Shown here one piece after another: positions 1 to 64,000 of a DNA stretch of 64,000 bases. Numbering within the stretch: position 1 is the stretch's first letter; each line of letters opens with the position of its first letter. A program made the translations under genes and the position numbers. Below the pieces are notes generated by a model. It had not been told where the DNA came from. It saw nothing but the letters and a program-made list of their open reading frames with translations, and did no database searches. Origin of the DNA: an uncultured bacterium (lineage in GTDB: Bacteria > AUK180); the NCBI GenBank assembly GCA_937863565.1, contig CALMGJ010000028.1, positions 40,802 to 104,801 of the forward strand, written 5' to 3'.

Positions 1-1327
1 TTTCTTTTTTCGAAACTGCATTGAGCCGGTTGCGTATCTCCTCGTTCTTCATAAGCGACCTTGAAAGGCTTTCATTCGCCATATTCAGTTCGAGTTCGAT
101 CTTGGAGGAGGAATCCTTCACTTCGAGTGCGATCTCCTGAACGTTTTTGGCAAGATCGCCCACCTGGCTGCTCTGCTTGGCAAGACGGTCCCTGATCACA
201 CTGTTGAATATGATAAGAGAAAGCTGCTTGGAAAGTTCGGAAAAAAGGTCGATAAGGAATTGGTTGAAATAATATTTCTCGTTGGATTCCAAGTCGATGA
301 GCCCGATGACCGTTTCCTTATAGATGAGCGGGATGGTGAGTTCGGAGTGTATGCCTCTCACTCCTTCATAGTAATTCGGGTCCTTATACACGTCAGGTAT
401 ATAGATTATCTGCTTGGATTCGACCGATTTTCCCACAAGGCCCTCTCCGAGGGGCAACGACTCAAGGCGGTCCAGAAGGAGTTCAGCCGGTTTGCAGATC
501 TTAAGTATATTCGTCTTTTTCTCATGATCGGTGAGCCAAATGGATATGAAATGTATCCTGTAGAGGGAAAGGATCGAATCTATGATCGCGTGCAACTGCT
601 CGTCAAGAGTGTTCTTCTCGATCACCTTGCCCATCATGGAAAGAAGCAGCCTGTATTTTCTTTTAGTCTCGTAATAATTAGTGATCGTCTGCACGAGGGC
701 GATTATAGAGATGAAAATGAAGCAGAACAGAAGAACGCCCGGGATCTGCATCTTGTCCCAGAAAAGGATATAACCTATCTGGAACACATAGAGGATCAGC
801 GTAACCGATATCATAGCGGCAAGGCTTCTGAAAACGACTATCCTGTTCAGTTTCTTAAGGAAGGTCAGGTAAAGGAAATTAAGCACCTGGTAGCAGAAAA
901 CTACCAGAAAACCGAACAGCAGGAATCTTTTTACATTGAATTGCAGCGTAAGAAAAAGGAAGGCATCGCTGAATTTTTTGAATATGATGCCGGACAGAAG
1001 CATTGTCGAAGTGAGAAGGAAGATCCTTCTTAATATATCCTGATACCTGGTGCGGATAATAATGTCTATCAAAAGGAAAAGCACTATCGTTATCGCCGTG
1101 CCGAGATAGGGATTATTGAAAATGAAGAAAGATGCGTATATTGGTATGAGTTCGAGGGAAATGGTGATGTTCTCGCCGTCGAATTTAAGCCTGAAGAAAG
1201 AAAAAGGTAATGCAAAGAGAACGAATATGGCGATCTTGGCCAGATTCTCGCCGGAAAAACTTACAAACGTGGCGAGAAGACCCATAAGAAGAGCGCAGCA
1301 AATAGTGAACAGCAGATTTTTCTTCAT
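1..1327 (-). CDS. membrane-anchored GAF-domain sensor protein, N-terminal portion (3' end of gene lies left of window)
   Basis: Minus-strand frame appears open from ATG (cat at 1325-1327) to position 1, spot-translated at both ends and mid-gene. N-terminus MKKNLLFTICCALLMGLLATFV is hydrophobic; internal LPLGEGLVGKSVESKQIIYIPDVYKDPNYY is GAF-like. Absent from ORF track because no stop in window; plus ORF 260-1033 is its shadow. Confidence 0.6.
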   Translation of the reverse strand, partial: MKKNLLFTICCALLMGLLATFVSFSGENLAKIAIFVLFALPFSFFRLKFDGENITISLELIPIYASFFIFNNPYLGTAITIVLFLLIDIIIRTRYQDILRRIFLLTSTMLLSGIIFKKFSDAFLFLTLQFNVKRFLLFGFLVVFCYQVLNFLYLTFLKKLNRIVVFRSLAAMISVTLILYVFQIGYILFWDKMQIPGVLLFCFIFISIIALVQTITNYYETKRKYRLLLSMMGKVIEKNTLDEQLHAIIDSILSLYRIHFISIWLTDHEKKTNILKICKPAELLLDRLESLPLGEGLVGKSVESKQIIYIPDVYKDPNYYEGVRGIHSELTIPLIYKETVIGLIDLESNEKYYFNQFLIDLFSELSKQLSLIIFNSVIRDRLAKQSSQVGDLAKNVQEIALEVKDSSSKIELELNMANESLSRSLMKNEEIRNRLNAVSKKE

Positions 1328-1348
1328 AAGTTTATTATATTAAAATAT

Positions 1349-1924
1349 TTATTCTTTTTCAAGTATTTTAAGGGAAAAGGCCTTTGAGGCGATAATGGAT
1401 ATCTTCCCGTATTTATACGTTATACTGCAGACATAGGCGTCATCCCCGTCAAAAAATGCCGCATCGTAAAGCCTGTTGCCGTAAAAAGTGATACGGGCGC
1501 GTTCTTCATTGTCGTATAAATAGGAGAAGAAAGTGAATTTCCCGTGTTCCCTCTTTATGTAGGTAAAAGGATCGTCCAGGAGCCGCAGCAGGATTTTTGA
1601 GAAAGGTAGCATTCCGGAAGGTAAAGGTTCGCCTTCCTTACCTCCGAATTTATAGGCTTTGCCTGTGAACGGATGAAACAGGACGGCGGATCTTTCGGCA
1701 AGTGAGATCCTGGCGGAAAGATTTATCCTCTTTCCCTCGAATTCAGCGTTCACCGAGGCCCGGATATCCTTCTTGTAGAGCATCTCCAGATTGGAGCGGA
1801 GGACATTTTCGGGATCCTTTTCACCGCGGGTGCAGCCCGAGACAAGAAGAAGGATAAGAAAAAAGAAGAAATTAAATACTTTCGCCGGCCTTCTCATTCT
1901 CCAGACCTTTGATGCCCCCGGCAT
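1349..1924 (-). CDS. hypothetical lipoprotein (probable start at internal Met near 1897)
   Basis: Signal peptide with lipobox FFFFLILLLVSGC; no recognisable catalytic motif. Confidence 0.55.
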   Translation of the reverse strand: MPGASKVWRMRRPAKVFNFFFFLILLLVSGCTRGEKDPENVLRSNLEMLYKKDIRASVNAEFEGKRINLSARISLAERSAVLFHPFTGKAYKFGGKEGEPLPSGMLPFSKILLRLLDDPFTYIKREHGKFTFFSYLYDNEERARITFYGNRLYDAAFFDGDDAYVCSITYKYGKISIIASKAFSLKILEKE

Positions 1925-2456
1925 AGTAGAACATCTCCTTTACGGCATTTTTATCCTTTACTTTTTTCATAAAGGAAGGAAGCGTACCCCTTCCCTTTAT
2001 GAAAGTTATCGCTGCGGGAAGCCCGAGATACTTTTTCGCGCCTTCGAGCATCCGGAAATAAATGGGAGAATCCGTCCTAACCGAACTTTTCAATCTCAAA
2101 TATTCCAGATCGTTCTTGAATTGAGCGTTCGTCATCATTTTCGTTTTAAGCGTTTTCCCGGTTAAAAGTTCCGCACCGGGAAGACCGTTTCTTCCCGTGA
2201 TCCCGTAAAACCGTTTAGGCCAGGCCGAAAGGAGCATATATGACGGCAGATCTATCCTTAAAGGACATTCTGCAAGACAGTTCCCGCAAAAACTGCACGC
2301 AAGGGATTCGTTCCGGACGATGCCTTCTTTCAAGATCAGGATCTTCCCTCTAGGCGAGAATACCTGGTCGCGCATCCTTTCGTAAAGCGGGCAGTTGTAG
2401 AGGCATTTCCCGCAGAAAACACAGCGTTCTATGTCGATATTCTCTTTAAAGTTCAT
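1872..2456 (-). CDS. (Fe-S)-binding protein with HdrD/GlcF-type 2x[4Fe-4S] N-domain, lacking CCG domain
   Basis: CVFCGKCLYNCPLY...SPRGK and CSFCGNCLAECP motifs; C-terminal ~110 aa contain no cysteine. Confidence 0.55.
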   Translation of the reverse strand: MNFKENIDIERCVFCGKCLYNCPLYERMRDQVFSPRGKILILKEGIVRNESLACSFCGNCLAECPLRIDLPSYMLLSAWPKRFYGITGRNGLPGAELLTGKTLKTKMMTNAQFKNDLEYLRLKSSVRTDSPIYFRMLEGAKKYLGLPAAITFIKGRGTLPSFMKKVKDKNAVKEMFYYAGGIKGLENEKAGESI

Positions 2457-3849
2457 TGAAATACCTTATCATCCCGTACAATTTGTCGCCCGGACAGGTA
2501 GTGAATTTCTCTGACAGGTCACGATGCCCGTAAACAGGTAATCTTTCCTTCCTTCCCGCTTTTTCAAGGATATAAAGAAGAGATGCCGTCTGGGCGGCGC
2601 CGGGCTCGGTCAGATTGAAATCCCCGATAAGGGCGATACCGAGATTGCCTTCGTTCTTTCCCCGCACATGTGCGCCGGCCGACCGGGTATCCCTTCCTTT
2701 GAATATCTCTCCTTTCCTTCCTATCACGAAATGATATCCGATATCGTCAAATTCCCTTATCCGGATATGATAATCCTTTATCTTCCCGAATATTTCTTTA
2801 TCGTCAGCTTTTCCGAAATTGAACGAATTGGTGTGATGCAGAGTGATCATCTTATAACCGGAGATGTCCATGTTCTCGACCGCGGGGGATTTTATATCCT
2901 TCTCGCGGTATAAAGTAAAATTCTTCCCTTCGAAGATGAAACGGCCGTTTATGAAATCCTTACTCGTCATTTCATTCTTACCGTAAGGCTTCACGCTGAG
3001 TATATCTATACTGCCCTCGCCGCAACGCACGGTAAAAGAATCCTTTCCTACCGCTGTCACCATTCCCGGAAGGGCCTTTCCGGAAGAGCATCCGGATATC
3101 CGGGCTTTGAGGAGTTTAATAGGCCGGCCGTTCAGATACGTGAACGCCTGCGGCCATTCGCAAAATGCGGCGATCGTCCTTTTCACTTTTCCGGCATCGA
3201 GATACCAGTTCACATTGGCCATGTCGGGGCTTAAATACGGCGTATAATCGGTTGCGGTCTCGTCTTGGGGTCTTGCGCTCTCCAGAAGTTCTTCAAGATC
3301 CCTTAAAACATCTGCGATACAATCCCCGGAAAGATCGGTCAATTTTTTCTCTAAAGAGAAATAATCGTCATCTTCAGTGATGACGGCCGTTTTTTCGAAT
3401 ATAACATCTCCCGCATCCATCTTTTCATTCATCCGGATAAACGAAATACCCGTCTTTTTATAACCGTTCAAAAGTGCATATGTTATTGGCGAGGAACCCC
3501 GGAGTTGGGGAAGGAGCGAATAGTGAAGGTTCACGGAAGCGGTCTTGGGCAGAGCGAGAACCTTCCCGGGCAGGATCATCCCGTAAGCAAAAACGAAAAA
3601 TACATCCGCATTCAAGGGTTTAAGAGCCTGGACGAGCGAATCATCCGGTTTTTCCGGGGTCAGCACTGTTATCCCGTTCTTCAAGCAGAACTCTTTCACC
3701 GGGGAGGCTTTCATTTCCCTTTTCCTGCCGGCCGGTTTATCGGGCCTGGTTACCGCGGCCTTGACAATAAAATGTTCATTAAGTTTTTCCAGTATGGTCC
3801 TTGAGACCTCTGGAGTGCCGAAGAAGACGAGACTAATGTTTTTTCCCAT
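2446..3849 (-). CDS. fmt: methionyl-tRNA formyltransferase fused to a C-terminal N-acetylmuramoyl-L-alanine amidase (Amidase_2/PGRP) domain
   Basis: N-terminal ~310 aa Fmt-like (LVFFGTPE..., immediately downstream of def, 17-nt overlap). C-terminal ~150 aa carry DIGYHFVIGRKGEIFKGRDTRSAGAHVRGKNEGNLGIALIGDFN and PVYGHRDL...TTCPG, typical of AmpD/PGRP zinc amidases. Single uninterrupted ORF. Confidence 0.8.
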   Translation of the reverse strand: MGKNISLVFFGTPEVSRTILEKLNEHFIVKAAVTRPDKPAGRKREMKASPVKEFCLKNGITVLTPEKPDDSLVQALKPLNADVFFVFAYGMILPGKVLALPKTASVNLHYSLLPQLRGSSPITYALLNGYKKTGISFIRMNEKMDAGDVIFEKTAVITEDDDYFSLEKKLTDLSGDCIADVLRDLEELLESARPQDETATDYTPYLSPDMANVNWYLDAGKVKRTIAAFCEWPQAFTYLNGRPIKLLKARISGCSSGKALPGMVTAVGKDSFTVRCGEGSIDILSVKPYGKNEMTSKDFINGRFIFEGKNFTLYREKDIKSPAVENMDISGYKMITLHHTNSFNFGKADDKEIFGKIKDYHIRIREFDDIGYHFVIGRKGEIFKGRDTRSAGAHVRGKNEGNLGIALIGDFNLTEPGAAQTASLLYILEKAGRKERLPVYGHRDLSEKFTTCPGDKLYGMIRYFNEL

Positions 3850-4360
3850 TTTTCCCGGCGAGTTCCTTCAAAAGCGGCTTGATCTTCATGTATTCCGTTT
3901 CCGAAAGCCGGTCGATAAAAAGTATACCCATAAGATGATCGTATTCGTGCTGGAACACGACCGCATTCATCCCCCTCAGAGTTTCCCTGATCTTTTCACC
4001 GTTTCCGTTGATATATTCCACTTCGATCTCTTTTGGACGCTCTACGTCAGCGAATATGTCCGGAACTGACAGACAACCTTCCTGATAAACGATCTTATCC
4101 GGTGAGCGCGAGTTGATCTTCGGGTTTATCACGATGCGTTTAACTCCTCCTTCAGTGATGGATGTGTCCATTACGAAGAAATCCTCGAAAATGCCTGTCT
4201 GAGGAGCCGCAAGGCCCACTCCGTCGCGGAGTTTCATGAATTCATAAAAATCCACTGTGAGGAATTTAAGCAGATCGCCGGTTATCTCTTTAATCTCGAT
4301 GCTCCTCTTTCTGAGTTTTTTATCGGGATAAATAAGGACATTTAATTCCTTCTTGGGCAT
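3833..4360 (-). CDS. def: peptide deformylase
   Basis: GVGLAAPQ, EGCLS and QHEYDHL motifs; ATG verified at 4358-4360. Confidence 0.93.
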   Translation of the reverse strand: MPKKELNVLIYPDKKLRKRSIEIKEITGDLLKFLTVDFYEFMKLRDGVGLAAPQTGIFEDFFVMDTSITEGGVKRIVINPKINSRSPDKIVYQEGCLSVPDIFADVERPKEIEVEYINGNGEKIRETLRGMNAVVFQHEYDHLMGILFIDRLSETEYMKIKPLLKELAGKNGKKH

Positions 4361-4366
4361 TTTTTT

Positions 4367-4843
4367 CTACCCTTTCGAAACGGTATTAATGAAATCGTCC
4401 GCCGTTCTCACGCATGTCTCGTTGAATTCCCTGAAATTCGGGAAAGCCGAAACCGCGCCCGGCAAAGCGCCTTTGGCCGACAACATGCTCCTGATCTGCT
4501 CGCCGGCCTTCTGCCAATCATCGCCGCCGAGTGTGAAGAACACATGCACTTTCTTCCCTTCAAGAGGAGCGTGATTGATGAAGAAGTTGACGGCGGGGCA
4601 GGTTTTTCCCGCCCACACGGGAAGTCCGAGGAATATCTCTGCATACGGACCAATATCCTTGAACGGAAGAAGCTTTTCCTCAAGACCCCGGACGGCCTTG
4701 AACCCGCCTACGAAGAAATGCACCAGGCCTCTCCTTTTTTTCTCTTCTTCGAGGCGAATGGTCTCGCAGTTCAACTTCCCGGCAATGTATTCCGCAACCT
4801 TCTTCGTATGACCGGAATGAGAGAAATAGATTGCAATTTTCAT
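4367..4843 (-). CDS. flavodoxin-like protein
   Basis: MKIAIYFSHSGHTKKVA N-terminal flavodoxin signature; 158 aa. Confidence 0.7.
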   Translation of the reverse strand: MKIAIYFSHSGHTKKVAEYIAGKLNCETIRLEEEKKRRGLVHFFVGGFKAVRGLEEKLLPFKDIGPYAEIFLGLPVWAGKTCPAVNFFINHAPLEGKKVHVFFTLGGDDWQKAGEQIRSMLSAKGALPGAVSAFPNFREFNETCVRTADDFINTVSKG

Positions 4844-4846
4844 TTC

Positions 4847-5398
4847 TTACCTTTTGTAGTAAACATCGAAAACGGTTCTTTTTTCGCCCTTGAAATGTTT
4901 ATATTCGATGCTTGAAGCCTTTGCCGAGGTCGAAGCAAGGATCCCTTCCACAAAACCGGCAAAGCGCTCGAAGAAAACATGATTCTCATCCACATTGTCA
5001 AGCTGGAACTGCAGATAATCCTTCCCTGTTTCCGTATGTTTAAGCGTTCCTTCGTCGAAATACTGGCTGAAGATCATCGATGCCCTTTTTAAAGCGTACT
5101 CTGGGGTTGCGATCTTCAAAAATATCCTGTATATTCCCTTCATATTGTTCATTGCTCCGTATTTCGCAGCGTCGCGCAGTATCCGCCTGTTCTTTTCTCC
5201 GTACTTGCGCTGGATGATCTCATTTATTTCGATGAACAGTTCGATAGGATACCAGTTCCCCGGAAAAATATCTCCGTCCGGAAGATGCTTTTTCGATCCT
5301 TCGCCCAGTTCATTGAAGATCTCCGACCATTTCTCCTTGCCGAAATTATCCTCGATGTACTCCTGGCAGTTTTTTATCGATACACCCTTGATGTTCAT
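4847..5398 (-). CDS. uncharacterised 183-aa protein, tandem paralog A (N-terminus H-NOX-like; unverified)
   Basis: Closely similar to adjacent 5417-5968 product; N-term IKGVSIKNCQEYIEDNFGKEKWSEI resembles H-NOX helix A (G..K..Q....FG.E.W..I) but no YxSxR seen. Confidence 0.6.
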   Translation of the reverse strand: MNIKGVSIKNCQEYIEDNFGKEKWSEIFNELGEGSKKHLPDGDIFPGNWYPIELFIEINEIIQRKYGEKNRRILRDAAKYGAMNNMKGIYRIFLKIATPEYALKRASMIFSQYFDEGTLKHTETGKDYLQFQLDNVDENHVFFERFAGFVEGILASTSAKASSIEYKHFKGEKRTVFDVYYKR

Positions 5399-5416
5399 AT
5401 CCGGTTCACCCTTTTT

Positions 5417-5968
5417 TTATTTCGAATATCGCACATCGAAAACAGCTCTTCTGTCGTGCTGCAAATAATCGTATTTTACATCGCAGGATCTTGCAGAAGT
5501 AGATGCGATGACGCCTTCCATATATCCCGCAACGCGCTCGAATATCATCGGCAATTCCGGCACATTTTCGAGATGAAGAACGATGTTCGAGCCGTCGCTT
5601 TTAATGTGTTTCATGTGTCCGAAATCGTAGAATTGACTGAACATCACGGCCGCTTTTTTCACGACGTAATCTACGGTGGCCACTTTCATGAAGATCCTGT
5701 AGACCGTCTTGAGATTGTTCATCGCGCCGTATTTGGCGGCATCGCGAATGATGCGGCCATTGCCTGAACCGTACTTTTTCAGCATTACTTCGTTCACGTC
5801 AACGAATACCCGGACCGGATACCAGTTGCTCGGGAAAACCACTCCGTCCGGCAGATGCTCTTTCGATGATTGCGGCAGGTCCTTTATGATCTCGCCCCAT
5901 TTCTCCTTGCCGTACTTGCTCTCAATGTAGTCCTGACAGTTTTTGATCGATACGCCCTTAACCTGCAT
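5417..5968 (-). CDS. uncharacterised 183-aa protein, tandem paralog B
   Basis: MQVKGVSIKNCQDYIESKYGKEKWGEI...; shares AAKYGAMNN and FERVAGY blocks with paralog A. Confidence 0.6.
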   Translation of the reverse strand: MQVKGVSIKNCQDYIESKYGKEKWGEIIKDLPQSSKEHLPDGVVFPSNWYPVRVFVDVNEVMLKKYGSGNGRIIRDAAKYGAMNNLKTVYRIFMKVATVDYVVKKAAVMFSQFYDFGHMKHIKSDGSNIVLHLENVPELPMIFERVAGYMEGVIASTSARSCDVKYDYLQHDRRAVFDVRYSK

Positions 5969-5979
5969 ACATTCTCCTA

Positions 5980-6537
5980 TTAGTCTTTATCGATGCATCC
6001 GCGGCAGCGCGCTTCGTAGATATCGCCCGCGCCGACGAGGATCTGCTCGTCGCTTTTCACGATCCTTTTCGTTTTCGTGGCGGGATTCCCGCATTTCACA
6101 CAGATCGCCTGCGTCTTGCTCACCTGGTCAGCAACGGCCATCAGTTCGGGTATGGGTCCGAACGGTTCTCCCCTGTAATCCTGGTCCAGGCCCGCAACGA
6201 TCACCCGGATATTCCTTTTCGCAAGCTCTTTGACCGTTTCGATGATCCCCTTATCGAAGAACTGGGCTTCGTCTATGCCTACGACCTCGGTGCCGGGTTC
6301 AACGTATTTCATTATCTCGCCCGAATTCGCAATATTTATGGCTTTCATCTTCTGGTACGAATGGGATACCACATAGGCCTCATCATACCTTTTGTCGATC
6401 TCCGGTTTGAAGATCACAACTTTCTTCTTCGCGATCTCCGCCCTTCTAAGCCTTCTTATGAGCTCTTCGGATTTTCCGGAGAACATGCAGCCCGCGATGA
6501 CTTCTATCCATCCCATTTCCTTAGGAATGAAATTCAT
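5980..6537 (-). CDS. tdk: thymidine kinase
   Basis: P-loop CMFSGKSEEL, VIGIDEAQFF, C-terminal zinc ribbon CVKCG...CRGC. Confidence 0.92.
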   Translation of the reverse strand: MNFIPKEMGWIEVIAGCMFSGKSEELIRRLRRAEIAKKKVVIFKPEIDKRYDEAYVVSHSYQKMKAINIANSGEIMKYVEPGTEVVGIDEAQFFDKGIIETVKELAKRNIRVIVAGLDQDYRGEPFGPIPELMAVADQVSKTQAICVKCGNPATKTKRIVKSDEQILVGAGDIYEARCRGCIDKD

Positions 6538-7904
6538 ATCTTCTCCTCTTCTATATTGTAAGACTTTATCTTGTTTATCAGGGTCGCCCTCGATATGCCG
6601 AGCGCCTGCGCGGCCTTCGTATGGTTGTTATTGTATTTTTTCAAATTCGCGATCACCGCCTGCCTCTCTATCTCGGACAGCGGCACATCTGCGCTTATCC
6701 CTTTTCCGTTACCGTTCCCCCTCCTTGGCTTGGCGATGCCCGCGATATAATCGGGAAGCATCCCGGGTTCTATGGCGCCGCCGTTATTGAAGACCACGAT
6801 ATGCTCGATGAGGTTCTTGAGTTCCCTGATATTCCCCGGCCACGCATATTCATTCATAAGTTTCACCGTCTCTTTGGAGAAAGTGAAGAGCGGTTTCTGG
6901 TACTTGCGGGAATAGTCGATCATGAAGAAATTGGCAAGAGGATATATGTCCGCAGGCCTGTCCCTCAATGCGGGAATGTCTATCTGCACCACCTTGATCC
7001 TGTAATAAAAATCCTCCCGGAACTTCCCTTCCTCGATGAGTTTTATAAGATCTTTGTTCGTCGCGAAAACGATGCGCGTATCGATCTTTTTAACTTCGGT
7101 GCTCCCGACAGGCGTTATCTCCTTCGACTCCAAGAACCTCAGAAGCTTCACCTGGGTAAAAAGGGAGAGCTCGCCTATCTCGTCCAGAAAGAGCGTGCCG
7201 CCGGCGGCCAGCTCGAATTTGCCCTTTTTAGACGATACGGCGCCCGTAAAAGCGCCTTTCTCGTGACCGAACAGTTCCGATTCCAGAAGCGTCTCGGGGA
7301 GCGCCGAGCAGTTTATCGGGATAAGGGGTCCGTCGCGCCGCTGCGAATTGTAATGAATGGTCCGGGCTATCACCTCTTTGCCCGTGCCCGATTCCCCGGT
7401 AAGAAGCACATTGGCGTCCGTCGGCGCGATCTGCTTTATCTTGCTTATGATCGTTTCCATTTCGGAAGAGGCGAAAATGATATTCTCGAAATTGTACCTG
7501 TCGAGAAGTTTCTCCTTGAGGTTTTTTACCTCCTTCTGAAGTCCGAGCTTCTCATAGGCCTTCTCTACGAAGATCTCCAGTTCCTCTAATTTGAACGGCT
7601 TCATCAGGTACTGGTAGGCCCCGCTTTTAATGGCCTCGATGGCCACATCTATCGACGACACCCCGGTGATGACTATGATCTCCCCGTTCTTCCCCGAACC
7701 TTTCAGTATCTTGATAAGTTCCATACCGCTTTTATCCCTCAGATTGAGATCGGTCACGACCACGTCGAAATCGTTCTTCTTGAGAAGTTCCAGCGCGTCC
7801 TCGACGGAATCCGCTCCCTCCACAAAGTCCTTCTTGAACCTGAAGTAATCGATGACGGACTGCCTTATCCCGGCATTATCCTCTACGATCAGAAGTTTTC
7901 TCAT
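6534..7904 (-). CDS. sigma-54-dependent response regulator (NtrC family: REC + AAA+ + Fis-type HTH)
   Basis: LLIVEDN...VVVTDLNL receiver; GESGTGKE Walker A; ESELFGHEKGAFTGA GAFTGA motif; C-terminal HTH AAQALGISRATLINK. Track start 7913 is TTG; ATG at 7904 preferred. Confidence 0.9.
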   Translation of the reverse strand: MRKLLIVEDNAGIRQSVIDYFRFKKDFVEGADSVEDALELLKKNDFDVVVTDLNLRDKSGMELIKILKGSGKNGEIIVITGVSSIDVAIEAIKSGAYQYLMKPFKLEELEIFVEKAYEKLGLQKEVKNLKEKLLDRYNFENIIFASSEMETIISKIKQIAPTDANVLLTGESGTGKEVIARTIHYNSQRRDGPLIPINCSALPETLLESELFGHEKGAFTGAVSSKKGKFELAAGGTLFLDEIGELSLFTQVKLLRFLESKEITPVGSTEVKKIDTRIVFATNKDLIKLIEEGKFREDFYYRIKVVQIDIPALRDRPADIYPLANFFMIDYSRKYQKPLFTFSKETVKLMNEYAWPGNIRELKNLIEHIVVFNNGGAIEPGMLPDYIAGIAKPRRGNGNGKGISADVPLSEIERQAVIANLKKYNNNHTKAAQALGISRATLINKIKSYNIEEEKI

Positions 7905-8565
7905 AAACCTCAAGGTCCTCCGGAAAATCGAATTTGAATACCGTTTTCATATCGTTCGAAATAAAATCTATATTTCCTTTCAGATGCTCCGCGAAGCGCT
8001 TGGAGATGGCAAGCCCCATACCGCTCCCCTGCTCCTTCGTCGTGAACATCGGCTCGAATACGCGATCCCTCAGGCCCTCCTCTATCTTCGGCCCGGCATT
8101 CTCAACGCTGAACATGATGCTCTCGCCTGTCTTTACCGTGGAGATGAGTATCTCGGAACCCTCATTGCAGGCCTCTATGGCGTTTTTTACAAGGTTCATT
8201 ATCACGGTCTGAACCTTGAAACCGTCCTGGTTCACCGCGCCTATCTGAAGATCGAAAGCGAGTTTCACTCTCGCGCCTTTCTCGTTTATATAGCCCTGAA
8301 GGTCGTCCACGATCTCCTTGATCATCAGGTGCAGATCGAACCTCTTCACATCGTTCTCCGTTTTCTGGAAAAGGTTAACATTGCGCGCCATCTCATAGAG
8401 CTTGTCGGCCTGGACGAGAAGTTTTGAAAGCAGGCGTTTTTCTATCTCGTTCTTCTCGGGGCTCTTATCATAGGCCTTTTTCAAAAATTGGAGATTGAAG
8501 ATGATCGGCTGCGCCGCGTTCTTGATCTCGTGGATGAGGTATTTCAGAGTATCTTTTTCGTCCAT
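7876..8565 (-). CDS. histidine kinase lacking any sensor/TM domain (DHp + HATPase_c only)
   Basis: H-box LIHEIKNAAQP near N-terminus; G-boxes EQGSGMGLAISK; 229 aa; overlaps the regulator start. Confidence 0.8.
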   Translation of the reverse strand: MDEKDTLKYLIHEIKNAAQPIIFNLQFLKKAYDKSPEKNEIEKRLLSKLLVQADKLYEMARNVNLFQKTENDVKRFDLHLMIKEIVDDLQGYINEKGARVKLAFDLQIGAVNQDGFKVQTVIMNLVKNAIEACNEGSEILISTVKTGESIMFSVENAGPKIEEGLRDRVFEPMFTTKEQGSGMGLAISKRFAEHLKGNIDFISNDMKTVFKFDFPEDLEVYEKTSDRRG

Positions 8566-8925
8566 ACTGCGTATTATAGCAAAAAAATAGAAAATGTAAA
8601 AATATTTTACACTCCGATAAGGTGAAATATCTCACATTTATTTTAATATTGGACATTAATGGAAATCCTTAAAAATAGGGATTTTATCCGTGAAAACCGC
8701 CTATCCGTGGCCTTTTTGCTTTATTCTGTTCGTATCATCTGCATTTTCATTATTCACTGCGCTTCGCATAACTCTCAACTTATTTAGACAGTTCACTATT
8801 CACTTCGTTTCGGCCGACTTTCAACTGTCAACTCTTTCTCTATCTTCTCTTTTATCGTTCATTATTCATTATTCTTAGATTGTGACGTTATGTAAAATAT
8901 AAAGACCAGGTACCTTCACATTTAC

Positions 8926-9456
8926 TTATTTAGGTTTTATCGACGTATATTTTCTAAATTCAGGATCGCCATTCTTATAATTTGTATTTTCATAATATGG
9001 AACTATTTCTTTAAATGGTGATTTAAATTTCTGATAATATCTCTTACCTTTAAATTTACATACAATAATTGGTTTCGAATCTTCACTATCACAGTCTCTT
9101 ATATATTCAATCCACTCAAATGGAACTATACCAACAGGAATATTTCCACCTTTTTTGTCGAGAATAAATTGAACTCCATATTCTTGAATAATCGTGTAGA
9201 GTTCTGCGCCCTGTTTATAGTAGGTATTGTTTGTTTCATCTTTTCGTTCAGCATTATACTTTTTGACATCTGCAAGAATTATTTTTTTATACAATACAAT
9301 CTCTCGAATTTGCTTAGTTATTTTCATCTCATGTTCATATTTTTCTCTTGCTGATATTTGCTGTGTTAACGCGTATAGATGATACCCTACGAACACACCG
9401 ACAATTATCGCGATTAATGCTATTAGATTATCCCAAAAATAAAACGTAAAGTCCAT
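8926..9456 (-). CDS. hypothetical single-pass membrane protein (AT-rich island)
   Basis: N-terminal TM NLIALIAIIVGVFVGYHLYAL; N/K/Y-rich composition; ATG verified at 9454-9456. Confidence 0.55.
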   Translation of the reverse strand: MDFTFYFWDNLIALIAIIVGVFVGYHLYALTQQISAREKYEHEMKITKQIREIVLYKKIILADVKKYNAERKDETNNTYYKQGAELYTIIQEYGVQFILDKKGGNIPVGIVPFEWIEYIRDCDSEDSKPIIVCKFKGKRYYQKFKSPFKEIVPYYENTNYKNGDPEFRKYTSIKPK

Positions 9457-9543
9457 TTAATCCCACTCTTCATAATAGATTGTGTTACTTTCATCTATCG
9501 CGCCCAAAAACATATTTTTCCAGACATGTATTTTCACGCGGAA

Positions 9544-10707
9544 CTATCTATTCCCTTTTGCCTGATTATGCGTTTTGCACAGCATTTGGCAATTAGCGGC
9601 ATCCGTAGCGCCTCCTTTGCTCCATGCTGTAACATGATCCGCGTCCATTTCATTTAATTTCCAGACCTTGCCTTTATTGGCATCGTGGCCCAGTGCGCAT
9701 AGCGGGCAATTTGAATGGCCGTTCCTTTCGGCTTCTTCCGTTTGCTTTGCATAAACGGTCTTCTTTGTGGCATCGTCAAATACCCTTACATTGAGTAGTT
9801 TTGTCTCTTTGGACCCTCCGAGAATATATTCAAATATCCCCTTCCGGTTTTTGATATACGGATCCCCGTAGAGTTCTTTCACCTGATCGGATACGGCTTT
9901 GGGATCATATGAATTCTTATGATATTTTTCATAAAGCCTGCCCCACTCCAATCCTTTCATCTCGCTTTCCACATCAATGAATACGCCCGATACCCAATCT
10001 ATGACGCTATTGAAATAAACTTTCAGTTCTTTAATATTATCGTCATAACGGTGCTTGCTCATATATTCACCGATATTGCCTTTGCTTACCCAATCCAGCG
10101 CGCATTCCATAAATTGCTGGCGGTTCACGCTTCCCGATATATAGGCGCTCCATTTCTGGATATTGGAATTTTGACTATTGCTGAACTCTTCCTTCCCCAA
10201 AGTAACAAATGGGCCCGAATAAACGGCATTGAGCAGTTCCTGGTCATTAAGCGGAACGCCCGCGATATTGATAGTTCTAAACCATTCTTTTATTTCGCTT
10301 TCCGTGCCTTCGCATTCATAGATGAGAAGATTGGTATTCAAGATCTTATCCTGTTTGTCCTCTGCTATCCCGCTGAAATACTGCTCCATCCCGTTCTCGT
10401 CTTTGACGGCGAACTTATTGGTAACGAAACGGCCGAAACTCGTGATGCGCTGTTGGCCGTCCAATACTTCGAGCTTATCCTCGCTTACTTTATTGAAATA
10501 GATCAATCCGAGAGGATAACCCTTGAGCAGCGATTCGATAACGGCAACATCCTTTTTGCCGTCCGCATAAATATAATTACGCTGATACTCCGGCTGTATC
10601 GTCAATCGCCCCGATAGACCGAAAAGACCCTTGCCTTCCAGTTCATTATAAACAAAACCATCGCAGATGTCTTTTACGGTGATGTCGATCTTTAAATTTG
10701 TTCTCAT
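9544..10707 (-). CDS. DUF262 (ParB-like, DGQQR) domain fused to C-terminal HNH endonuclease; GmrSD-like nuclease
   Basis: IQPEYQRNY and [12 protein letters not shown] in N-domain; C-terminal CPLC...[32 protein letters not shown] is a canonical HNH; ATG 2 nt downstream of methyltransferase stop. Confidence 0.8.
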
Positions 10708-10709
10708 TT

Positions 10710-11765
10710 TTATTTCCTGTGTTTAATTAGAATTCGAAAATATGGGCAGGCACCGTTTTTTAATCGCAAATCCTTTTCATCATTTCCATGCCTGAATTTT
10801 ATAATCTCAAACTGCTCCGGTGAATATTTGTCCAGAAAACTGATCGGAACTCCCATCACTCCGTCATAATCGCTCGGTATGGCATCCGTAAACGGGACCT
10901 CTATGGCATCATAATTGTCATATTTTTGATATTCCTTTCCCTTGATCTCTTTATGTTTGCTGTATTTTATATTGTCTTCCATTGTCATCAGGGGCAATGG
11001 TTGGTGACGCCTTCCATGATCAAGATTGGTGAACCAACGAACGCCTTTAATCCGCAAGAATTTATTCCCGTCTTTGTCAATTCTCCACCCGGCGGCAGTT
11101 ATTGGATAATCATCCGGCACTTGAAATTCTCTATCTCCGCTTCTAATACTTGGGCCGAGCCACATTCTATCACTTTTTATCAAAGGAAATACTTCTTTGT
11201 ATGTAATTGAATTCATATTCCCAATAATTAAAAATTGCTTTTCCCATTCCGTAATCCATGCCAGAAATTCCCTGAACAATGAAAAAGGCGGATTGGTAAT
11301 AATGATATCTGCCTCATCGCGTAATTTCGTAACTTCTTTGCTTCGAAAGTCGCCGTCCCCTTCCATATAATGCCATTCCAGGTCATCCACATCTATTTTG
11401 CCGTTCCCTGTTCTATCGTGATTTAATATAAATATCTTTCCGTTCTTGGCGGTTTTATTCTTGTCGAATTTAGGGTCGCTTGTTTCAAATAAAGTGGGTT
11501 GATAATTGGATTTACATTTTTTACTTTCCGCAGCATAACTCGTGCTTATGAGTTTTTTCAGCCCGAACCTGTGGAAGTTCTGAGCAAAGTACTTGGTAAA
11601 ATTGCTCCATTCGGGATCATCGCAGGGTAATAAAAGCGTCTTACCGCGGAATACATTGTGATCATACTCTATATACGCATTGATCTCTTTTTCTATATCA
11701 TTGTATTGAGTATAGAACTCATCGTTTTTCGCATTTTTAGCATTTGATAAATTGCTATTCGCCAT
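10710..11765 (-). CDS. N6-adenine DNA methyltransferase, EcoRI-methylase-like family
   Basis: KNDEFYTQ near N-terminus and IITNPPFS (motif IV); family assignment from memory of EcoRI methylase. ATG verified at 11763-11765; track start is an upstream extension. Confidence 0.65.
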
Positions 11766-11923
11766 AATATTATTATAATACTTTCCCCCGTATATTTCAA
11801 ATCTTTTCTTAATGAAAAAGAGGGACGTTGGTTGAAAAAGGTGAAATTTCCATATTGTTTCATGCAATCTTGATTTCAGCGCGGATTTCGTTATAATATT
11901 ACGGAACAGGGAAATGTTTTAAA

Positions 11924-12667
11924 ATGAAACTCCGAATAACGGCAACGGTCCTGATGTGCTTATTGCTTGCCGCTTCCTGCGGTAAGCAGAGCATCTCGCA
12001 AAAGGGGGAAAATACTATGGAAGAGAGCGGTCAATTCGCACAGAGAAGGAGTGAGATGGTGCAGTACCAGATCCGGGCGCGCGACATTACAAATAAAAAG
12101 GTCATCGAAGCGATGCTCAAAGTGGAGAGGCACAGATTCGTTCCGGAAGATGTTAAGGAGTACTCCTACGAAGACTATCCCCTTCCTATCGGGGAGGGTC
12201 AGACGATCTCCCAGCCGTATATCGTAGCCTTCATGACGGAGATGATCGCGCCCGGACCCGAAGACAAGGTGCTCGAGATCGGAACGGGATCCGGATACCA
12301 GGCGGCTATACTTGCGGAGATCGTGGCGGAAGTATTCACTATCGAGATCAATGAAGCGCTTTACAGAAGAACAAAAGCCCTCCTTTCCGGAATGGGATAT
12401 AAGAATATCCATACGATCTGCGGCGACGGATTTGCGGGTTATCCTGAAGCCGCGCCATTCGACAAGATAATAGTCACCGCCGCATCGAGCGAAGTACCGC
12501 CGAAACTCTTCGAGCAACTCCGCGAAGGCGGAAAGATGATAATACCGGTAGGCGAAGGGTATCAGGAACTCCTTCTCATCACTAAATTAAATGGGCAGAT
12601 GATAAGGGAGAATGTGCTGCCGGTGAGATTCGTTCCATTGATCGATAAAAACGGAAAACGATATTAA
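11924..12667 (+). CDS. pcm: protein-L-isoaspartate O-methyltransferase with lipoprotein signal
   Basis: ISQPYIVA, VLEIGTGSGYQAA SAM motif; N-terminal LLLAASCG lipobox. Confidence 0.9.
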   Translation: MKLRITATVLMCLLLAASCGKQSISQKGENTMEESGQFAQRRSEMVQYQIRARDITNKKVIEAMLKVERHRFVPEDVKEYSYEDYPLPIGEGQTISQPYIVAFMTEMIAPGPEDKVLEIGTGSGYQAAILAEIVAEVFTIEINEALYRRTKALLSGMGYKNIHTICGDGFAGYPEAAPFDKIIVTAASSEVPPKLFEQLREGGKMIIPVGEGYQELLLITKLNGQMIRENVLPVRFVPLIDKNGKRY

Positions 12668-12771
12668 GAACTGTTAAAAATTCACATACAAAACTTGTCA
12701 AGGTGTAAAATTATTTGACGATCCCCTATGCGGGACAAGGACAATATTCCCAATATGTCATTATTTACTAA

Positions 12772-12790
12772 CTTGGCACAGGCATTGCTT
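12772..12790 (+). promoter_or_regulatory. sigma-54 (RpoN) -24/-12 promoter
   Basis: TTGGCACaggcaTTGCT at 12773-12789 (TGGCAC-N5-TTGC spacing as in consensus), ~30 nt upstream of hsp20 ATG at 12818; GGAGG RBS at 12808-12812. Confidence 0.7.
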
Positions 12791-12817
12791 AATATAAAAA
12801 GTAATGCGGAGGTATGA

Positions 12818-13153
12818 ATGAGAGCATACAATGAACTCGACCTTAATGTAAAAATGATCAAGGACCGGATCGAGATCAGCGTGGAAGTCCCCGGACTCAA
12901 CCGCGACGATATCGATATCATGGTCTTCGGTAATCTTTTCCGTATAGTGGCTAAATATCCCGAGTTCACGGATAACGACCGCTTCCTTCTGAAGGAGATA
13001 AGAAGGAACGGAACGGTGGAGCGCGAGTTCAGGCTCGATCAGCCCGTAGATACCGGCAAGATAAGCGCCGAATTAAAAGGCGACGGCATTCTCAGAATCA
13101 CTCTTCCGCTTACCAGGGAAGAAAAGAAAATAATAAACATCAGGGAGGTGTGA
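12818..13153 (+). CDS. Hsp20/alpha-crystallin small heat-shock protein
   Basis: alpha-crystallin domain, GILRITLP motif. Confidence 0.85.
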   Translation: MRAYNELDLNVKMIKDRIEISVEVPGLNRDDIDIMVFGNLFRIVAKYPEFTDNDRFLLKEIRRNGTVEREFRLDQPVDTGKISAELKGDGILRITLPLTREEKKIINIREV

Positions 13154-13154
13154 T

Positions 13155-13604
13155 ATGAAGATCAGAAAATTTTACGATGACGACGGAGTGTTCAAGAAGC
13201 TCGCCAGGCTTGAGAATTTCTTCAGTGATGTCTTCGAGGACGGGGATTTCAAATCTTCACCTCTGGTTCAGACGAACTGGGCGCCGAAGATCGACATCAA
13301 GGAGAAAAAGGATTCCTACGAAGTGACGGCGGAATTCCCGGGAATGAACAAGGAAGACATAGAAATCTCGCTCGAGGACAATATCCTTGTTTTCAAGGGA
13401 GAGAAGAAATTCGAGGAGAAAAAGGAGGAGGATAACTACCTCCACATAGAAAGGTCCTACGGTAATTTCTACCGCTCTTTCAAACTCCCCGAAGCGATCG
13501 ATACGGAAAAAGTCGATGCTTCATTTAAAAACGGCGTTCTGCATCTCGTTCTTAAGAAAAAGCCCGAAAGCAAGGGCAAGAAGATCGAGATCAAAGGCGA
13601 GTAA
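13155..13604 (+). CDS. Hsp20/alpha-crystallin small heat-shock protein
   Basis: SYGNFYRSFKLP...GVLHLVLKK alpha-crystallin motifs. Confidence 0.88.
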   Translation: MKIRKFYDDDGVFKKLARLENFFSDVFEDGDFKSSPLVQTNWAPKIDIKEKKDSYEVTAEFPGMNKEDIEISLEDNILVFKGEKKFEEKKEEDNYLHIERSYGNFYRSFKLPEAIDTEKVDASFKNGVLHLVLKKKPESKGKKIEIKGE

Positions 13605-13614
13605 CGGCAATCTT

Positions 13615-13653
13615 CGGAGGGCGGATTAAAAACGCCCTCCGCTCTTTCTATTT
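13615..13653 (+). terminator. hairpin (9-bp stem CGGAGGGCG / CGCCCTCCG, 9-nt loop) followed by T-rich tract; probable intrinsic terminator/attenuator between hsp20 and dnaK
   Basis: Perfect inverted repeat 13615-13623 / 13633-13641, then ctctttctattt. Confidence 0.5.
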
Positions 13654-13664
13654 AGGAGAATGAT

Positions 13665-15605
13665 ATGGCACAGAAAAAAGTGATCGGTATCGACCTCGGT
13701 ACCACGAACTCATGCGTAGCGGTAATGGAGAACGGACAGCCCAAAGTACTTTACAATACTGAAGGATCCAGAACAACGCCGTCCGTCGTCGCTTTCAAGG
13801 ATAACGACGAGATCATAGTCGGCGCGGCCGCGAAGAGACAGGCAATAACCAACCCTTTGAATACGGTATTCTCGGTAAAAAGGCTCATAGGCCGTTCTTA
13901 TGAGGAAATAAACGAAGAACTGAAACTGATCTCGTACAAGGTATCCAAGGGCAAATCCCAGAATGTCCTCCTCGAGATCGGCAATAAGAAATATACGCCT
14001 CAGGAGATATCCTCGATGGTACTCAAAGAAATGAAGAAGATCGCCGAGGATTATCTCGGAGAAAAAGTCGAGGACGCGGTCATAACAGTGCCGGCATATT
14101 TCAACGATTCCCAAAGGCAGGCGACGAAGGACGCAGGCAAGATCGCCGGGCTTAATGTGCTTCGTATTATAAATGAGCCCACTGCAGCGGCGCTTGCTTT
14201 CGGCGCCGACAAGAAGAAGGATGTTAAAATAGCCGTATACGACCTCGGCGGCGGCACCTTCGATATCTCCATTCTTGAGATCAATGAAGGCGTTTTCGAA
14301 GTGAAATCCACCAACGGCGATACCCATCTCGGCGGCGACAACTTCGACCTTGCGATTTTGAACTGGATAGCCGATTCGTTCAAGAAAGAGAAAGGCATCG
14401 ACCTTACTAAGGACCCGATACCGCTACAGAGATTGAGGGATGCGGCGGAGAAGGCCAAGATCGAACTTTCTTCGAAGCTCGAAACGGAGATAAATCTGCC
14501 TTTCGTTACAGCGGATGCCAACGGCCCGCAGCACCTGCAGATGACGCTTTCCAGGGCAAAATTCGAGAATCTCGTAACGGATCTCATCGAGAAATCCATA
14601 GAACCGTGCAAGAAAGCGCTCAAGGATGCGAAGACCTCCGCCAAAGACATTGATGAAGTACTTCTCGTCGGCGGAATGACCAGAGTGCCGATGGTGCAGA
14701 AGAAAGTGGAGGAATTCTTCGGTAAAAAACCGAACAAAGGCATCAACCCCGACGAAGCGGTTGCGGTCGGCGCGGCGATCCAGGGTTCGATCCTTGCCGG
14801 GGACAAGACGTCGGGCGACATTCTGCTCGTTGATGTTACTCCCCTGACCCTCGGCATTGAAACGCTGGGCGGAGTATCAACTCCCCTCATAACGCGCAAT
14901 ACGCCTATTCCTACAAAGAAATCCGAAATCTTCACAACGGCGGACAATAATCAGCCGGCGGTCGATATCAGAGTGCTTCAGGGCGAGAGACCCATGTCTG
15001 CGGATAATAAGCTCATCGGGCAATTCCAGCTTGCAGGCATACCCCCTGCGCCGAGAGGCATACCGCAGATCGAAGTAACTTTCGATATCGACGCAAACGG
15101 CATTCTCCATGTCACAGCAAAAGATAAGGCCACCGGAAAGGAACAGACGATCAAGATACAAGTCTCAAGCGGTCTTTCAGATGCCGAGATAGACAAAATG
15201 GTCAATGAAGCCAAGGAACACGAGGAAGAGGACAAGAAAAGGCGCGAGCTCATCGAAGCACGCAATAAGGCCGAATCGCTTATATACCAGACGGAGAACC
15301 TTCTCAAGGAGATGAAAGAGAACAATAAGCTTGATGCGAAGGAAGGCCAGGAATTGAGCGAAAAGATCGAGAAATTGAAAGAGGTGGCTAAAGGCGAAAG
15401 CAAAGAGGCCATAGAAAAATCTATAGACGATCTTTCGAAATTCTTCGCGGGCATATATCAGAAATACGGTCAGACAGCTGGACAACCCGGAGGCAATGCG
15501 GGTCCCGGTCCTGAAGCCGGCACTCAGCCTGAGAGCGGCGCGGGCCCTGAAGGTCCAGAAGCCAAGAAAGACGACGTCATAGACGCAGATTTCGACGAGA
15601 AATAG
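13665..15605 (+). CDS. dnaK: molecular chaperone DnaK (Hsp70)
   Basis: [33 protein letters not shown] signatures; 646 aa. Confidence 0.97.
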
Positions 15606-15616
15606 TTCACATATAC

Positions 15617-15652
15617 GGGAGGCCTTCGCGCGGAGGCCTCCCTGTTTTGTTT
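15617..15652 (+). terminator. hairpin GGGAGGCC / GGCCTCCC followed by TGTTTTGTTT; intrinsic terminator after dnaK
   Basis: Inverted repeat 15617-15624 / 15635-15642, T-rich tail. Confidence 0.55.
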
Positions 15653-15657
15653 AAGCG

Positions 15658-16716
15658 ATGGAAATAAAAGATTATTATAAAGTTCTCAATGTCCCCGAAA
15701 GCGCCACGCTCGATGAGATCAAAAGGTCATTTCGCGAACTTGCAAAAAAATACCATCCTGATATTAACAAGGCACCCGATGCCGAAGCAAAATTCAAGGA
15801 AGTAAACGAAGCCTATCAGATCCTCTCCGATCCCGACAAGAAGATAAAATACGACGAATACAAAAAGTACGGCGGTAATCCTTTTGCGGGCGGAGGAGGA
15901 GGCGGGGGCAGCGCGCAGGATATTTTTGCCGATCTTTTCGGAGGAGGGTTCAGATCGGGAGGAGTTGAGGATATTTCAGACCTTTTCTCGGGTTTCTTCG
16001 GAGGCGGAGAGAGGAGGAATTCATACGAGGACCTTGCCATCCATATCCAGATCACGCTCACTTTCGAAGAATCCTATTCCGGTACGGAAAAATATATATC
16101 CTTCAACCGGGCCTCTCCTTGCGCATTCTGCGGGGGAAGCGGCGCGACGGAAAAAACAGCCTGCCCTCACTGCAAAGGGAGAGGCAGCATCGCCAGCAAC
16201 TCCGGTTTTTTCTCAATGCAGAGAACTTGCCCTTACTGCAAAGGCACGGGAAGCATTGCCAAGACCAAATGCAATGTTTGCCAGGGTACCGGAAAGAAGC
16301 ATATCACTGAAAAGAAAGCGGTTAAAATACCTTCCGGAGCAAGGACGGGAGACAAACTTACGATAAAAGGTCTGGGAAATTCCGAGAACGGCATGGCCGG
16401 GCCTTTGGTGATCCATATTGCCGTTATGAGCTCTCCCGTTTATTCCCGCGAAGGCAATAATCTCGTGCTGAACCTTAAAATAGATCTGAAGCAGGCGCTT
16501 GCAGGAGATAAAGTGAAGATAAGGCATTTCGGAAAGGAACTGACCGTCACGATCCCCCCGGGGACCAATAACGGGGATGTGCTTTCATTGCGGGGCATGG
16601 GAATGAAACGCGGGCGCGATGCGGGCAACCTTCACCTTAAGATCTCTCTCACGCTTCCGAAGAAACTCACAAAGAAACAGAAGGATAAACTCGACGAATT
16701 CCTGAAGACCCTGTAA
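15658..16716 (+). CDS. dnaJ: DnaJ-family co-chaperone (J domain, G/F region, 4x CxxCxGxG zinc finger)
   Basis: DYYKVL...YHPD J domain; glycine-rich linker; CAFCGGSG, CPHCKGRG, CPYCKGTG, CNVCQGTG. Confidence 0.85.
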   Translation: MEIKDYYKVLNVPESATLDEIKRSFRELAKKYHPDINKAPDAEAKFKEVNEAYQILSDPDKKIKYDEYKKYGGNPFAGGGGGGGSAQDIFADLFGGGFRSGGVEDISDLFSGFFGGGERRNSYEDLAIHIQITLTFEESYSGTEKYISFNRASPCAFCGGSGATEKTACPHCKGRGSIASNSGFFSMQRTCPYCKGTGSIAKTKCNVCQGTGKKHITEKKAVKIPSGARTGDKLTIKGLGNSENGMAGPLVIHIAVMSSPVYSREGNNLVLNLKIDLKQALAGDKVKIRHFGKELTVTIPPGTNNGDVLSLRGMGMKRGRDAGNLHLKISLTLPKKLTKKQKDKLDEFLKTL

Positions 16717-16726
16717 TGGGCAGATA

Positions 16727-18013
16727 TTATTTCATAGTTTTAAGAAGCTCTCTCGTCTTTTTAAGCCAGAACCTTGAATCCATGGCCAAGAAAGCATCTT
16801 CCGCCTTTCCGGCATATCTCTTCGCCTCAGCGGGACGGAAGACTCTCAAAGCCGAAGCCAGTTCGTAAAGCGTGATGCCGAATTCAAAGCGGTTTCTCAT
16901 TTTTCCGGCAACGGATACGGCCTTTTTCAGACAGCCGACTGCGATTTTTTCCGGAGCGTTTCTGCGCAATTTCGCTTTGCACCTGAGATAAACGATCTCC
17001 GCTTCCTCGTTTCCGTATTTCGCAAGAAGTATCCCCGCCTTCTTAAGATACTCTTCCGCTTTCATTTTATCGTCCGCGGCATGAAACGCTTCCGAGAGAG
17101 CCGCATAGACTACAGGGAGATGTGCCTCAGCCCCGCATGAAGAAAAGCTTTCCTCCGCCATTATCAGCAGGCCGGCGGCTTTCCCCGGCATGTCTCTGTG
17201 AAGATATATCATGCCCATACTGAAATGTGCGAATCCGGCGCCGATCCTGTAACCTACCTGTTCGGATATCGAAAGGCATCGTTTGAAACTCTCCTCGGCG
17301 GTCTTCAGTTTTCCCAGATTGAAATATGTCTGCCCGATGTTGCCTTCGATGCTTGCCAGCCCCATTCTGTAATTCACTGCCTTGAACGTATCCTTTGCTT
17401 TCATGTAATATTTCAACGCTTCGGGCAGTTCGCCGACAGTCCGGCAGATTATTCCGATATTGGTATTTGCGATCGCGGTTCCCATCCTGTCCTTCAGTTC
17501 TTCCGAGTTTTTAAGCCTCTTTTCCAGATACTTCAGCGCGAGGCCGTATTTTCTTTTGTTCCAATAAATAAGTCCCGTTATATTGTAGGCGATCCCGAGA
17601 TTGATTTTATCGCCCGTTCTGATGAATATATCCCGTGCTTTCCTGCTGTGTTCCAAAGCTTTGTCGTACTCGCCTCTTTCCCACTCGATAGTGGAAAGGA
17701 CATGGAGGCCGTACGCGAAAAGTTTGGGATCCTTCCGCGAACCGATATAACGGAAACCTCTGCCGAGCAGTTTCAGGGCTTCAACATGGTTTCTTTTCCC
17801 CCGGTCGAAAATATTGGCAAGATCGAAGCTTATTTTGGCAGTCAGTGACCGGTCTCTGATGTTCTGTTTTCTACATATTTGAAGTGAAAGTTCAAGGTCG
17901 CTTATAGCTTTGTCCGTATTCCCAATGATGTCGTACACAAGGCCGCGGAGGCTCAGAGCACGCGCATAGAGCATTCCCGGGGCCTTAGCCGTACTTCTGC
18001 GGTTAAAGTTCAT
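16727..18013 (-). CDS. TPR-repeat protein
   Basis: repeated AxxNxGxxYxxxGxxxxAxxYYxKA units. Confidence 0.8.
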   Translation of the reverse strand: MNFNRRSTAKAPGMLYARALSLRGLVYDIIGNTDKAISDLELSLQICRKQNIRDRSLTAKISFDLANIFDRGKRNHVEALKLLGRGFRYIGSRKDPKLFAYGLHVLSTIEWERGEYDKALEHSRKARDIFIRTGDKINLGIAYNITGLIYWNKRKYGLALKYLEKRLKNSEELKDRMGTAIANTNIGIICRTVGELPEALKYYMKAKDTFKAVNYRMGLASIEGNIGQTYFNLGKLKTAEESFKRCLSISEQVGYRIGAGFAHFSMGMIYLHRDMPGKAAGLLIMAEESFSSCGAEAHLPVVYAALSEAFHAADDKMKAEEYLKKAGILLAKYGNEEAEIVYLRCKAKLRRNAPEKIAVGCLKKAVSVAGKMRNRFEFGITLYELASALRVFRPAEAKRYAGKAEDAFLAMDSRFWLKKTRELLKTMK

Positions 18014-18621
18014 TCTTCTCCGCCCGGCAGTTCATTACTGCAGGCCGGGCAGACCGTTTTCCCGTCCTTTTTTTTAAGATAAGGTTCCGCCGTTTTCTCA
18101 CCGCAGATATCGCATCTTCCGGAAACGAATATCCTCGCTGTTCCGGGCATTTTTCCCACAGGACGGCCGAGCTTTATATATTTCTCTTCCGGATCCGTCA
18201 ATATCCTTTTGATCCTTCTTTCCTTGATCTCACTCTTCTCTTTCCTTTCGGAATCCGTAAGTACGTCTTTTTTCGCAAGTTCGATAAAGCGTTTGTCGTC
18301 ATCGTCGTCTTTATAGTACGGTTCCGCATATATCCTCACGCCTTTACCCGTCTTGCGGTTGTAGAACGTGTAAACATTCTTACCGCGGTCCCTGATGATA
18401 AGGTTCCCCTTCCCCGCCGTGCAGCCGCATATGATCTGTATGGCGTCTATGCCGCAGGCGCCGTTCTCCACGACAGCTACGAATTCTTCATCATCCGCCC
18501 GACCGGATGAAAGTTCTCTTAGCGCTATCGTTGCCACTCTGTACCCGACGGCAAGTCCGGGGCAGGAATGCCCGTGAAATTTCACGGCGTCCTTGAACGA
18601 TGCTGATTTTTTATTTCCCAT
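18010..18621 (-). CDS. FmdE-family protein with C-terminal zinc ribbon
   Basis: FHGHSCPGLAVGYR motif; C-terminal CDICG...CPAC. Confidence 0.7.
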   Translation of the reverse strand: MGNKKSASFKDAVKFHGHSCPGLAVGYRVATIALRELSSGRADDEEFVAVVENGACGIDAIQIICGCTAGKGNLIIRDRGKNVYTFYNRKTGKGVRIYAEPYYKDDDDDKRFIELAKKDVLTDSERKEKSEIKERRIKRILTDPEEKYIKLGRPVGKMPGTARIFVSGRCDICGEKTAEPYLKKKDGKTVCPACSNELPGGEE

Positions 18622-19606
18622 TCTCCGTCTCCTTTGAAAGGCGGCTTACCAGTTCTGCGCGGTCCTTCCAGCCAAGTTTATTAAAGATCTCCGCCGCTTT
18701 AGCCAGATTGTCTTTTCCGGTCATCTTGCCCGTCATCCGGAAAAGTTTTTCCGCATATTTTTCCGCTTTCTTTATTTTATCGGATTCGATGATTGTCTGA
18801 ATTAAGTTAATAAAACTCTCTTCCTCGCCGCTGCGGTCGTTTATCTCGTGCCTGATATGAACCGCTTTCTCAAGAAAAGAAACAGCATCGGACGAGTTCC
18901 CGGAAAGGGCAAGCAATCGCCCGAGATTATTGAGATTCACAGCCTGTCCGTACTTGTCCCCTATCCTGATTCTGATTTCAAGCGATCTTTTAAAACAACC
19001 GATAGCCCCTTTATAATCCTTTTTTAAATAACACAGATAACCGACATTATTACAGTTGCTTGCTTCACCCTTCAAATCCCTATATTTCACACATATCGTA
19101 AGGGAATCGCTAAAACACTCATGTGCAGATGAATAATCCCTGAGAATATTGTAAATAACGCCCTTATTATTCAGTATTAAAGCCGCTGTTTCCGGATCAT
19201 GACTTTTCTTCGCGGCGGCATATGCTTCCGAATAACATTGAAGAGCCTTTTGATGAGCACCCAGTTTTTTATAAGCGACACCCAAAGAATTCAAGCAATT
19301 CACAGCACTCTTTTTCAATCCCGCTTTCTTCATAAGTGATAGGGCTGCTTCTTCTATTCTCAGCATTTCAGAATCTTTACCAAGAACCCCTTTTATATGA
19401 CCTATCTCCATCATACATACGGACTCGTTTATAGGATCATCGATCCTGCGCGATATCCTCAACGCTTTTTTCAAGTCTTCAAGAGCCCGGAAAGGTCTTC
19501 CCGTCAGTTTATACAAGTTGGCCCGCATTCTGAGAGCACGGCAGTATGTTTTAAGGTCTTTTATCTTATATTTATTTTTCAACGGGACCAGCGGACGACA
19601 AGGCAT
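18611..19606 (-). CDS. TPR-repeat protein
   Basis: TPR units throughout. Confidence 0.8.
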   Translation of the reverse strand: MPCRPLVPLKNKYKIKDLKTYCRALRMRANLYKLTGRPFRALEDLKKALRISRRIDDPINESVCMMEIGHIKGVLGKDSEMLRIEEAALSLMKKAGLKKSAVNCLNSLGVAYKKLGAHQKALQCYSEAYAAAKKSHDPETAALILNNKGVIYNILRDYSSAHECFSDSLTICVKYRDLKGEASNCNNVGYLCYLKKDYKGAIGCFKRSLEIRIRIGDKYGQAVNLNNLGRLLALSGNSSDAVSFLEKAVHIRHEINDRSGEEESFINLIQTIIESDKIKKAEKYAEKLFRMTGKMTGKDNLAKAAEIFNKLGWKDRAELVSRLSKETENGK

Positions 19607-19646
19607 AGATCAGCCGAAACCGATATATATTTGAGAGAAAAGCCCG

Positions 19647-20309
19647 TTAGATTTTCACGCATGTAAAAACGGCCGTATTATCCCATTGTTTCCTTATTTC
19701 TGCAATTTTAAATCCTGCCTCCAAGAATAACCGGATCTGCGTATCATTTGACAATGGCGTATCATAATGATATAAACCTGTAGAAATATTATTCGCTTTT
19801 CTTATTCTCTCACTTTCTTTTTGAAAATAAACTTCTTTATCTTTAGTCCGAACGGTATAATCGCCTTCAATATATACGGCATTCGGTTTTAGGGAATTAT
19901 ATATCTTCTTATAGAGCGATAATTTAGAGTCCGGACTGAAATGATGAAGCGAGTATGTTGAAATTGCCCAGTCATATTTCGAGAAGCCGTATTCAACATC
20001 GAAGTATGAGGCACACATTATATGGAGTTGATCTTTCTTTTCCTTGAATTTTTCCAATAGTTTTTCCAGCATTTTATCTGAAATGTCGATGCAGGTAATT
20101 TGAGCATTTGGGGCCGAAAGAAAAATATTTGAAATTTCCAGGCCCGTGCCGCAGCCGATATCTAATATTTGAGCGTTTGGCGGTCCTTTGGGGAAGTACT
20201 CGGCGATAGCATCATAAAATTCCCGAAGATTTAATTCTTCCAGCATATGCAGATCATATGTCTGAGCCCGAGAATTAAAAAAATCCTTCATCTCTTCCGG
20301 TTTTTCCAT
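19647..20309 (-). CDS. class I SAM-dependent methyltransferase
   Basis: ILDIGCGTGLE motif I; ATG at 20307-20309 with GGAGG RBS preferred over track start 20399. Confidence 0.75.
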   Translation of the reverse strand: MEKPEEMKDFFNSRAQTYDLHMLEELNLREFYDAIAEYFPKGPPNAQILDIGCGTGLEISNIFLSAPNAQITCIDISDKMLEKLLEKFKEKKDQLHIMCASYFDVEYGFSKYDWAISTYSLHHFSPDSKLSLYKKIYNSLKPNAVYIEGDYTVRTKDKEVYFQKESERIRKANNISTGLYHYDTPLSNDTQIRLFLEAGFKIAEIRKQWDNTAVFTCVKI

Positions 20310-20355
20310 CTTTTCCTCCTTCAGCCCCGCCAGAATGTACAACGGAATAATACCC

Positions 20356-21072
20356 TCAGAAGACACCGGGGAGCAACCGGTAACGCACACGGCGAACATA
20401 ATCCCGATACCCCGGCAATTCTTCCTGTAAAGTCTTATCTTCCAGAGCGGTCCTTATCACGGCAATGATCAGAGCTGCTATCACCGGAATGATCGTCCAA
20501 ACTGAGCTTAAAGCCAGCACAATGCCCGGCAGTGCCAGGAGATTTCCGGCATAGCCCGGATGTCTTACGATCCGATACGGGCCAGTATCACATACCATAT
20601 GTCCCCGGTCAGTCTGTATGCGCACTACGCTTGAGAAGAAGCGGTTCTCTATTAAAGCCCATCCGGCGAAAGAGTATCCGAATACGATCAGGATGAAGCC
20701 CGGGATATTGAGCCATATCGGGAATACGGGTGACCAACCGAAGCGGTGATCTAATCCTGCCACAATAAATAATGGAAAAGATATACTTACCGCCATTAAT
20801 GGAGAAAGCACTTTATCCCACGATTTCACATCCTGAGCTTTTCCGAATTTACTTCGTTCTGCCATCAATCCGGGATGCCTTTTTTCTGCCCGGATACGCG
20901 GACCTATGCCTGCTGCGATTATCAGGGCCGAATAAAACCACCCCTGCCACCAACCGGGATCCCGTCCGCATATCAAGAGAACCGGCGGTATGAGGAGATA
21001 TGTTATTATTACAGCCAAATATTTAGGGTTTGCTGTATTAAACGTATTTGGGTTAATTGTATTAGACATCAT
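20356..21072 (-). CDS. isoprenylcysteine carboxyl methyltransferase (ICMT/PEMT) family membrane protein
   Basis: multiple TM helices; RIVRHPGYAGN motif. Confidence 0.7.
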   Translation of the reverse strand: MMSNTINPNTFNTANPKYLAVIITYLLIPPVLLICGRDPGWWQGWFYSALIIAAGIGPRIRAEKRHPGLMAERSKFGKAQDVKSWDKVLSPLMAVSISFPLFIVAGLDHRFGWSPVFPIWLNIPGFILIVFGYSFAGWALIENRFFSSVVRIQTDRGHMVCDTGPYRIVRHPGYAGNLLALPGIVLALSSVWTIIPVIAALIIAVIRTALEDKTLQEELPGYRDYVRRVRYRLLPGVF

Positions 21073-21147
21073 ATTTAATCCCTCCCTTTTTCCGCTGCTT
21101 TCATCGGTATCCCGATGCGGATATCCTGCCTCATTTTCTCAAACGAT

Positions 21148-22221
21148 CTATTGAACGTTCGTTGCCCTACCGGCTGGCATCAATACTCCGGTTTCATCGA
21201 TGATTATTCCGTTTTCCGGGATGTCCTCATCTGTAAGTTTGATGATCTCCTTAAGCGCGGTATTCCCATCATCGGCGACCGGAATGCCCCGGCCGATCTG
21301 TTTTATGGATATGATATTGCCCTCTATGAACTCTCCCCGGGCATTTAATTTCGCTTTGAGTATCGGGGCCACGCCATTAGAGCCCTGCAGATTGAACCTT
21401 CCGTATGTGCAGAAATTGCCCAGACTGTATGCGATCAGGCGGCCTTTATAGACCTCCACTGCTCTTGAGACATGAGGGCCGTGGCCGAGTACAAGGTCCG
21501 CGCCGGCATCTACCGCGAGATGCGCGAATTCGTTTACATTCCCTCTGTATTCGGAGAAATAGTATTCCTTCTTTCCGGTGACATGCCTGTATTTGCTGCC
21601 TTCCCCGCCGCCGTGGAACGATACGATTACGATATCGTTCTCCTGTTTCAGTGCAGAGATCATCTTTGCGGCGCAGGGATAATCGTTCATATTATTGGTT
21701 CTTCTGTTCGGCGAGAATGCGATAAAGCCTATTTTCAATCCATTCGCTTCGAATTCACAGAAAGGTATATCCTCCGTGCCGGCATAATTGAACCCGTTAG
21801 CTTCAAGAGTTTTTACGGTTGTCCGCATGCCTTCTTCGCCGAAATCCCATATATGGTTATTGGCGATGCTGAGAAGACTGAAACCCGCATCCGAAATGAT
21901 CTTCCCGAAGCTCTCCGGCATTTTGAACACATAGCAGGCGCTCTTCTCCCTTCCCCGGCATTTTTTCGATTCGATCCTTTTGTCGCAGAGCGTGCCCTCA
22001 AGGTTCCCGAACACTATATCCGCTTCAAGATAATCTTTTACACCGTTAAAAATATCCTTGCCGCTATCAGGCGGGAGATAGGATCTGTTCGGATACCATG
22101 TTCCGATCATGATATCGCCGACAGCACTGATCGTTATCGCAGGCGTATCTCCGCCTTGATAAGAGTATCCGAAAGTGATCGAGGAAAAAAGAATGAGAAA
22201 TAGAACGGAAAATACTCTCAT
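21148..22221 (-). CDS. CapA/PgsA-family metallophosphatase-like protein
   Basis: signal peptide; GNLEG, ANNH, SFHGGGEG, GHGPHV motifs. Confidence 0.75.
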   Translation of the reverse strand: MRVFSVLFLILFSSITFGYSYQGGDTPAITISAVGDIMIGTWYPNRSYLPPDSGKDIFNGVKDYLEADIVFGNLEGTLCDKRIESKKCRGREKSACYVFKMPESFGKIISDAGFSLLSIANNHIWDFGEEGMRTTVKTLEANGFNYAGTEDIPFCEFEANGLKIGFIAFSPNRRTNNMNDYPCAAKMISALKQENDIVIVSFHGGGEGSKYRHVTGKKEYYFSEYRGNVNEFAHLAVDAGADLVLGHGPHVSRAVEVYKGRLIAYSLGNFCTYGRFNLQGSNGVAPILKAKLNARGEFIEGNIISIKQIGRGIPVADDGNTALKEIIKLTDEDIPENGIIIDETGVLMPAGRATNVQ

Positions 22222-22320
22222 ATCAGTAAGTTATCATATTTTCCGGTGTTTTTCAAATCATCTTACCGGACAGCCGGCGCCGGCTTAAAGACCATGCCCG
22301 CTTAGTATCAATTAAATACT

Positions 22321-22482
22321 ACTCAGAGATGAAATGAATAACAGCATGCAAAAGCGCAAATAGAAGCGCAAGCGCACCGGATATCTTATGGAGTTTCAGT
22401 TTCCACTTCATTAGTCCGCTCAAACCGGTTAGAATGATGAATACTAAAGTAAGAATACCCGCAAGGCCGAAGATCCTGTTCA
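22321..22482 (-). CDS. putative small hydrophobic protein (about 53 aa), not in ORF track
   Basis: ATG at 22480-22482 preceded by AGGAG (5-nt spacer); hand translation MNRIFGLAGILTLVFIILTGLSGLMKWKLKLHKISGALALLFALLHAVIHFISE; stop followed by GC-rich palindrome AGCCGGCGCCGGCT. Confidence 0.35.
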
Positions 22483-22497
22483 TGGTCACTCCTATTA

Positions 22498-22974
22498 TTA
22501 CCTGTTAAGTTCTTTGAGAACGCCGAGAAGTTCCTTGACATCCGGAACTTCTTTGATCGGATATATCTTGTAGAATAGTATCCTCCTTTTTTCACCTACG
22601 ATAACATTCGCTCTCTGCGAGAATCCCTTTTCATCATCAAAAAGACGGAGTTTTTTGCTGAATTTCCCGTGAGGCCAGAAATCGGAAAGAAGAAGAAGTT
22701 TTTTCAATTTAAGATGTTCTGCCCATGCATGTTTGCACGGTACGGGGTCCACGGAAACGCCCAAAGGCAGGCAATCGAGTTTTAAAAACTCATCATAATT
22801 CTCTTCCAGCGACAGCATCTGGTCCGTGCATACTTTGGTCCAGGCCAAAGGATGGAAAGAGAAAAGGACAAAGCCCCCTTTATGTTCCGTGAGTCTGAAC
22901 TCTTTTGCATGATGGTCCGGAAGAATCGCCTGTTTTATCTCCTCCCCGACGGGGTTCTCAATTATCTTTTGCAT
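22498..22974 (-). CDS. peroxiredoxin-like thioredoxin-fold protein (AhpC/TSA family)
   Basis: FHPLAWTKVCT resembles the Prx F.P..FT.VC active-site motif. Confidence 0.6.
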   Translation of the reverse strand: MQKIIENPVGEEIKQAILPDHHAKEFRLTEHKGGFVLFSFHPLAWTKVCTDQMLSLEENYDEFLKLDCLPLGVSVDPVPCKHAWAEHLKLKKLLLLSDFWPHGKFSKKLRLFDDEKGFSQRANVIVGEKRRILFYKIYPIKEVPDVKELLGVLKELNR

Positions 22975-23001
22975 ATGAACTCCTTATATTGTTTCTTATG
23001 T

Positions 23002-24552
23002 TTAAAGACATCGGGTCCGCAGATCCTCGACTTTTTTCAAATAACGCCTGTTCCCTGTCTTGCGGAACGCTCCGCTTGCTTTTCTAAGAAAGGCGAGCGT
23101 GTCATTCTTTCTGCCCTTAAAGAAAGCATATTCCGCATAATGATAGAAGGCCTTTGCAAGTTCGAAAGAACGTTTGATGTCGGAATAGATTTCGAACGCT
23201 TTGCGGAAGCACCGATCGGCCGCCCCGGCATCCTCTGAAGGCAACTTGGACAATGACCGGGCTTTTATAAGAAGGGCGTCCGCCATACCTATTTTGGATT
23301 TTATACCGGCGGAGATATCGTATGCTTTCTCTGCGCTTTCAAGCGCTTCGTCGTACCTGCCGAGCGCGATCGACAAAGAAGCTTTGCACAGTTCGTATTT
23401 CCTTGCGGAATCCGCGGACGGGCTTCCGCTCATAAGATTCCCCGCCATATCCAGATATTCTCCCGCCTCTTTAAGTCTGTTCATTTCGATCAACACGGAA
23501 CAAAGACTTATCGCGCAACTGCACTTTTCCCTTTCGGAGCGAAGCTCCTCAGATATGTTCATCGAACGCTTAAAACACTCCATCGCCTCCTCAAGATCGC
23601 CGAGCCTGTTATTGAGGTGGCCCATGTTCTCGAGCGTAGCCGCTTCCCCCTTTCTATCGCCGATCCTTTCTTTCATTTCCAGTGAAGCAGAAAAACATTC
23701 CAGTGTCGTTCTGTACTTTCCCAGAGCATAGCAGATGACGCCGATATTATTGTATGAAACAGAAAGGGAACTTCTGTCGCCGATCTCGATGAAGATATCC
23801 CTTGCTTTATTGTGACATTCAAGGGCTTTTGAATAATTCCCCGCACGCTGGTAGAATCCTCCCAGGCGGGTATGGCACATCCCCTGCCCGTGTCTGTCCC
23901 CTATAGCGGTCCTTATCTCAAGCGCTTTCAAATAGTATTTGTACGCTTCTTCATTTTTCCCGATATATTCATTTGCATTGCCGATATTGTTCAAGCACAT
24001 CGCTTCCGTTTTCAGATCGGCGCTTTTTTTCGACAATTTCAGCGCACGCATGAAAAAAGCCATCGCACGCCCCGGATCCCCGATGCTCAGATAAGCCGTT
24101 GCGGCATTATTGAGGCTCTGTCCCTTTCCTGTAAGGTCCTTCTCCCGAAAAGTGCACGCTGCCTTAAGAAAATAACCAAGGGCTTTCCGGTGATCTCCGA
24201 ATCCGCTTTGAACCGCACCGAGATTGTTGTACGATTCTGCTGAGATCTTTCTGTTCCCTGTCTTTTGCGAGATCTTCAGCGCTTTTAATGCTCTGTTTTC
24301 CATATCGCCGTACATGCTCAGCGAGCCGTATACATTGCTTTGAAGAAGACAGGTAAGTGCGGCGTATTCCCTGTTGCGGACGGTTTTGGACAATTTTTCA
24401 GCGTTGTTCAGATCCGTTAAAGCATCGTGATTGCGCCCGATAAGCCCGTACACATCGGCCCTTCCGTGAAGGGCTTTTATAACAGTTTCCATCTTCCCGT
24501 TCTTTTTCTGTCCGGACAGGGACTTCATAGTGATTGAGCCTGTTTTCTCCAT
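23002..24552 (-). CDS. TPR-repeat protein
   Basis: tandem LxNIGxxYxxxGxYxxALxYYxxAL...IGDRxG units. Confidence 0.8.
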   Translation of the reverse strand: MEKTGSITMKSLSGQKKNGKMETVIKALHGRADVYGLIGRNHDALTDLNNAEKLSKTVRNREYAALTCLLQSNVYGSLSMYGDMENRALKALKISQKTGNRKISAESYNNLGAVQSGFGDHRKALGYFLKAACTFREKDLTGKGQSLNNAATAYLSIGDPGRAMAFFMRALKLSKKSADLKTEAMCLNNIGNANEYIGKNEEAYKYYLKALEIRTAIGDRHGQGMCHTRLGGFYQRAGNYSKALECHNKARDIFIEIGDRSSLSVSYNNIGVICYALGKYRTTLECFSASLEMKERIGDRKGEAATLENMGHLNNRLGDLEEAMECFKRSMNISEELRSEREKCSCAISLCSVLIEMNRLKEAGEYLDMAGNLMSGSPSADSARKYELCKASLSIALGRYDEALESAEKAYDISAGIKSKIGMADALLIKARSLSKLPSEDAGAADRCFRKAFEIYSDIKRSFELAKAFYHYAEYAFFKGRKNDTLAFLRKASGAFRKTGNRRYLKKVEDLRTRCL

Positions 24553-25931
24553 CTCATATTACCCAAACGGTTGAATAGTTCGATCGCTTTTTTCTTGAAT
24601 TCAATCATCTCATCCGTTTTTCCGCTTCTTTTCAGTTCTTCCGCAAAATAATAATAGCATCGCGCAAGTTCCTGCGGAGCATTCACCTTTTCCAGCGTAT
24701 CGCAGGCTTTTCTGAAATGGAGAGCGGCTTTTTCCATATCCCCTTTTTTTGACAGTATCCTTCCCCGGAAGGCCTCCGCCAGTCCTATCTGTTCTCCCTG
24801 GGCGAAAGACACTTCGAGCGGGGAGCACTTCTCCAGAAAAGCTGAAGCGGCAGCAAGATATGCCGGGTCGGGGACCTTGAGGCCGCAGTATGTCTCGATC
24901 TCGATCTCTGCAGCGGTCAGATACCCTTTCAACAGGTACTCTTTCGAGCCTATCGACTCCGCAAGACCGATAGCCTTTGTACAATGCAATCTGGCATTTT
25001 TAAAATCCTTTTTTTCCGATAATATGAGTGCAATGTTGCCGCTTGTTATCATCACTCCGAATCTGTCCCCCATCGCTTCTTTTATCCGGACCGATTCCTC
25101 ATAACACTCCACTGTCTTTTCGCTGCGGCCCAGATAGAAATATGTTCCGCCAAGATTGTTGAGCATGTGGGCTATTCCCTGCCTGTCTCCTATGATTCTC
25201 ATTATCTTCAAGGATTGCAGATAATACTTCAAAGCTGGACCGTACTCCCCCTTTGCGAAATGTACGCCTCCAATACCGGAGAGGCTGTTCGCCCGGCCGA
25301 GAGCATCCTGTATCCGTTCCTGGATCAAAAGCGCCTTTTTGTAGTGTTCGAGCGCATCTTGCCTTTCGTTCATCTGAAAACGGACGTATCCGATTGCAAA
25401 AAGCGTGACCCCTTCCTGGTACGCATCGCCGAGCATTCTGCTTTTAACGAGCGAGCGGCCGAAGTATTCAAGCGCTTTGTTCAGCTCTCCCCTTACGAAA
25501 TAGATATTCCCGATATTTTTAAGTATGCCGGCAGTCTTTGCCGCGTACTTCCTCCTGCTTTTAAATATATCGTAGGCCTTCAAAAGATATTTCAGCGCTT
25601 CCTCCGTTCTGGCTTTGTAGTAATAATAACGTCCCAGGGCATTAAGGCTCGCTCCCATACCTTCCGCATCCTTGAGCGCGGTGTAATTCTTTAGAGTTTT
25701 TTCCGAAATGGAAAGGAATTCCTCCCATTCGCCGCAGGAAGAATGAACTTCGGCCAAAACGAGAAGAAGAGACAGTTTTAATGCCTTGTTGCGGGAATCT
25801 TCAAGAACGGATATGCCGGCATTGATCACTTCTTTCGCCTCGGCAGTTCTGCCGATCCGGGAAAGAAGCTGGGTTTTATTGCGGAAAGCCGAAGCGGCAA
25901 GAGAATGTATCCGGCTCTCTGTAATGGTCAT
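24525..25931 (-). CDS. TPR-repeat protein
   Basis: TPR units; overlaps neighbours at both ends. Confidence 0.8.
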   Translation of the reverse strand: MTITESRIHSLAASAFRNKTQLLSRIGRTAEAKEVINAGISVLEDSRNKALKLSLLLVLAEVHSSCGEWEEFLSISEKTLKNYTALKDAEGMGASLNALGRYYYYKARTEEALKYLLKAYDIFKSRRKYAAKTAGILKNIGNIYFVRGELNKALEYFGRSLVKSRMLGDAYQEGVTLFAIGYVRFQMNERQDALEHYKKALLIQERIQDALGRANSLSGIGGVHFAKGEYGPALKYYLQSLKIMRIIGDRQGIAHMLNNLGGTYFYLGRSEKTVECYEESVRIKEAMGDRFGVMITSGNIALILSEKKDFKNARLHCTKAIGLAESIGSKEYLLKGYLTAAEIEIETYCGLKVPDPAYLAAASAFLEKCSPLEVSFAQGEQIGLAEAFRGRILSKKGDMEKAALHFRKACDTLEKVNAPQELARCYYYFAEELKRSGKTDEMIEFKKKAIELFNRLGNMRWRKQAQSL

Positions 25932-28069
25932 TTAAGAACGACCTTTCCTTCCTCGATAGTAACGGTTATCCTGTCATCCTTCGTCTCCACGATATAGTCA
26001 ACAAGCGCCGGCATGAGTTCGTTTTTAATAAAAATGTCCACAAACACGCCGAAATCCTTCGTCAGGGATTCTCCGGCGATATACTCAACTATTCCCGGCA
26101 AATACTCAAGTGTTCTTTTAAATTCGTTTTTTATCCGGTCCGAAACCTTGGCAAGTTTCGCCTCCGTAACGGACTTCATGGAATCCTTGTCCAAGGCAGT
26201 GAATTCAATGATCTCGTCCACGGCCGGTAATACGGCTTCAAAAGCGGCAGAGAGGGATGTTCCGCCTTCGTCGCTCTTTCCCTGCAGAAATCCCATAGAT
26301 GGCCTTGCACTCTTCCCCGACGCCGCCATGAAGACCACGGTAATCGAAGAAAGGTAATGCTGTCTTCCTATGGCATCTGAGAAATTCCCTCTTTGCAAGG
26401 CCTCTGAAATGAAATTGACAATGAAAGGATGCGCACTTTCAAGGCCTGTGAAAACGATGATCGAATGGGGATTGTCATCCACCGTTTTCACTAAAAACCC
26501 TCTCTCGCCGTAACCGACATAACCGGGCGGCGAACCGATCATCTTAGCGATATAATGCGGCTCATTGTATCCGGACAGGTCGATCTCGCAGACCTTGTCC
26601 TGCCTTCCGAAGAGAAATTCCGCAAGGGAAAATACCATTTCACTTTTTCCCGTTCCGGACGGACCGGTAAAAATAAAAACGCCGTCCGGACGGGCCGGAT
26701 TCGGATCAAGCTCGAGCTTGGTGATCCTGAGTATCCTGCATAGTTTATTGATCGCCTGTTCCTGCCCGAACACTTTATGTTTCAGATATAGAGGCAGCGT
26801 AGAATAGTAAACTTTCGCATCCCTCTTAAAGGCACCTGGCGGCAGGCCGGTTATCTCGGATACGGTCATCCTTACCGTTTCAAGGTCCAGAGCATCCATC
26901 ATTCTTGATGCGGCTTTCGCACATGAACGGTCCAGAAGATCGATCGCTTTATCCGGAAAAGCCCTCTGCGGAATGTATAAGCGAGAAAGCGTGATTATCT
27001 CGGGAAGGAGTTTATCCTCGATTTTAAGCTTGTGATGCTTTTCGAATTTATCCTTGATCCTCTTCAGTATCACTTCAAGAGTATCCGCATCAGGTTCATT
27101 GAGAAGAATCGGATTGAACCGTCTGGAAAGAGCTTCGTCATTGACAAAATATTTATAATACTCGTCCGAGGTCGTTGCTCCGATCACTGTGATCTCATTA
27201 TTGCCCAGAGCAGCTTTAAGGAGATTGGCCACATCACCTTGTCCCTCAGGCCCGCCGGCGGCAAAGAGAGTGTGTATCTCGTCAAAGAAAAGTATGACAT
27301 GCTTGCCTGCGTTCTTTACGGCGCCTATGAGTTCCTTGATCCTTCTTTCCGTATCCCCGATATATTTGACATTGGCCAAAAGGAGGTTGCGGTCCACTTC
27401 ATATATGATGACATCCTTTAGACGCAACGGTACATCTTCCTGTTCTATTCTTTCCGCTACAGCACGAATGACCGCGGTTTTCCCTACTCCCGCACGGCCG
27501 AGGATCAGGGGGTTATTCTTGAGGAACCTGCACAGCGTCTCGAGAATGCATTCTATTTCCGCATCTCTACCTATCACGGGAAGATAATCCCCTCTTTTGA
27601 CATCCTCGTTGAGGTTCCTTCCGAATGCGTCCAGAACACTTTTTACATCCGGAGGAAGCGCATAAGATACTTTTGCCTGCGCACTCTTGTCCTGTTTTAT
27701 GTTTTCGAGGAATGAAAGACCCGGATCGCCCTTATAAAAGGCTTCGGCCAGATCGGAGAGATCGGCCTTCTCCTTTTGCTTACTGATGGCTATATCGACG
27801 GCATTGTTCAGGATCGCTTGAACGTCTTTGGAGACCGTAAGAGATTCTCCCGCACCTTTCAGAGGCTCCATTCTTCTCTTTTTCTCCTGATAATGGACTT
27901 CCATGGCGGGATCGCCGTCTTTGAGTTTTTCCAGAAGCGTCAGAAGCAGGACGGAAGCATTGAGCACTCCGCAGTAGCGGCAAGCCATTGATTTCGCCTG
28001 TTCGAAAATGAAGAGGACTTCATTCGAAAGAGCGCTTAAGATAGCTTCTTTTTTGCGGAGTTCACCCAT
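25928..28069 (-). CDS. ClpA/ClpB-family double-AAA+ ATPase with degenerate D2 Walker B
   Basis: D1: GRAGVGKT Walker A, ILFFDEIHTL Walker B. D2: GPSGTGKSE Walker A but IIVFTGLESAHP where hhhhDEIEKAHP is expected. 713 aa, no obvious middle coiled-coil. Confidence 0.75.
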   Translation of the reverse strand: MGELRKKEAILSALSNEVLFIFEQAKSMACRYCGVLNASVLLLTLLEKLKDGDPAMEVHYQEKKRRMEPLKGAGESLTVSKDVQAILNNAVDIAISKQKEKADLSDLAEAFYKGDPGLSFLENIKQDKSAQAKVSYALPPDVKSVLDAFGRNLNEDVKRGDYLPVIGRDAEIECILETLCRFLKNNPLILGRAGVGKTAVIRAVAERIEQEDVPLRLKDVIIYEVDRNLLLANVKYIGDTERRIKELIGAVKNAGKHVILFFDEIHTLFAAGGPEGQGDVANLLKAALGNNEITVIGATTSDEYYKYFVNDEALSRRFNPILLNEPDADTLEVILKRIKDKFEKHHKLKIEDKLLPEIITLSRLYIPQRAFPDKAIDLLDRSCAKAASRMMDALDLETVRMTVSEITGLPPGAFKRDAKVYYSTLPLYLKHKVFGQEQAINKLCRILRITKLELDPNPARPDGVFIFTGPSGTGKSEMVFSLAEFLFGRQDKVCEIDLSGYNEPHYIAKMIGSPPGYVGYGERGFLVKTVDDNPHSIIVFTGLESAHPFIVNFISEALQRGNFSDAIGRQHYLSSITVVFMAASGKSARPSMGFLQGKSDEGGTSLSAAFEAVLPAVDEIIEFTALDKDSMKSVTEAKLAKVSDRIKNEFKRTLEYLPGIVEYIAGESLTKDFGVFVDIFIKNELMPALVDYIVETKDDRITVTIEEGKVVLK

Positions 28070-28600
28070 TTATTCCCATTTCTCCTTTTTGTCGAGATCG
28101 GTGAAATCAGTTTTCTTTTTCTGTCCTTCCAGCGATTGCTGAGTAGTAAGGCCGCCGAAATTCTGAACAATATAATCATCATTGCTGTCCGCGATAAGCG
28201 CAGCATTCTCGATCGCGTTCTCGAGCTCCTCCTTAGTTACTGTAGGACCGAAGATATCATAGAAAAAGACAACATTGCCGTATCCGGGTTTCTCCTTGTA
28301 TTCGTTGTAGCAGAGGCCGCCGAACATTATCTGGACATTCTTCGTTGCTATCCAGCTCAGCACCTCGGGCTTTTTAGGGGTTTGATACGTCAGCACCGCA
28401 GACACAGTAACGACGGATTGGGTATTCTTGTACATGTAAACATTGGTCTGCACATCGGTTGAGCCCCTGTACATGGCTAAAGTGAAATCATTCCCCTCCG
28501 CGTCCTTCAGAATCCCGACATTGCGTTCACCGTAAAGAAGCACGAGCATGTGTTTCACTTTTAAAAACACTTCCTTTTGCTGTTCATTCAGAAACGGCAT
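28070..28600 (-). CDS. uncharacterised small soluble protein, translationally coupled to the AAA+ ATPase (possibly YbjN-like; unverified)
   Basis: Stop TAA abuts ATPase ATG at 28067-28069; own GGGAGGG RBS upstream of ATG at 28600. Confidence 0.5.
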   Translation of the reverse strand: MPFLNEQQKEVFLKVKHMLVLLYGERNVGILKDAEGNDFTLAMYRGSTDVQTNVYMYKNTQSVVTVSAVLTYQTPKKPEVLSWIATKNVQIMFGGLCYNEYKEKPGYGNVVFFYDIFGPTVTKEELENAIENAALIADSNDDYIVQNFGGLTTQQSLEGQKKKTDFTDLDKKEKWE

Positions 28601-28671
28601 ACAACCCTCCCTTTTTTTTTATTATAACATAAACGCTTCAATTCAACAATCCCGGTCTGAAGCCGCTGTTT

Positions 28672-29733
28672 TTAAATACTCTCATTCACGCCCAAGGCAT
28701 TACGCAGTTCCGCGATCCTTTTTTCCAGTTCCGCGTCCTGAGGAAGCCCTTTTTCCTTCGCATAATGCAGAGCTTTCTTATAATCATCAAACGCGGCCAT
28801 TCTTCTTCCCAGGCAAAAATTAGCCTCACCCGAACCTACAAGGCAATTATACACGCCGGGCGGATAATTCAATTTCATACTCAATTCCAGGGCTTTACAG
28901 AAATATTTCAAAGCTCGGGCGGGCTGTCCCGTACGAATACAGCAGGAACCGAGATTCTGAAGACATGAAAAAGTCCCGAACAGGTTACGTGTAGGCTCTA
29001 TGAGCTTGTAGGCCTTTATAAGAAATCTTACCGCATCATCATGGCGTTGTGTATTTTTATAGATAACCCCGATATTATAGAGGCTATTCGCTATTCCGAT
29101 CGTGTACATGAGCCGCTCCGACATTTCAAGAGATCTTTTGAAATAGTTCAATGCTTCATCATAGTTCTTCTGCTGAAGATAATACATGCCCAATCCAACA
29201 ATGGTATGCGTTTTAACGGCCAGATCGTTCCCTCCGGAAGCGCTGTCATAGGCTTTTTTTATAAATTTGAACTGGCTCTCGGGTTCATTCTTTCTGTAGT
29301 AGAGATACGAGATCTCGGCACAGAGTTCGGAGATCGGTTCATTGAGTGCTTCCTTTATCTCAAGGGCCCGCATGAAATGATCCAGGGAATCGTCGTATCT
29401 CCCCGCATTGAAATATACTTTCCCGAGATAGAAGCAAGCGTTGCCTAACCAGCTTCGATTCCCTGTTTTCTCAGAAAGAACGGCTGCATCCCGTGCGTTT
29501 TTCTCTGCCTCCTCATGCCGGCCCATGATAATGAATATACTGCAATAGAGAAGATGCGCCCTGATTATGCGGAGATCGTCCTCGAGGCCGGTTACGGTCT
29601 TGTAATATTCATCAAGATCTGAGAGGGCTTCCATATTCTTCCCGATGAAATTATGCAGTTCATGCCTTTTATACAGGGCGGTCAGGTAAAGATTTTCGTA
29701 TGATTTGAGGTTTTTCAAGGATGCTTCCTTCAT
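28672..29733 (-). CDS. TPR-repeat protein
   Basis: TPR units. Confidence 0.8.
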   Translation of the reverse strand: MKEASLKNLKSYENLYLTALYKRHELHNFIGKNMEALSDLDEYYKTVTGLEDDLRIIRAHLLYCSIFIIMGRHEEAEKNARDAAVLSEKTGNRSWLGNACFYLGKVYFNAGRYDDSLDHFMRALEIKEALNEPISELCAEISYLYYRKNEPESQFKFIKKAYDSASGGNDLAVKTHTIVGLGMYYLQQKNYDEALNYFKRSLEMSERLMYTIGIANSLYNIGVIYKNTQRHDDAVRFLIKAYKLIEPTRNLFGTFSCLQNLGSCCIRTGQPARALKYFCKALELSMKLNYPPGVYNCLVGSGEANFCLGRRMAAFDDYKKALHYAKEKGLPQDAELEKRIAELRNALGVNESI

Positions 29734-29766
29734 ATATATCCGCTTTCTTAAGCGGATTTTGCGGCC

Positions 29767-30540
29767 TCAGTACACATAATTGGCCTCGGCAAAGATCCTG
29801 CTTATAATCTGCTCCATCGAATAGAGTCCTTTTGGTTTTCCGATAAGCCATTTGGCCGCAAATATAGCGCCCTGGCCGAAGGCCGAACGGTTAATGCTCT
29901 CGTGAACAAGGCGTATTGTCTGGTTTGGAAGGCCGAACACTATTTCATGTCTTCCCACCACGCCGCCGACGCGTATCGAGTTTATCTTTTTTGTTTCGTC
30001 GAGGCTGAGAGCTTTCGCGATCTTCTTGGCTGTCCCGGATATCTCCTCCTTCTCGCGGAAGTGCTCTTCGATTATCTCGATATCAGCGTGGGGCGCGATC
30101 TTCCTCAATAGCTGCGAAGCTATGAGCAGGAAATTGATCCCGAGAGTGATATTGGGAGAATAGAGCACGGCGGTCTTCCTCTTTAGCGCCATCAGCATCT
30201 CATAATCGTCCGTATCGTATTTTGATACTGCCGAGATCAGTTTAATTCCTTCATCAGCAGCTGCCTTATAAGACCTCACCGCGTGAGTACCGGCAAAATC
30301 CACTATGATGTCCACAGGATTCTTCTTATAGAAATCTTCACCTATATCATTGCGCGAAAAAATCTCCCCTTCATCCTTTTCATGGCCTAAAAGCCTGCTT
30401 GCATATTTATGGTGTTCGTTCTTGGTTCTCCTCACGACCCATTTTACGTCGAATATCGGGTCCTTTATGAATTCATTTACTACGAGTTTTCCGGTTCTTC
30501 CGAAACCGAACATTCCAACTGCGACCTTCTTCATGATCAC
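29767..30540 (-). CDS. DapB-family (4-hydroxy-tetrahydrodipicolinate reductase-like) oxidoreductase
   Basis: N-terminal GFGRTGK Rossmann loop; EEHFREKEEISGTA versus DapB consensus E.HH..K.DAPSGTA. Confidence 0.6.
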   Translation of the reverse strand: MIMKKVAVGMFGFGRTGKLVVNEFIKDPIFDVKWVVRRTKNEHHKYASRLLGHEKDEGEIFSRNDIGEDFYKKNPVDIIVDFAGTHAVRSYKAAADEGIKLISAVSKYDTDDYEMLMALKRKTAVLYSPNITLGINFLLIASQLLRKIAPHADIEIIEEHFREKEEISGTAKKIAKALSLDETKKINSIRVGGVVGRHEIVFGLPNQTIRLVHESINRSAFGQGAIFAAKWLIGKPKGLYSMEQIISRIFAEANYVY

Positions 30541-30579
30541 CTCCGTTCAAAACTTCCCAGCGTTCCGACTTTAATTAAA

Positions 30580-31923
30580 TCAGAATGCAGTGCAGACCGC
30601 TATACGAAAACCGTCCTTCAAAGGCATCATGGACAATGCCGGGAACGACTCGATCGAACCCGTATCCTTCGCTCTGTGGTTTATGAACGTATTCCGTACA
30701 AGAATCGTACTTACAGCGCCGGTAACAAGAGAGGCAGCGAAATAGATATATCCCTCCGTGGAATCCGAACCGAGCACATATGTCATTCCGGCCCCGATGA
30801 GAGAGCCTGTCGTACCTGCCAGCATTATTAGAAAACCCTCATTGCCCTTATAATGATCCTGTCCCCTGAGGAATTTATCGCCTAGTACAAGGCCGCCGAG
30901 TGTCAGGGGGATCGAGAGCACCGCGCATTCAGTAGGTTTTTCCCACCAGTCGAACATATCGATGAGGCATAAAGAGAGTTGTATCGCGAGAGTGCCTGAT
31001 GTGCGGATTATATAAGCATCTCCGGTCTCATAGTTACGCGCTCTTCCCCAGAAATATCCTGTTATCAGGTTGCCCGCGGAGATAATTGGCGCAAGCGCCA
31101 AATAACCCTTCGTTTTGCCGTAATCGTTCACCGGGTCCTTTTCTTCAAGTTCATACATCGCCGATAAACCTATTAATATCCCCCAGCCAAGACCGAAATC
31201 ACCCCAAACGCCCATGGATTCGGCTGTACCTGAGCTAATTTCGCGGGAGCGTGAAAGTGCATAAAGGCCGCCTGCAGAAACGATGCTCGTCATCAACATG
31301 TAAAAATTCAATTCGCTCCAATCGCTCTCCTCGACCTCCGCGTCCGTAAGAGCGCTCCCGAGCGTCCATCCCCAGGCTATGCCTCTTGTTCCACCGTAAG
31401 TGAAGAGTTTTGCGTCGGCCATATCGATATCCTTATTCCTTGAAAGGTAGAAAGGCAGAAAGAACCCTGTTCCTGAAGTGAGAAGATAAATCCCCATACC
31501 GAGCTTGAAATCGTCTACCTCGAGAGCGACAGGGAGGCTCCAGCCCCAGAAGGCAAGCGCGAGCGTGGATGAACCGTATATAAGAGCTCGACGGGAGGAG
31601 ATATCAGTATCCCCGTGACGGATGTTCTTGAGGACCGATATTTTATCTCTCAGTTCCCCTAATTCGTATTCGGATAGGATCTTTATTTTCCGGATAATGT
31701 CCGGGCCTATCCTGTACCTCAATTCGAGCGTATAAACATTCTCCGTTTCGAATATCTCACCTGAGATGAACTCCCCGGTATCGTGGAAAAGGCCCAGTTC
31801 TCTCTCAAGTTCTGGGCCGTATATTTGTATCCTTCCTTCTGCATCGAACGGTATCTGCCTGGAATCCGGGAAAGATAATGCCGATACCGTGAATATTAAA
31901 AGGATGAGAATGATTTTCTTCAT
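30580..31923 (-). CDS. hypothetical secreted polytopic membrane protein, Gly-rich TM region
   Basis: ATG at 31921-31923 with AAGGAGG RBS; signal peptide MKKIILILLIFTVSALS; repeated GxxxG-rich hydrophobic segments. Confidence 0.55.
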   Translation of the reverse strand: MKKIILILLIFTVSALSFPDSRQIPFDAEGRIQIYGPELERELGLFHDTGEFISGEIFETENVYTLELRYRIGPDIIRKIKILSEYELGELRDKISVLKNIRHGDTDISSRRALIYGSSTLALAFWGWSLPVALEVDDFKLGMGIYLLTSGTGFFLPFYLSRNKDIDMADAKLFTYGGTRGIAWGWTLGSALTDAEVEESDWSELNFYMLMTSIVSAGGLYALSRSREISSGTAESMGVWGDFGLGWGILIGLSAMYELEEKDPVNDYGKTKGYLALAPIISAGNLITGYFWGRARNYETGDAYIIRTSGTLAIQLSLCLIDMFDWWEKPTECAVLSIPLTLGGLVLGDKFLRGQDHYKGNEGFLIMLAGTTGSLIGAGMTYVLGSDSTEGYIYFAASLVTGAVSTILVRNTFINHRAKDTGSIESFPALSMMPLKDGFRIAVCTAF

Positions 31924-32018
31924 AAGGCCTCCTTGAATAATTATAGCAATTTTCGAGTACTCAGTCAAGATTATAACGGGGCGGTCTTCAGTGGAGCGCT
32001 GTGCCTTATTCTGTCCTT

Positions 32019-33128
32019 CTAGACTTTTTCTCGAGTCTTTCGAACGGCATTCTTCAATTGTTCGATATGTGCCGCGACCTCCGCGTATTCGCTGTGCAGG
32101 TTCATTTTCTTTGCCGTTGCAGCAGTATGTTCATATGCTCTCAGAGCCTCGGGGATCCTTTTCAAAGCCTTATATGCATCACCAAGACCCGCCGAACATT
32201 CGTATTCTCCCAGGTGATAACCGATCTCTATGCTCAAGACAAGCCCTTTCTTCAATATGCTTTCCGCTTTCCCCCAAGCGTTCATCTCGTTGTATGTGAG
32301 ACCCATGTTCGTAAGGTTCGTTACCTGGCTTCTTTTATCGCCTATCTCCGCATTTATGCGGCTCGCTCTGTCGAAAAAGGGTAGGGCGTTTTGGTATTCT
32401 TTCATGAGACGGTGGGCAAAACCGATCGCGTTCAGACACATGGCGCTTTTTGTTCTGTGGCCTATCTTGTCGTTTATTTCCAGGGAACCGTGCAGCAATT
32501 CCAAAGCATTTTCGTATTCGCCGAGATATAATTGGGCGATGCCCAGGTGGAGAAGTGCAAAGGCCTCCGTATACAAGTCATTGCTTTTCCGGGCGAGCAA
32601 AATGGATCTTTTAAGCGGCTCTTTTGCTTTTTCGGGTTTTTTCATGTGAATATACGTGAGCCCTCTGTTGCTGTACAACATCGGCACCTCTTTTTTCAGC
32701 GCTTTTTCTGCGCAAACCTCAATGGCTTTTTTATTATAGTAGAGAGCGCCTCTGGTCCTGCCCGTAAATGACATAAGATTCGCCATATTGTTGAAAAACA
32801 GGAAAAGGAGGTTCGGGCTGGGGTTCTTTAAAAGCGTTTTCCCGGCTTTTCTTAAATGCTTCTCCGCTTCCGCCATCCTGCCCATATCAAGATACATGAT
32901 ATTGCTCAAGACGATACTGCCCCAGGAGACAAGATCGCTTTCCTTCGATTCTACTGCGCATTCATGAAAATACCGCATGTCCTCCTCAGCCCTATCTTTC
33001 ATCCCTACTCTTCTGTACATCTCCATCCTTTCCCATAGTACGCTGAAAAAGAGCCTGCGAAGATCCATATTTTCAAGATAAGTCCTTATAGAAAGTCCCC
33101 TATTCTTACTTTTTTCCTGCTTTCTCAT
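32019..33128 (-). CDS. TPR-repeat protein, tandem paralog 3 of 3
   Basis: N-terminal LFFSVLWERMEMY shared with the next two genes. Confidence 0.8.
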   Translation of the reverse strand: MRKQEKSKNRGLSIRTYLENMDLRRLFFSVLWERMEMYRRVGMKDRAEEDMRYFHECAVESKESDLVSWGSIVLSNIMYLDMGRMAEAEKHLRKAGKTLLKNPSPNLLFLFFNNMANLMSFTGRTRGALYYNKKAIEVCAEKALKKEVPMLYSNRGLTYIHMKKPEKAKEPLKRSILLARKSNDLYTEAFALLHLGIAQLYLGEYENALELLHGSLEINDKIGHRTKSAMCLNAIGFAHRLMKEYQNALPFFDRASRINAEIGDKRSQVTNLTNMGLTYNEMNAWGKAESILKKGLVLSIEIGYHLGEYECSAGLGDAYKALKRIPEALRAYEHTAATAKKMNLHSEYAEVAAHIEQLKNAVRKTREKV

Positions 33129-34248
33129 TCTCTTTTATCTCCCTGATGCGCGCGGTTGCAATCTCAGGAAGCGGTAGGCCTTTCTTGCGGGCGAGGGCCG
33201 ATGCTTTATTAAAGAGTGCCATTGCTTTTTTCCCGCGTTCCTCGGCAGACGAAGGATTCTGGCCTTTTCGGGATTTATTTCTCATCGTCCAGTAGGCGTT
33301 CCCCAGAAGGCAATAACCGTCGATCAACAATGGTATGCTTGCTGCTTTACTGCATGCCCTAATGATTTCCTCTTCTATCTTTAACGCACTTAACGCGCGA
33401 TCAAGTTCAATAAATGAATTCCCGGCATTTATCAAATTTGTTGCCTGATCGTAGTAATTCAGTATTCCGGAATTGATGCGGTATGCCCGCATAAAATATG
33501 GAAGCGCTTTTTCATGCTCGTTCTTTAATTGATAGATATGCCCTATTATATTTAGGCACTGGGCGATCTTGCCGGCGTGCAGGATCTTCTCGTTGATCTC
33601 GAGGGATCTCTGCGCATATGCAAGGGCCCGTCCGTACCTGCCCGTTTTCAAGCCGGCGATGCTTAAATAGATCAGGGCAAAGGCTTCAATATAGAGGTCC
33701 TTCTTCGTTCTCGAAAGGGCAATGGCCTTTTCCAGGTATTCCTCCGCTTTGTCCGCATCATCCATCTGAAGACACAGTATGCCCATATTATTGTATAACA
33801 TGGGTATCTCTTCATCAAGCCCGCATTTCCTGCACACTTTGAGCGCTTTGAGATAAAAAGGCATAGCTTCTCTGAACCGTCCCGTATATCCCATTATATT
33901 TGCCAGATTATTGTAACAATGCCTGAGAAGCGCCCGGTCTCCTCCTCTACGCAGGATATCAAGCGCTTTGTGAATATATTTTTCGTATGCGCCGCAGTGT
34001 TCCATATCCATGTACATTCGGTTGCTTAGGATGATATAGCCCCAGGCCATATAAGTCCGATCGCCTGTCTTGAGGGCTTTTTCATAACAGAGATCAAGGT
34101 CTCTTTCGGCAAGTTCTCTTTGACCGGTCTTTCTGTAAAGTTCGCTTCTTTCCCACAATGCATCGTAGAACATCCTGTGAAATTCATTTCTTCCTGAATG
34201 CCCGGCTTCTTTTCCCAAAAGATCAAATGTTCTTTTTGTTCTTTTCAA
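33106..34248 (-). CDS. TPR-repeat protein, tandem paralog 2 of 3
   Basis: MFYDALWERSELY; PMLYNNMG; IEAFALIYL. Confidence 0.8.
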   Translation of the reverse strand: MKRTKRTFDLLGKEAGHSGRNEFHRMFYDALWERSELYRKTGQRELAERDLDLCYEKALKTGDRTYMAWGYIILSNRMYMDMEHCGAYEKYIHKALDILRRGGDRALLRHCYNNLANIMGYTGRFREAMPFYLKALKVCRKCGLDEEIPMLYNNMGILCLQMDDADKAEEYLEKAIALSRTKKDLYIEAFALIYLSIAGLKTGRYGRALAYAQRSLEINEKILHAGKIAQCLNIIGHIYQLKNEHEKALPYFMRAYRINSGILNYYDQATNLINAGNSFIELDRALSALKIEEEIIRACSKAASIPLLIDGYCLLGNAYWTMRNKSRKGQNPSSAEERGKKAMALFNKASALARKKGLPLPEIATARIREIKENEKAGKK

Positions 34249-35293
34249 TTTTCATCTCCGCAAGCCTTTCTTTTGCCTTGCCGGGATAAGGCAGGCTTTT
34301 ATGAAGATTCGATACCTTAAGCGCCTGCCGGTAATATGCGGCCGCTTTTTTACGGTCCTTCATCGCGCGGCAAGCCTCTCCCATGCCGTATAATGCCTGG
34401 ACCTTTCCCGCCGGGTCGCCTGTAACATCAGTTATTGCGCCGGCTTTCTTGAAATATTCAAAAGCGGGTCCGCTCTCGCCCAGAAGCAGATATACTTCGG
34501 CTATATTGAGAAGATTCGTACTCTGGCCGTAAAGATTTTGGTTATCAAGGTTCAAAGCATATGATCTTTTAAAATTATGAAGCGCTTTCCGGTATTTTCC
34601 CCTTGTTTTTAAGATGAACCCTAATGTATTGAGACACATTGGTATTTTCTGCAAGTACATGGCCTTTTCCGCGAGTTTCAACGATCTCAGGGCCTGCTCC
34701 TCGGCTTCCTTCATATTGCCCTGTTTTATTCTGATAATGGCAAGATGTATCCTGCTCCTTGTCTCAGAAAAGAGGTCTTTGATCTTTAAAGATGCTTGGA
34801 TGGCTTTCTGAATATATTCTTCCGCACAACTGATATCGTTCATATGAAGATGGAGAACGGCAATATTATTATAGAGTGTGGCTGCATCAGGCCCCGGGCC
34901 TTCCCGGGAATCGAGTATCTTCTTGAAGTATTGGAAAGCCTTCGAATGATCGCCGCGGAACCCGCAGATATTCCCCAGGCCGTTCCAGCATGTGAGTATC
35001 ACTTTACGGTATTCTTTCCTGGAAGCCAGCGAAAGCGCTTTCAACGTATACTCCTCCGCTTTTTTTACATTGCCGGCACGGAAATTCGTATTTCCAAGAC
35101 CAAGCAATCCCCAGGCCACCTTGGAATCATCGCCGTATTCTGCCGCTTTCTTGTGATATGAACTGATATCGTCCAAAGCGCGGTTATAAGCGCTGATAGC
35201 AGTATAAAGTTCCATTCTCTCCCATAATGCTTCAAAGAAGAGCTTTTGCGGATCATTCCTCTTCAATGACGGGGAGAGACTTTTTTCCTTCAT
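34223..35293 (-). CDS. TPR-repeat protein, tandem paralog 1 of 3
   Basis: LFFEALWERMELY; overlapping stop/start with paralog 2. Confidence 0.8.
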   Translation of the reverse strand: MKEKSLSPSLKRNDPQKLFFEALWERMELYTAISAYNRALDDISSYHKKAAEYGDDSKVAWGLLGLGNTNFRAGNVKKAEEYTLKALSLASRKEYRKVILTCWNGLGNICGFRGDHSKAFQYFKKILDSREGPGPDAATLYNNIAVLHLHMNDISCAEEYIQKAIQASLKIKDLFSETRSRIHLAIIRIKQGNMKEAEEQALRSLKLAEKAMYLQKIPMCLNTLGFILKTRGKYRKALHNFKRSYALNLDNQNLYGQSTNLLNIAEVYLLLGESGPAFEYFKKAGAITDVTGDPAGKVQALYGMGEACRAMKDRKKAAAYYRQALKVSNLHKSLPYPGKAKERLAEMKIEKNKKNI

Positions 35294-35383
35294 GATGTAT
35301 TTTATCCCTGAAAAGATAAAAAATCAAATCGCGGCAGGAATGGCCGCCCGGAAAAAAGGAGTGAGTTATGCTTTATGAAAAGA

Positions 35384-35590
35384 TTACGAGATGATGTATT
35401 TCTGCATTCTCTTCATTCTTCTGCGTCTTCTTCGTTCGGCCTTGGCTATCTTCTTTCTGATAGCGATCGAGGGCTTGTCGTAGTATCTCTTGTTCTTGAG
35501 AACGGACAGAATGCCTTCCTTGGCGATCTTTTTCTTGAGGATCAGAAGAGCTTTTTCAATGTTCGAGTCGTTAACCGTAACTCTAACCAT
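35384..35590 (-). CDS. rpsU: 30S ribosomal protein S21
   Basis: MVRVTVNDSNIEKALLILKKK...KRYYDKPS...RRRRR; 68 aa. Confidence 0.9.
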   Translation of the reverse strand: MVRVTVNDSNIEKALLILKKKIAKEGILSVLKNKRYYDKPSIAIRKKIAKAERRRRRRMKRMQKYIIS

Positions 35591-35639
35591 CTTTTATCAC
35601 CACCTTGTAAATAAAAATTATTTTACCCTGATTTTCATA

Positions 35640-36212
35640 TTAAATCAAGTTATTTTTGCAAATATCCTTGCCGATCCGATCCCGGTCGGACGGGTATTCC
35701 CGATCTCTTCTGCTGAAATGCTCATAAGTTTTATTGAATATGAAAGCATTTACAATACCTGTAAGAAGACCGAGAAGCAAGGCAAGGCCTAGGAGTTTTC
35801 CGTTGTATCTGATCCCGTATACAGTCCCCAGCACGATGAGCTGACCTGTATTATGGACCGTACCGCCTGCCGCGCTGATGCCGTATACCGAGAAAAAACC
35901 CGTTCGGTGAAGCGCGATCATGACGGATACGCTAAGAAGGGATCCGCAAAGTCCCATAAGGAACATCGGAGTGAAAAGCCTTCCGAGGACAAAGGAGCCA
36001 AAAACCGTTTTAAAAATTGAAATAAGGAATGCCTTTCTGCTTCCGAGCGCGAACAGGGCATAGATGACGACAATATTGGACACTCCGAGACGGAGGAAAG
36101 GGAAAACTTTCGGCAGCACTCCTTCGATGATGTTGATCAAAGAGGCCAATATGATGAAATACAGGGTCCGGAGGTCTTCCCGGTCTATATTGTAATCATC
36201 TGGAAACCGCAT
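35640..36212 (-). CDS. Gx transporter family membrane protein (heptaprenyl diphosphate synthase component I-like)
   Basis: polytopic membrane protein immediately downstream of, and overlapping, a NusG domain II protein, the usual pairing for this family. Confidence 0.6.
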   Translation of the reverse strand: MRFPDDYNIDREDLRTLYFIILASLINIIEGVLPKVFPFLRLGVSNIVVIYALFALGSRKAFLISIFKTVFGSFVLGRLFTPMFLMGLCGSLLSVSVMIALHRTGFFSVYGISAAGGTVHNTGQLIVLGTVYGIRYNGKLLGLALLLGLLTGIVNAFIFNKTYEHFSRRDREYPSDRDRIGKDICKNNLI

Positions 36213-36555
36213 CTACGACACCTCTGCCTATTACGATCTGAAATCTTGACGGTACGCAGATTATCTCCTCTCCTTTTCCGGAGATGAACCCCCTTTTTAC
36301 GCATAATTTATCGGGACAGGGGGAATCGTTCACTCTCACGGCACCGTCCTTCACCTCCACTATGATCGCGCTTCCTGAGGCAGGATAGGCGATGAGCCTG
36401 TTCTCCGAAAGATCGAGTTTTTCCATAAGTTTGCCTTTATAGTAGATCTCGGCATAACCTCCCCTGCCGCTATTTCGTGCTATCAGCCATAGCGAAGAGA
36501 ATGAGATAACGGCAATAAGGACTATGTCGGGGAAACGAATCCTTCTATGTGCCAA
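36196..36555 (-). CDS. NusG domain II-containing protein (DUF1312-like)
   Basis: N-terminal TM anchor; size and beta-rich composition; gene context with Gx transporter family protein. Confidence 0.55.
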
Positions 36556-37801
36556 GGGTCCAGGAATTCAGATATTTCTTCTGTTCCGCGGTGAGAACAT
36601 CTATGTCCACTCCCATCGTTTTAAGTTTCAATTTTGCGATATTGATATCGATCGATTCGGGAATGACATAAACCTCTTTTTTGAATTTCTTGTGGTTTTT
36701 CCAAATATATTCCGCCGAAAGCGACTGGTTGGCAAAACTCATATCCATGACCATTGAAGGATGTCCTTCCGCGGCGGAAAGATTGACCAGACGTCCGTCG
36801 GCCAGAAGATTGATCCTTATTCCTTTCTTCATCACGAAAGTCTCAACGAAAGGCCTTGAAATGTAGGATTTCACGGATATCTGCTTCAGGACCTTTTTAT
36901 TGATCTCGGCATCGAAATGGCCTGAATTGCAGACGATAGCATTATCCTTCATCTTCATGAAATGGACCTTGTCGATGACATTGATATCGCCTGTGGCCGT
37001 AATGAACACATCCCCGAGAGGTGCGGCCTGCACCATCTTCATTACCTTGAACCCGTCCATAACGGCCTCGAGCGCTTTTATATAATCCACTTCGGTGATG
37101 ATGACATTGGCGCCCATTCCTCTTGCTTTGTTGGCGATGCCTCTCGAACACCATCCGTAACCGGCTATAACAACGGTCTGACCGGCAAGAAGGATATTCG
37201 TGGCCCTTAGAACGCCGTCCAGGGTGGACTGTCCCGTGCCGTACCTGTTGTCAAAAAGGTGTTTTGTCATAGCATCGTTCACCGCAATGATCGGGTATTT
37301 CAGTTTTTTCTCCTTTGCCATGGCTTTTAATCTTATCACGCCCGTTGTTGTTTCCTCCGTGCCGCCGAGCACATTGAAACTCCACTTTCTCTTCGGAGCA
37401 TGGTAAAGAGCGACAAGATCCGCGCCGTCATCCATCGTTATCTGGGGTTTCAGCGCAAGTATCGCTTCAAGATGCTTATAATACGTGGTATTGTTCTCGC
37501 CTTTCACGGCGAAAACGGGAATGCCATGGTCCTTGACCAATGAAGCAGCCACTTCATCCTGAGTCGAAAGAGGATTGGAGGCCGCAAGTCTCACATTCGC
37601 TCCGCCTGCTTTGAGAGCTATCATCAGATTGGCCGTTTCGGAAGTAACGTGCAGGCAGGCACCGATGCGCACGTTCTTTAGAGGTTTTTCCTTCAGGAAG
37701 CGTTCTTTCACCGTTCTCAGAACGGGCATATTCCTCTCGGCCCATTCGATCTTATCCTTACCGGCTTTAGCTAAAGCAATGTTCTTTACATCATGTTCCA
37801 T
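36545..37801 (-). CDS. ahcY: adenosylhomocysteinase (short form)
   Basis: [16 protein letters not shown]-binding GYGWCSRG; 418 aa. Confidence 0.92.
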
Positions 37802-37818
37802 TTTCTATCTCCTTATTA

Positions 37819-39360
37819 TTATTTCAACCGCATGAAGATCGGTTCATTTTTTTTATATGCGGCCGCCGTATCCAGCAAGCCCCACTTGAGTTCCTGTTCG
37901 AATTCAATACCTTCCGGCGGGCGGTTCAGGTTCTTTAATACAATTCCCGCCGTGCCGGGCATGACCGGGTATAACATCACGGCGGCATTGCGCAGCGATT
38001 CGAGCACGTGATAGATTATCGTTGAGGTCCTGGCCTTATCATTATCGGCGGATTTGAAAGGTTCGGTATCCTGAATGTAGCCGTTAATTGCGCGCACAAA
38101 ATCCATGATATCCTTCAATGCCATATTGATCCTGAATTCCCTGAAATGTTTTCTGTATGCCGCAGAAGCCTGTGCAAAAGAGTTTTTAAGTTTTTCCTCA
38201 TGCTCTCCGGGGGCGACAGCCGCGAATTTTCCGCCGAGGTATTTCTCGAACATCGTCATCGTTCTGTGCAGCGAATTCGAGAATGTGTTCACGAGATCAT
38301 TGTTGAATTTTTCAACAAGACGGTCTTCGCTGTAATCCGTGTCAGCGCCTTCGGGGAGTTCGGAAAGCAGGAAGTATTTCAGCGGTTCCACTCCGTATTT
38401 ATCGGAAAGTTCGAAAGGGTCTATGACCGAGCCGGTCCTTTTCGACATTTTTCCGCCTTTAAAAAGCCAGTATCCGTGCGCATAAACGGCGGGGAGCTCT
38501 ACTCCCAGCGCTTCCAGAATCGAATACCAGAAGAGCGTATGGAACCAGAGGATATCCTTGGCGATCACATGGGCATCGGCCGGCCAGAAACGGTTGAACA
38601 TATCCATATCATCGGGATATCCCAAGGCGGTGATGTAGTTCAGGATCGCATCGAACCAAACATATGTCACTTGCTTCTCGTCGAACGGCAGAGGTATGCC
38701 CCAGTCAAAATCCGATCGGGAAATGCTTTTATCATCCATCGCACCGTCTATTTTCCCCATTATTTCATTGTATCTTATCTCCGGTTTGATAAGAAGCGGG
38801 TTTTTAATAAGTTTCTCTTTAATGATATCTTTGTATTTCGACATCCTGAAGAAGTAGTTCTCCTCGCTCACATGCTTGACCGGCCCACCGCATTGAGGAC
38901 ATTTGCCGTCTTTCAATTCGCCCTCGTTCCAGAACGATTCGCACGGAACGCACTGGAAGGCCTCGTAGCGCCCTTTGTATATATCTCCTTTTTCCCATAA
39001 TATGCCGAGGATCTTCTTGACCCTTTCCTCATGATCGGTATCCGTTGTTCTAATGAATTTATCGTATCCGATCTCCATCCGTTTCCACAGCTCCACGAAG
39101 TAGCTTACGTTCTCGTCTGCAAGGGCTTTGGGAGTTTTTCCCTGTTTCTGAGCGGCATCGAATATCTTTTGCCCGTGCTCGTCGCTGCCCGTGAGAAAGA
39201 AGACCTTTTTACCGCAGGCCTTGTAATATCGGGCGAGTGCATCGCTGAAAACGGTTGTATAAGTATGTCCCACATGAAGTTTTGCATTCACGTAATACAA
39301 AGGAGTAGTTATATAGAATTTATCCACGAACAGTTCACTGCCCCGGATCGGGATCGACAT
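37819..39360 (-). CDS. metG: methionine--tRNA ligase
   Basis: HVGHTYT (HIGH), KMSKR (KMSKS), CxxC...CPQCG zinc knuckle. Confidence 0.92.
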   Translation of the reverse strand: MSIPIRGSELFVDKFYITTPLYYVNAKLHVGHTYTTVFSDALARYYKACGKKVFFLTGSDEHGQKIFDAAQKQGKTPKALADENVSYFVELWKRMEIGYDKFIRTTDTDHEERVKKILGILWEKGDIYKGRYEAFQCVPCESFWNEGELKDGKCPQCGGPVKHVSEENYFFRMSKYKDIIKEKLIKNPLLIKPEIRYNEIMGKIDGAMDDKSISRSDFDWGIPLPFDEKQVTYVWFDAILNYITALGYPDDMDMFNRFWPADAHVIAKDILWFHTLFWYSILEALGVELPAVYAHGYWLFKGGKMSKRTGSVIDPFELSDKYGVEPLKYFLLSELPEGADTDYSEDRLVEKFNNDLVNTFSNSLHRTMTMFEKYLGGKFAAVAPGEHEEKLKNSFAQASAAYRKHFREFRINMALKDIMDFVRAINGYIQDTEPFKSADNDKARTSTIIYHVLESLRNAAVMLYPVMPGTAGIVLKNLNRPPEGIEFEQELKWGLLDTAAAYKKNEPIFMRLK

Positions 39361-39709
39361 AACCGGTATTATCGATCACCAGTTGAACGATGTCGCTTCT
39401 TGCCAGGAATCCGCCGCTCTCGTTATACCCCTCGCAGAAGACCGATATCGTACCCTCGTATTTCGTTGAATCGAGCGAGAAAACATAGGGTGCAGTGTTC
39501 TTCGTTGTGACCTTGCCCGATTGGATGAAAAGAGAGACTATCTTAATAGAAGAATCGTTGACGGATATCTTAACGCTGACCGTTCCGCTTACCGTCTGGC
39601 CCGATACAAGATTTGATATATAGATGTCCTGCAATTCCGGATCGAAGACCTTGTCCGAGCAGGAGAAAAGGATCAATGCGGCAATAATGAAAACCAATAT
39701 TTTTTTCAT
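39335..39709 (-). CDS. hypothetical lipoprotein
   Basis: MKKILVFIIAALILFSCSD signal/lipobox; overlaps metG start. Confidence 0.55.
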   Translation of the reverse strand: MKKILVFIIAALILFSCSDKVFDPELQDIYISNLVSGQTVSGTVSVKISVNDSSIKIVSLFIQSGKVTTKNTAPYVFSLDSTKYEGTISVFCEGYNESGGFLARSDIVQLVIDNTGYVDPDPGQ

Positions 39710-39873
39710 TGTTTTATTTTACATGATTTTTTATGATTTTTCAAGTATTTTTTAAGATTCAACTTAACTGAATAAAAGACGCAGGGATGGTGACATATAC
39801 TGTGCTGTTATTCGATACTGCCGGCAGACGCAGCATTCATCTGACCGCGATATATTAAAGTGCAACAGCGCAC

Positions 39874-40332
39874 CTATTTTAGCACTCTTCTGATTATCTT
39901 TTTCAATGGTTCGGAGCCTTTATCGATGGAGAGATTATAACGGACCTCGGCTATCTCCGCATTTGGCGGGCCATCCTCATTTTCGATGTAATTCCCCGTA
40001 TGTTCAAGACAGAATATGCTTAGAACCCCGTTTTTCATCGCGATCTCTTTGACCTCGAACACATTGATCCCTGTCTTATACCATACCGGCAGGCTGTCCG
40101 CCGGTATATCCCCTATCTGCGTAATTCCGATGGTTATCCGGCATCCGTTGAAGGCGGGATCGCCTCTGCCTGTCTCTACGACCTTTGCGATGACCTCTTT
40201 TCCGGATACCGTCCTTATATTAAGGACACTGCTTAAAAAATCGTATCCGCAGCCTGATGTTTTTAAGAAATCCACATCGGCAATCGTCAGCAAGGATAAT
40301 AACATCAAAAGCGAGAACATTGCCTTTTTCAT
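39874..40332 (-). CDS. hypothetical secreted protein
   Basis: Internal ATG at 40330-40332 gives signal peptide MKKAMFSLLMLLSLLTIA; the track's 246-aa N-terminal extension is rejected. Confidence 0.5.
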   Translation of the reverse strand: MKKAMFSLLMLLSLLTIADVDFLKTSGCGYDFLSSVLNIRTVSGKEVIAKVVETGRGDPAFNGCRITIGITQIGDIPADSLPVWYKTGINVFEVKEIAMKNGVLSIFCLEHTGNYIENEDGPPNAEIAEVRYNLSIDKGSEPLKKIIRRVLK

Positions 40333-40429
40333 ATCTGCCTCCATTGAGCATATTAATGCAAATTCAATACCATTTGCGGATCGTTTGCTTTTTGCCCTGG
40401 ATTTTATTATAATATGCAAGAGGTGGGGA

Positions 40430-41215
40430 GTGAATAAAATACTTGTTAATATCGCGGTACTTAGTGTCTTTTTGCTTTTTTCGGCATGCGCTAAAAAGGA
40501 AGGTATTGCACCTCCTTCAGAAATAAATGAACCCCGGACAGAAAATATTTTCACCGTCGCGGGAAGCCATGATCTGCCATTCAGGATATTCAACGGAGAA
40601 GAGGTATGCGGCATCTATTTCGATATAATCAAGGAAATAGGGCAAAGATGCGGGATTAAGTTCAAATTCGTGAACTGCACTTTCGAAAGGGCATTGGAGC
40701 TCATGCGCACAGGCGGGGCCGATATCATGATCGGAGCGGTTGTTAAGGAAAACAGGAAAGATTACATGGTATATCTCGAACCGTATTTCAGGGCCGAAGC
40801 AAAGAACTTTTACGGAAAAAAAGAGACAGTGGAGAAGATCCGTTCCTATGACGATCTTAAAGGTTTTACCATATCCGTTCATATAGGGAAAACCTACTTC
40901 GAGCCTTTTGACAGCGATCAAGGCTTAAAAAAAGACCCCGTGAGCAGTTATGAGATCGCCGTTGACAAAGTGCTTGCCGGAAGGAGCGATCTCGTCATCA
41001 TGCCCGAATGCGAAGGAAGAACGCTTTTAACCCGAATGGGCGTCTATCTTGATACTGCTCCTTTCATGATAAAAGGGACACCTTGTCACGTGACCTTGTC
41101 AAAGAGATCCGTTTTGAACGCAAGAAGCGGGGAAATAGAAAAAACGCTTCGGGAACTGATGACGGAGGGCGTAATAGACCGGCTTTTCAAGCAATACGGC
41201 TGTAACGATGAATAA
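40430..41215 (+). CDS. periplasmic solute-binding protein (family 3-like) with lipoprotein signal
   Basis: GTG at 40430-40432 just downstream of GAGGTGGGGA; signal LSVFLLFSAC; 4-nt overlap with downstream kinase. Confidence 0.65.
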   Translation: MNKILVNIAVLSVFLLFSACAKKEGIAPPSEINEPRTENIFTVAGSHDLPFRIFNGEEVCGIYFDIIKEIGQRCGIKFKFVNCTFERALELMRTGGADIMIGAVVKENRKDYMVYLEPYFRAEAKNFYGKKETVEKIRSYDDLKGFTISVHIGKTYFEPFDSDQGLKKDPVSSYEIAVDKVLAGRSDLVIMPECEGRTLLTRMGVYLDTAPFMIKGTPCHVTLSKRSVLNARSGEIEKTLRELMTEGVIDRLFKQYGCNDE

Positions 41216-42917
41216 AAGATCTCTTTACAAGGCGCTTACAATAAATCTAGCCATAACATCCGTGATAATACTCCTTCTGGGAAGCTTGACCTATTATTCC
41301 TACCTCTCACAGCTTCGCCGCAGTAATATCGAGAAGAGCGCCAATGATATTACAGAGAGCATAGTGAACGCCGTAGAGATACCTCTTTGGAACCTCGATA
41401 AGAAAGGCGTTGAAAAGAGCCTCCATCTTTACTTGCAGAATCCGGATATCGCCGGTATCGACCTTAAGAGCGATGTAGAGTTGAGCATACGGAATGAAAT
41501 GAAGGACGCCTCCGTAATGAAACGCGTTCACATCGAAAAACGCGCCTTAGACCATGAAGGATATCCCCTGGGAGAGCTTACCGTTTACTTCGACAGGACG
41601 CCGGACCGGAGCGATTTTTGGAATACGCTTGCTTTTGTGATCGTTTTCTTCTTTCTTCTCGTTCTTCTTGTGCTCGCAGGCATAAGACTGATCGTGAAGC
41701 TTTATGTGAAGGGGCCTAATAATGCCATCACGGAAGTTATAAAGAGCATTACGGAAGGATGCTATGACATAGAAGTCCCGTCTTCAAGATATGCAGAGCC
41801 GGACCTTATCTTGAGGAATATCGCCCATATGAAAAGAGAGATATTAAGAAGGGACGGGAGCCTCAGGGATTCAGAAAGGAAGTACAGAACGCTTAACAAT
41901 ACAATGCCTCTCGGTGTTTTCATTCTTGACAAGGACGGGGCTATACTCGATGCGAACCTGACCGCCGAAGAGATGTACGGATACACCAAAGAAGAGTTCA
42001 TTGCCGAACGAAGGTACTTCATCATGAATGACACGTACAGCGAGGAAAAACCTCTTTTTTATGTTTCCAAGTCCATTAACGGCCCGGAGCAGTCATTCGA
42101 CGGGATCATGCGGAGGAAGGACGGGACCGAATTCCCCTGTTTGATCAGGATGAAAAGGGTCGCGGAGGATGGAAAAGATCATGTTATTATGACCGTATCC
42201 GATATTTCGCACTTGAAAGCGCTGGAAAAGGAACGGGAAGAACTGAGACACCAGTTCATCTGGAGCGAGAAACTCGCCATGATCGGTCAGATGACCTCTT
42301 CTGTGGTGCATGAGATGCGCAATATCATGACGGTCATTCTGGGTAATTCACAGATAATGGCCCAAAGGACCGAGAAGGACAGTGAGACACAAAGATGCCT
42401 GAAGGATATCCGAGATGTGTCCGAAAAAGCTCTCGGGATACTGGGAGAAGTCCTCACTTTCTCGAGGAACGAGGACAGGAAAAAGGAGGATATCGATCTC
42501 AACGGCATTATTTCCGAATACCTAAGCGTCCTTGAACTGCTCGTTAAGAAAAAAGCATCCCTTGAGTTCATTCCCGGAGACAATGTCGGCAGCATCAATT
42601 GCATTCCCGGCAGTATAGAGAATATCATCGTCAATCTTGTAATGAACGCCAGGGACGCGGTATCGGATAAAGGCAGGATCGAGATAGCCACATCCGTAGA
42701 AGGAGCGAGAAAGTGCATAAGGATATCCGACAACGGATGCGGGTTGGATAAAGAAGATATTAAAAAGATCTTTCTGCCTTTCTATACTACAAAAGAAAGA
42801 GGCAGAGGGACGGGGCTCGGTCTGTCTGTCGTGATGCAGATCGTTAAGCAACACGGCGGGACAATAGATGTCAATTCGGAGAAAGGGTCCGGCACAACAT
42901 TCCGCATTTTCTTTTAA
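41208..42917 (+). CDS. sensor histidine kinase (2 TM + periplasmic domain, PAS, DHp, HATPase_c)
   Basis: TM segments; PAS-like LGVFILDKDGAILDAN; H-box SSVVHEMRNIMT; G-boxes GTGLGLSVV. Confidence 0.88.
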   Translation: MNKRSLYKALTINLAITSVIILLLGSLTYYSYLSQLRRSNIEKSANDITESIVNAVEIPLWNLDKKGVEKSLHLYLQNPDIAGIDLKSDVELSIRNEMKDASVMKRVHIEKRALDHEGYPLGELTVYFDRTPDRSDFWNTLAFVIVFFFLLVLLVLAGIRLIVKLYVKGPNNAITEVIKSITEGCYDIEVPSSRYAEPDLILRNIAHMKREILRRDGSLRDSERKYRTLNNTMPLGVFILDKDGAILDANLTAEEMYGYTKEEFIAERRYFIMNDTYSEEKPLFYVSKSINGPEQSFDGIMRRKDGTEFPCLIRMKRVAEDGKDHVIMTVSDISHLKALEKEREELRHQFIWSEKLAMIGQMTSSVVHEMRNIMTVILGNSQIMAQRTEKDSETQRCLKDIRDVSEKALGILGEVLTFSRNEDRKKEDIDLNGIISEYLSVLELLVKKKASLEFIPGDNVGSINCIPGSIENIIVNLVMNARDAVSDKGRIEIATSVEGARKCIRISDNGCGLDKEDIKKIFLPFYTTKERGRGTGLGLSVVMQIVKQHGGTIDVNSEKGSGTTFRIFF

Positions 42918-42946
42918 AAAAAACAGGTAATATATTCGGAAATCCG

Positions 42947-43960
42947 TCAGCAGATCCTGGGCGTCAGGGAGAAATCCAGTTCTTTCAGTATCCTTTCTTT
43001 GCCGTTCTTCATTTCGACTGTAAGCTCAGAACCCGAGGGCCTCTCTACTATCCCAATGACAGACGCCCTTGTGTACCCCGTTTTTTTCAATGCGGAGACA
43101 ACTGAACGCGAGATATCCGGGGAGCAGATGATCAGCATCCTTCCTTCGCAGGCGAAGTAAAGATGGTCCATCCCTGTCAGTTCCGCGAGGGCAAGAACAT
43201 TCCTGCCGACCGGAATATCCTTTCCTTTCAATGATATGCTTTTACCTGATTTAACGGCGATCTCATGAAGGTTGTGAGCGATGCCGCCCCTTGTAGGGTC
43301 CCTCATAAAATGTATTTTATCACCGAACCGTTTAACGGCATTGAAAAGGCCTGTCAGTCCCTCGCAGTCAGAACGCATCTTTGTCGAGAACATTCCGGAC
43401 TTTTCATTGAAGATCGCTGCCTCATGCTCTCCTGCAGTACCGTTGATGATAACAGGATCACCTGTTTTAATCCTTTCCGGGGATATATTAAGCACCTTTC
43501 TTCCGATCCCGGAACACGAGATGAAAAGTCCGTCGCATTTCCCTTTCTCAACTACTTTCGTGTCGCCGCAGGCCAGTTCAATACCGCATTTTTCGGCTTC
43601 ACGGGCCATTGATGCCATGATCCGTTCCAGGTCGGAGAAGGAAAAACCCTCTTCAATGATCAGGTTCATCGACATATAAAGCGGATCCCCGCCCTGCGCA
43701 AGGATATCGTTCACGGTTCCGCAAACTGCAAGCTTCCCAATATTCCCGCCCGGGAAGAAAAGCGGGTTCACTGTAAAACTGTCCGACGTGAAGATCAAGG
43801 CGGTTGAGGGCAGATCGATAACGGCGCTGTCGTCAAGCGCTCCGAGAACAGCGCCTTTGAAGTATTTTAATATGCATCTTCCTATCAACTCGGAAGTAAG
43901 GGCACCTCCCGCGCCGTGAGCAAGGCTAATTCTTTCTTTTTTTATATTTATACCAGGCAC
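42947..43960 (-). CDS. hypE: hydrogenase expression/formation protein HypE
   Basis: AIR-synthase-like fold motifs; C-terminal PRIC. Confidence 0.88.
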   Translation of the reverse strand: MPGINIKKERISLAHGAGGALTSELIGRCILKYFKGAVLGALDDSAVIDLPSTALIFTSDSFTVNPLFFPGGNIGKLAVCGTVNDILAQGGDPLYMSMNLIIEEGFSFSDLERIMASMAREAEKCGIELACGDTKVVEKGKCDGLFISCSGIGRKVLNISPERIKTGDPVIINGTAGEHEAAIFNEKSGMFSTKMRSDCEGLTGLFNAVKRFGDKIHFMRDPTRGGIAHNLHEIAVKSGKSISLKGKDIPVGRNVLALAELTGMDHLYFACEGRMLIICSPDISRSVVSALKKTGYTRASVIGIVERPSGSELTVEMKNGKERILKELDFSLTPRIC

Positions 43961-44990
43961 TGCATGCTCCTTCCGATGACACCATGCAAGGTCCGATCGG
44001 ATACCGCGGATTGCATTTCAAAGCAAATGAAGGACAGTCGAACGGCGTTTTTCTGCCCCGTAATATATCACCGCAAATGCATGCGCTCTTCTTTTTTTGT
44101 TTTTTTACGGTCACACCGAACTTCAAAGCCGCATCGTATTCCGAATAACCGGGCCTTATCCCGTAACCGCTTCCCGGTATCATGCCGAAACCCCGCCATT
44201 CCGAATCGCAGACAGAGAAGATTTCATTCATGGTCCTCAGCATCGCGGGATTCCCCTTTTTCCCGGCAGCTTTCGTATAAGCGTTCTTGATCCCTAAAAA
44301 GCCCGTTGAGATCATTCCGAGGCAAACGGTTATCCCGTCTGCCATTTCGCCGTATTCGAAACCGGTAACGGTCCCCCGTATCTTGAGACCTTCGTAGTAA
44401 TCCGTTCCCGTGATCACTGTAACGTGACCGGGCAGAAGAAAAGCGTCTATGTTCAGTTCTCTGTCCGAGGAAAGAAGCTTTAGCGCGGGATACAAGCGTT
44501 TATGGGCCGAGAGAACGCTGAAGTTCCGGAGTTTCCTTCTCTTCGCCTCCTTGATCAGGAATGCGATAAGGGGGGCCGTAGTCTCAAAACCTATTCCCGC
44601 AAAAACAAACTCATTTCCCTGCCTGTCGCATATATCAAATGCGCGGTCGGGACTGTAGACAGTGAATATATCCCCGGCCGGAAGATCGCCAAGTCTCCTC
44701 CCGTTCTCATCAGGCACTTTGATAAGATCTCCGAATGTGATCACTTTAATCCCCTTGCCTGCCAGTTCAAGAAGAGCGGCGATATATCCGCTTTCGGTAA
44801 CACAAACAGGGCAGCCGGGCCCGGATACCAGTTCGATATTAGCGGGAAGGGCCTCTTTGAGCCCCGTTCGGGCCAGATTCATCGTATGCGTACCGCAAAC
44901 TTCCATTATCCTGATCTTCCTTCTGATGGAAGAAGCAAGTATTTCTATGGCGTTAAGAGAATTTGAGGTGTTACTTTCTTTTCTCATCAT
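43926..44990 (-). CDS. hypD: hydrogenase formation protein HypD
   Basis: CGTHT, GPGCPVC, FETTAP motifs. Confidence 0.9.
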   Translation of the reverse strand: MMRKESNTSNSLNAIEILASSIRRKIRIMEVCGTHTMNLARTGLKEALPANIELVSGPGCPVCVTESGYIAALLELAGKGIKVITFGDLIKVPDENGRRLGDLPAGDIFTVYSPDRAFDICDRQGNEFVFAGIGFETTAPLIAFLIKEAKRRKLRNFSVLSAHKRLYPALKLLSSDRELNIDAFLLPGHVTVITGTDYYEGLKIRGTVTGFEYGEMADGITVCLGMISTGFLGIKNAYTKAAGKKGNPAMLRTMNEIFSVCDSEWRGFGMIPGSGYGIRPGYSEYDAALKFGVTVKKQKKKSACICGDILRGRKTPFDCPSFALKCNPRYPIGPCMVSSEGACSAWYKYKKRKN

Positions 44991-45201
44991 CCAGCAAGCT
45001 TTTTAAAAGATCCAGGACCTCTTCGGCCTCCTTTTCACCTATCATCTCTATCGAAAAACCGGCGTGAACCAGTACATGATCGTTCTTTTTCACGCCCGGC
45101 GTGAAAGCGGTGTTTATCAATATCCTGGCACCGTGGATGAGCGCTTCCGCGTGCTGCGCATCAATGATCTTTTTTATCTTTACCGGAATTGCAAGACACA
45201 T
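44971..45201 (-). CDS. hypC: hydrogenase assembly chaperone HypC
   Basis: MCLAIPVKI N-terminus; track ORF extended upstream into hypF. Confidence 0.85.
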   Translation of the reverse strand: MCLAIPVKIKKIIDAQHAEALIHGARILINTAFTPGVKKNDHVLVHAGFSIEMIGEKEAEEVLDLLKSLLDDEKRK

Positions 45202-45205
45202 ATGT

Positions 45206-47452
45206 TCAGATCCTCCTTGAGGCAAGATAGGCCTGACCTGCTGAAATACCGTTATCAGAAGGAGAAAGCTGCCTGTGCGTATGCACTTTGAGATCAGCGC
45301 ATTCAAGCCTTTCCCTGATCAGAGCGGGGATATAAGCATTTAGGAAAACACCTCCGGACAGCAGGACTTCCGACAGGCCGTACTCTTCTCTCATTACCTT
45401 TATCATGTTCACGGCGATATCGGACAATGTGAAAATGAACCGGGAAGAGATCTCGCTTATATCGCGTTTTCTTTCCATAGAATCCGCTATCTCGGCGATC
45501 ATGATATCGGGATCGATGATGTATTTTCCGTCTTTCTGTATTATCCTTATTGAGTACGGGTCTTTTAAAAAATCCTTTTTCACAGCGCTTTCAAGCGCTA
45601 TCGCCGCCTCGCCGGAGAATGTGTTCCAATCCTTCAAACCCGTCAAGAAAGCCACTGCATCGATCAAACGTCCTACTGAAGATGTAAGGGGGCAGTTCAT
45701 TCCGTTGAGGATCATCTTCGAGATCTTTTCCGTAAGGTCATAAGAAAGCGGCACTCTTTTCAATTTCTTCATATCAAGGCGCGCTCTGAGAGCATAAGAA
45801 GCGGCAATCCTCGATATATCGGAAGATGCGGCATCACCTCCGGGAAGCTCGATATATTTAAGGTGCCCGATTCTCTGGAAGCCCTGATGGGAATACACCA
45901 TGAACTCCCCTCCCCACATATTGCCGTCCTCTCCGTAACCGCTGCCGTCCCAGGCTATCCCGATTGCTTTTCCCGTTACTTTATTCTCGTACGCGCAGGA
46001 GGCCAGATGAGCATAGTGATGCTGGATCTTGAGCAAAGGCACTTTCTCTTTTGCCGCCATTTTCTCGAACAGTCCCGTCGTGAGATAACCCGGGTGCTTG
46101 TCGCAAACGAGGATATCGGGAGTGAAGGAGAAAAGCTTCATGAACCGCTTCAGTTCTGAATGATAGGCCTCCAGGTTCTCCTTGTCCTCTATATCCCCCA
46201 AGTATTGGGAAGGATACGCTCTTCCTTCCTTGACAATGCAGAACGAGCAATTCTCCGAAGCGCCGGAGGCAAGTATGTTCTTCCCGCTGCGAAGATCGAA
46301 GGTGGAAGGGACATATCCCCTGCTTCTTCTGAGAAATACCGCTCCGTCCCCGGTCTTTTTGATCACGCTGTCGTCACATCTTGCCAGGATCGAAAGGCCG
46401 TGGGTCAGAACAGGGCCCTTGAAATGCTCTTTTGCTTTTTCATCGGCCGTTACAGTAGGCGCAGAGGCCGGATTGAGGCTCGTGTATACAAGAAGATCCA
46501 AGTGTGAAGAGCCGAAAAGGAGTTTATGCGCAAAAGAGTATGGGAGCATTATCCCTACTCGGTCATTATCGGGAGAGACTGAATTAAGGAAAGACTTCGA
46601 AGGATTTTTCCTAAGAAGGACGATCGGGCGCGCCGGGGAAAGTAAAATAGATTCCGCGGCCGCATCAATGAAAGCATACTGTGATGCCTTATCAATCGAA
46701 GATGCCATGAGTGCAAGCGGTTTTGTTCCCCTTGATTTCAATGATCTTAGCTTTTTAATCGCTTGCGGGTTCTTCGGGTCTCCCACAAGATGAAAGCCTC
46801 CGATCCCTTTTACGGCAATGATATTTCCGGCCTTTATGTGTTCGGCCGCCTTTTTGAAAGCATTTTCTCCCTTGAAATTTCCGAGCCTGTAAGAGGGACC
46901 GCAGGAGGGACAGGTTATCGTCTGAGCATGGAATCTGCGATTTCCGGGGTCCCCGTATTCGATCCCGCATGAAGGGCATATTGAGAATTCGCCATAGGCA
47001 AGGTTTTTCCTGTCATAAGGAAAGGCATTAAGTACGCTGAATCGCGGGCCGCATGATAAACAGGAAGTAAACGGATACTTGAAGCGTTTATTCCCCTTTT
47101 CGTTGAAATCCTCCTCGCATTCCCGGCAGTATGCAAGATCCGGCGGAATCTGCGGATTGGCATTATCTTCTGAAGAGCTTTTTTCAATGAAGAACTGCTT
47201 TCCGGAGACCTTTCCGCCCGGCAACTGTATAATGCTGTCGATCCTGGCACCCGGCGGGGATTCTTTCTTTATCCGGACGATGAGCGCATCGATGTTTCCG
47301 GGTTCCGAGAAAAAAATGACCTCGACCCCCTTTTTCGTGTTCCTTACGGATCCCCGTACCGAAAGTTCATCTGCCTTTCTTTTGATGAAAGGCCTGAAAC
47401 CAACCCCTTGGACAATCCCGCGGATGAGGAACTTCTTACAGATCTTTTCCAA
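45206..47452 (-). CDS. hypF: carbamoyltransferase HypF
   Basis: acylphosphatase N-domain, two CxxC zinc-finger pairs, YrdC-like and Kae1-like domains; 748 aa. Confidence 0.92.
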   Translation of the reverse strand: MEKICKKFLIRGIVQGVGFRPFIKRKADELSVRGSVRNTKKGVEVIFFSEPGNIDALIVRIKKESPPGARIDSIIQLPGGKVSGKQFFIEKSSSEDNANPQIPPDLAYCRECEEDFNEKGNKRFKYPFTSCLSCGPRFSVLNAFPYDRKNLAYGEFSICPSCGIEYGDPGNRRFHAQTITCPSCGPSYRLGNFKGENAFKKAAEHIKAGNIIAVKGIGGFHLVGDPKNPQAIKKLRSLKSRGTKPLALMASSIDKASQYAFIDAAAESILLSPARPIVLLRKNPSKSFLNSVSPDNDRVGIMLPYSFAHKLLFGSSHLDLLVYTSLNPASAPTVTADEKAKEHFKGPVLTHGLSILARCDDSVIKKTGDGAVFLRRSRGYVPSTFDLRSGKNILASGASENCSFCIVKEGRAYPSQYLGDIEDKENLEAYHSELKRFMKLFSFTPDILVCDKHPGYLTTGLFEKMAAKEKVPLLKIQHHYAHLASCAYENKVTGKAIGIAWDGSGYGEDGNMWGGEFMVYSHQGFQRIGHLKYIELPGGDAASSDISRIAASYALRARLDMKKLKRVPLSYDLTEKISKMILNGMNCPLTSSVGRLIDAVAFLTGLKDWNTFSGEAAIALESAVKKDFLKDPYSIRIIQKDGKYIIDPDIMIAEIADSMERKRDISEISSRFIFTLSDIAVNMIKVMREEYGLSEVLLSGGVFLNAYIPALIRERLECADLKVHTHRQLSPSDNGISAGQAYLASRRI

Positions 47453-47457
47453 ACGCC

Positions 47458-48951
47458 CTATCTTGAGAGCTTCTTTATAAGATGCCTTTCATGGTCATAT
47501 ATGTTCAGCGTAAGCGGCATCTGACCTGGAAGAGAATGCGTTGCGCAAGCCATGCACGGGTCATATGCCCTGAAAGCCATTTCGACTTTATTGAGGATCT
47601 CGTCGGAAACCTGGCCTTTTTTAATAAGGTTCTCAGCCGCCTTCGTTATGGACATTGATATCGCCGCGGCATTGCCGTATGTGGCCACAAGCAGGTTCAC
47701 GTAGTTTAAAACACCGCGTTCATCCGTCCGGTAATGATGGATGAGGGTCCCCCTTGGAGCTTCGACAACGCCGATGCCTTCCTCGGGTTTTCTTTCAGGC
47801 AAATTCCTGAGGTCCTTAGATGTAATGCTTTTATCTGACGAGAGTTCAAGCAGTCTTTCTGCGGCATAGAGCATCTCGACGAGCCTTGCCCAATGGAATG
47901 CCAAGGTGTGATGTGAAGGTTTGCCCCCCAGTGTCTTGAACATCGCGTCATGCTCCTTATCCGCGTATTCGGTAGCCATGCCGTCAGAGGCATTGAGTCT
48001 CGCAAGAGGGGCCACTCTGTAAACACCGCTCTTTTCACCGTCCGTGAACCCTTTCCAGCCTATCTTTTTCAGATAAGGGAATTTCACATAGCTCCATTCC
48101 TCCTTGTGTTCTGCGATATGGTCCCCGAAATCTTTCACATCGAACTTGGCGAACTCCCGGCCGTCCGGATTTACTACGCGGATCTTCCCGTCATAGAAAT
48201 TGACCTTATTGTTCTTGTCTACAAGACCCATATAATATGTGCGATGCCTGTAGATGTCGCCGGTGATGAGCTTGACATATTCTTCATTCTTGAGAACGAT
48301 ATTTCGGAAGGCATCAAGCGAGAATTTCGCAAAATCGATCGCATCTCGCGCGATACCTTCAATATTCTTTCTTTCATTTTCATCAAGCCCTTTCGAAACA
48401 CCGCCGGGAAGTCCGCATACGGGATGTATCACGCGACCGCCGAAGAATGTGATGATGCTGCGCAAACGCTTCCGCATTTCAATGACCCTTTTACCCGTTT
48501 CAAGGCCGACCTTCTCGATCACGCCCAGTATATTCCTGCTTCCCGCGGGAGCGCCCGGGCCTACGATGAAATCGGGACTTCCCAGAAAATAGAAATGCAG
48601 GGCATGGTCCTCGACCATGAAGGCGCAGTATATGATCTCTCTTATCTTCCTGGCGGTTTCCGTAGGTTCTATCTTGTAAAGGTCGTCCAGGGCCTTAGTA
48701 GAGGCCATATGATGCGCTGTCGGGCATACACCGCAGATCTTAGGCGTGATCCTCGGCATCTCTTCGGCGGCACGGCCGAGCGAGAACACTTCAAATCCTC
48801 TTAATTCGGGGATCTGCAGATAGGCGTTCTTCACATTGCCTTTATCGTCAAGGAATATCTCTATCTTGCCGTGGCCTTCAAGCCTTGTTATGGGATCGAT
48901 CGTGATCTTCTTCACTTCTTCCTCCGGGTCATCCTCTGAGCATCCATCCAT
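47458..48951 (-). CDS. [NiFe]-hydrogenase large subunit (group 3 / Mvh-like)
   Basis: RLEGHGK, KICGVCPTAHH (L1), C-terminal DPCMACATHS. Confidence 0.9.
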   Translation of the reverse strand: MDGCSEDDPEEEVKKITIDPITRLEGHGKIEIFLDDKGNVKNAYLQIPELRGFEVFSLGRAAEEMPRITPKICGVCPTAHHMASTKALDDLYKIEPTETARKIREIIYCAFMVEDHALHFYFLGSPDFIVGPGAPAGSRNILGVIEKVGLETGKRVIEMRKRLRSIITFFGGRVIHPVCGLPGGVSKGLDENERKNIEGIARDAIDFAKFSLDAFRNIVLKNEEYVKLITGDIYRHRTYYMGLVDKNNKVNFYDGKIRVVNPDGREFAKFDVKDFGDHIAEHKEEWSYVKFPYLKKIGWKGFTDGEKSGVYRVAPLARLNASDGMATEYADKEHDAMFKTLGGKPSHHTLAFHWARLVEMLYAAERLLELSSDKSITSKDLRNLPERKPEEGIGVVEAPRGTLIHHYRTDERGVLNYVNLLVATYGNAAAISMSITKAAENLIKKGQVSDEILNKVEMAFRAYDPCMACATHSLPGQMPLTLNIYDHERHLIKKLSR

Positions 48952-49583
48952 TCCGAGACTTTATGTATTCCGGACCCTGTCTTTCCGGACGTTTCGATCA
49001 CTTTCGCTTTCGGATTGACCGATCTGAGATTCTTAAGAAAGGTCTTTTTATCGAAATCGACATATGGCAGAAGGTCTATCTTGTTCAGGATGACAAGATC
49101 CGCTTTATTGAATGCCAGCGGGTATTTAGCAGGTTTATCATCGCCTTCCGGTACGGAAAGAACGACAATGTTCCGATGGGAGCCGGTATCGAATTCTGCA
49201 GGGCAGACAAGATTGCCGATATTCTCGATAATGACGGTTTTCACTTTTTTCAGATCGAGTTCCCCGAGAGCCGTCCTTATCCAGGAAGCCTCGAGATGGC
49301 AGTCGCCGCCGAACGGCCCCGTATTGATCGAAACCACTTTGACCTTTTTCTTTGAGATGCGTTCCGAATCGAGAGTCGTCTCGATATCCCCTTCCAGTAC
49401 TGCGACGGAACTCCTATCCTTCATTGTTCCGACAATGCTTTCGATGATCGTCGTTTTCCCTGAACCGGGGGAGCTCATCATATTGAAGGCTGTGATGCCT
49501 TTTCCGTTGAACCATTCCCTCGTACTTCCGGCAAGCTGATCGTTCGCTTTCAAAACACTTGTCAGGATCTTGATCTTATTCAA
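48912..49583 (-). CDS. hypB: hydrogenase nickel-incorporation GTPase HypB
   Basis: GSGKTT P-loop, ENIGNLVCP, NKIDL. Confidence 0.9.
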   Translation of the reverse strand: MNKIKILTSVLKANDQLAGSTREWFNGKGITAFNMMSSPGSGKTTIIESIVGTMKDRSSVAVLEGDIETTLDSERISKKKVKVVSINTGPFGGDCHLEASWIRTALGELDLKKVKTVIIENIGNLVCPAEFDTGSHRNIVVLSVPEGDDKPAKYPLAFNKADLVILNKIDLLPYVDFDKKTFLKNLRSVNPKAKVIETSGKTGSGIHKVSEWMDAQRMTRRKK

Positions 49584-49918
49584 TCATTAACCTCCACATA
49601 TTCGATGTTCAATTCCCTTCCTTTTACTATTTCAACGTCCCGGGAAGGACATTCGGGGCATTGAAGGACGAACCTGTCCTTAAGTACCGCACCGGCACCG
49701 CATTTTCTGCATCTTACGGACACCTTCACTCTTTTGATCTTGAGTTCCGCATCTTCCAGGGCGGTCCCTTTCTTTGCTATATCGAAAGAGAAACGCAACG
49801 CCTCAACTGAAACGCCTGATATATCCCCGACAGCCATCTTAAGCGCCCTGATCTTTTTATCCGGCACTTTTTCCGTGATGATATCGAATATATTCATGAC
49901 GATGCTCAGTTCGTGCAA
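49580..49918 (-). CDS. hypA: hydrogenase nickel-insertion protein HypA
   Basis: MHELSI N-terminus; CRKCG...CPEC zinc site. Confidence 0.9.
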   Translation of the reverse strand: MHELSIVMNIFDIITEKVPDKKIRALKMAVGDISGVSVEALRFSFDIAKKGTALEDAELKIKRVKVSVRCRKCGAGAVLKDRFVLQCPECPSRDVEIVKGRELNIEYVEVND

Positions 49919-50367
49919 AACGTCAACTCCCTCATCCGGCCAACGATCCCGGGGAAAAGGGACTGCATCCCGGGAGTAAGTTCTTCCGAAAATGTGACAT
50001 TGTCAATGACCTCGATCCCGAAGAACCTGATATCGTCCGCAATGCCGATCCCGTATTTCCGGCCGAGATCCAGAAGGTCGAAGAGATTGAGCCCGTGATA
50101 CCTGGAAGGGTTCGACCTGAATTCGCCGATCCTGCTTCTGTCCATTTCCAGAATATGTCCCGGAGGGTATTTTCCTGTCAGCATCGAATCTATAAAACAA
50201 ACGCTCGGTTCTCCCTCTATCTCGTAAATAAGATCAAGATTGCATATTTCGACGATCCTGCTTTTCAAGCCCGGGATATCCCTTTTCAGCGCTTCCACGA
50301 TCCTTATTCCAATGGAATCATCGCATAATATCATGTTCCCCAGGCCGACGAAAAGTGTGCCGCTCAT
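49906..50367 (-). CDS. hydrogenase maturation endopeptidase (HycI/HyaD family)
   Basis: LFVGLGNMILCDDSIGIR N-terminal motif; 153 aa. Confidence 0.8.
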   Translation of the reverse strand: MSGTLFVGLGNMILCDDSIGIRIVEALKRDIPGLKSRIVEICNLDLIYEIEGEPSVCFIDSMLTGKYPPGHILEMDRSRIGEFRSNPSRYHGLNLFDLLDLGRKYGIGIADDIRFFGIEVIDNVTFSEELTPGMQSLFPGIVGRMRELTFCTN

Positions 50368-50375
50368 TCCCGGGT

Positions 50376-51725
50376 CTACTCCTTCGGCGGCGCGGCGATG
50401 ATCTTGTTCTTCATTGCCAGATGAACGAGTTTCTGAGCTCTTTTGATCTTTTCGGCCGCGCTTTTCCTGAGTTCCTCTTCTGAAAGCGGTCTTCTTGCAG
50501 TACCGTCCTTCACCGCTTTAAGGCCGCAAGCCACTGCTTCGTCGATGAACGCTTCCGTATCGTCCATATCGGGGATGATATAGTCTTCTCTGAGACCGCG
50601 TTTCTGAGCTGTCTTGGCCAGCGATTCAGCCGCGGCAACGCACATCTCGTCTGTCACCGTTTTCGCCCAGACATCAAGTACCCCTCTGAATATGGCAGGG
50701 AACCCGAGTGAATTGTTCACCTGATTCGGAAAATCGCTCCTTCCGGTCGATACGATCCTCGCACCGGCCTCTTTTGCCTCCCATGGCCATATTTCCGGTA
50801 CGGGATTGGCGCAGGCGAATATGATCGCATCCTTGTTCATCCCTTTTATCCAATCCTTTTCGATCGTATTCGGGCCAGGTTTAGAAAGCGCGATGCATAC
50901 ATCGGCCCCGGCCATGGCCTCTTTGATCCCGCCTTTCTTGCCTTCGGCATTGCTCACTTCGCAGATATGCCATTTCTCCTTCGTTTTCGGGTCATTGAGA
51001 TCCGTCCTTTCCTTGTTCAATATACCCTTGGTATCTACCATGACGAGATTTCCCGGATCCACGCCCGCCAGCATTATGATCCTTGAAATGGCAATATTGG
51101 CAGCTCCGGCGCCGATCATCGTTATCTTTGCCGTTTTTATATCCTTCCCCACGACCTTGAGCGCATTGATCAGGCCGGCGAGGGTCACGGTGGCTGTTCC
51201 CTGCTGGTCGTCGTGCCATACCGGTATGTTCATCTCGTTTCTTAGTCTTTCAAGGATATAGAAGCATTTAGGCTGAGAAATGTCCTCAAGGTTAATGCCT
51301 CCGAACGTGGGTTCGAGCGCCTTAACGATCTCGATGAATTTATCGGGGTCCTTCTCTTTGATGCAAAGAGGGAAGGCATCAACGCCTCCGAGATATTTAA
51401 AAAGAAGCCCTTTGCCTTCCATTACGGGAAGACCTGCTTCCGGCCCGATATCCCCGAGACCAAGGACCCTTGTCCCGTCGGATATGACCGCTACGAAATT
51501 GCTTTTATTGGTGTGCTCCCATACCTTTTCGGGATATTCCTTGATCTCCTTGCAGGGAGCGGCGACACCGGGCGTATACCATATGGCAAAATCCCGGAAA
51601 TCCCTCACGCATGCTTTGAGCGTGATCTCAATCTTGCCTTTATAGAAAGGGTGCAGTTTCAGCGCATCGGCGGCCGGTTTTTTGGCCTTAGCAAGCAATT
51701 CCTCGACATTCACCTTTTTATCCAT
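50376..51725 (-). CDS. NAD(P)-dependent malic enzyme
   Basis: ATG at 51723-51725 with AGGAGG RBS; malic-enzyme N-domain and NAD-binding [10 protein letters not shown]. Confidence 0.88.
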
Positions 51726-51738
51726 AGTTACCTCCTCC

Positions 51739-53406
51739 TTAAAATATATCAAGTATTCTCTGCAGTACGGCCTTCCCGCGGTATTCGGGCAGCAGTATCG
51801 GGGCTCTTCGTTCCGTTTTTATCCCTGCTTCCTTCAGCTCTTTACCGTAGCGTTCGAGATGCTTGAAGGAAAGGTCGCCGTTCTCCTTGTGCTTTTTTAT
51901 ATATTCCGCCGCAGTTGCGCCGGAGATCCTGCCGAAAACAATGCAGTCCAGTGTCGAATTCCCCATCAGGCGGTTCTTGCCGTGAACGCCGCCGGAAACC
52001 TCGCCCGCAACGAGCAATCCCTCGATATTGGTCCTCCCCTCCGGGTCGGTCTCGACCCCGCCGTTCTGGTAATGGAGCGTAGGGAAGACGAGAACAGGAT
52101 CCTTTATCATATCTATGCCGAAACGCTTGAACATCCTCACCATGCCGGGGAATGAATTCTCTATCGCGCCTTTGCCCTTGATCAGATCGATGAGCGGCGT
52201 ATCGAGCCAGACGCCTTTCATCCCGGTAGGCGTATCAACGCCGAGACCGTTCACATAGCATTCCTTGATAAAAGCTGAGGCTTCCACATCCCTCGGTTCA
52301 AGAGGATAAACAAAAGCGTCGCCGTTCACATTGACGGGCTGGCCGCCCATTGACCTCAATTTTTCCGTAAGAAGAAGACCGACGATCTGCTGGGGATATG
52401 CGGCGCCTGTCGGGTGGTATTGAACGGTATCCGTATCCCTGAGCTTTGCCCCGGTCCTGTAAGCGAGCACGACGCCGTCATTCGTTGCGCCGTAATGATT
52501 GGTCGTGGGGAAACCACGTATATGGAGCCGCCCGAAACCGCCTGTGGCAAGGATAGTTATCCTGGAGCGGACTATCTTGTACTCTCCGGTCTCCATTTCC
52601 CAGAGCACTGCGCCGGTGACCTTGCCTGTTCCAGGGTCGGTGAGAAGCTCTACGACAGGATTGAATTCGAGGCATGGTATTTTCCTGTTGCGGAATTCAT
52701 CCCTGAGCACGCGGAGTTCTTCCATCCCCGTATAGTCCTTGCAAGCATGCATTCTTTTCCTTGAAGTGCCGCCGCCCGGAAGTCTTACGAAATCCCCGTC
52801 CTCCATGCGGTCGAACAGAACACCGAGCCCCGTCATCCATTGGAGCGCAACGGGCGCTTCGCTGACAAGAGCCTTTAACACGTCCGGTTTATTGGTAAAA
52901 TGCCCTCCGCCCAAAGCATCGATGAAATGTATCGGAGGAGAATCCTCCTTCGAATCGGCAACTTGAGTTCCGCCCTGGGCCATGATCGAATTTGAATCCC
53001 CATGGCGCAGCTTGTTCACAAGGAGTATCCTTTCAACGGGAATGCCGTTGTCATTTGCAAGTAGCGCGGCCGAAGTGCCGGCAAGTCCGCCGCCGATGAT
53101 CAGGATATCGGTATCGATATCGATCTTTTTAAGATCAACGGAGCGGGTATCTATCAGAGGATGGGCTTCAATAAGGTCGGCAACTTCGCTTGGGGCCAGA
53201 TCGCCTTTGTTCACGCCGATCTTGAGAGCTCTTTTGCCCTCCTTGTGATAATCCGGATGGCAGAGGTTCAGGACATCGTCCCGGGCCGCCAGGCTCATCG
53301 CGGGAACGGATGTCTTAAGTCTTTTCGATCTGGTCGCTTCCACCTTTTTTATCGATTCCCTCATACTCTTGGGATAACCGCCAATGAGTTTGTATTCTTC
53401 GCCCAT
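51739..53406 (-). CDS. fumarate reductase/succinate dehydrogenase flavoprotein-like subunit with ~100-aa N-terminal extension
   Basis: ILIIGGGLAG FAD fold; RSMGGQ and HYQNGGV motifs; no Tat signal in the extension. Confidence 0.8.
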   Translation of the reverse strand: MGEEYKLIGGYPKSMRESIKKVEATRSKRLKTSVPAMSLAARDDVLNLCHPDYHKEGKRALKIGVNKGDLAPSEVADLIEAHPLIDTRSVDLKKIDIDTDILIIGGGLAGTSAALLANDNGIPVERILLVNKLRHGDSNSIMAQGGTQVADSKEDSPPIHFIDALGGGHFTNKPDVLKALVSEAPVALQWMTGLGVLFDRMEDGDFVRLPGGGTSRKRMHACKDYTGMEELRVLRDEFRNRKIPCLEFNPVVELLTDPGTGKVTGAVLWEMETGEYKIVRSRITILATGGFGRLHIRGFPTTNHYGATNDGVVLAYRTGAKLRDTDTVQYHPTGAAYPQQIVGLLLTEKLRSMGGQPVNVNGDAFVYPLEPRDVEASAFIKECYVNGLGVDTPTGMKGVWLDTPLIDLIKGKGAIENSFPGMVRMFKRFGIDMIKDPVLVFPTLHYQNGGVETDPEGRTNIEGLLVAGEVSGGVHGKNRLMGNSTLDCIVFGRISGATAAEYIKKHKENGDLSFKHLERYGKELKEAGIKTERRAPILLPEYRGKAVLQRILDIF

Positions 53407-53407
53407 C

Positions 53408-54178
53408 CTATCCTCCTTTAATGAATTTGTCCTTGTTGGCCAGCTGATCCTTGTAGATCTTTACAAGTTCATCCTTGTTCTTCTTGACAAGATCCTTGAA
53501 CTCCTTGTCGTAAACACCCTTTTTTATATCGCTGACCCTTTTATCAAGGACTGCATTCCTCGGATACCCGTACCTTCCGTACATCTCCCGCCCGAATTGG
53601 GCAACATGGTAATGTACGATCTCAGCTGGGCATCTGACAGCGCACATCCCGCATTGGATGCAGTCAAAAGAGAGCTCGGAAACCTTTTTGAAATCCCCTC
53701 TCAAGGCGGCTTGGATATAATCCATGACCTGAAGGTCCTGCGGACAGGCCTTTGTGCAGGTATTACATGAAACGCAGCGGGCGATCTCGGGAAAATACGC
53801 CAGAAAAGCCCCGTCTTCGTATCCGGTCTTCTCGATATTCCATCTCGGTTTAACTGCCGGCGAGAATGGAAGCTGAACGAGGAACATGCCCTCTTCAACC
53901 CTGGTCTGGCATGCCATCGCCGTTTTAAGCCTGTAATCGCCTTTTAAACGGTATATGGTCGAACAGGCGCCGCAGAAACCCGCGCGGCACCCGCATGAAT
54001 GGATGAAGCGGAAACCGGCATATTCCATCGCCTGCATTATCGTAAGATCGGCCGGGACCTCGTATCTTTGCCCCATGATATAGATATTGGCCCAGTGTTT
54101 GATCTCGCTTTTATCGACCCCCTTGATCACGGAACTGTTCGCTTTCGCGATCTCACCCATGATGTCTTTTTTCGACAT
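53408..54178 (-). CDS. fumarate reductase/succinate dehydrogenase iron-sulfur subunit
   Basis: 2Fe-2S CGCRAGFCGACS; CVSCNTCTKACP and CIQCGMCAVRCP cluster motifs. Confidence 0.85.
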   Translation of the reverse strand: MSKKDIMGEIAKANSSVIKGVDKSEIKHWANIYIMGQRYEVPADLTIMQAMEYAGFRFIHSCGCRAGFCGACSTIYRLKGDYRLKTAMACQTRVEEGMFLVQLPFSPAVKPRWNIEKTGYEDGAFLAYFPEIARCVSCNTCTKACPQDLQVMDYIQAALRGDFKKVSELSFDCIQCGMCAVRCPAEIVHYHVAQFGREMYGRYGYPRNAVLDKRVSDIKKGVYDKEFKDLVKKNKDELVKIYKDQLANKDKFIKGG

Positions 54179-54190
54179 ATGAAGCCTCCC

Positions 54191-55084
54191 TTATCTTTTT
54201 ATTTTCTTTTCGCCGGTCTGCGCGAGGGCCGTCTTTATGAACCCCGGTTCCTCATCCCATTCTCCCGGGTCCATTCCAAGAGCATAGGCCGACAATTCGG
54301 TGAAGTATGCCACAGGGATCCCTTTGAAATCCGGATATGCAGCGCATATTTCATTTTGGATATCTTTCAGATTGAAAAAACAAAGAGGACAAGCGGTAAT
54401 GACGGCATCCGCACCCGATTCTATTGCGGATGTAAGTATCTTATATGCCAGTTCGACTACCTTCTCCCTGGCGTTAACCGTCTGATATGAGCCGCAACAC
54501 AAGCGGGAGAAGGGCGTACTCAGGGCCTCTGCACCGAAAGTCTCCACATATCTTTCCAATATCACCGGTGCTTCGGCGTCATCGAGGGATGCCTCCTTCG
54601 GTCTTAAAAGCGTACAGCCGTAATAAACGAAAACCTTCAGGCCCTTGAGCTTTCTTTTCAGTTTGACCGAACCCGGTTCAATGCTCTTGAACAACTCGAG
54701 GAAATGAAGAACGGAGACATTGCCCTGATAAGCGCTCTCAGTATCCATGATGTTCTTTATTTTACTTCTGTCTTCAGCTGAATTCTTATAGCGTATATTA
54801 GCCCTTTTCAGCGTATTAAAGCACATCGAACAAAGCGTGACGAGTGTTTCCTCGCTTAGAAACGCCCCTTCTTTCATATCCTGAACCCTGACAAGATTCC
54901 TGATCGGGGCGAGGTGATGGATCAGATCATCGGACGAAAGGGAGAAGACAGCGCCGCAACAATTCCAGTTGGGAAGCTCAATAAATTCATAACCGAGCTT
55001 TTCCGCTGTGTAAAGCGCCGTTTTTTCGAATATCTTCGCCTTTGTCTTCAGAGTGCAACCCGGATAGTATCCTATCTTCTTCAT
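54191..55084 (-). CDS. HdrB-like / SdhE-type protein with two CCG domains
   Basis: YYPGC and CCG motifs twice (NWNCCGA, CCGS...CPLC). Confidence 0.85.
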   Translation of the reverse strand: MKKIGYYPGCTLKTKAKIFEKTALYTAEKLGYEFIELPNWNCCGAVFSLSSDDLIHHLAPIRNLVRVQDMKEGAFLSEETLVTLCSMCFNTLKRANIRYKNSAEDRSKIKNIMDTESAYQGNVSVLHFLELFKSIEPGSVKLKRKLKGLKVFVYYGCTLLRPKEASLDDAEAPVILERYVETFGAEALSTPFSRLCCGSYQTVNAREKVVELAYKILTSAIESGADAVITACPLCFFNLKDIQNEICAAYPDFKGIPVAYFTELSAYALGMDPGEWDEEPGFIKTALAQTGEKKIKR

Positions 55085-55093
55085 ATTCTTCCC

Positions 55094-55516
55094 CTAACCC
55101 GTCATTTTCCGCAAAGCCGCAACAAGCGCGATCTGGGGAAGTTTTTCCAGTTCGGCCGGAGTCAGTTTTGAAAGGTCGATCCTGTTCACGGAATCCCTCA
55201 GGATGATCTGCCTCAGGGCTTCAGCCACTTTTGAGATATCTATGCCCCTCGGACACCGTACCGTGCATGTATAACAGGAAGCGCAGTACCAGATGATGTC
55301 CGAACCGAGGATCTCCTTCTGCCCGAGGGCGGCCATCCTCATCATCAGGCTCGGGGAGGTCTCCGCTTTATCGCACATGGGGCATCCGCCAGAGCAAGTC
55401 CCACACTGTTCGCATAATGTTACGATCTCGCCTGAAAGTTCGATGATCTTTTTCGTGAACTCGGCACTTTCTTTGTCAAGAATTATCTTTTTGCTCATCA
55501 TTTCTCCTTTTATCAC
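55094..55516 (-). CDS. HdrC-like 2x[4Fe-4S] ferredoxin-domain protein
   Basis: CEQCGTCSGGCP and CASCYTCTVRCP. Confidence 0.8.
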   Translation of the reverse strand: MIKGEMMSKKIILDKESAEFTKKIIELSGEIVTLCEQCGTCSGGCPMCDKAETSPSLMMRMAALGQKEILGSDIIWYCASCYTCTVRCPRGIDISKVAEALRQIILRDSVNRIDLSKLTPAELEKLPQIALVAALRKMTG

Positions 55517-56480
55517 CGAGATTTGAGGCCGGAAGGCTGTACATATAGAAGAGGCCGACAGGGTCAGGTATCGAATCGATCAGCCGGGACACATCCTCCT
55601 CGCTTGCGATCTCTTCTTCATCTATTCCAAGAAGCGACGCAATGGCGGAGAGTATCTTCGCCCCCTGGTCATAAACCCGAGGGGAAGGTCCGAAGCATCC
55701 CCGGCAGGGCATATTGGCATTGATGCAACGCTCGCCGCAGCCGGAGCGGGTGGCCGGTCCCAAACAAATTATACCTTCGGAAAGGAAGCATTTCTCGGGA
55801 TCATGTATGACCTCATGAGGCCTTTTCAACTCTTTTATACTGAATTTATCCGGTTTTTTATCCCGTAGAGGGCATGTGTCGCAAAGTGATTTATCCGAAG
55901 CGAACACTGTGCCCTTTGGAGGTAATTCGCCCTTCAGAAAAGCAGTTAACCCTTTAAGTATGATGTCGGCCGGCGGCGCGCAGCCAGGGATATAGTAGTC
56001 CACATCGATGGTTTGGTCCAAAGTCCTTACATATTCGCATATTTCCGGAATCTCCAGTTCGTTCCCATCCGCTTTTGAGAGCGGTTTCGGCACCGTTCTA
56101 TCGTCATTCGTTTCAAGGTCTTCATAAATAAGTTTCAGAAGTTTTTCTTTTGCGAATTGATTGCCGAGTCCCGGTATACCCCCGATATGCGCGCAGGAAC
56201 CGAAAGCTGCCACATACGCGGACTTCTTTCTCAATAATCTCACCATCTCTTCCTGTTCCCTTGTCCTGATCGCACCGTTAATGAAACTTACCGCAATGCT
56301 CCGGTCGGACAATTTTTCGACATCGCTCCTTTTAAAATCAAGGGCGACCGGCCAGAAAACGATGTCCACTTTTTCGGCTACCTGGAGCAGGTCTTCATTG
56401 AGATCCACAACGGCTTCTTCGCAACCGCCGCAGGAAGCGCACCAGTAGAAAGCCACTTTCGGTTTACTCATAGTATTCAC
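55476..56480 (-). CDS. [NiFe]-hydrogenase small subunit (group 3 / MvhG-like)
   Basis: VAFYWCASCGGCEEA proximal-cluster motif, GSCAHIGG, C-terminal Cys clusters; GTG start at 56480 or ATG at 56471. Confidence 0.85.
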   Translation of the reverse strand: MNTMSKPKVAFYWCASCGGCEEAVVDLNEDLLQVAEKVDIVFWPVALDFKRSDVEKLSDRSIAVSFINGAIRTREQEEMVRLLRKKSAYVAAFGSCAHIGGIPGLGNQFAKEKLLKLIYEDLETNDDRTVPKPLSKADGNELEIPEICEYVRTLDQTIDVDYYIPGCAPPADIILKGLTAFLKGELPPKGTVFASDKSLCDTCPLRDKKPDKFSIKELKRPHEVIHDPEKCFLSEGIICLGPATRSGCGERCINANMPCRGCFGPSPRVYDQGAKILSAIASLLGIDEEEIASEEDVSRLIDSIPDPVGLFYMYSLPASNLGDKRRNDEQKDNS

Positions 56481-56538
56481 CTGTTAATAAACGAAATGGA
56501 TTATATTTAGCATTATATATCTCAAAATCATTTTTATA

Positions 56539-56955
56539 TCATGCATTCTTCGGAGGGCCAAGTTCGATCATCTTTTCAATGGTAGAATTTACAACGGATG
56601 CGAATCTTTCTCCCTCGCTTGCCGACACCCAGTCTATGGTCAGCCTCTCCTTCTCATAACCCATATCCTCAAGCACTCTTTTAAGAAGAAGCGTTCTTCT
56701 GAGAGCTTTATAATTCCCGTTTTTATAGTGGCAGTCTCCGGGATGGCAGCCGAGGATGAGGACGCCCCACGCACCTTTCTTGAAAGCTTCCAATACGGTA
56801 TCCGGTTCTACTCTGCTTGAACACATTGTCCTTATGATCCTGAAATACGGTTTTATGTCCATTTTCGATACACCGGCATTATCCGCGCCGGCATACGAGC
56901 ACCAGTTGCAGCAGAAAACCACAAGTTTCGGTCTTTCTATTGTTCCCTTCTTCAT
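56539..56955 (-). CDS. MvhD-like hydrogenase iron-sulfur subunit
   Basis: LVVFCCNWCSYAGADNAG motif; ATG at 56953-56955 overlaps HdrA stop (ATGA). Confidence 0.85.
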   Translation of the reverse strand: MKKGTIERPKLVVFCCNWCSYAGADNAGVSKMDIKPYFRIIRTMCSSRVEPDTVLEAFKKGAWGVLILGCHPGDCHYKNGNYKALRRTLLLKRVLEDMGYEKERLTIDWVSASEGERFASVVNSTIEKMIELGPPKNA

Positions 56956-58889
56956 AATATCGCCCTGAGCATCTCTTTGATCTGTTCGGTATTGAACCAT
57001 TTCTGCTGGGCGGCGCCGGACGGACAGCTTCCGGCGCATGAACCGCAGCCCTTACAGAGCATTTCATTGACCTTGGCGAATTTCCTTGCCCCCTCTGCCT
57101 CGAAGGCGATGGCATCATACGGACAAACGCTGATACAGACCCCGCAGCCGGCGCACAGCTCCTCGTCTATTGAGGCGGTTATCGGCTCCGCCTCGTATTC
57201 GCCCTTGTTCATGAGCCTGATCGCACGGGCGGCAGCGGCAGAGGCCTGGGCAACCGTATCGGGTATATCCTTAGGACCCTGGACAGTACCCGCGAGAAAG
57301 ATGCCCTCTGTAAGGGTATCGACCGGTTTAAATTTCGGATGTGCTTCGGCAAGAAAACCGTCCGTGGTCCTTCCTATCCTTAGGATATCGCGTATCTTCT
57401 TCGTCCCTTCGCTTGGGACCATGCCGGTAGAAAGTATCACCGTATCGAACTCCCCTTCGATGAGACTTCTAGTAAGCGTATCTTCAACTTTCAATATAAG
57501 TTTTTTATTCTTGGGATTTTCCTGTATTTCCGCCGTCCGGCCTCTTATATATTTCACGCCATTCTTCTGGGCCCTTTTATAATACTCCTCGAAGCCTTTC
57601 CCGTAGGCTCGTAGATCCGTATAGAAGATGTAGATATCCCGTTCGGGCCTGTTCCTTTTCAGAAGCTGCGCGAGTTTTGTAGCATACATGCAGCACACTC
57701 TCGAACAGTACTCCTTTTTTATCTGCTCATCCCGCGATCCTACGCATTGGATGAAAGCGATCTTATTGCCGATATCGACAAGGTTTTTCCCGGATTCCTC
57801 ATGTTCCACAAGCCTTTCCAATTGAAGCGCAGTAAGAACATTTTCGTATTTCCCGAATCCGAATACCGGTTTTTCTGCCGGATTGAAGATATCGAAACCC
57901 GTCGCCACGATTATCGTGTCTACGGTGATATCCATCGTTTTCTCGTACTGATCGTAATTTATGGCCTTCGCATCGCAGGCGTCCCTGCATTTGGCGCAGG
58001 CAAGAGGAAGTAGGCCGAGACAATTCTCTATATCAAGCGTAAATGAATGAGGTACGGCGATATCAGTGGGAATATAGATCGCTTTTCTGAACGAGAGACC
58101 TTCATTGAACTCATTGGGGACATCCACCGGACAGACCTCGGAGCAATCCCCGCAGCATGTGCATTTCGAAGGGTCTACATAAGTAGGTTTGATCTTTATC
58201 TTCGCATTGTAATTGCCGAGATATCCGGAAATTGCAATAACCTCGGAATATGTCAGAAGTTCGATGTTCGGATGCGCAGCGACATCGGACATCTTTGGAG
58301 AGAGGATGCAGGCGGAACAATCCTCTGTCGGGAATGTTTTTGAAAGTTGGGCCATATGCCCACCGATCGTAGGCTTCTCCTCTACAAGATATACTTTGAA
58401 CCCCGCATCGCCGAGGTCAAGCGCGGCCTGAATACCGGCAATGCCGCCGCCGATCACGAGAACTCTTTTCCCGATGGGCATTTTTGCTTTACTAAGCGGA
58501 GTATCCAACCTGACCTTCGAAATGGCTATATTAGTGAGGTCCTTAGCTTTTTCCGTTGCTTCCTCGGGATAATTGATGTGAGCCCATGAACACTGTTCCC
58601 GGATATTGGCCATTTCAAGAACATAAGGATTGAGACCCGCGCGCTCCATCATTTTCATGAAAGTCTGGCCCTGGAATGAAGGCGAGCAGGCTGCTATGAC
58701 GATCTTGTCCAGCTTGAATTCCCTGATATCGCTTAAAACGAGCATCTGGCCTTCATTAGAACAGATATGGCCGTTGTCGCGTACAAGTACCACATCTTTC
58801 TGTTTTTTTGCGAATTCGACCGCTTCTCCGATATTGACAATATCGGAAATATTTCCCCCGCAATGGCAAATATATACACCTATTCTCAT
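56952..58889 (-). CDS. HdrA-like FAD/Fe-S flavoprotein (heterodisulfide reductase subunit A family)
   Basis: VLVIGGGIAGIQAALDLGDAG FAD fold; several 4Fe-4S motifs (CTCCGDCSEVCP, CAGCGVCISVCP, CKGCGSCAGSCP); 645 aa. Confidence 0.88.
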   Translation of the reverse strand: MRIGVYICHCGGNISDIVNIGEAVEFAKKQKDVVLVRDNGHICSNEGQMLVLSDIREFKLDKIVIAACSPSFQGQTFMKMMERAGLNPYVLEMANIREQCSWAHINYPEEATEKAKDLTNIAISKVRLDTPLSKAKMPIGKRVLVIGGGIAGIQAALDLGDAGFKVYLVEEKPTIGGHMAQLSKTFPTEDCSACILSPKMSDVAAHPNIELLTYSEVIAISGYLGNYNAKIKIKPTYVDPSKCTCCGDCSEVCPVDVPNEFNEGLSFRKAIYIPTDIAVPHSFTLDIENCLGLLPLACAKCRDACDAKAINYDQYEKTMDITVDTIIVATGFDIFNPAEKPVFGFGKYENVLTALQLERLVEHEESGKNLVDIGNKIAFIQCVGSRDEQIKKEYCSRVCCMYATKLAQLLKRNRPERDIYIFYTDLRAYGKGFEEYYKRAQKNGVKYIRGRTAEIQENPKNKKLILKVEDTLTRSLIEGEFDTVILSTGMVPSEGTKKIRDILRIGRTTDGFLAEAHPKFKPVDTLTEGIFLAGTVQGPKDIPDTVAQASAAAARAIRLMNKGEYEAEPITASIDEELCAGCGVCISVCPYDAIAFEAEGARKFAKVNEMLCKGCGSCAGSCPSGAAQQKWFNTEQIKEMLRAIL

Positions 58890-59458
58890 TTAACAACCCC
58901 TTTCGGCTTTTTCCCGGCGGTCCGTTCGAGGGCATGAGCGTATCCCTTTTCAAAAGCGGAAACATTCAAAGCGATGAATTTTTCCGGAACTGATTCTTTA
59001 ATGGCCCTTAACATTGCTTCCTTCGATGCGATCTTCGCCTTTGCCGTTATGAACCCGAGCATTACGATATTGGCTACGATCTTCTTTCCCATCTCTTCGG
59101 CAAGTCTTGTACAGGGAATATCGAAAACCTTCGTTTTTGCATGATGTCTTACGTTTTTAACAAGGTCGGTTTCATAGAAGACCGTCCCTCCCTCGTCTAC
59201 GATGCCCTTGAAAGTATCGTACCCTTCCTGCGAAAGAGCGATGAGCACATCCGCTTTATCTACTAGCGGATAATTAACTTCTGTCCCGCTTATCACGAGC
59301 TGGGAGCTGCAGGCTCCGCCTCTCGATTCCGGGCCGTAGGCTTCGGTCATGGCCGAGAACTTACCGTCGTAGATAGAGACGGCCTTACCCAGGATATATG
59401 CCATCAGTATTATCCCCTGTCCGCCGAATCCGGCTATCTTGACCCTCTGTTCTTCCAT
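58886..59458 (-). CDS. 2-oxoacid:ferredoxin oxidoreductase gamma subunit
   Basis: IAGFGGQGIILMA signature. Confidence 0.85.
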   Translation of the reverse strand: MEEQRVKIAGFGGQGIILMAYILGKAVSIYDGKFSAMTEAYGPESRGGACSSQLVISGTEVNYPLVDKADVLIALSQEGYDTFKGIVDEGGTVFYETDLVKNVRHHAKTKVFDIPCTRLAEEMGKKIVANIVMLGFITAKAKIASKEAMLRAIKESVPEKFIALNVSAFEKGYAHALERTAGKKPKGVVK

Positions 59459-59465
59459 AAGGTTC

Positions 59466-60344
59466 CTATTCCTCCATATGCTTTTTTTCGAGATATATAT
59501 TCGGGAATCTTTTCTTGAGACCGGCCTGGACAGTATCCCAGAAAGTGGGTTTCTCGATGTTCACGAATTCCCCGCAGACGATCTTTCCGTCCATATCCAA
59601 TGGTATCTTGGTCGGGTCCGCCGTATGGTCTATTACTGACCTTCCCGCAAATTCCTTGAGAAGGTCAAGACCTGTGCCGCCCCTGTTCTTCCTTGCATAG
59701 ACAGTAGGGCATGGGGAGACGACCTCGATAAAGGAGAATCCCTTTCTTTTAAAGGCAGTGGATACCGACTCCGACAGGCGCCTTGTATGAAGCGCTGTCC
59801 ATCTGGCCACATAGGAAGCGCCGGCAGATGCGGCTATGCCCACAAGATTGAAAGGCTCCTCGCAGTTGCCGTAAGGTGCAGTGGAACTATAGGCGGAGAT
59901 CGGAGTGGTCGGCGCATTCTGGCCGCCCGTCATCCCGTAGATGAAATTATTCACGCAGATCACGGTCAGGTCCACATTCCTCCTAGCCGCATGTATCAAG
60001 TGATTACCGCCGATCGCGAAGAGGTCACCATCGCCGGAAAAAACGACCACTTTGAGATCCTGATTGGCAAGTTTAATGCCTGTCGCGAAAGGAATGGCGC
60101 GGCCGTGAGTTGTATGGTACGAATCGAGTTTGATATATCCTGCGATCCTTGCCGTACAGCCTATACCGGACACAACAACGGTGCTGTTATAGTCGGCTCC
60201 GGCCAATTTCAGCCCCTCCACAAATGCGGTCATAGCGGTCCCCAGGCCGCAGCCCGAGCACCAGATATGAGGCATTCTGTCCATCCTCAGAATATCTCCC
60301 ATGGGATGGGATTCGGGATTCACGATCTTATTTTTTCTTGCCAT
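59466..60344 (-). CDS. 2-oxoacid:ferredoxin oxidoreductase beta subunit (TPP-binding)
   Basis: WCSGCG, GDGD TPP motif. Confidence 0.88.
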   Translation of the reverse strand: MARKNKIVNPESHPMGDILRMDRMPHIWCSGCGLGTAMTAFVEGLKLAGADYNSTVVVSGIGCTARIAGYIKLDSYHTTHGRAIPFATGIKLANQDLKVVVFSGDGDLFAIGGNHLIHAARRNVDLTVICVNNFIYGMTGGQNAPTTPISAYSSTAPYGNCEEPFNLVGIAASAGASYVARWTALHTRRLSESVSTAFKRKGFSFIEVVSPCPTVYARKNRGGTGLDLLKEFAGRSVIDHTADPTKIPLDMDGKIVCGEFVNIEKPTFWDTVQAGLKKRFPNIYLEKKHMEE

Positions 60345-61791
60345 GGGCCGCCTCCGTTATCGCTTTTACGATATCCTCGGTCCTGATGATGCCGCCCCCG
60401 GCATGTCCGATCCCGGCCACGGTGCAATTCTTCCCTGAACAACGCTCCACTTCCAGAACGATCTGGCCGAGGTTCATTTCCGGGACTACGAAACCGGATA
60501 CGCGCTTTGAAAGTTCTCTAATCCTTTTCTCCGGGAAAGGCCAGACCGTGACCAGCCTGAGAGAACCCACTTTGATCCCTTTCTTTTTCGCAATGGCGAT
60601 AGCAGGTGCGGATAACCTTGAAGTGATGCCATAGGAAATGACAATGACATCGGCTTTTTCGGTATCTTTCTCCTCGAGGATGATGATATCGTCGGCATGG
60701 GCCTTTATCTTATTCACAAGCCGATTTACGAGTTTCTGATGCGCTTCCTCGCTCATATCGGGATATCCCCTTTCATCGTGAGTCAGCCCGGTAGTATGAT
60801 AACGGTATCCGTCCCCCGCTTTGGCGAATTCGGGTACAAGGTCGGGGCCGGCCTCATAAGGTTTGTATTTATCCGCGGTCTTGCGCGTATATTTCCTTTC
60901 GACGAGTTTGAGCTTCTCGACCGGGGGGATCACTACTTTTTCGGTCATATGCCCTACGATCCCGTCGCTCATTATGAATACCGGAAGCCTGTATTTCTCG
61001 GAATAGTTGAACGCCATGACCGTGAGGTCGAACATTTCCTGGCATGATTTCGGGCACAGAGCGATGCTTCCGTAATCGCCGTGAGAGCCCCATCTGGCCT
61101 GCATCATATCGGATTGTCCCCACGATGTGGGAAGACCTGTGGAAGGCGAGCCTCGCTGAACATTCACTATTACCGCCGGGACCTCCATCATCATGCCGAG
61201 GCCGATATTCTCGTTCATAAGCGAAATACCGGGGCCGGAGGTGGCCGTCATCGATTTTCTTCCCGCCCAGGAAGCGCCCAAAATGCCGGCAATGGATGCG
61301 ATCTCGTCCTCGAACTGGATGAAAACCCCTTTCAGCCGAGGCAGGACGACAGACATATGTTCGGCGATCTCGGAGGCCGGCGTTATCGGGTAAGCTCCGA
61401 AAAACCGGCAACCCGCCGCCAGAGCGCCTTCAGCACAGGCGATATCTCCCTGCATGAAGAATTCGCCCCTTAAGGGGCTCGGGAAAAATTCGATGTTCTG
61501 TTTCCGCCTGGGTTCCTGTATCGTTATCCTCTGTGTGTTCTCATGTTCAAGGTATATGGCAAAATCGGGGCAGATCCTCTCGCAGAGGCCGCAGAAAGTG
61601 CATGCATCCTCATTGGCCACTTTAGGGGGGTGATATCCTTTTGTATTGAACCCTTCCGATCTAACTAGAACATCGCGCGGGCAGTAATCGATGCAGTAAT
61701 CGCATCCCTTGCACCGGTCAGCGATCACTACAACACGGCCGGGAAGCTTTTTATGTTTGATCTTTACCTTCGGATTACCGTATGGCTGCAT
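60328..61791 (-). CDS. 2-oxoacid:ferredoxin oxidoreductase alpha subunit with fused N-terminal 2x[4Fe-4S] ferredoxin (delta) domain
   Basis: CKGCDYCIDYCP and CTFCGLCERICP, then alpha-type YPITPASE core. Confidence 0.88.
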   Translation of the reverse strand: MQPYGNPKVKIKHKKLPGRVVVIADRCKGCDYCIDYCPRDVLVRSEGFNTKGYHPPKVANEDACTFCGLCERICPDFAIYLEHENTQRITIQEPRRKQNIEFFPSPLRGEFFMQGDIACAEGALAAGCRFFGAYPITPASEIAEHMSVVLPRLKGVFIQFEDEIASIAGILGASWAGRKSMTATSGPGISLMNENIGLGMMMEVPAVIVNVQRGSPSTGLPTSWGQSDMMQARWGSHGDYGSIALCPKSCQEMFDLTVMAFNYSEKYRLPVFIMSDGIVGHMTEKVVIPPVEKLKLVERKYTRKTADKYKPYEAGPDLVPEFAKAGDGYRYHTTGLTHDERGYPDMSEEAHQKLVNRLVNKIKAHADDIIILEEKDTEKADVIVISYGITSRLSAPAIAIAKKKGIKVGSLRLVTVWPFPEKRIRELSKRVSGFVVPEMNLGQIVLEVERCSGKNCTVAGIGHAGGGIIRTEDIVKAITEAAHGKKK

Positions 61792-61799
61792 CTTCGCTC

Positions 61800-62363
61800 C
61801 TATTTTTTCGTTTTCAGGAATTCTTCAACGCCTTTTTTATAAAGGTCATCACCGTACATGTCATTTGCCACTGTACAGGGAAAATCCTCAACGGTAAGTT
61901 TCCTTATCGCTTCAGCCTTCAATTCCTCGTATGCTATGACCTCGGCGTTCTTGATCGTCTTGGCGATCAAAGCAGCTGCGCCGCCTATTGCTGCGAGATA
62001 TACTCCTTTATTCTCGATAAGCGAGTTCACGACATCCTGTCCTCTATTACCTTTCCCTATGCAGGCCTTGAGGCCGTTTCGGAGAAGTATGGGAGTGTAC
62101 GGGTCCATCCTGTAGCTCGTCGTGGGACCTGCAGATCCGATCGGCATGCCTGGTTTTGCGGGAGAGGGTCCCACATAGTAGATCACGGCGCCTTTAAGAT
62201 CAAAGGGCAGTTTCTCCCCTTTCTCCAGAAGCTCCACAAGCTTTTTATGTGCGGCATCACGGGCAGTATATATGATCCCGCTCAGATAAACGGTATCGCC
62301 GATCCTGAGTTCTTTAATGATATCATCGGTCAGAGGTGTTTTTATCTTATGTATCTTGCTCAT
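61800..62363 (-). CDS. class I fumarate hydratase, beta (C-terminal) subunit
   Basis: Fe-S hydro-lyase tartrate/fumarate family beta motifs (YYVGPSPAKPG). Confidence 0.85.
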   Translation of the reverse strand: MSKIHKIKTPLTDDIIKELRIGDTVYLSGIIYTARDAAHKKLVELLEKGEKLPFDLKGAVIYYVGPSPAKPGMPIGSAGPTTSYRMDPYTPILLRNGLKACIGKGNRGQDVVNSLIENKGVYLAAIGGAAALIAKTIKNAEVIAYEELKAEAIRKLTVEDFPCTVANDMYGDDLYKKGVEEFLKTKK

Positions 62364-62372
62364 TCCTGACTC

Positions 62373-63218
62373 CTATAATATTATTTCCTTATGTCTGGCG
62401 GCATGGCAATTGATATTGATGGCCACCGGCATGGATGCGATATGACACGGCACATGCTCGATGAAAACTTCGAGCGCGGTGGTCTCTCCTCCGAATCCCA
62501 TCGCGCCGATGCCGAGTTCATTGATCTTCTTCAGGATCTCTATTTCGAGTTCCGCGTATTTCTGATCAGCGTTTCTTTCTCCGAATCTTCGCAGCAGCGC
62601 CTTCTTGGCCAGTATGGCGCTCTGCTCGAAATCCCCTCCTATCCCGATCCCGACGATCACCGGCGGGCAGGGATTGCCGCCTGACCTTTTCACACGGTCA
62701 ACGGCAAAGTCTATTATGCCTTTTGTTCCGTCAGCGGCCTTCATCATCCTCACTTCGCTCATATTCTCGGAGCCCCCGCCTTTCGGGGCGGCAGTCATTT
62801 TCACGTTCTCACCCGGAACGATCTTTATGTGCAGCACCGGGGGATTATTGTCACCGGTGTTCTTTCTTTCCATTACGGGATCGCCGACCATGGATTTTCT
62901 CAGATAGCCCTCCGAATAACCTTTCCTTACGCCTTCAGCGATCGCTTTTTCGAAATCCCCTCCCGAAAAATGGACATCCTGGCCTATCTCCATGAAAAGA
63001 ACCGCAACTCCCGTATCCTGACATAGCGGCATCTTCTCAGAGGCCGAAATATCATGGTTTTTCAGGATTATCTTGAGGATCTCTTTGGCCGTTTCCGAAG
63101 TTTCGCGCTCGAGCGCTTTCTTCAATGATCCGGCCACATCTTCGGGAATGTAGTAATTGGCATCGATGAACAGTTTGCAGACGGCATCCGACAGTTCGGA
63201 GACATTGATTTCCCTCAT
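62373..63218 (-). CDS. class I fumarate hydratase, alpha (N-terminal) subunit
   Basis: Fe-S hydro-lyase alpha motifs (CQDTGV, PCPPV). Confidence 0.85.
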   Translation of the reverse strand: MREINVSELSDAVCKLFIDANYYIPEDVAGSLKKALERETSETAKEILKIILKNHDISASEKMPLCQDTGVAVLFMEIGQDVHFSGGDFEKAIAEGVRKGYSEGYLRKSMVGDPVMERKNTGDNNPPVLHIKIVPGENVKMTAAPKGGGSENMSEVRMMKAADGTKGIIDFAVDRVKRSGGNPCPPVIVGIGIGGDFEQSAILAKKALLRRFGERNADQKYAELEIEILKKINELGIGAMGFGGETTALEVFIEHVPCHIASMPVAININCHAARHKEIIL

Positions 63219-63467
63219 ATGCTAACTCCTTTTCCGTTTTCATTTTCGAATGTAAAAGAATCATCAGCCGAATTTTTCACCAGTTTATTATAACAAAATA
63301 GAACTGTAAATCCAAACGGAATTTAATTATTTCCCGAATGGGGGATATTCACCAATATAATAGTATTTATGTAGATTACGCACGCCGCTGCGTTACTGCA
63401 GGCCGAGCTTGATCGATTACCGATCAGAGATAATTGGCATTATCCGTATCCGGAAGTATCACTGTTC

Positions 63468-64000
63468 TCAGCTCAGGGATTTAATAAAAAGTGCGGCGAG
63501 AAACCCTGCAAGGGTTGACAGCCCGACGATCGCTCCTCCCTGTTCAAAAGCTTCCGGAAGCATTGTTTCGGCAATCATCGTCAGCATCGCCCCGGCCGCT
63601 ACGCCTTCTATCACCGCCATCCAGTAATGAGGGATGTCCCTGAAGAACATATTGCCGGCAAAGGCGCAGAATCCGGCCATGATTGCGATCGAAGACCACA
63701 TGATCATTATCTTCTTGAAAGAATATTTCTGCTGTTTCATAAGTACGGAACTGGACATGGCCTCGGGAAGATTTGCCAGAAATACTCCCGCGAATAAAGG
63801 CCATGGAATATCCGTTTTAGCCGAAATGGAGATACCTATCACTAACGATTCGGGAATGCCGTCCAGAAGGTTGCCGAGCCATATTCCCAATGCCGCATCG
63901 CCGTGGGATCGTGCCGCTTCACCTATATCATGTGCCGTTGCCCGGAAATCCATATTCTCCAAGTATTTGGATGTCTCCTTTTTCCATCTCAGGGCTACAT
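63468..64000 (-). CDS. ZIP-family metal transporter, C-terminal part (gene probably starts right of window)
   Basis: Hydrophobic helices with LLDGIPESLVIG resembling the ZIP PEG motif; track start at 63962 is TTG. Confidence 0.5.
   Translation of the reverse strand, partial: VALRWKKETSKYLENMDFRATAHDIGEAARSHGDAALGIWLGNLLDGIPESLVIGISISAKTDIPWPLFAGVFLANLPEAMSSSVLMKQQKYSFKKIMIMWSSIAIMAGFCAFAGNMFFRDIPHYWMAVIEGVAAGAMLTMIAETMLPEAFEQGGAIVGLSTLAGFLAALFIKSLS

Follow-up and report, generated by a model that had tools for sequence, protein, structure and literature searches.

In Methanothermobacter, CoM and CoB carry electrons between Hdr and Tfr. Fumarate as the electron sink of an Hdr complex has so far been proposed only for NADH-driven relatives, and this Flx-Hdr-Tfr/OGOR model was put forward for Pseudoclostridium thermosuccinogenes, tubeworm symbionts and Bipolaricaulia. 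Here, we analyzed a 64,000-nt stretch of contig CALMGJ010000028.1 (GCA_937863565.1) of an uncultured anaerobic bacterium (the window, to which all positions refer), in which one tight cluster joins a [NiFe]-hydrogenase, an Hdr module, an unusual, putative soluble fumarate reductase (Frd) and neighboring genes of a candidate pyruvate-to-2-oxoglutarate branch. By analogy, the locus is best read as a hydrogen-driven variant of the proposed model, in which H2 would enter through Mvh where NADH enters through Flx, and it suggests that bacterial hydrogenase complexes of this kind use fumarate, not the cofactor disulfide of methanogens, as their electron sink. A first-pass annotation, made from the letters alone, had arrived at a similar interpretation; its gene identities, Frd solubility, Hdr-Frd and hydrogenase links and the plausibility of bifurcation held up in our analysis, but the idea is less new than it implied, since the same model with NADH in place of H2 had already been published.

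Gene content and layout

In the ORF listing, minus-strand ORFs follow one another without a break between 63218 and 42947 (~20 kb), exactly the limits drawn before; together with the profile searches, the listing gives 21 co-directional genes instead of the 20 counted in the first-pass annotation (Table 1). Identities were assigned by Pfam and NCBIfam profile searches of the cluster proteins, which bear out every named gene, the maturation protease by NCBIfam only. The longest-ORF starts are too long for several genes, and three were corrected: the mvhD ATG at 56955 overlaps the hdrA TGA stop (ATGA), as had been noticed earlier, and its exact 138-aa product is on record; mvhA probably starts at the GTG at 48915, which overlaps the hypB stop (GTGA) and gives a 485-aa product on record; and hypC starts at the ATG at 45201 (MCLAIP...), the TIGR00074 alignment beginning at residue 36 of the long ORF.

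Table 1 Features of the cluster, with profile scores in bits and, after a slash, the NCBIfam cut-off
Feature	Position	Strand	Size	Matches or motif
Candidate sigma-70-type promoter	63287..63315	-		TTGGAT-17 nt-(TGt)TATAAT, ~70 nt upstream of fumA
fumA, class I fumarate hydratase alpha	62373..63218	-	281 aa	Pfam Fumerase 383; NF004885 409/276
fumB, class I fumarate hydratase beta	61800..62363	-	187 aa	Pfam Fumerase_C; NF005310 277/238
2-oxoacid:ferredoxin oxidoreductase (OFOR), fused delta (2x[4Fe-4S])-alpha	60328..61791	-	487 aa	POR_N, PFOR_II; Fer4 at residues 20-80; NF006412 557/411; 2-oxoglutarate-specific NF007206 389/579
OFOR beta	59466..60344	-	292 aa	TPP_enzyme_C; top NCBIfam match 2-oxoglutarate Fd oxidoreductase beta 246/364
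OFOR gamma	58886..59458	-	190 aa	Pfam POR
hdrA, FAD/6x[4Fe-4S] flavoprotein, bifurcating HdrA type	56952..58889	-	645 aa	NCBIfam HdrA2 848/1100
mvhD, [2Fe-2S] connector subunit	56539..56955	-	138 aa	Pfam FlpD 172, full length
mvhG, group-3 [NiFe]-hydrogenase small subunit	55476..56471	-	~331 aa	Oxidored_q6; NCBIfam VhuG 200/450
Short HdrC-like 2x[4Fe-4S] protein	55094..55501	-	~135 aa	Fer4_8/Fer4_17; TIGR03290 HdrC 74/160
HdrB-like, two complete CCG motifs	54191..55084	-	297 aa	Pfam CCG x2; TIGR03288 133/345; SdhE 115/500
FrdB-like iron-sulfur subunit	53408..54178	-	256 aa	Pfam Fer2 + Fer4
FrdA-like flavoprotein	51739..53406	-	555 aa	FAD_binding_2 at residues 100-484 only; NCBIfam TfrA 283/718, SdhA-FrdA 275/567, NadB 254/453
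Malic enzyme, short NAD(P)-dependent decarboxylating type	50376..51725	-	~449 aa	Pfam malic, Malic_M; NF009501 345, spanning N-terminal 413 model residues
[NiFe]-hydrogenase maturation endopeptidase	49906..50367	-	153 aa	TIGR00072 60/47; no Pfam match
hypA	49580..49918	-		Pfam HypA; TIGR00100 89.5/88.1
hypB	48912..49583	-		TIGR00073 250/121
mvhA, group-3c-like [NiFe]-hydrogenase large subunit	47458..48915	-	485 aa	NiFeSe_Hases; NCBIfam VhuA 414/800
hypF	45206..47452	-		TIGR00143 680/466
hypC	44971..45201	-	76 aa	TIGR00074 54.5/48
hypD	43926..44990	-		Pfam HypD 379; TIGR00075 338/193
hypE	42947..43960	-		AIRS + AIRS_C; location after hypD

Neighboring genes overlap or lie ≤12 nt apart throughout, with the sole exception of an AT-rich gap of 58-67 nt between mvhD and mvhG. 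The core order is HdrA-MvhD-(MvhG)-HdrC-HdrB-FrdB-FrdA, with mvhG interleaved among the hdr genes and eight genes lying between mvhG and mvhA. The candidate promoter has a perfect extended -10 and a weak -35 element and is a consensus match only; the promoter scan picked another, overlapping match at 63310-63282. Inside the cluster, consensus promoters and terminators were counted at the level of shuffled sequence, so the sequence would allow a single transcription unit, and the genes may share one transcript. None of the 21 proteins has a hydrophobic segment and the cluster contains no membrane-anchor gene, consistent with the solubility claimed earlier for the Frd.

The Hdr, hydrogenase and Frd modules

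HdrA aligns over its full length with the M. wolfeii HdrA of the solved bifurcating structure (5ODC_A; 745 bits, residues 2-641; 51% identity), with 27 of 28 Cys aligning to Cys, which makes the bifurcation suggested previously plausible. All the domains and cluster ligands of the structurally known bifurcating enzyme are present, among them both ferredoxin domains of the low-potential branch, the inserted one and the C-terminal one. MvhG has 14 Cys. MvhA carries the motifs CGVC (L1) and DPCMACATH (L2) and a 25-aa C-terminal extension, its top PDB matches being 7t2r_D (397 bits) and MvhA 5odc_F (388 bits). The HdrC-like protein has two CxxCxxCxxxCP motifs, and the HdrB-like protein matches methanogen HdrB over its full length (113 bits) with all ten cluster Cys aligned. 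FrdB-like keeps the [2Fe-2S] ligands in the alignment with E. coli FrdB/SdhB and has two full 4-Cys [4Fe-4S] motifs, the third cluster motif being CIQCGMCAVRCP, where the E. coli proteins have a 3-Cys [3Fe-4S] motif. In NCBIfam, FrdB-like matches the N-terminal part of TfrB and HdrB-like its C-terminal half; judging from these matches, the two together are a split TfrB. The HdrB-, HdrC-, FrdA- and FrdB-like proteins fall well short of the equivalog cut-offs of NCBIfam, and homology therefore cannot assign their substrates.

Proposed electron path

We suggest, with a probability of roughly 0.55, that the cluster encodes a soluble, membrane-independent H2:fumarate oxidoreductase of three modules that probably bifurcates to ferredoxin. 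In the input module, MvhA and MvhG would oxidize H2, and the [2Fe-2S] cluster of MvhD would relay the electrons to the FAD of HdrA. This splitter would most likely pass one electron uphill, by way of its ferredoxin domains, to a ferredoxin, and the other downhill through the short HdrC to the two non-cubane clusters of HdrB-like. In the output module, electrons would pass from HdrB-like through the [2Fe-2S] and two [4Fe-4S] clusters of FrdB-like to the non-covalent FAD of FrdA-like, which would reduce fumarate to succinate. Fumarase and malic enzyme would supply fumarate from malate or pyruvate, the reduced ferredoxin could be spent by the adjacent OFOR or by ferredoxin-dependent enzymes elsewhere in the genome, and the hyp genes and the protease would mature the hydrogenase. 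We infer the formation of the complex, its direction from H2 to fumarate, the bifurcation and the ferredoxin use by OFOR. With TfrB split in this way, the complex may be seen as a short-circuited form of the methanogen chain that runs from Mvh-Hdr via the heterodisulfide to Tfr: whereas the methanogen chain uses thiol cofactors, the one proposed here would be a single assembly without them. With E0' of -414 mV for H2 and +33 mV for fumarate, and about -500 mV for ferredoxin, the calculated yield of 2 H2 + fumarate + oxidized ferredoxin comes to about -70 kJ in the standard state and still to about -24 kJ at 10 Pa H2.

Related loci

The comparison covered 29 FrdA-anchored loci, which come from many phyla of bacteria and from Bathyarchaeota. 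FrdB adjoins FrdA in 27 of them, HdrB/C occurs in 21 and HdrA in 18, Bathyarchaeota included, while fumarase (9/29), OFOR (7/29) and malic enzyme (7/29) are less frequent. The HdrCB-FrdBA block is kept across domains of life while its surroundings change, and the conserved HdrC-HdrB-FrdB-FrdA synteny in bacteria and Bathyarchaeota bears out the functional link between Hdr and Frd that had been claimed. The electron-input module differs among the loci, being an Mvh [NiFe]-hydrogenase, Flx-like, GltD/FrhB-like or none seen. The co-occurrence of FrdAB with Hdr and Mvh genes, which the first-pass annotation had proposed to look for, thus recurs, with Mvh in the same cluster in seven other, independent loci (L002, L003, L010, L030, L031, L032 and L034) that a crude FrdA tree places on at least four separate branches. 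L003 is collinear with the window cluster over 17 genes; hypFCDE were not found downstream in L003, this adjacency being specific to the window. L031 and L032 have a canonical MvhGA-HdrCBA-MvhD-protease block followed directly by FrdB-FrdA, and L034 (Cloacimonetes) has the same modules reordered, with succinyl-CoA synthetase added (OFOR, HdrCBA, MvhD, FrdBA, MvhGA, protease, SucCD, FumAB, Mae).

Several observations count against the H2:fumarate reading. Besides the separation of mvhA from mvhG and the sub-cut-off scores of the HdrB-, HdrC-, FrdA- and FrdB-like proteins, mvhG is missing from the corresponding position in L001, the closest locus by FrdA identity (79%), and L010 has no HdrB/C beside FrdB, implying that the proposed HdrB/C-FrdB wire is not universal. 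Sampling from the hydrogenase side found Frd in only one of five loci, implying that this clade of hydrogenases is not reserved for fumarate.

Alternative readings

It is possible, but in our estimate unlikely, that the same complex runs in reverse, in a syntrophic low-H2 pathway that ferments glutamate or other amino acids with succinate oxidation and H2 release. OFOR would oxidize 2-oxoglutarate and reduce ferredoxin, the FrdAB-like pair would oxidize succinate, HdrA would confurcate the high-potential succinate electrons with those of ferredoxin, Mvh would release H2, and fumarate would be converted to malate and then decarboxylated to pyruvate by malic enzyme. OFOR, Frd, fumarase and malic enzyme, with SucCD in L024, L030 and L034, are exactly the steps from 2-oxoglutarate to pyruvate, and relatives occur in the fermentative or syntrophic candidate phyla Cloacimonetes, Atribacteria and Aerophobetes. 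Malic enzymes usually decarboxylate, and such an enzyme suits an oxidative pathway better than the H2-to-fumarate direction. FrdA-like also has a Gln (MAQGG) at the position of E. coli FrdA Glu49 and SdhA Gln50, a further point against that direction; in the work behind PDB 2B76, this residue reportedly biases the E. coli enzyme toward succinate oxidation. The covalent-FAD His, which Sdh/Frd enzymes need for efficient succinate oxidation, is replaced by Asn in the alignment with E. coli FrdA/SdhA/NadB, which argues against reversal; FrdA-like is thus predicted to bind FAD non-covalently, as is typical of unidirectional fumarate reductases (FrdA H44 mutants, soluble Frds). The same oxidative route with H2-coupled succinate oxidation has been proposed for Culexarchaeia (PMC9723716). 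Its energetics would be marginal here: with ferredoxin at -500 mV and equal fumarate and succinate, H2 would have to be at about 0.1 Pa or less, and about -5 kJ is reached only at a fumarate/succinate ratio of ~0.001 and 1 Pa H2 (calculated). In addition, all characterized group 3c hydrogenases oxidize H2 in vivo (PMC11216029).

Systems that dispense with bifurcation or use a thiol carrier are, in our view, rather improbable. If HdrA were a mere electron wire and H2 reduced fumarate without ferredoxin reduction, the retention of both ferredoxin domains would be hard to reconcile with it, and energy of the kind conserved by related systems would be lost in a 450 mV drop left unsplit. Alternatively, Mvh-HdrABC could reduce a disulfide carrier, either a low-molecular-weight thiol or a protein resembling DsrC or TusA, for re-oxidation by the FrdAB-like pair. 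The ten Cys of the substrate-binding non-cubane clusters kept in HdrB-like, the DsrC-like intermediate permitted in the published Endoriftia model and the TusA next to MvhA in two related hydrogenase loci (L035, L037) would suit such a carrier, but the two half-reactions would have to share a single CCG protein, and the cluster includes no gene for a small thiol carrier, every gap being ≤67 nt. Moreover, the HdrB-like gene corresponds to the CCG domain that TfrB fuses to its FrdB part, which argues for direct wiring.

We consider it very unlikely that the flavoprotein/iron-sulfur pair is L-aspartate oxidase-like or another 2-enoate or amino-acid oxidoreductase, linked to fumarase metabolically and not directly. 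The TfrA, SdhA/FrdA and NadB profile scores of FrdA-like are alike and all below cut-off, and among PDB sequences Sdh/Frd and NadB likewise score close together (183-157 bits). The protein also carries an extra N-terminal stretch of ~97 aa that is conserved but unexplained, and its C-terminal helical domain is missing. However, in the sequence alignment FrdA-like has Gly at the NadB-specific Glu121 position, contrary to the L-aspartate oxidase identity that the first-pass annotation had wished to see checked, and the residues for dicarboxylate binding and proton transfer are all kept (at the equivalents of E. coli FrdA H232, T244, E245, R287, H355 and R390). NadB works alone, whereas FrdA-like has an obligatory SdhB/TfrB-like partner 1 nt upstream in 27 of 29 loci, and its neighbors include class I fumarase in both bacteria and Bathyarchaeota. 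Foldseek of a modest model (pLDDT 64) ranked FrdA/SdhA first and NadB from rank 41.

Equally improbable is a mere 'anaerobic redox island' of independent enzymes with neither a complex nor a dedicated electron path, for although the shuffle-level signals, the AT-rich gap before mvhG, the other partners of the hydrogenase clade elsewhere and the window-specific hypFCDE adjacency would allow it, the overlaps or 1-12 nt junctions through HdrA/MvhD and HdrC/HdrB/FrdB/FrdA, mvhG inside the hdr genes, the persistence of HdrCB-FrdBA amid changing surroundings and the L034 content kept in shuffled order argue otherwise, and the collinearity with L003 and the recurrence of the core in dozens of loci imply that the clustering is not due to chance.

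Organization of the cluster and its flanks

In the ORF table, minus-strand reading frames follow one another without a break from fumA to hypE, and Pfam and NCBIfam matches identify them, in order, as class I fumarase alpha and beta, 2-oxoacid:ferredoxin oxidoreductase (OFOR) fused delta-alpha, beta and gamma, HdrA, MvhD (FlpD), the [NiFe]-hydrogenase small subunit (MvhG), a short di-cluster HdrC-like protein, an HdrB-like protein with two CCG domains, FrdB-like and FrdA-like proteins, a short malic enzyme, a maturation protease, HypA, HypB, the [NiFe]-hydrogenase large subunit (MvhA), and HypF, HypC, HypD and HypE. These matches bear out the identities that the first-pass annotation had read from the sequence alone, while its figure of 20 genes is corrected to the 21 that it listed and that are present. 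All junctions overlap or leave a gap of at most 12 nt, except for an AT-rich mvhD/mvhG spacer of 58-67 nt. The ATGA overlap reported earlier between the hdrA stop and the mvhD start is real, and the protein collection contains the resulting 138-aa MvhD product. The mvhA start is most likely a GTG overlapping the hypB stop (GTGA), for which a 485-aa product is on record, and hypC starts at an internal ATG (MCLAIP...). Promoter-like and terminator-like matches within the cluster are no commoner than in shuffled sequence and so argue neither for nor against a single operon. Some 70 nt upstream of fumA there is a candidate promoter whose extended -10 is perfect. As it stands, the sequence would allow one long operon. 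No tRNA or Rfam matches were found in the window.

Upstream of the cluster, 250 nt of non-coding sequence are followed by a ZIP transporter ORF that is possibly truncated or called from the wrong start, and the downstream boundary is formed by a convergent solute-binding protein/PAS histidine-kinase pair (see the table). A ZIP gene also lies near the cluster of a Cloacimonetes MAG (L034), a pairing that may be a coincidence or may reflect metal supply. At related loci in other genomes, DctB/DctD-like Cache-sensor kinase and sigma-54 regulator pairs adjoin two clusters (L030 and L036) and a DASS (Na_sulph_symp/CitMHS) transporter adjoins a third (L032), which hints at C4-dicarboxylate-linked regulation or uptake beside the clusters.

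Positions of features in the window and in related loci (L handles) of other genomes
Sequence	Positions	Strand	Feature	Remarks
Window	42947-63218	-	21-gene cluster	fumA first (63218), hypE last (42947)
Window	55094-55501	-	HdrC-like
Window	54191-55084	-	HdrB-like
Window	53408-54178	-	FrdB-like Fe-S partner
Window	51739-53406	-	FrdA-like flavoprotein	555 aa
Window	63468-63962	-	ZIP-family metal transporter ORF	upstream of fumA; matches C-terminal half of profile only
Window	40016-42917	+	SBP_bac_3 solute-binding-domain protein, then PAS-HisKA-HATPase kinase	convergent on hypE
Window	37819-39360		Methionyl-tRNA synthetase (MetRS)
Window	16727-35293	-	TPR_12-rich proteins	at least nine paralogues, 330-516 aa
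Window	9544-11867	-	EcoRI-type adenine methyltransferase beside GmrSD_N/HNH endonuclease-like protein	methyltransferase 436 bits
Window	2446-3849	-	Methionyl-tRNA formyltransferase (Formyl_trans_N/C) fused to Amidase_2	adjoins peptide deformylase
L034	21449-21464		ZIP gene	near Cloacimonetes cluster
L010	14352-18928		Five-gene OFOR beside FrdA
L031	4268-8593	-	Second [NiFe]-hydrogenase with MTHFR and DUF5981 protein
L035	6546-13973		HdrA-MvhD-MvhG-MvhA-TusA block	Nitrospirota
L037	2060-16744		HdrA-MvhD-MvhG-MvhA-TusA block	Elusimicrobiota
L036	4292-6025		Receiver domain-malic enzyme fusion	WOR-3 contig; 577 aa

The flavoprotein and its Fe-S partner

The FrdA-like protein stands out as the most unusual member of the cluster. 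In it, FAD_binding_2 spans residues 100-484 only, and the NCBIfam models score alike and all below their cut-offs: TfrA 283 (cut-off 718), SdhA/FrdA 275, and NadB (TIGR00551) 254 (cut-off 453). We aligned the protein with the E. coli frdA, sdhA and nadB products and found that H331, T347/E348, R372, H445 and R479 correspond to E. coli FrdA H232 (H233 when Met1 is counted), T244/E245, R287, H355 and R390. These residues are invariant in 30 homologues, and by its catalytic residues, with the Arg that acts as proton donor, and the His and Arg that bind the dicarboxylate, the protein fits the fumarate/succinate-active flavoprotein superfamily. An Asn occupies the position of the covalent-FAD His44/45, a Gly the column of the NadB-specific Glu121 (E. 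coli numbering), and a Gln the FrdA-Glu49/SdhA-Gln50 position. The C-terminal helical domain (~130 aa) is absent, and a conserved extension of ~97 aa is present at the N-terminus. The AlphaFold2 model is of moderate confidence (pLDDT 64) and does not reliably inform on the N-terminal extension; in Foldseek searches, FrdA/SdhA flavoproteins are its best matches and NadB appears from rank 41.

Two assignments can be set aside. L-aspartate oxidase (NadB), which the first-pass annotation had named among the outcomes that would undo its proposal, is rejected because Gly replaces the diagnostic Glu121, an obligatory Fe-S partner is encoded 1 nt upstream and fumarase genes are adjacent; the score against the NadB model is also well short of its cut-off. 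A classical membrane QFR/SQR is ruled out by the missing covalent-FAD His and C-terminal domain, by a four-Cys third cluster motif in the Fe-S partner, and by the lack of anchors: no membrane-spanning hydrophobic segment was found in the 21 cluster proteins, and there is no anchor gene in the cluster.

The FrdB-like protein has SdhB-type [2Fe-2S] ligands and two complete four-Cys motifs. Since its third motif has four Cys, where E. coli FrdB/SdhB use three to bind [3Fe-4S], a [4Fe-4S] cluster is predicted at this site. The third cluster motif of TfrB is likewise reported to have four Cys. TfrB belongs to TfrAB, the thiol:fumarate reductase of Methanothermobacter, which, like the window, offers a soluble Frd using an HdrB-type CCG module, and TfrA is the best NCBIfam match of the FrdA-like protein. 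The N-terminus of TfrB is matched by the N-terminal part of the FrdB-like protein and its C-terminal half by the HdrB-like protein (38 and 36 bits against a cut-off of 385), which makes the two genes together the equivalent of a split TfrB. The window differs from TfrAB in that this equivalent is not one polypeptide and its two parts stand in reversed order, that the equivalog scores lie far below the cut-offs, that the FrdA-like protein has the N-terminal extension and lacks the C-terminal domain covered by the TfrA model, and that no CoM/CoB context is evident at the cluster. Type E (non-classical) SQR and the Campylobacter MFR (SdhABE) also combine a flavoprotein, an Fe-S protein and an HdrB-like CCG subunit. 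However, SdhE is a membrane-associated, quinone-side subunit, whereas the window protein reaches only 115 bits against the SdhE cut-off of 500, has no quinone context and is joined to HdrC and HdrA.

Hdr and hydrogenase proteins

HdrA is a full-length match to the crystallised, bifurcating enzyme of Methanothermococcus wolfeii (5ODC_A; 745 bits, 51% identity). Besides the FAD domain, it has both ferredoxin domains, inserted and C-terminal. Of its 28 Cys, 27 align with Cys of the structure, among them those of the N-terminal and FAD-proximal clusters and of the two ferredoxin domains. MvhD, encoded next to hdrA, matches FlpD across the full profile (172 bits). The HdrB-like protein matches methanogen HdrB from end to end (113 bits) and keeps all ten Cys of the two CCG motifs, and the HdrC-like protein (~135 aa) has two CxxCxxCxxxCP motifs. 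Although these motifs are complete, both proteins fall below the equivalog cut-offs for the CoB-CoM heterodisulfide reductase (HdrB, TIGR03288, 133 against 345; HdrC, TIGR03290, 74 bits against 160). MvhA retains its nickel-iron ligands in KICGVC (C73/C76) and DPCMACATH (C466/C469), the latter followed by a 25-aa C-terminal extension. Its best PDB matches are 7t2r_D (397 bits) and MvhA 5odc_F (388 bits), and it scores 414 bits against NCBIfam VhuA (cut-off 800). The 7T2R large subunit is deposited only as 'NiFe hydrogenase large subunit'; we take 7T2R to be the bifurcating NiFe-HydABCSL complex. Among the 21 cluster genes, Pfam reveals no NAD_binding/FlxA-like gene for an FlxABC NADH-dehydrogenase input, and MvhA and MvhG stand in its place.

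The window thus shares with the MvhADG-HdrABC of hydrogenotrophic methanogens MvhA, MvhG, MvhD, a full-length HdrA with conserved cluster Cys, the two [4Fe-4S] motifs of HdrC and the two complete CCG motifs of HdrB, and H2-driven flavin-based bifurcation would be expected of both. It differs in its host, a bacterium of a deep unclassified lineage, in the low HdrB and HdrC equivalog scores together with an HdrC that is ~50 aa shorter, and in gene order, with mvhG placed within the hdr genes and mvhA eight genes downstream. Because FrdB- and FrdA-like genes directly follow hdrB, the proposed acceptor is fumarate rather than the CoM-S-S-CoB of methanogens.

Related loci in other genomes

To follow the association of these genes, we mapped the window proteins onto 29 FrdA-anchored loci, 23 from species-representative genomes and six from contigs with selected homologues. 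The FrdB-like gene lies directly upstream of FrdA in 27 of them, the other two being truncated. HdrB/HdrC-like genes occur in 21 of the 29 and directly upstream of FrdB in 19, and HdrA is found in 18; fumarase (9/29), OFOR (7/29) and malic enzyme (7/29) are also seen near FrdA. Bathyarchaeotal loci (L015-L019 and L023) also carry the HdrC-HdrB-FrdB-FrdA block with HdrA, fumarase and malic enzyme nearby. The electron-input module differs between the FrdA-anchored loci. Six of them (L002, L003, L010, L030, L031 and L032) have an Mvh-type [NiFe]-hydrogenase; L003 is collinear with the window across 17 genes, and in L031 and the planctomycetotal L032 a canonical MvhGA-HdrCBA-MvhD-protease block is followed directly by FrdB-FrdA. 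An Flx-like NAD(P)H module is found in L026, whose FrdA is 71% identical, GltD-like and FrhB-like flavoproteins are the input candidates in L025, and L024 and L001 show no input module. The loci with a hydrogenase are spread over at least four separate branches of a crude neighbour-joining tree of FrdA.

As a reciprocal test, we examined the neighbourhoods of five MvhA homologues (~70% identical, from different phyla). FrdA is near the hydrogenase in only one, L034, where OFOR, HdrC, HdrB, HdrA, MvhD, FrdB, FrdA (only 54% identical), MvhG, MvhA and the protease are followed by SucC, SucD, FumA, FumB and malic enzyme, that is, the content of the window plus succinyl-CoA synthetase in a different order. 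The hydrogenases of the other four have different neighbours, either NuoEF-like subunits or HdrA-TusA together with chemotaxis genes. A hydrogenase clade dedicated to Frd is therefore rejected. Since the donor varies and the hydrogenase has other partners, the hydrogenase is a general input device and HdrA-HdrCB-FrdBA a general output device, and combinations of the two recur, the window being one example. The first-pass annotation had proposed an H2-driven, possibly bifurcating fumarate-reduction module and suggested looking for FrdAB beside Hdr and Mvh genes elsewhere. With Mvh-linked Frd in the six loci above and in L034, comparative genomics considerably strengthens the Hdr-Frd and H2-Frd links, and the proposal as a whole is partly supported.

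The FrdA family is very large and its conservation striking, with thousands of ~70%-identical relatives in MAGs labelled Aerophobetes, KSB1, Marinimicrobia, WOR-3, Planctomycetota, Deltaproteobacteria and others. Whereas the FrdA-like protein and MvhA are ~70% identical to relatives across many phyla, the MetRS of the window shows at most 48% identity to any named lineage, which suggests that the redox modules are under very strong constraint and/or are frequently transferred horizontally.

Proposed electron flow and its direction

From these sequences, the most economical reading is a bifurcating mechanism from H2 to fumarate. H2 would be oxidised by MvhAG and the electrons passed via MvhD to the HdrA FAD, from which the high-potential electron would travel through HdrC, the HdrB-like protein, the FrdB-like protein and the FrdA FAD to fumarate, and the low-potential electron through the HdrA ferredoxin domains to ferredoxin. 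With the HdrB-like and FrdB-like proteins together corresponding to TfrB, such a complex would resemble the chain from Mvh-Hdr through CoM-S-S-CoB and Tfr to fumarate, without the thiol cofactors. From the quoted E0' values (H2, -414 mV; ferredoxin, -400 to -500 mV; fumarate, +33 mV), we calculated ~-70 kJ for 2 H2 + fumarate + Fd(ox) under standard conditions and ~-24 kJ at 10 Pa H2, so the reaction is thermodynamically comfortable. Soluble Frds and variants with non-covalent FAD reduce fumarate and oxidise succinate poorly. The absence of the covalent-FAD His favours the reductive direction, as do the marginal energetics of the reverse reaction and the published statement that H2 is consumed by every group 3c hydrogenase characterised (PMC11216029).

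The main rival, which we regard as rather improbable, is that the same proteins run in the oxidative, confurcating direction. It is kept in this place by two points: the OFOR-(SucCD)-Frd-fumarase-malic enzyme set is exactly the 2-oxoglutarate-to-pyruvate route, as proposed for Culexarchaeia (PMC9723716), and the FrdA-like protein has Gln at the FrdA-Glu49/SdhA-Gln50 position. However, confurcation needs both roughly 1 Pa H2 or less and a fumarate/succinate ratio that is very low. Mediation by a thiol is unlikely, as there is a single CCG protein and no carrier gene is encoded.

Returning to H2-driven fumarate reduction, fumAB and the OFOR genes lie immediately upstream of hdrA, and the repeated co-location of OFOR and Hdr-Frd makes a hand-over of ferredoxin to the adjoining OFOR plausible, if purely conjectural; the 2-oxoglutarate models score below the NCBIfam cut-off for this OFOR. 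In a broader form, fumarate may be the physiological high-potential acceptor of a widespread Mvh-Hdr/Flx-Hdr class in non-methanogenic bacteria and Bathyarchaeota, with the non-cubane clusters of HdrB serving as a thiol-free relay into split-TfrB/FrdA, a reading to which we give a probability of roughly 0.4.

Relation to published systems and significance

By its published description, a close counterpart is the putative Frd linked to Flx-Hdr, in which, as in the window, fumarase and/or OGOR genes accompany HdrABC and a two-gene soluble Frd. The logic proposed for both is also shared: electrons would be bifurcated to fumarate and to a ferredoxin that feeds OGOR. The two-gene soluble Frd that adjoins hdrB/hdrC and hdrA in that description is present here, and the block recurs in 19-21 of the 29 loci. 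The input is different: an Mvh [NiFe]-hydrogenase with a full maturation set replaces the FlxABC NADH dehydrogenase, making H2 rather than NADH the likely donor. A further difference is that the 64-kb window has no ATP-citrate lyase. We know of no Hdr-linked fumarate reductase that has been shown biochemically to bifurcate. The cluster is an H2-driven version of the published, still hypothetical, NADH-driven model.

That model has been put forward in several settings. The 'succinate operon' of Pseudoclostridium thermosuccinogenes (fumarase, FlxABCD-HdrABC and a two-gene Frd) was proposed to carry electrons from NADH to fumarate and ferredoxin. The rTCA clusters of tubeworm symbionts, Thioflavicoccus and Bipolaricaulia have korABCD and tfrAB interspersed with flxABCD-hdrABC, and the proteins were proposed to form a complex feeding Frd and OGOR (PMC13147460); for Endoriftia there are also co-expression data. 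In Culexarchaeia, SdhA is encoded beside a membrane hydrogenase with HdrBC and HdrA2B2C2 (PMC9723716). The five-subunit Frd of Hydrogenobacter thermophilus (Miura et al. 2008), as summarized in PMC13147460, is also soluble and multi-subunit and serves a reductive TCA route, but its donor is NADH and its genes are dispersed in the genome. A full-text literature search, whose coverage leaves out most subscription journals so that a prior mention is possible, returned no description of an Mvh-linked soluble version.

Many uncultured anaerobic bacteria have been reported to carry Mvh-Hdr gene sets, which are routinely annotated as heterodisulfide-reducing, although synthesis of coenzymes M and B is not known from these organisms. 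Recent MAG surveys of WOR-3 and Cloacimonadota still assign CoM-S-S-CoB reduction to the bacterial MvhADG-HdrABC, with Sdh/Frd as a separate entry. In the window and at least seven other loci, a dedicated soluble Frd directly behind Mvh-Hdr provides a concrete, testable acceptor. If confirmed, an H2-dependent member would be added to flavin-based electron bifurcation, a possible energy conservation from fumarate reduction in quinone-free fermenters would be explained, and the proposed bifurcation-assisted reductive TCA branch would reach beyond NADH-driven sulfur oxidisers to bacteria of sediments and digesters that are driven by hydrogen. If fumarate is indeed the acceptor, this would be a quinone-free, membrane-free 'fumarate respiration' in which the H2-fumarate energy span is stored as reduced ferredoxin, available to Rnf/Ech-type energy conservation or to the adjoining 2-oxoacid synthase in a hydrogen-driven reductive branch from pyruvate to 2-oxoglutarate, and many 'CoM-S-S-CoB reducing' annotations of bacterial MvhADG-HdrABC would be wrong. 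The family also offers a useful model of modular evolution, with a constant HdrA-HdrCB-FrdBA core and exchangeable donor modules.

Other features of the window and of related loci

Elsewhere in the window, a low-GC patch at ~8-12 kb (GC ~0.40 against ~0.47 elsewhere) holds the EcoRI-type methyltransferase pair, which looks like a horizontally acquired restriction/defence islet. The TPR_12 proteins form an unusual expansion, and interspersed with them are a 713-aa double-AAA ATPase (AAA_2/AAA_lid_9), an FmdE-domain/zinc-finger protein, a peroxiredoxin and DapB. The formyltransferase is oddly fused to an N-acetylmuramoyl-L-alanine amidase domain.

Among the related loci, the OFOR beside FrdA in L010, L011, L013 and L020 comprises five genes (two alpha-like, two beta-like and gamma), compared with the single alpha/beta/gamma set of the window. 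In L035 and L037, the HdrA-MvhD-MvhG-MvhA-TusA block, with a large subunit ~70% identical to that of the window, precedes a gene for a methyl-accepting chemotaxis protein, and L037 continues with a full che operon; HdrBC and Frd are absent from both hydrogenase blocks, which represent a different use of the same hydrogenase-HdrA module. The second [NiFe]-hydrogenase of L031 (small subunit, large subunit and protease) shares its block with MTHFR and a DUF5981 protein, suggesting a hydrogenase-linked methylene-tetrahydrofolate reductase beside the Mvh-Hdr-Frd genes. The WOR-3 contig L036 encodes a complete malic enzyme joined to a response-regulator receiver domain in one protein, and the fusion gene adjoins acetate kinase upstream of the Mvh genes.

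Follow-up and report, generated by a model that had tools for sequence, protein, structure and literature searches.

A hydrogenase, Hdr and fumarate reductase-like operon with separated mvhG and mvhA in an uncultured bacterium

Closest described systems and the locus

All six subunit types of MvhADG-HdrABC, the H2:CoM-S-S-CoB/ferredoxin bifurcating complex of methanogens (5ODC), are encoded in the window (i.e., the whole 64-kb stretch of DNA analysed here), by proteins that match these families best and keep the cluster-binding motifs intact, although they miss all equivalog cut-offs. The host, however, is bacterial, so that CoM-S-S-CoB is not expected, and the window adds FrdB-like and FrdA-like genes directly after hdrB and holds mvhA apart from mvhG. 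The bacterial nature of the host is indicated by dnaK, dnaJ, fmt, def and sigma-54 activator genes in the window.

The predicted fumarate reductase shares with Methanothermobacter TfrAB, a thiol:fumarate reductase (Heim et al. 1998, as cited in PMC8542988), its solubility, its lack of a membrane anchor and the absence of the histidine to which FAD would be covalently bound. TfrB, however, is one polypeptide where the window has three separate proteins, and the TfrA model aligns to the window flavoprotein over positions 6-411 of 546 only. This flavoprotein has a conserved 95-residue N-terminal extension, and the module lies inside an Mvh-HdrA operon.

In Ca. Celaenobacter (Cloacimonadota), a cluster of Mvh (group 3c), Hdr, TFR, OGOR, fumarate hydratase and succinyl-CoA synthetase was read by its authors as H2-driven rTCA (Williams et al. 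2021, PMC8542988). Compared by functions, not gene order, the same set is clustered here, but with a malic enzyme, a complete hyp set and split mvhG/mvhA, and with no succinyl-CoA synthetase gene in the window (it adjoins the cluster in one relative, L007). Ca. Endoriftia persephone and Thioflavicoccus mobilis hold an FlxABCD-HdrABC/TfrAB/KorABCD rTCA cluster, the genes of which are co-expressed in Endoriftia and for which bifurcation to fumarate reductase and OGOR was proposed (PMC6315080, PMC11636981). There too, Hdr genes are interspersed with those of fumarate reductase and OGOR, whereas electrons enter through the NADH dehydrogenase Flx instead of the [NiFe]-hydrogenase MvhAG. Similar Mvh-Hdr-fumarate-reductase-OGOR clusters have been reported with proposed functions (PMC8542988; PMC6315080).

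Hydrogenobacter thermophilus has a soluble, five-subunit, NADH-dependent FrdABCDE (Miura et al. 2008, as cited in PMC13147460). By description it resembles the window's enzyme as a soluble rTCA fumarate reductase, but it is without HdrA, hydrogenase or proposed bifurcation. Reportedly, extra Fe-S/Hdr-like subunits replace the membrane anchor of its FrdAB, and a GltD-like subunit brings in electrons from NADH. The best solved-structure match of the window MvhA belongs to NiFe-HydABCSL (7T2R/7T30; chain 7t2r_D, 4.4e-117, against 2.6e-115 for MvhA 5odc_F), the bifurcating module of which is HydABC (NuoEFG-like, NAD) and not HdrA.

The operon and its products

Because 21 genes share the minus strand over 20 kb (63218 to 42947), with gaps of 67 nt at most and several stop/start codon overlaps, they form one co-directional operon, in the order fumAB-korABG-hdrA-mvhD-mvhG-hdrCB-frdBA-ME-protease-hypAB-mvhA-hypFCDE (ME, malic enzyme; Table 1), with functions assigned by homology, motifs and context. 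The overlaps are of 4 nt at korG/hdrA, hdrA/mvhD and hypB/mvhA, whilst hdrC starts 23-26 nt within the 3' end of mvhG. A putative promoter could lie ahead of fumA, in a gap of 249 nt, where a consensus scan gave an adjacent weaker site (63310-63282). The histidine kinase gene beyond hypE (41208-42917) is convergent.

Table 1. Genes of the operon and its putative promoter, in order of transcription
Feature	Position	Strand	Basis
Putative promoter: TTGGAT, 17 nt, TGT-TATAAT (extended -10)	63287..63315	-	Read by eye
fumA, class I fumarate hydratase alpha	62373..63218	-	NF004885, 409 bits (cut-off 276)
fumB, fumarate hydratase beta	61800..62363	-	Fumerase_C 5.8e-60; NF005310, 277 bits (cut-off 238)
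korA, 2-oxoacid:ferredoxin oxidoreductase alpha	60328..61791	-	NF006412, 556.6 bits (cut-off 411)
korB, TPP-binding beta subunit	59466..60344	-	Pfam TPP_enzyme_C
korG, gamma subunit	58886..59458	-	Pfam POR 6.1e-36
hdrA, FAD/Fe-S subunit with bifurcating flavin	56952..58889	-	NCBIfam HdrA2 7.3e-255
mvhD, [2Fe-2S] connector subunit, 138 aa from ATG at 56955	56539..56955	-	Pfam FlpD 4.8e-51
mvhG, group 3c [NiFe]-hydrogenase small subunit, 331 aa	55476..56471	-	Pfam, NCBIfam, P0244 identity, motifs
hdrC, ferredoxin-like subunit, 2x CxxCxxCxxxC	55094..55501	-	TIGR03290 9.4e-21, motifs
hdrB, two complete CCG motifs	54191..55084	-	Pfam CCG x2, PDB HdrB chains
FrdB/TfrB-N-like Fe-S subunit	53408..54178	-	Pfam Fer2 + Fer4, motifs
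FrdA/TfrA-like fumarate reductase flavoprotein, 555 aa	51739..53406	-	FAD_binding_2 4.7e-64
Malic enzyme, 449 aa from ATG at 51725 (start picked by ribosome-binding site)	50376..51725	-	Pfam malic + Malic_M
[NiFe]-hydrogenase maturation endopeptidase	49906..50367	-	TIGR00072, 59.9 bits (cut-off 47.45)
hypA	49580..49918	-	Pfam HypA 7.7e-31
hypB	48912..49583	-	Pfam cobW/HypB/UreG 3e-22
mvhA, group 3c [NiFe]-hydrogenase large subunit, 485 aa from likely GTG start	47458..48915	-	Pfam, NCBIfam, motifs, PDB matches
hypF (5 nt after mvhA)	45206..47452	-	Five HypF-specific Pfam domains
hypC (chosen start)	44971..45201	-	Pfam HupF_HypC
hypD	43926..44990	-	Pfam HypD 2.1e-113
hypE, final gene	42947..43960	-	Pfam AIRS + AIRS_C

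The first-pass annotation placed the small and large hydrogenase subunits on the same strand about 6.5 kb apart, and Pfam, NCBIfam and motifs confirm this. The large-subunit frame (47458-48951, 497 codons; NiFeSe_Hases 4e-37, top NCBIfam match VhuA) probably starts at the GTG at 48915, giving a 100% match to P0001, and its product carries the two motifs that provide the Ni-Fe ligands, KICGVCPTAHH and DPCMACATH, as well as a C-terminal extension. The small-subunit frame (55476-56480; Oxidored_q6 1.6e-22, top match VhuG) starts at the ATG at 56471; its product, 100% identical to P0244, begins MSKPKVAFYW and has 14 Cys with intact Fe-S cluster motifs. Both genes are intact, and they are the partner structural genes of one hydrogenase; tblastn turned up neither another large nor another small subunit within the 64-kb window, the part of the genome to which the search for a second mvhG, mvhA or hdrBC extended. 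Every intervening gene named earlier is also borne out by Pfam or NCBIfam, but that list left out hdrA and mvhD, which immediately precede mvhG, fum and Kor further upstream, and hypFCDE downstream, with which the hydrogenase maturation set in the operon is complete.

The hdrA product scores 848 bits against HdrA2, below the cut-off of 1100. HdrB (8rvu_b 1.3e-31, 5odc_B 3e-29) has its CCG motifs at C10..CC42-43..C85xxC88 and C157..CC196-197..C232xxC235; such motifs are sites for non-cubane [4Fe-4S] clusters, which form the disulfide-reducing centre of HdrB in methanogens. The FrdB-like protein has motifs for one [2Fe-2S] and, as two CxxCxxCxxxCP, two [4Fe-4S] clusters, and is matched by the TfrB model at residues 37-101. 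Together with HdrC and HdrB it is collinear with the single TfrB polypeptide, the three proteins mapping onto consecutive segments of the model (19-83, 128-221 and 262-469), and this fusion counts in favour of the function proposed below.

The FrdA-like flavoprotein has TfrA as its top NCBIfam match. It lacks the Succ_DH_flav_C domain in Pfam, and the SdhA/FrdA equivalog cut-offs are also far above its scores, but its predicted fold resembles FrdA/SdhA. Seven of its residues (H331, T347, E348, R351, R372, H445 and R479), which align with substrate-binding and catalytic residues of E. coli FrdA, are invariant across 24 homologues. These residues and the genomic context suggest fumarate as its substrate. 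That of Kor is probably 2-oxoglutarate: the korA product has an N-terminal delta-type 2x[4Fe-4S] domain (OGOR_delta at residues 26-80) and 2-oxoglutarate synthase alpha as second-best family, and the top NCBIfam match of korB is the 2-oxoglutarate:ferredoxin oxidoreductase beta subunit (246 bits, below cut-off).

Proposed function and its alternatives

The operon thus combines a cytoplasmic group 3c hydrogenase (MvhA/G/D), HdrABC, a soluble FrdAB and TCA enzymes, a set for which bifurcating H2 oxidation is the reading we favour, with some reserve. Most likely, it specifies an H2-driven, HdrA-based bifurcating fumarate and ferredoxin reductase, which would feed a 2-oxoglutarate synthase. H2 would be oxidised at MvhA and its electrons relayed by MvhG and MvhD to the HdrA-bound FAD, where they would bifurcate, one branch running through HdrC and HdrB to the FrdB-like protein and on to FrdA, for conversion of fumarate to succinate (E0' about +30 mV), and the other reducing ferredoxin, which the co-encoded oxidoreductase could then use to carboxylate succinyl-CoA reductively. 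Malic enzyme, fumarase and Kor would make up the reductive dicarboxylate branch of the TCA cycle. We infer a physical supercomplex, in which HdrB would pass electrons straight to FrdB, and this direction of operation, with fumarate as the presumed high-potential acceptor in place of a disulfide. Nevertheless, a thiol/disulfide intermediate may take part, given that both CCG sites are kept in HdrB.

These intact sites also speak for thiol coupling as in methanogens, in which FeS-FrdA and HdrBC, the latter acting as a TfrB in pieces, would use a dithiol (low-molecular-weight or protein) to reduce fumarate and Mvh-HdrA(BC) would re-reduce the disulfide, the link being a diffusible cofactor instead of a wire of clusters. 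NCBIfam gives TfrA and TfrB as best or relevant matches, and homologues are annotated as thiol:fumarate reductase in published work. We nonetheless find such coupling unlikely, as the single HdrB/HdrC pair of the operon would be needed both for thiol oxidation and for disulfide reduction, the scores fall far under the cut-offs (283 against 718 bits for TfrA, 36-38 against 385 for TfrB), and coenzyme B, to our knowledge, is not found in bacteria.

Equally doubtful is operation in reverse, in which succinate oxidation and reduced ferredoxin would be confurcated to H2 with OGOR working oxidatively; syntrophic oxidation of succinate or propionate would be an example. Flavin-based bifurcating enzymes are generally reversible, and the relatives include many uncultured fermenters or syntrophs (Aminicenantes, Cloacimonadota, Atribacteria); both oxidative and reductive operation have been discussed for TCA modules of this kind (PMC9635834). 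Malic enzyme, fumarase and OGOR, however, would better suit the reductive conversion of pyruvate to 2-oxoglutarate, which should need exactly one reduced ferredoxin per fumarate reduced, and the 64-kb window has no methylmalonyl-CoA pathway genes.

Gene order in related loci

At least 597 species genomes carry the FrdB-FrdA pair of this FrdA subfamily, and the FeS gene lies directly 5' of frdA in 94 related loci. The pair is found near hdrC, hdrB, hdrA and mvhD, often with mvhG-mvhA, OGOR, fumarase and malic enzyme: among the 40 loci with sufficient flank for counting, all have the FeS gene, 36 hdrA, 33 hdrB, 31 hdrC, 29 mvhD, 17 korA, 12 mvhG with mvhA, and 11 fumA, and in four no hdrA lies within 8-10 kb of FeS-frdA. 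The Frd-Hdr cluster spans many bacterial and archaeal phyla, and at least five distinct gene orders keep its genes together, such as hdrA-mvhD-mvhG-mvhA-hdrC-hdrB-FeS-frdA (Acetothermia and several archaeal MAGs); in at least eight loci, kor genes sit between hdrCB and hdrA-mvhD-FeS-frdA, an interspersion that recalls the Endoriftia cluster.

Wherever a related locus has both genes (15 of 15), mvhG is followed immediately by mvhA, and the window alone separates them, which upholds the first-pass view of the split as unusual. The two closest relatives (L006 and L010, independent MAGs) have mvhA directly after frdA. A neighbour-joining tree without support values places their MvhA together with that of the window. 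The nearest relatives by MvhA sequence (L001-L003, 71% identity) encode it after NuoE/F/G-like genes and mvhD.

The split therefore looks like a lineage-specific rearrangement of gene order inside the operon, as had been suggested. Since the displaced mvhA recurs in these two MAGs, it is not unique to this assembly, and misassembly is unlikely. That the contig is chimeric, or mvhG and mvhA are non-functional remnants with true partners elsewhere, is highly improbable, even with the exact locus known from one assembly and 64 kb of genome, as both junctions (mvhG/hdrC and hypB/mvhA) are translationally coupled, have ribosome-binding sites and are free of repeats and insertion sequences, both genes are full length with every ligand motif, mvhA is flanked by the full maturation set, and an identical MvhA occurs in a separate Logan contig.

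Rearrangement and co-assembly, the two explanations offered at first, both fit the evidence simultaneously, though the case for co-assembly of the hydrogenase with the reductase modules comes from their shared cluster and not from the interleaving. The set of genes is common and has been noted in earlier papers; its one unusual feature here is the split order. The same cluster recurs across phyla in several orders, so the functional link seems conserved whatever the gene order, and this sharing of a cluster supports co-assembly of hydrogenase and reductase or, at minimum, a functional link between them.

The operon and its hydrogenase subunits

The two reading frames that the first-pass annotation took for the large and small subunits of a [NiFe] hydrogenase (MvhA and MvhG) are indeed such, and the genes between them are those it had named: hdrC, hdrB, the gene of an Fe-S subunit resembling FrdB and the N-terminal part of TfrB (hereafter FeS), a FrdA-like gene, and those of malic enzyme, a maturation endopeptidase, HypA and HypB. 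The span given for them had the right coordinates but covers only the middle of a larger unit on the minus strand. According to profile matches, this unit reads fumA, fumB, korA, korB, korG, hdrA, mvhD, mvhG, hdrC, hdrB, frdB-like and frdA-like, followed by malic enzyme, protease, hypA, hypB, mvhA, hypF, hypC, hypD and hypE, beyond which the next gene is convergent. Once gene starts had been adjusted to ribosome-binding sites and homologue lengths, intergenic gaps measured at most 67 nt, and hdrA/mvhD (4 nt), mvhG/hdrC (23-26 nt) and hypB/mvhA (4 nt) overlap; it is because of this tight packing that we treat the whole as one operon. A putative promoter was read by eye in the 249-nt gap upstream of fumA (TTGGAT-17 nt-TGTTATAAT), and consensus scans for internal promoters and terminators gave no excess over shuffled sequence. 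The product of korA carries a fused delta-type ferredoxin domain, and our best guess from sequence for the substrate of KorABG, a 2-oxoacid:ferredoxin oxidoreductase, is 2-oxoglutarate.

MvhA carries the N-terminal and the C-terminal Ni-Fe ligand motif (KICGVCPTAHH and DPCMACATH) and, after the latter, a 25-residue C-terminal extension, and the maturation endopeptidase gene lies in the same operon (profile match). A GTG with a GGAGG ribosome-binding site, overlapping the hypB stop, is probably its true start; the 100% identical database protein P0001 (485 aa) begins 12 codons downstream of the first start of the reading frame. MvhG, starting at an ATG, has 331 aa (identical to database protein P0244), 14 cysteines and the N terminus MSKPKVAFYW. 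The best NCBIfam matches, VhuA (414 bits, cut-off 800) and VhuG (200 bits, cut-off 450), are both under the equivalog cut-offs, and in the PDB MvhA matches the large subunit of NiFe-HydABCSL (7t2r_D, 4.4e-117) slightly ahead of methanogen MvhA (5odc_F, 2.6e-115). The MvhD/HdrA association of the group 3c type is present, hdrA-mvhD lying directly upstream of mvhG. Adjacent small and large subunit genes are typical of group 3c (Mvh/Vhu-type) hydrogenases, not defining, and this adjacency is absent here, with 6.5 kb between the two. Searching the 64-kb window by tblastn with both subunits revealed no second copy of either.

Outside the operon, Pfam matches point only to housekeeping genes, TPR proteins, a restriction-modification pair and regulators, a content that makes the host bacterial; Rfam and tRNA scans found no RNA genes in the window. 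With a GC content of about 0.40, where other parts have about 0.48, the stretch holding the restriction-modification pair may be an acquired islet for restriction or defence.

Coordinates of the features, in the window or, where one is named, in a related locus
Feature	Coordinates	Strand	Remark
Unit treated as one operon	63218-42947	minus	fumA to hypE
mvhG reading frame	55476-56480	minus	small subunit
mvhG start	56471	minus	ATG
frdA-like gene	51739-53406	minus	
mvhA reading frame	47458-48951	minus	large subunit
mvhA probable start	48915	minus	GTG
TPR-repeat gene group	16727-35293	minus	eight or nine paralogues and a few unrelated genes
Protein with two AAA+ domains	25928-28069		among the TPR genes
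FmdE-domain protein	18010-18621		among the TPR genes
Restriction-modification pair	9544-11867		EcoRI-type adenine methyltransferase gene adjoining a GmrSD_N + HNH endonuclease gene
Methionyl-tRNA formyltransferase fusion	2446-3849		Formyl_trans_N and _C fused to an N-acetylmuramoyl-L-alanine amidase domain; peptide deformylase directly downstream
frdA-mvhA gap, L006	3405-3684		
frdA-mvhA gap, L010	4108-4396		

The separation of mvhG and mvhA

The distance between the two subunit genes had earlier been taken as a sign either of co-assembly of the hydrogenase with the reductase modules or of a rearrangement. Comparing the synteny of orthologous clusters bears out that the arrangement is unusual, since mvhG and mvhA are adjacent in 15/15 related loci holding both and the window is the only exception. 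A chimeric assembly is an unlikely source of the split, given that the junctions are tight and translationally coupled. At the rearranged junctions themselves, no repeats, insertion sequences, mobile elements or other scars were found, only short chance matches.

The three closest relatives of the window's FrdA-like protein are in L007 (78-79% identity), L010 (77-78%) and L006 (76-77%). In L007 the operon lacks any hydrogenase gene, and malic enzyme comes last. In L006 and L010, hdrC-hdrB-FeS-frdA is followed by a gap of about 288 nt, holding a 43-codon ORF, and then by mvhA; the hyp genes that the window has downstream of mvhA are missing from that place in these two. What precedes hdrC in L010 is a degenerate MvhD-like domain instead of mvhG, and both contigs end upstream of hdrC. 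In a neighbour-joining tree without support values, the L006 and L010 pair forms the sister group of the window's MvhA. No closer relative of MvhG with an mvhD-mvhG-hdrC junction was found, the best match being 68-69% identical. As to origin, the joining of an Mvh-type hdrA-mvhD-mvhG to a Frd-type hdrCB-frdBA was weighed by a neighbour-joining tree of HdrA, where the window's protein is basal in one mixed clade, a position which does not discriminate among origin scenarios. Two related loci, L090 and L117, have tandem modules, each with its own hdrA, an arrangement that could resemble the ancestor of the window's condensed operon.

Among the nearest MvhA homologues in general, which share about 70% identity and come from uncultured Elusimicrobiota, Aminicenantes, WOR-3, Cloacimonadota and others, the genes follow the ordinary order mvhD-mvhG-mvhA, with protease-hypB-hypA next in some (L001-L005), and the nearest of all (L001-L003) are encoded after NuoE/F/G-like genes and mvhD. 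Judging from such neighbourhoods and from the PDB matches of MvhA, one MvhAG clade seems to attach to different bifurcating modules. We conclude that the split is real and that in this lineage mvhA has moved to a place behind the genes of the fumarate reductase. Both parts of the earlier interpretation, co-assembly or at least a functional link, and a rearrangement, find support.

The FrdA-like protein, its partners and their relatives

The FrdA-like protein matches Pfam FAD_binding_2 (4.7e-64), and its H331, T347, E348, R351, R372, H445 and R479, invariant in 24 homologues, align with the substrate-binding and catalytic residues of E. coli FrdA. With H232, R248, R287, H355 and R390 of the latter as reference dicarboxylate-binding/catalytic histidines and arginines, the aligned H331, R351, R372, H445 and R479, together with the FAD domain, give the protein these features of the FrdA/SdhA type. 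Succ_DH_flav_C (PF02910) has no match in it, the models aligning only to about residue 511, and the histidine that binds FAD covalently is absent (SNSIMAQGG vs SHTVAAQGG in SdhA/FrdA). About 95 residues at the N terminus form an extension that is conserved in its subfamily (G10, Y11, P12, H50, P51, D52 and others are invariant), on which the AlphaFold model, with a moderate mean pLDDT of 68, is uninformative; the top Foldseek matches of this model are FrdA and SdhA.

The HdrABC module is complete, as HdrB has two complete CCG motifs (matching PDB HdrB chains at about 1e-31), HdrC has two CxxCxxCxxxC motifs, and HdrA is a flavoprotein with Fe-S domains (HdrA2 model: 848 bits, 7.3e-255, under its 1100 cut-off). 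FeS, with one [2Fe-2S] and two CxxCxxCxxxCP motifs, weakly resembles SdhB and TfrB. The TfrB model, made for a single chain, spreads collinearly over three separate proteins here, its positions 19-83 matching FeS, 128-221 HdrC and 262-469 HdrB. This collinearity means that FrdB-like and HdrB-like parts are fused in the characterised archaeal thiol:fumarate reductase (Tfr), and by analogy the TfrB fusion supports direct cooperation of FeS, HdrC and HdrB here. Natural FeS-HdrB or FeS-HdrC fusions were absent from the 117 loci, where the sole fusions are hdrA::mvhD. Similarity to TfrAB does not reach the equivalog level: TfrA, the best named NCBIfam match of the FrdA-like protein, gives 283 bits where the cut-off is 718, TfrB gives 36-38 where it is 385, and there is no single FrdB-HdrB fusion.

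The subfamily of the FrdA-like protein is well conserved (in alignment A1, column identity averages 81%) and is encoded in at least 597 genomes, by a scan of one genome per species, whose labels cover more than 20 bacterial and archaeal phyla. The nearest labelled relative belongs to a MAG named 'Candidatus Atribacteria' (78% FrdA identity), though such labels are unreliable. Mapping by tblastn with the window's 21 proteins covered 80 such loci, 28 metagenome loci and four exact look-up loci; in 94 loci FeS is the gene immediately upstream of frdA, and in 55 hdrB immediately precedes FeS. Of the non-redundant loci, 40 extend at least 8 kb upstream and 4 kb downstream from frdA, and in these its neighbours include FeS (40/40), hdrA (36/40), hdrB (33/40), hdrC (31/40), mvhD (29/40), korA (17/40), mvhG with mvhA (12/40), fumA (11/40) and malic enzyme (8/40). 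That these genes are kept together through much reshuffling, in both domains of life, is the main evidence for their joint function.

Gene orders around frdA in related loci (ME, malic enzyme)
Order	Where found
hdrA-mvhD-mvhG-mvhA-hdrC-hdrB-FeS-frdA	Acetothermia; MAGs labelled Methanofastidiosum, Thermoplasmata and 'Thermococci'
hdrA-mvhD-hdrC-hdrB-FeS-frdA (no hydrogenase genes; hdrA often fused to a degenerate mvhD)	WOR-3, Eisenbacteria, L007
mvhG-mvhA-hdrC-hdrB-hdrA-mvhD-protease-FeS-frdA-ME	L011, L033
hdrC-hdrB-korABG-hdrA-mvhD-FeS-frdA	eight loci: L023, L025, L032, L034, L044, L050, L062, L074 (Aminicenantes-like and other MAGs)
FeS-frdA-hdrC-hdrB-hdrA	among the related loci
hdrA-mvhD-mvhG-mvhA-protease, then hdrA'::mvhD'(degenerate)-hdrC-hdrB-FeS-frdA	L090, L117 (positions 1-11653)

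A possible bifurcating enzyme and what it would mean

Tentatively, and as a possibility to be taken seriously rather than as our firm expectation, MvhAGD, HdrABC and the FrdB- and FrdA-like proteins could form a single soluble enzyme of eight subunits with flavin-based electron bifurcation, in which fumarate is the high-potential acceptor with no thiol/disulfide intermediate, and each fumarate reduced by H2 yields one reduced ferredoxin for 2-oxoglutarate synthase. MvhAG would oxidise H2 and pass electrons through MvhD to the flavin of HdrA, a path known from the solved methanogen complex. HdrA would then bifurcate them, the high-potential branch leading from HdrC by way of HdrB and the FrdB-like clusters to the flavin of FrdA, where fumarate would be reduced, and the low-potential branch reducing ferredoxin. 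With standard potentials of about +30 mV for fumarate/succinate and about -140 mV for the methanogen heterodisulfide, fumarate is the stronger acceptor, and the coupling is therefore thermodynamically plausible. The remaining genes of the operon are consistent with a reductive route, in which pyruvate would be converted to malate by malic enzyme, malate to fumarate by fumarase, fumarate to succinate, and this to 2-oxoglutarate by the ferredoxin-dependent oxidoreductase, one reduced ferredoxin being made per fumarate and one used per 2-oxoglutarate.

Parts of this picture have been drawn before. In Ca. Celaenobacter (Cloacimonadota), Williams et al. 2021 described a cluster of thiol:fumarate reductase, 2-oxoglutarate:ferredoxin oxidoreductase (OGOR), fumarate hydratase, succinyl-CoA synthetase, group 3c Mvh and Hdr, from which they inferred an H2-driven reductive TCA cycle (PMC8542988). 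Fumarate reductase, OGOR, fumarate hydratase, group 3c Mvh and Hdr are co-localised both there and in the window, but succinyl-CoA synthetase, part of that cluster, is absent from the window. For Ca. Endoriftia and Thioflavicoccus, Rubin-Blum et al. 2019 and Mitchell et al. 2024 reported flxABCD (an NADH dehydrogenase input module) and hdrABC interspersed with korABCD and tfrAB, showed co-expression and proposed that a bifurcating complex feeds both enzymes (PMC6315080, PMC11636981), a proposal restated in a 2026 survey (PMC13147460). The interleaving of kor between hdrC-hdrB and hdrA-mvhD-FeS-frdA is itself published for Ca. Endoriftia, and Adam et al. 2022 noted that in Mnemosynellales a thiol:fumarate reductase shares synteny with an Hdr-like complex. 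Several papers describing MAGs of WOR-3, Cloacimonadota, Acetothermia and Thermoplasmatota give Mvh-Hdr and fumarate reductase separately, with no link drawn between them. Our literature search found no biochemical characterisation, and no paper with the phrase 'bifurcating fumarate reductase'.

As far as genomes tell, the association of Hdr with fumarate reductase is widespread, mechanistically attractive and proposed earlier, and the predicted gene set of the window is of a kind already known, what is unusual being the displacement of mvhA. The split order itself is a minor curiosity, illustrating that the structural genes of a hydrogenase can lie apart within a single operon with the signs of function intact. 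The window is a compact example of a very widespread module, known from genes, in which an HdrA-based bifurcating unit is encoded along with 2-oxoglutarate synthase and a fumarate reductase of the soluble kind, and since the operon holds every gene needed, the maturation set included, it is a practical template for heterologous expression.

If the proposed mechanism is true, the enzyme would represent a class of bifurcating enzymes not yet characterised biochemically. The distribution of its predicted genes suggests that hundreds of uncultured species of Bacteria and Archaea may possess such an enzyme, and that the input module, be it hydrogenase, Flx or another, is exchanged among them. It would explain how many anaerobes reduce fumarate without quinones or CoM/CoB, as well as the source of low-potential ferredoxin for reductive carboxylation, and it would name the physiological acceptor of many 'orphan' bacterial Mvh-Hdr complexes.
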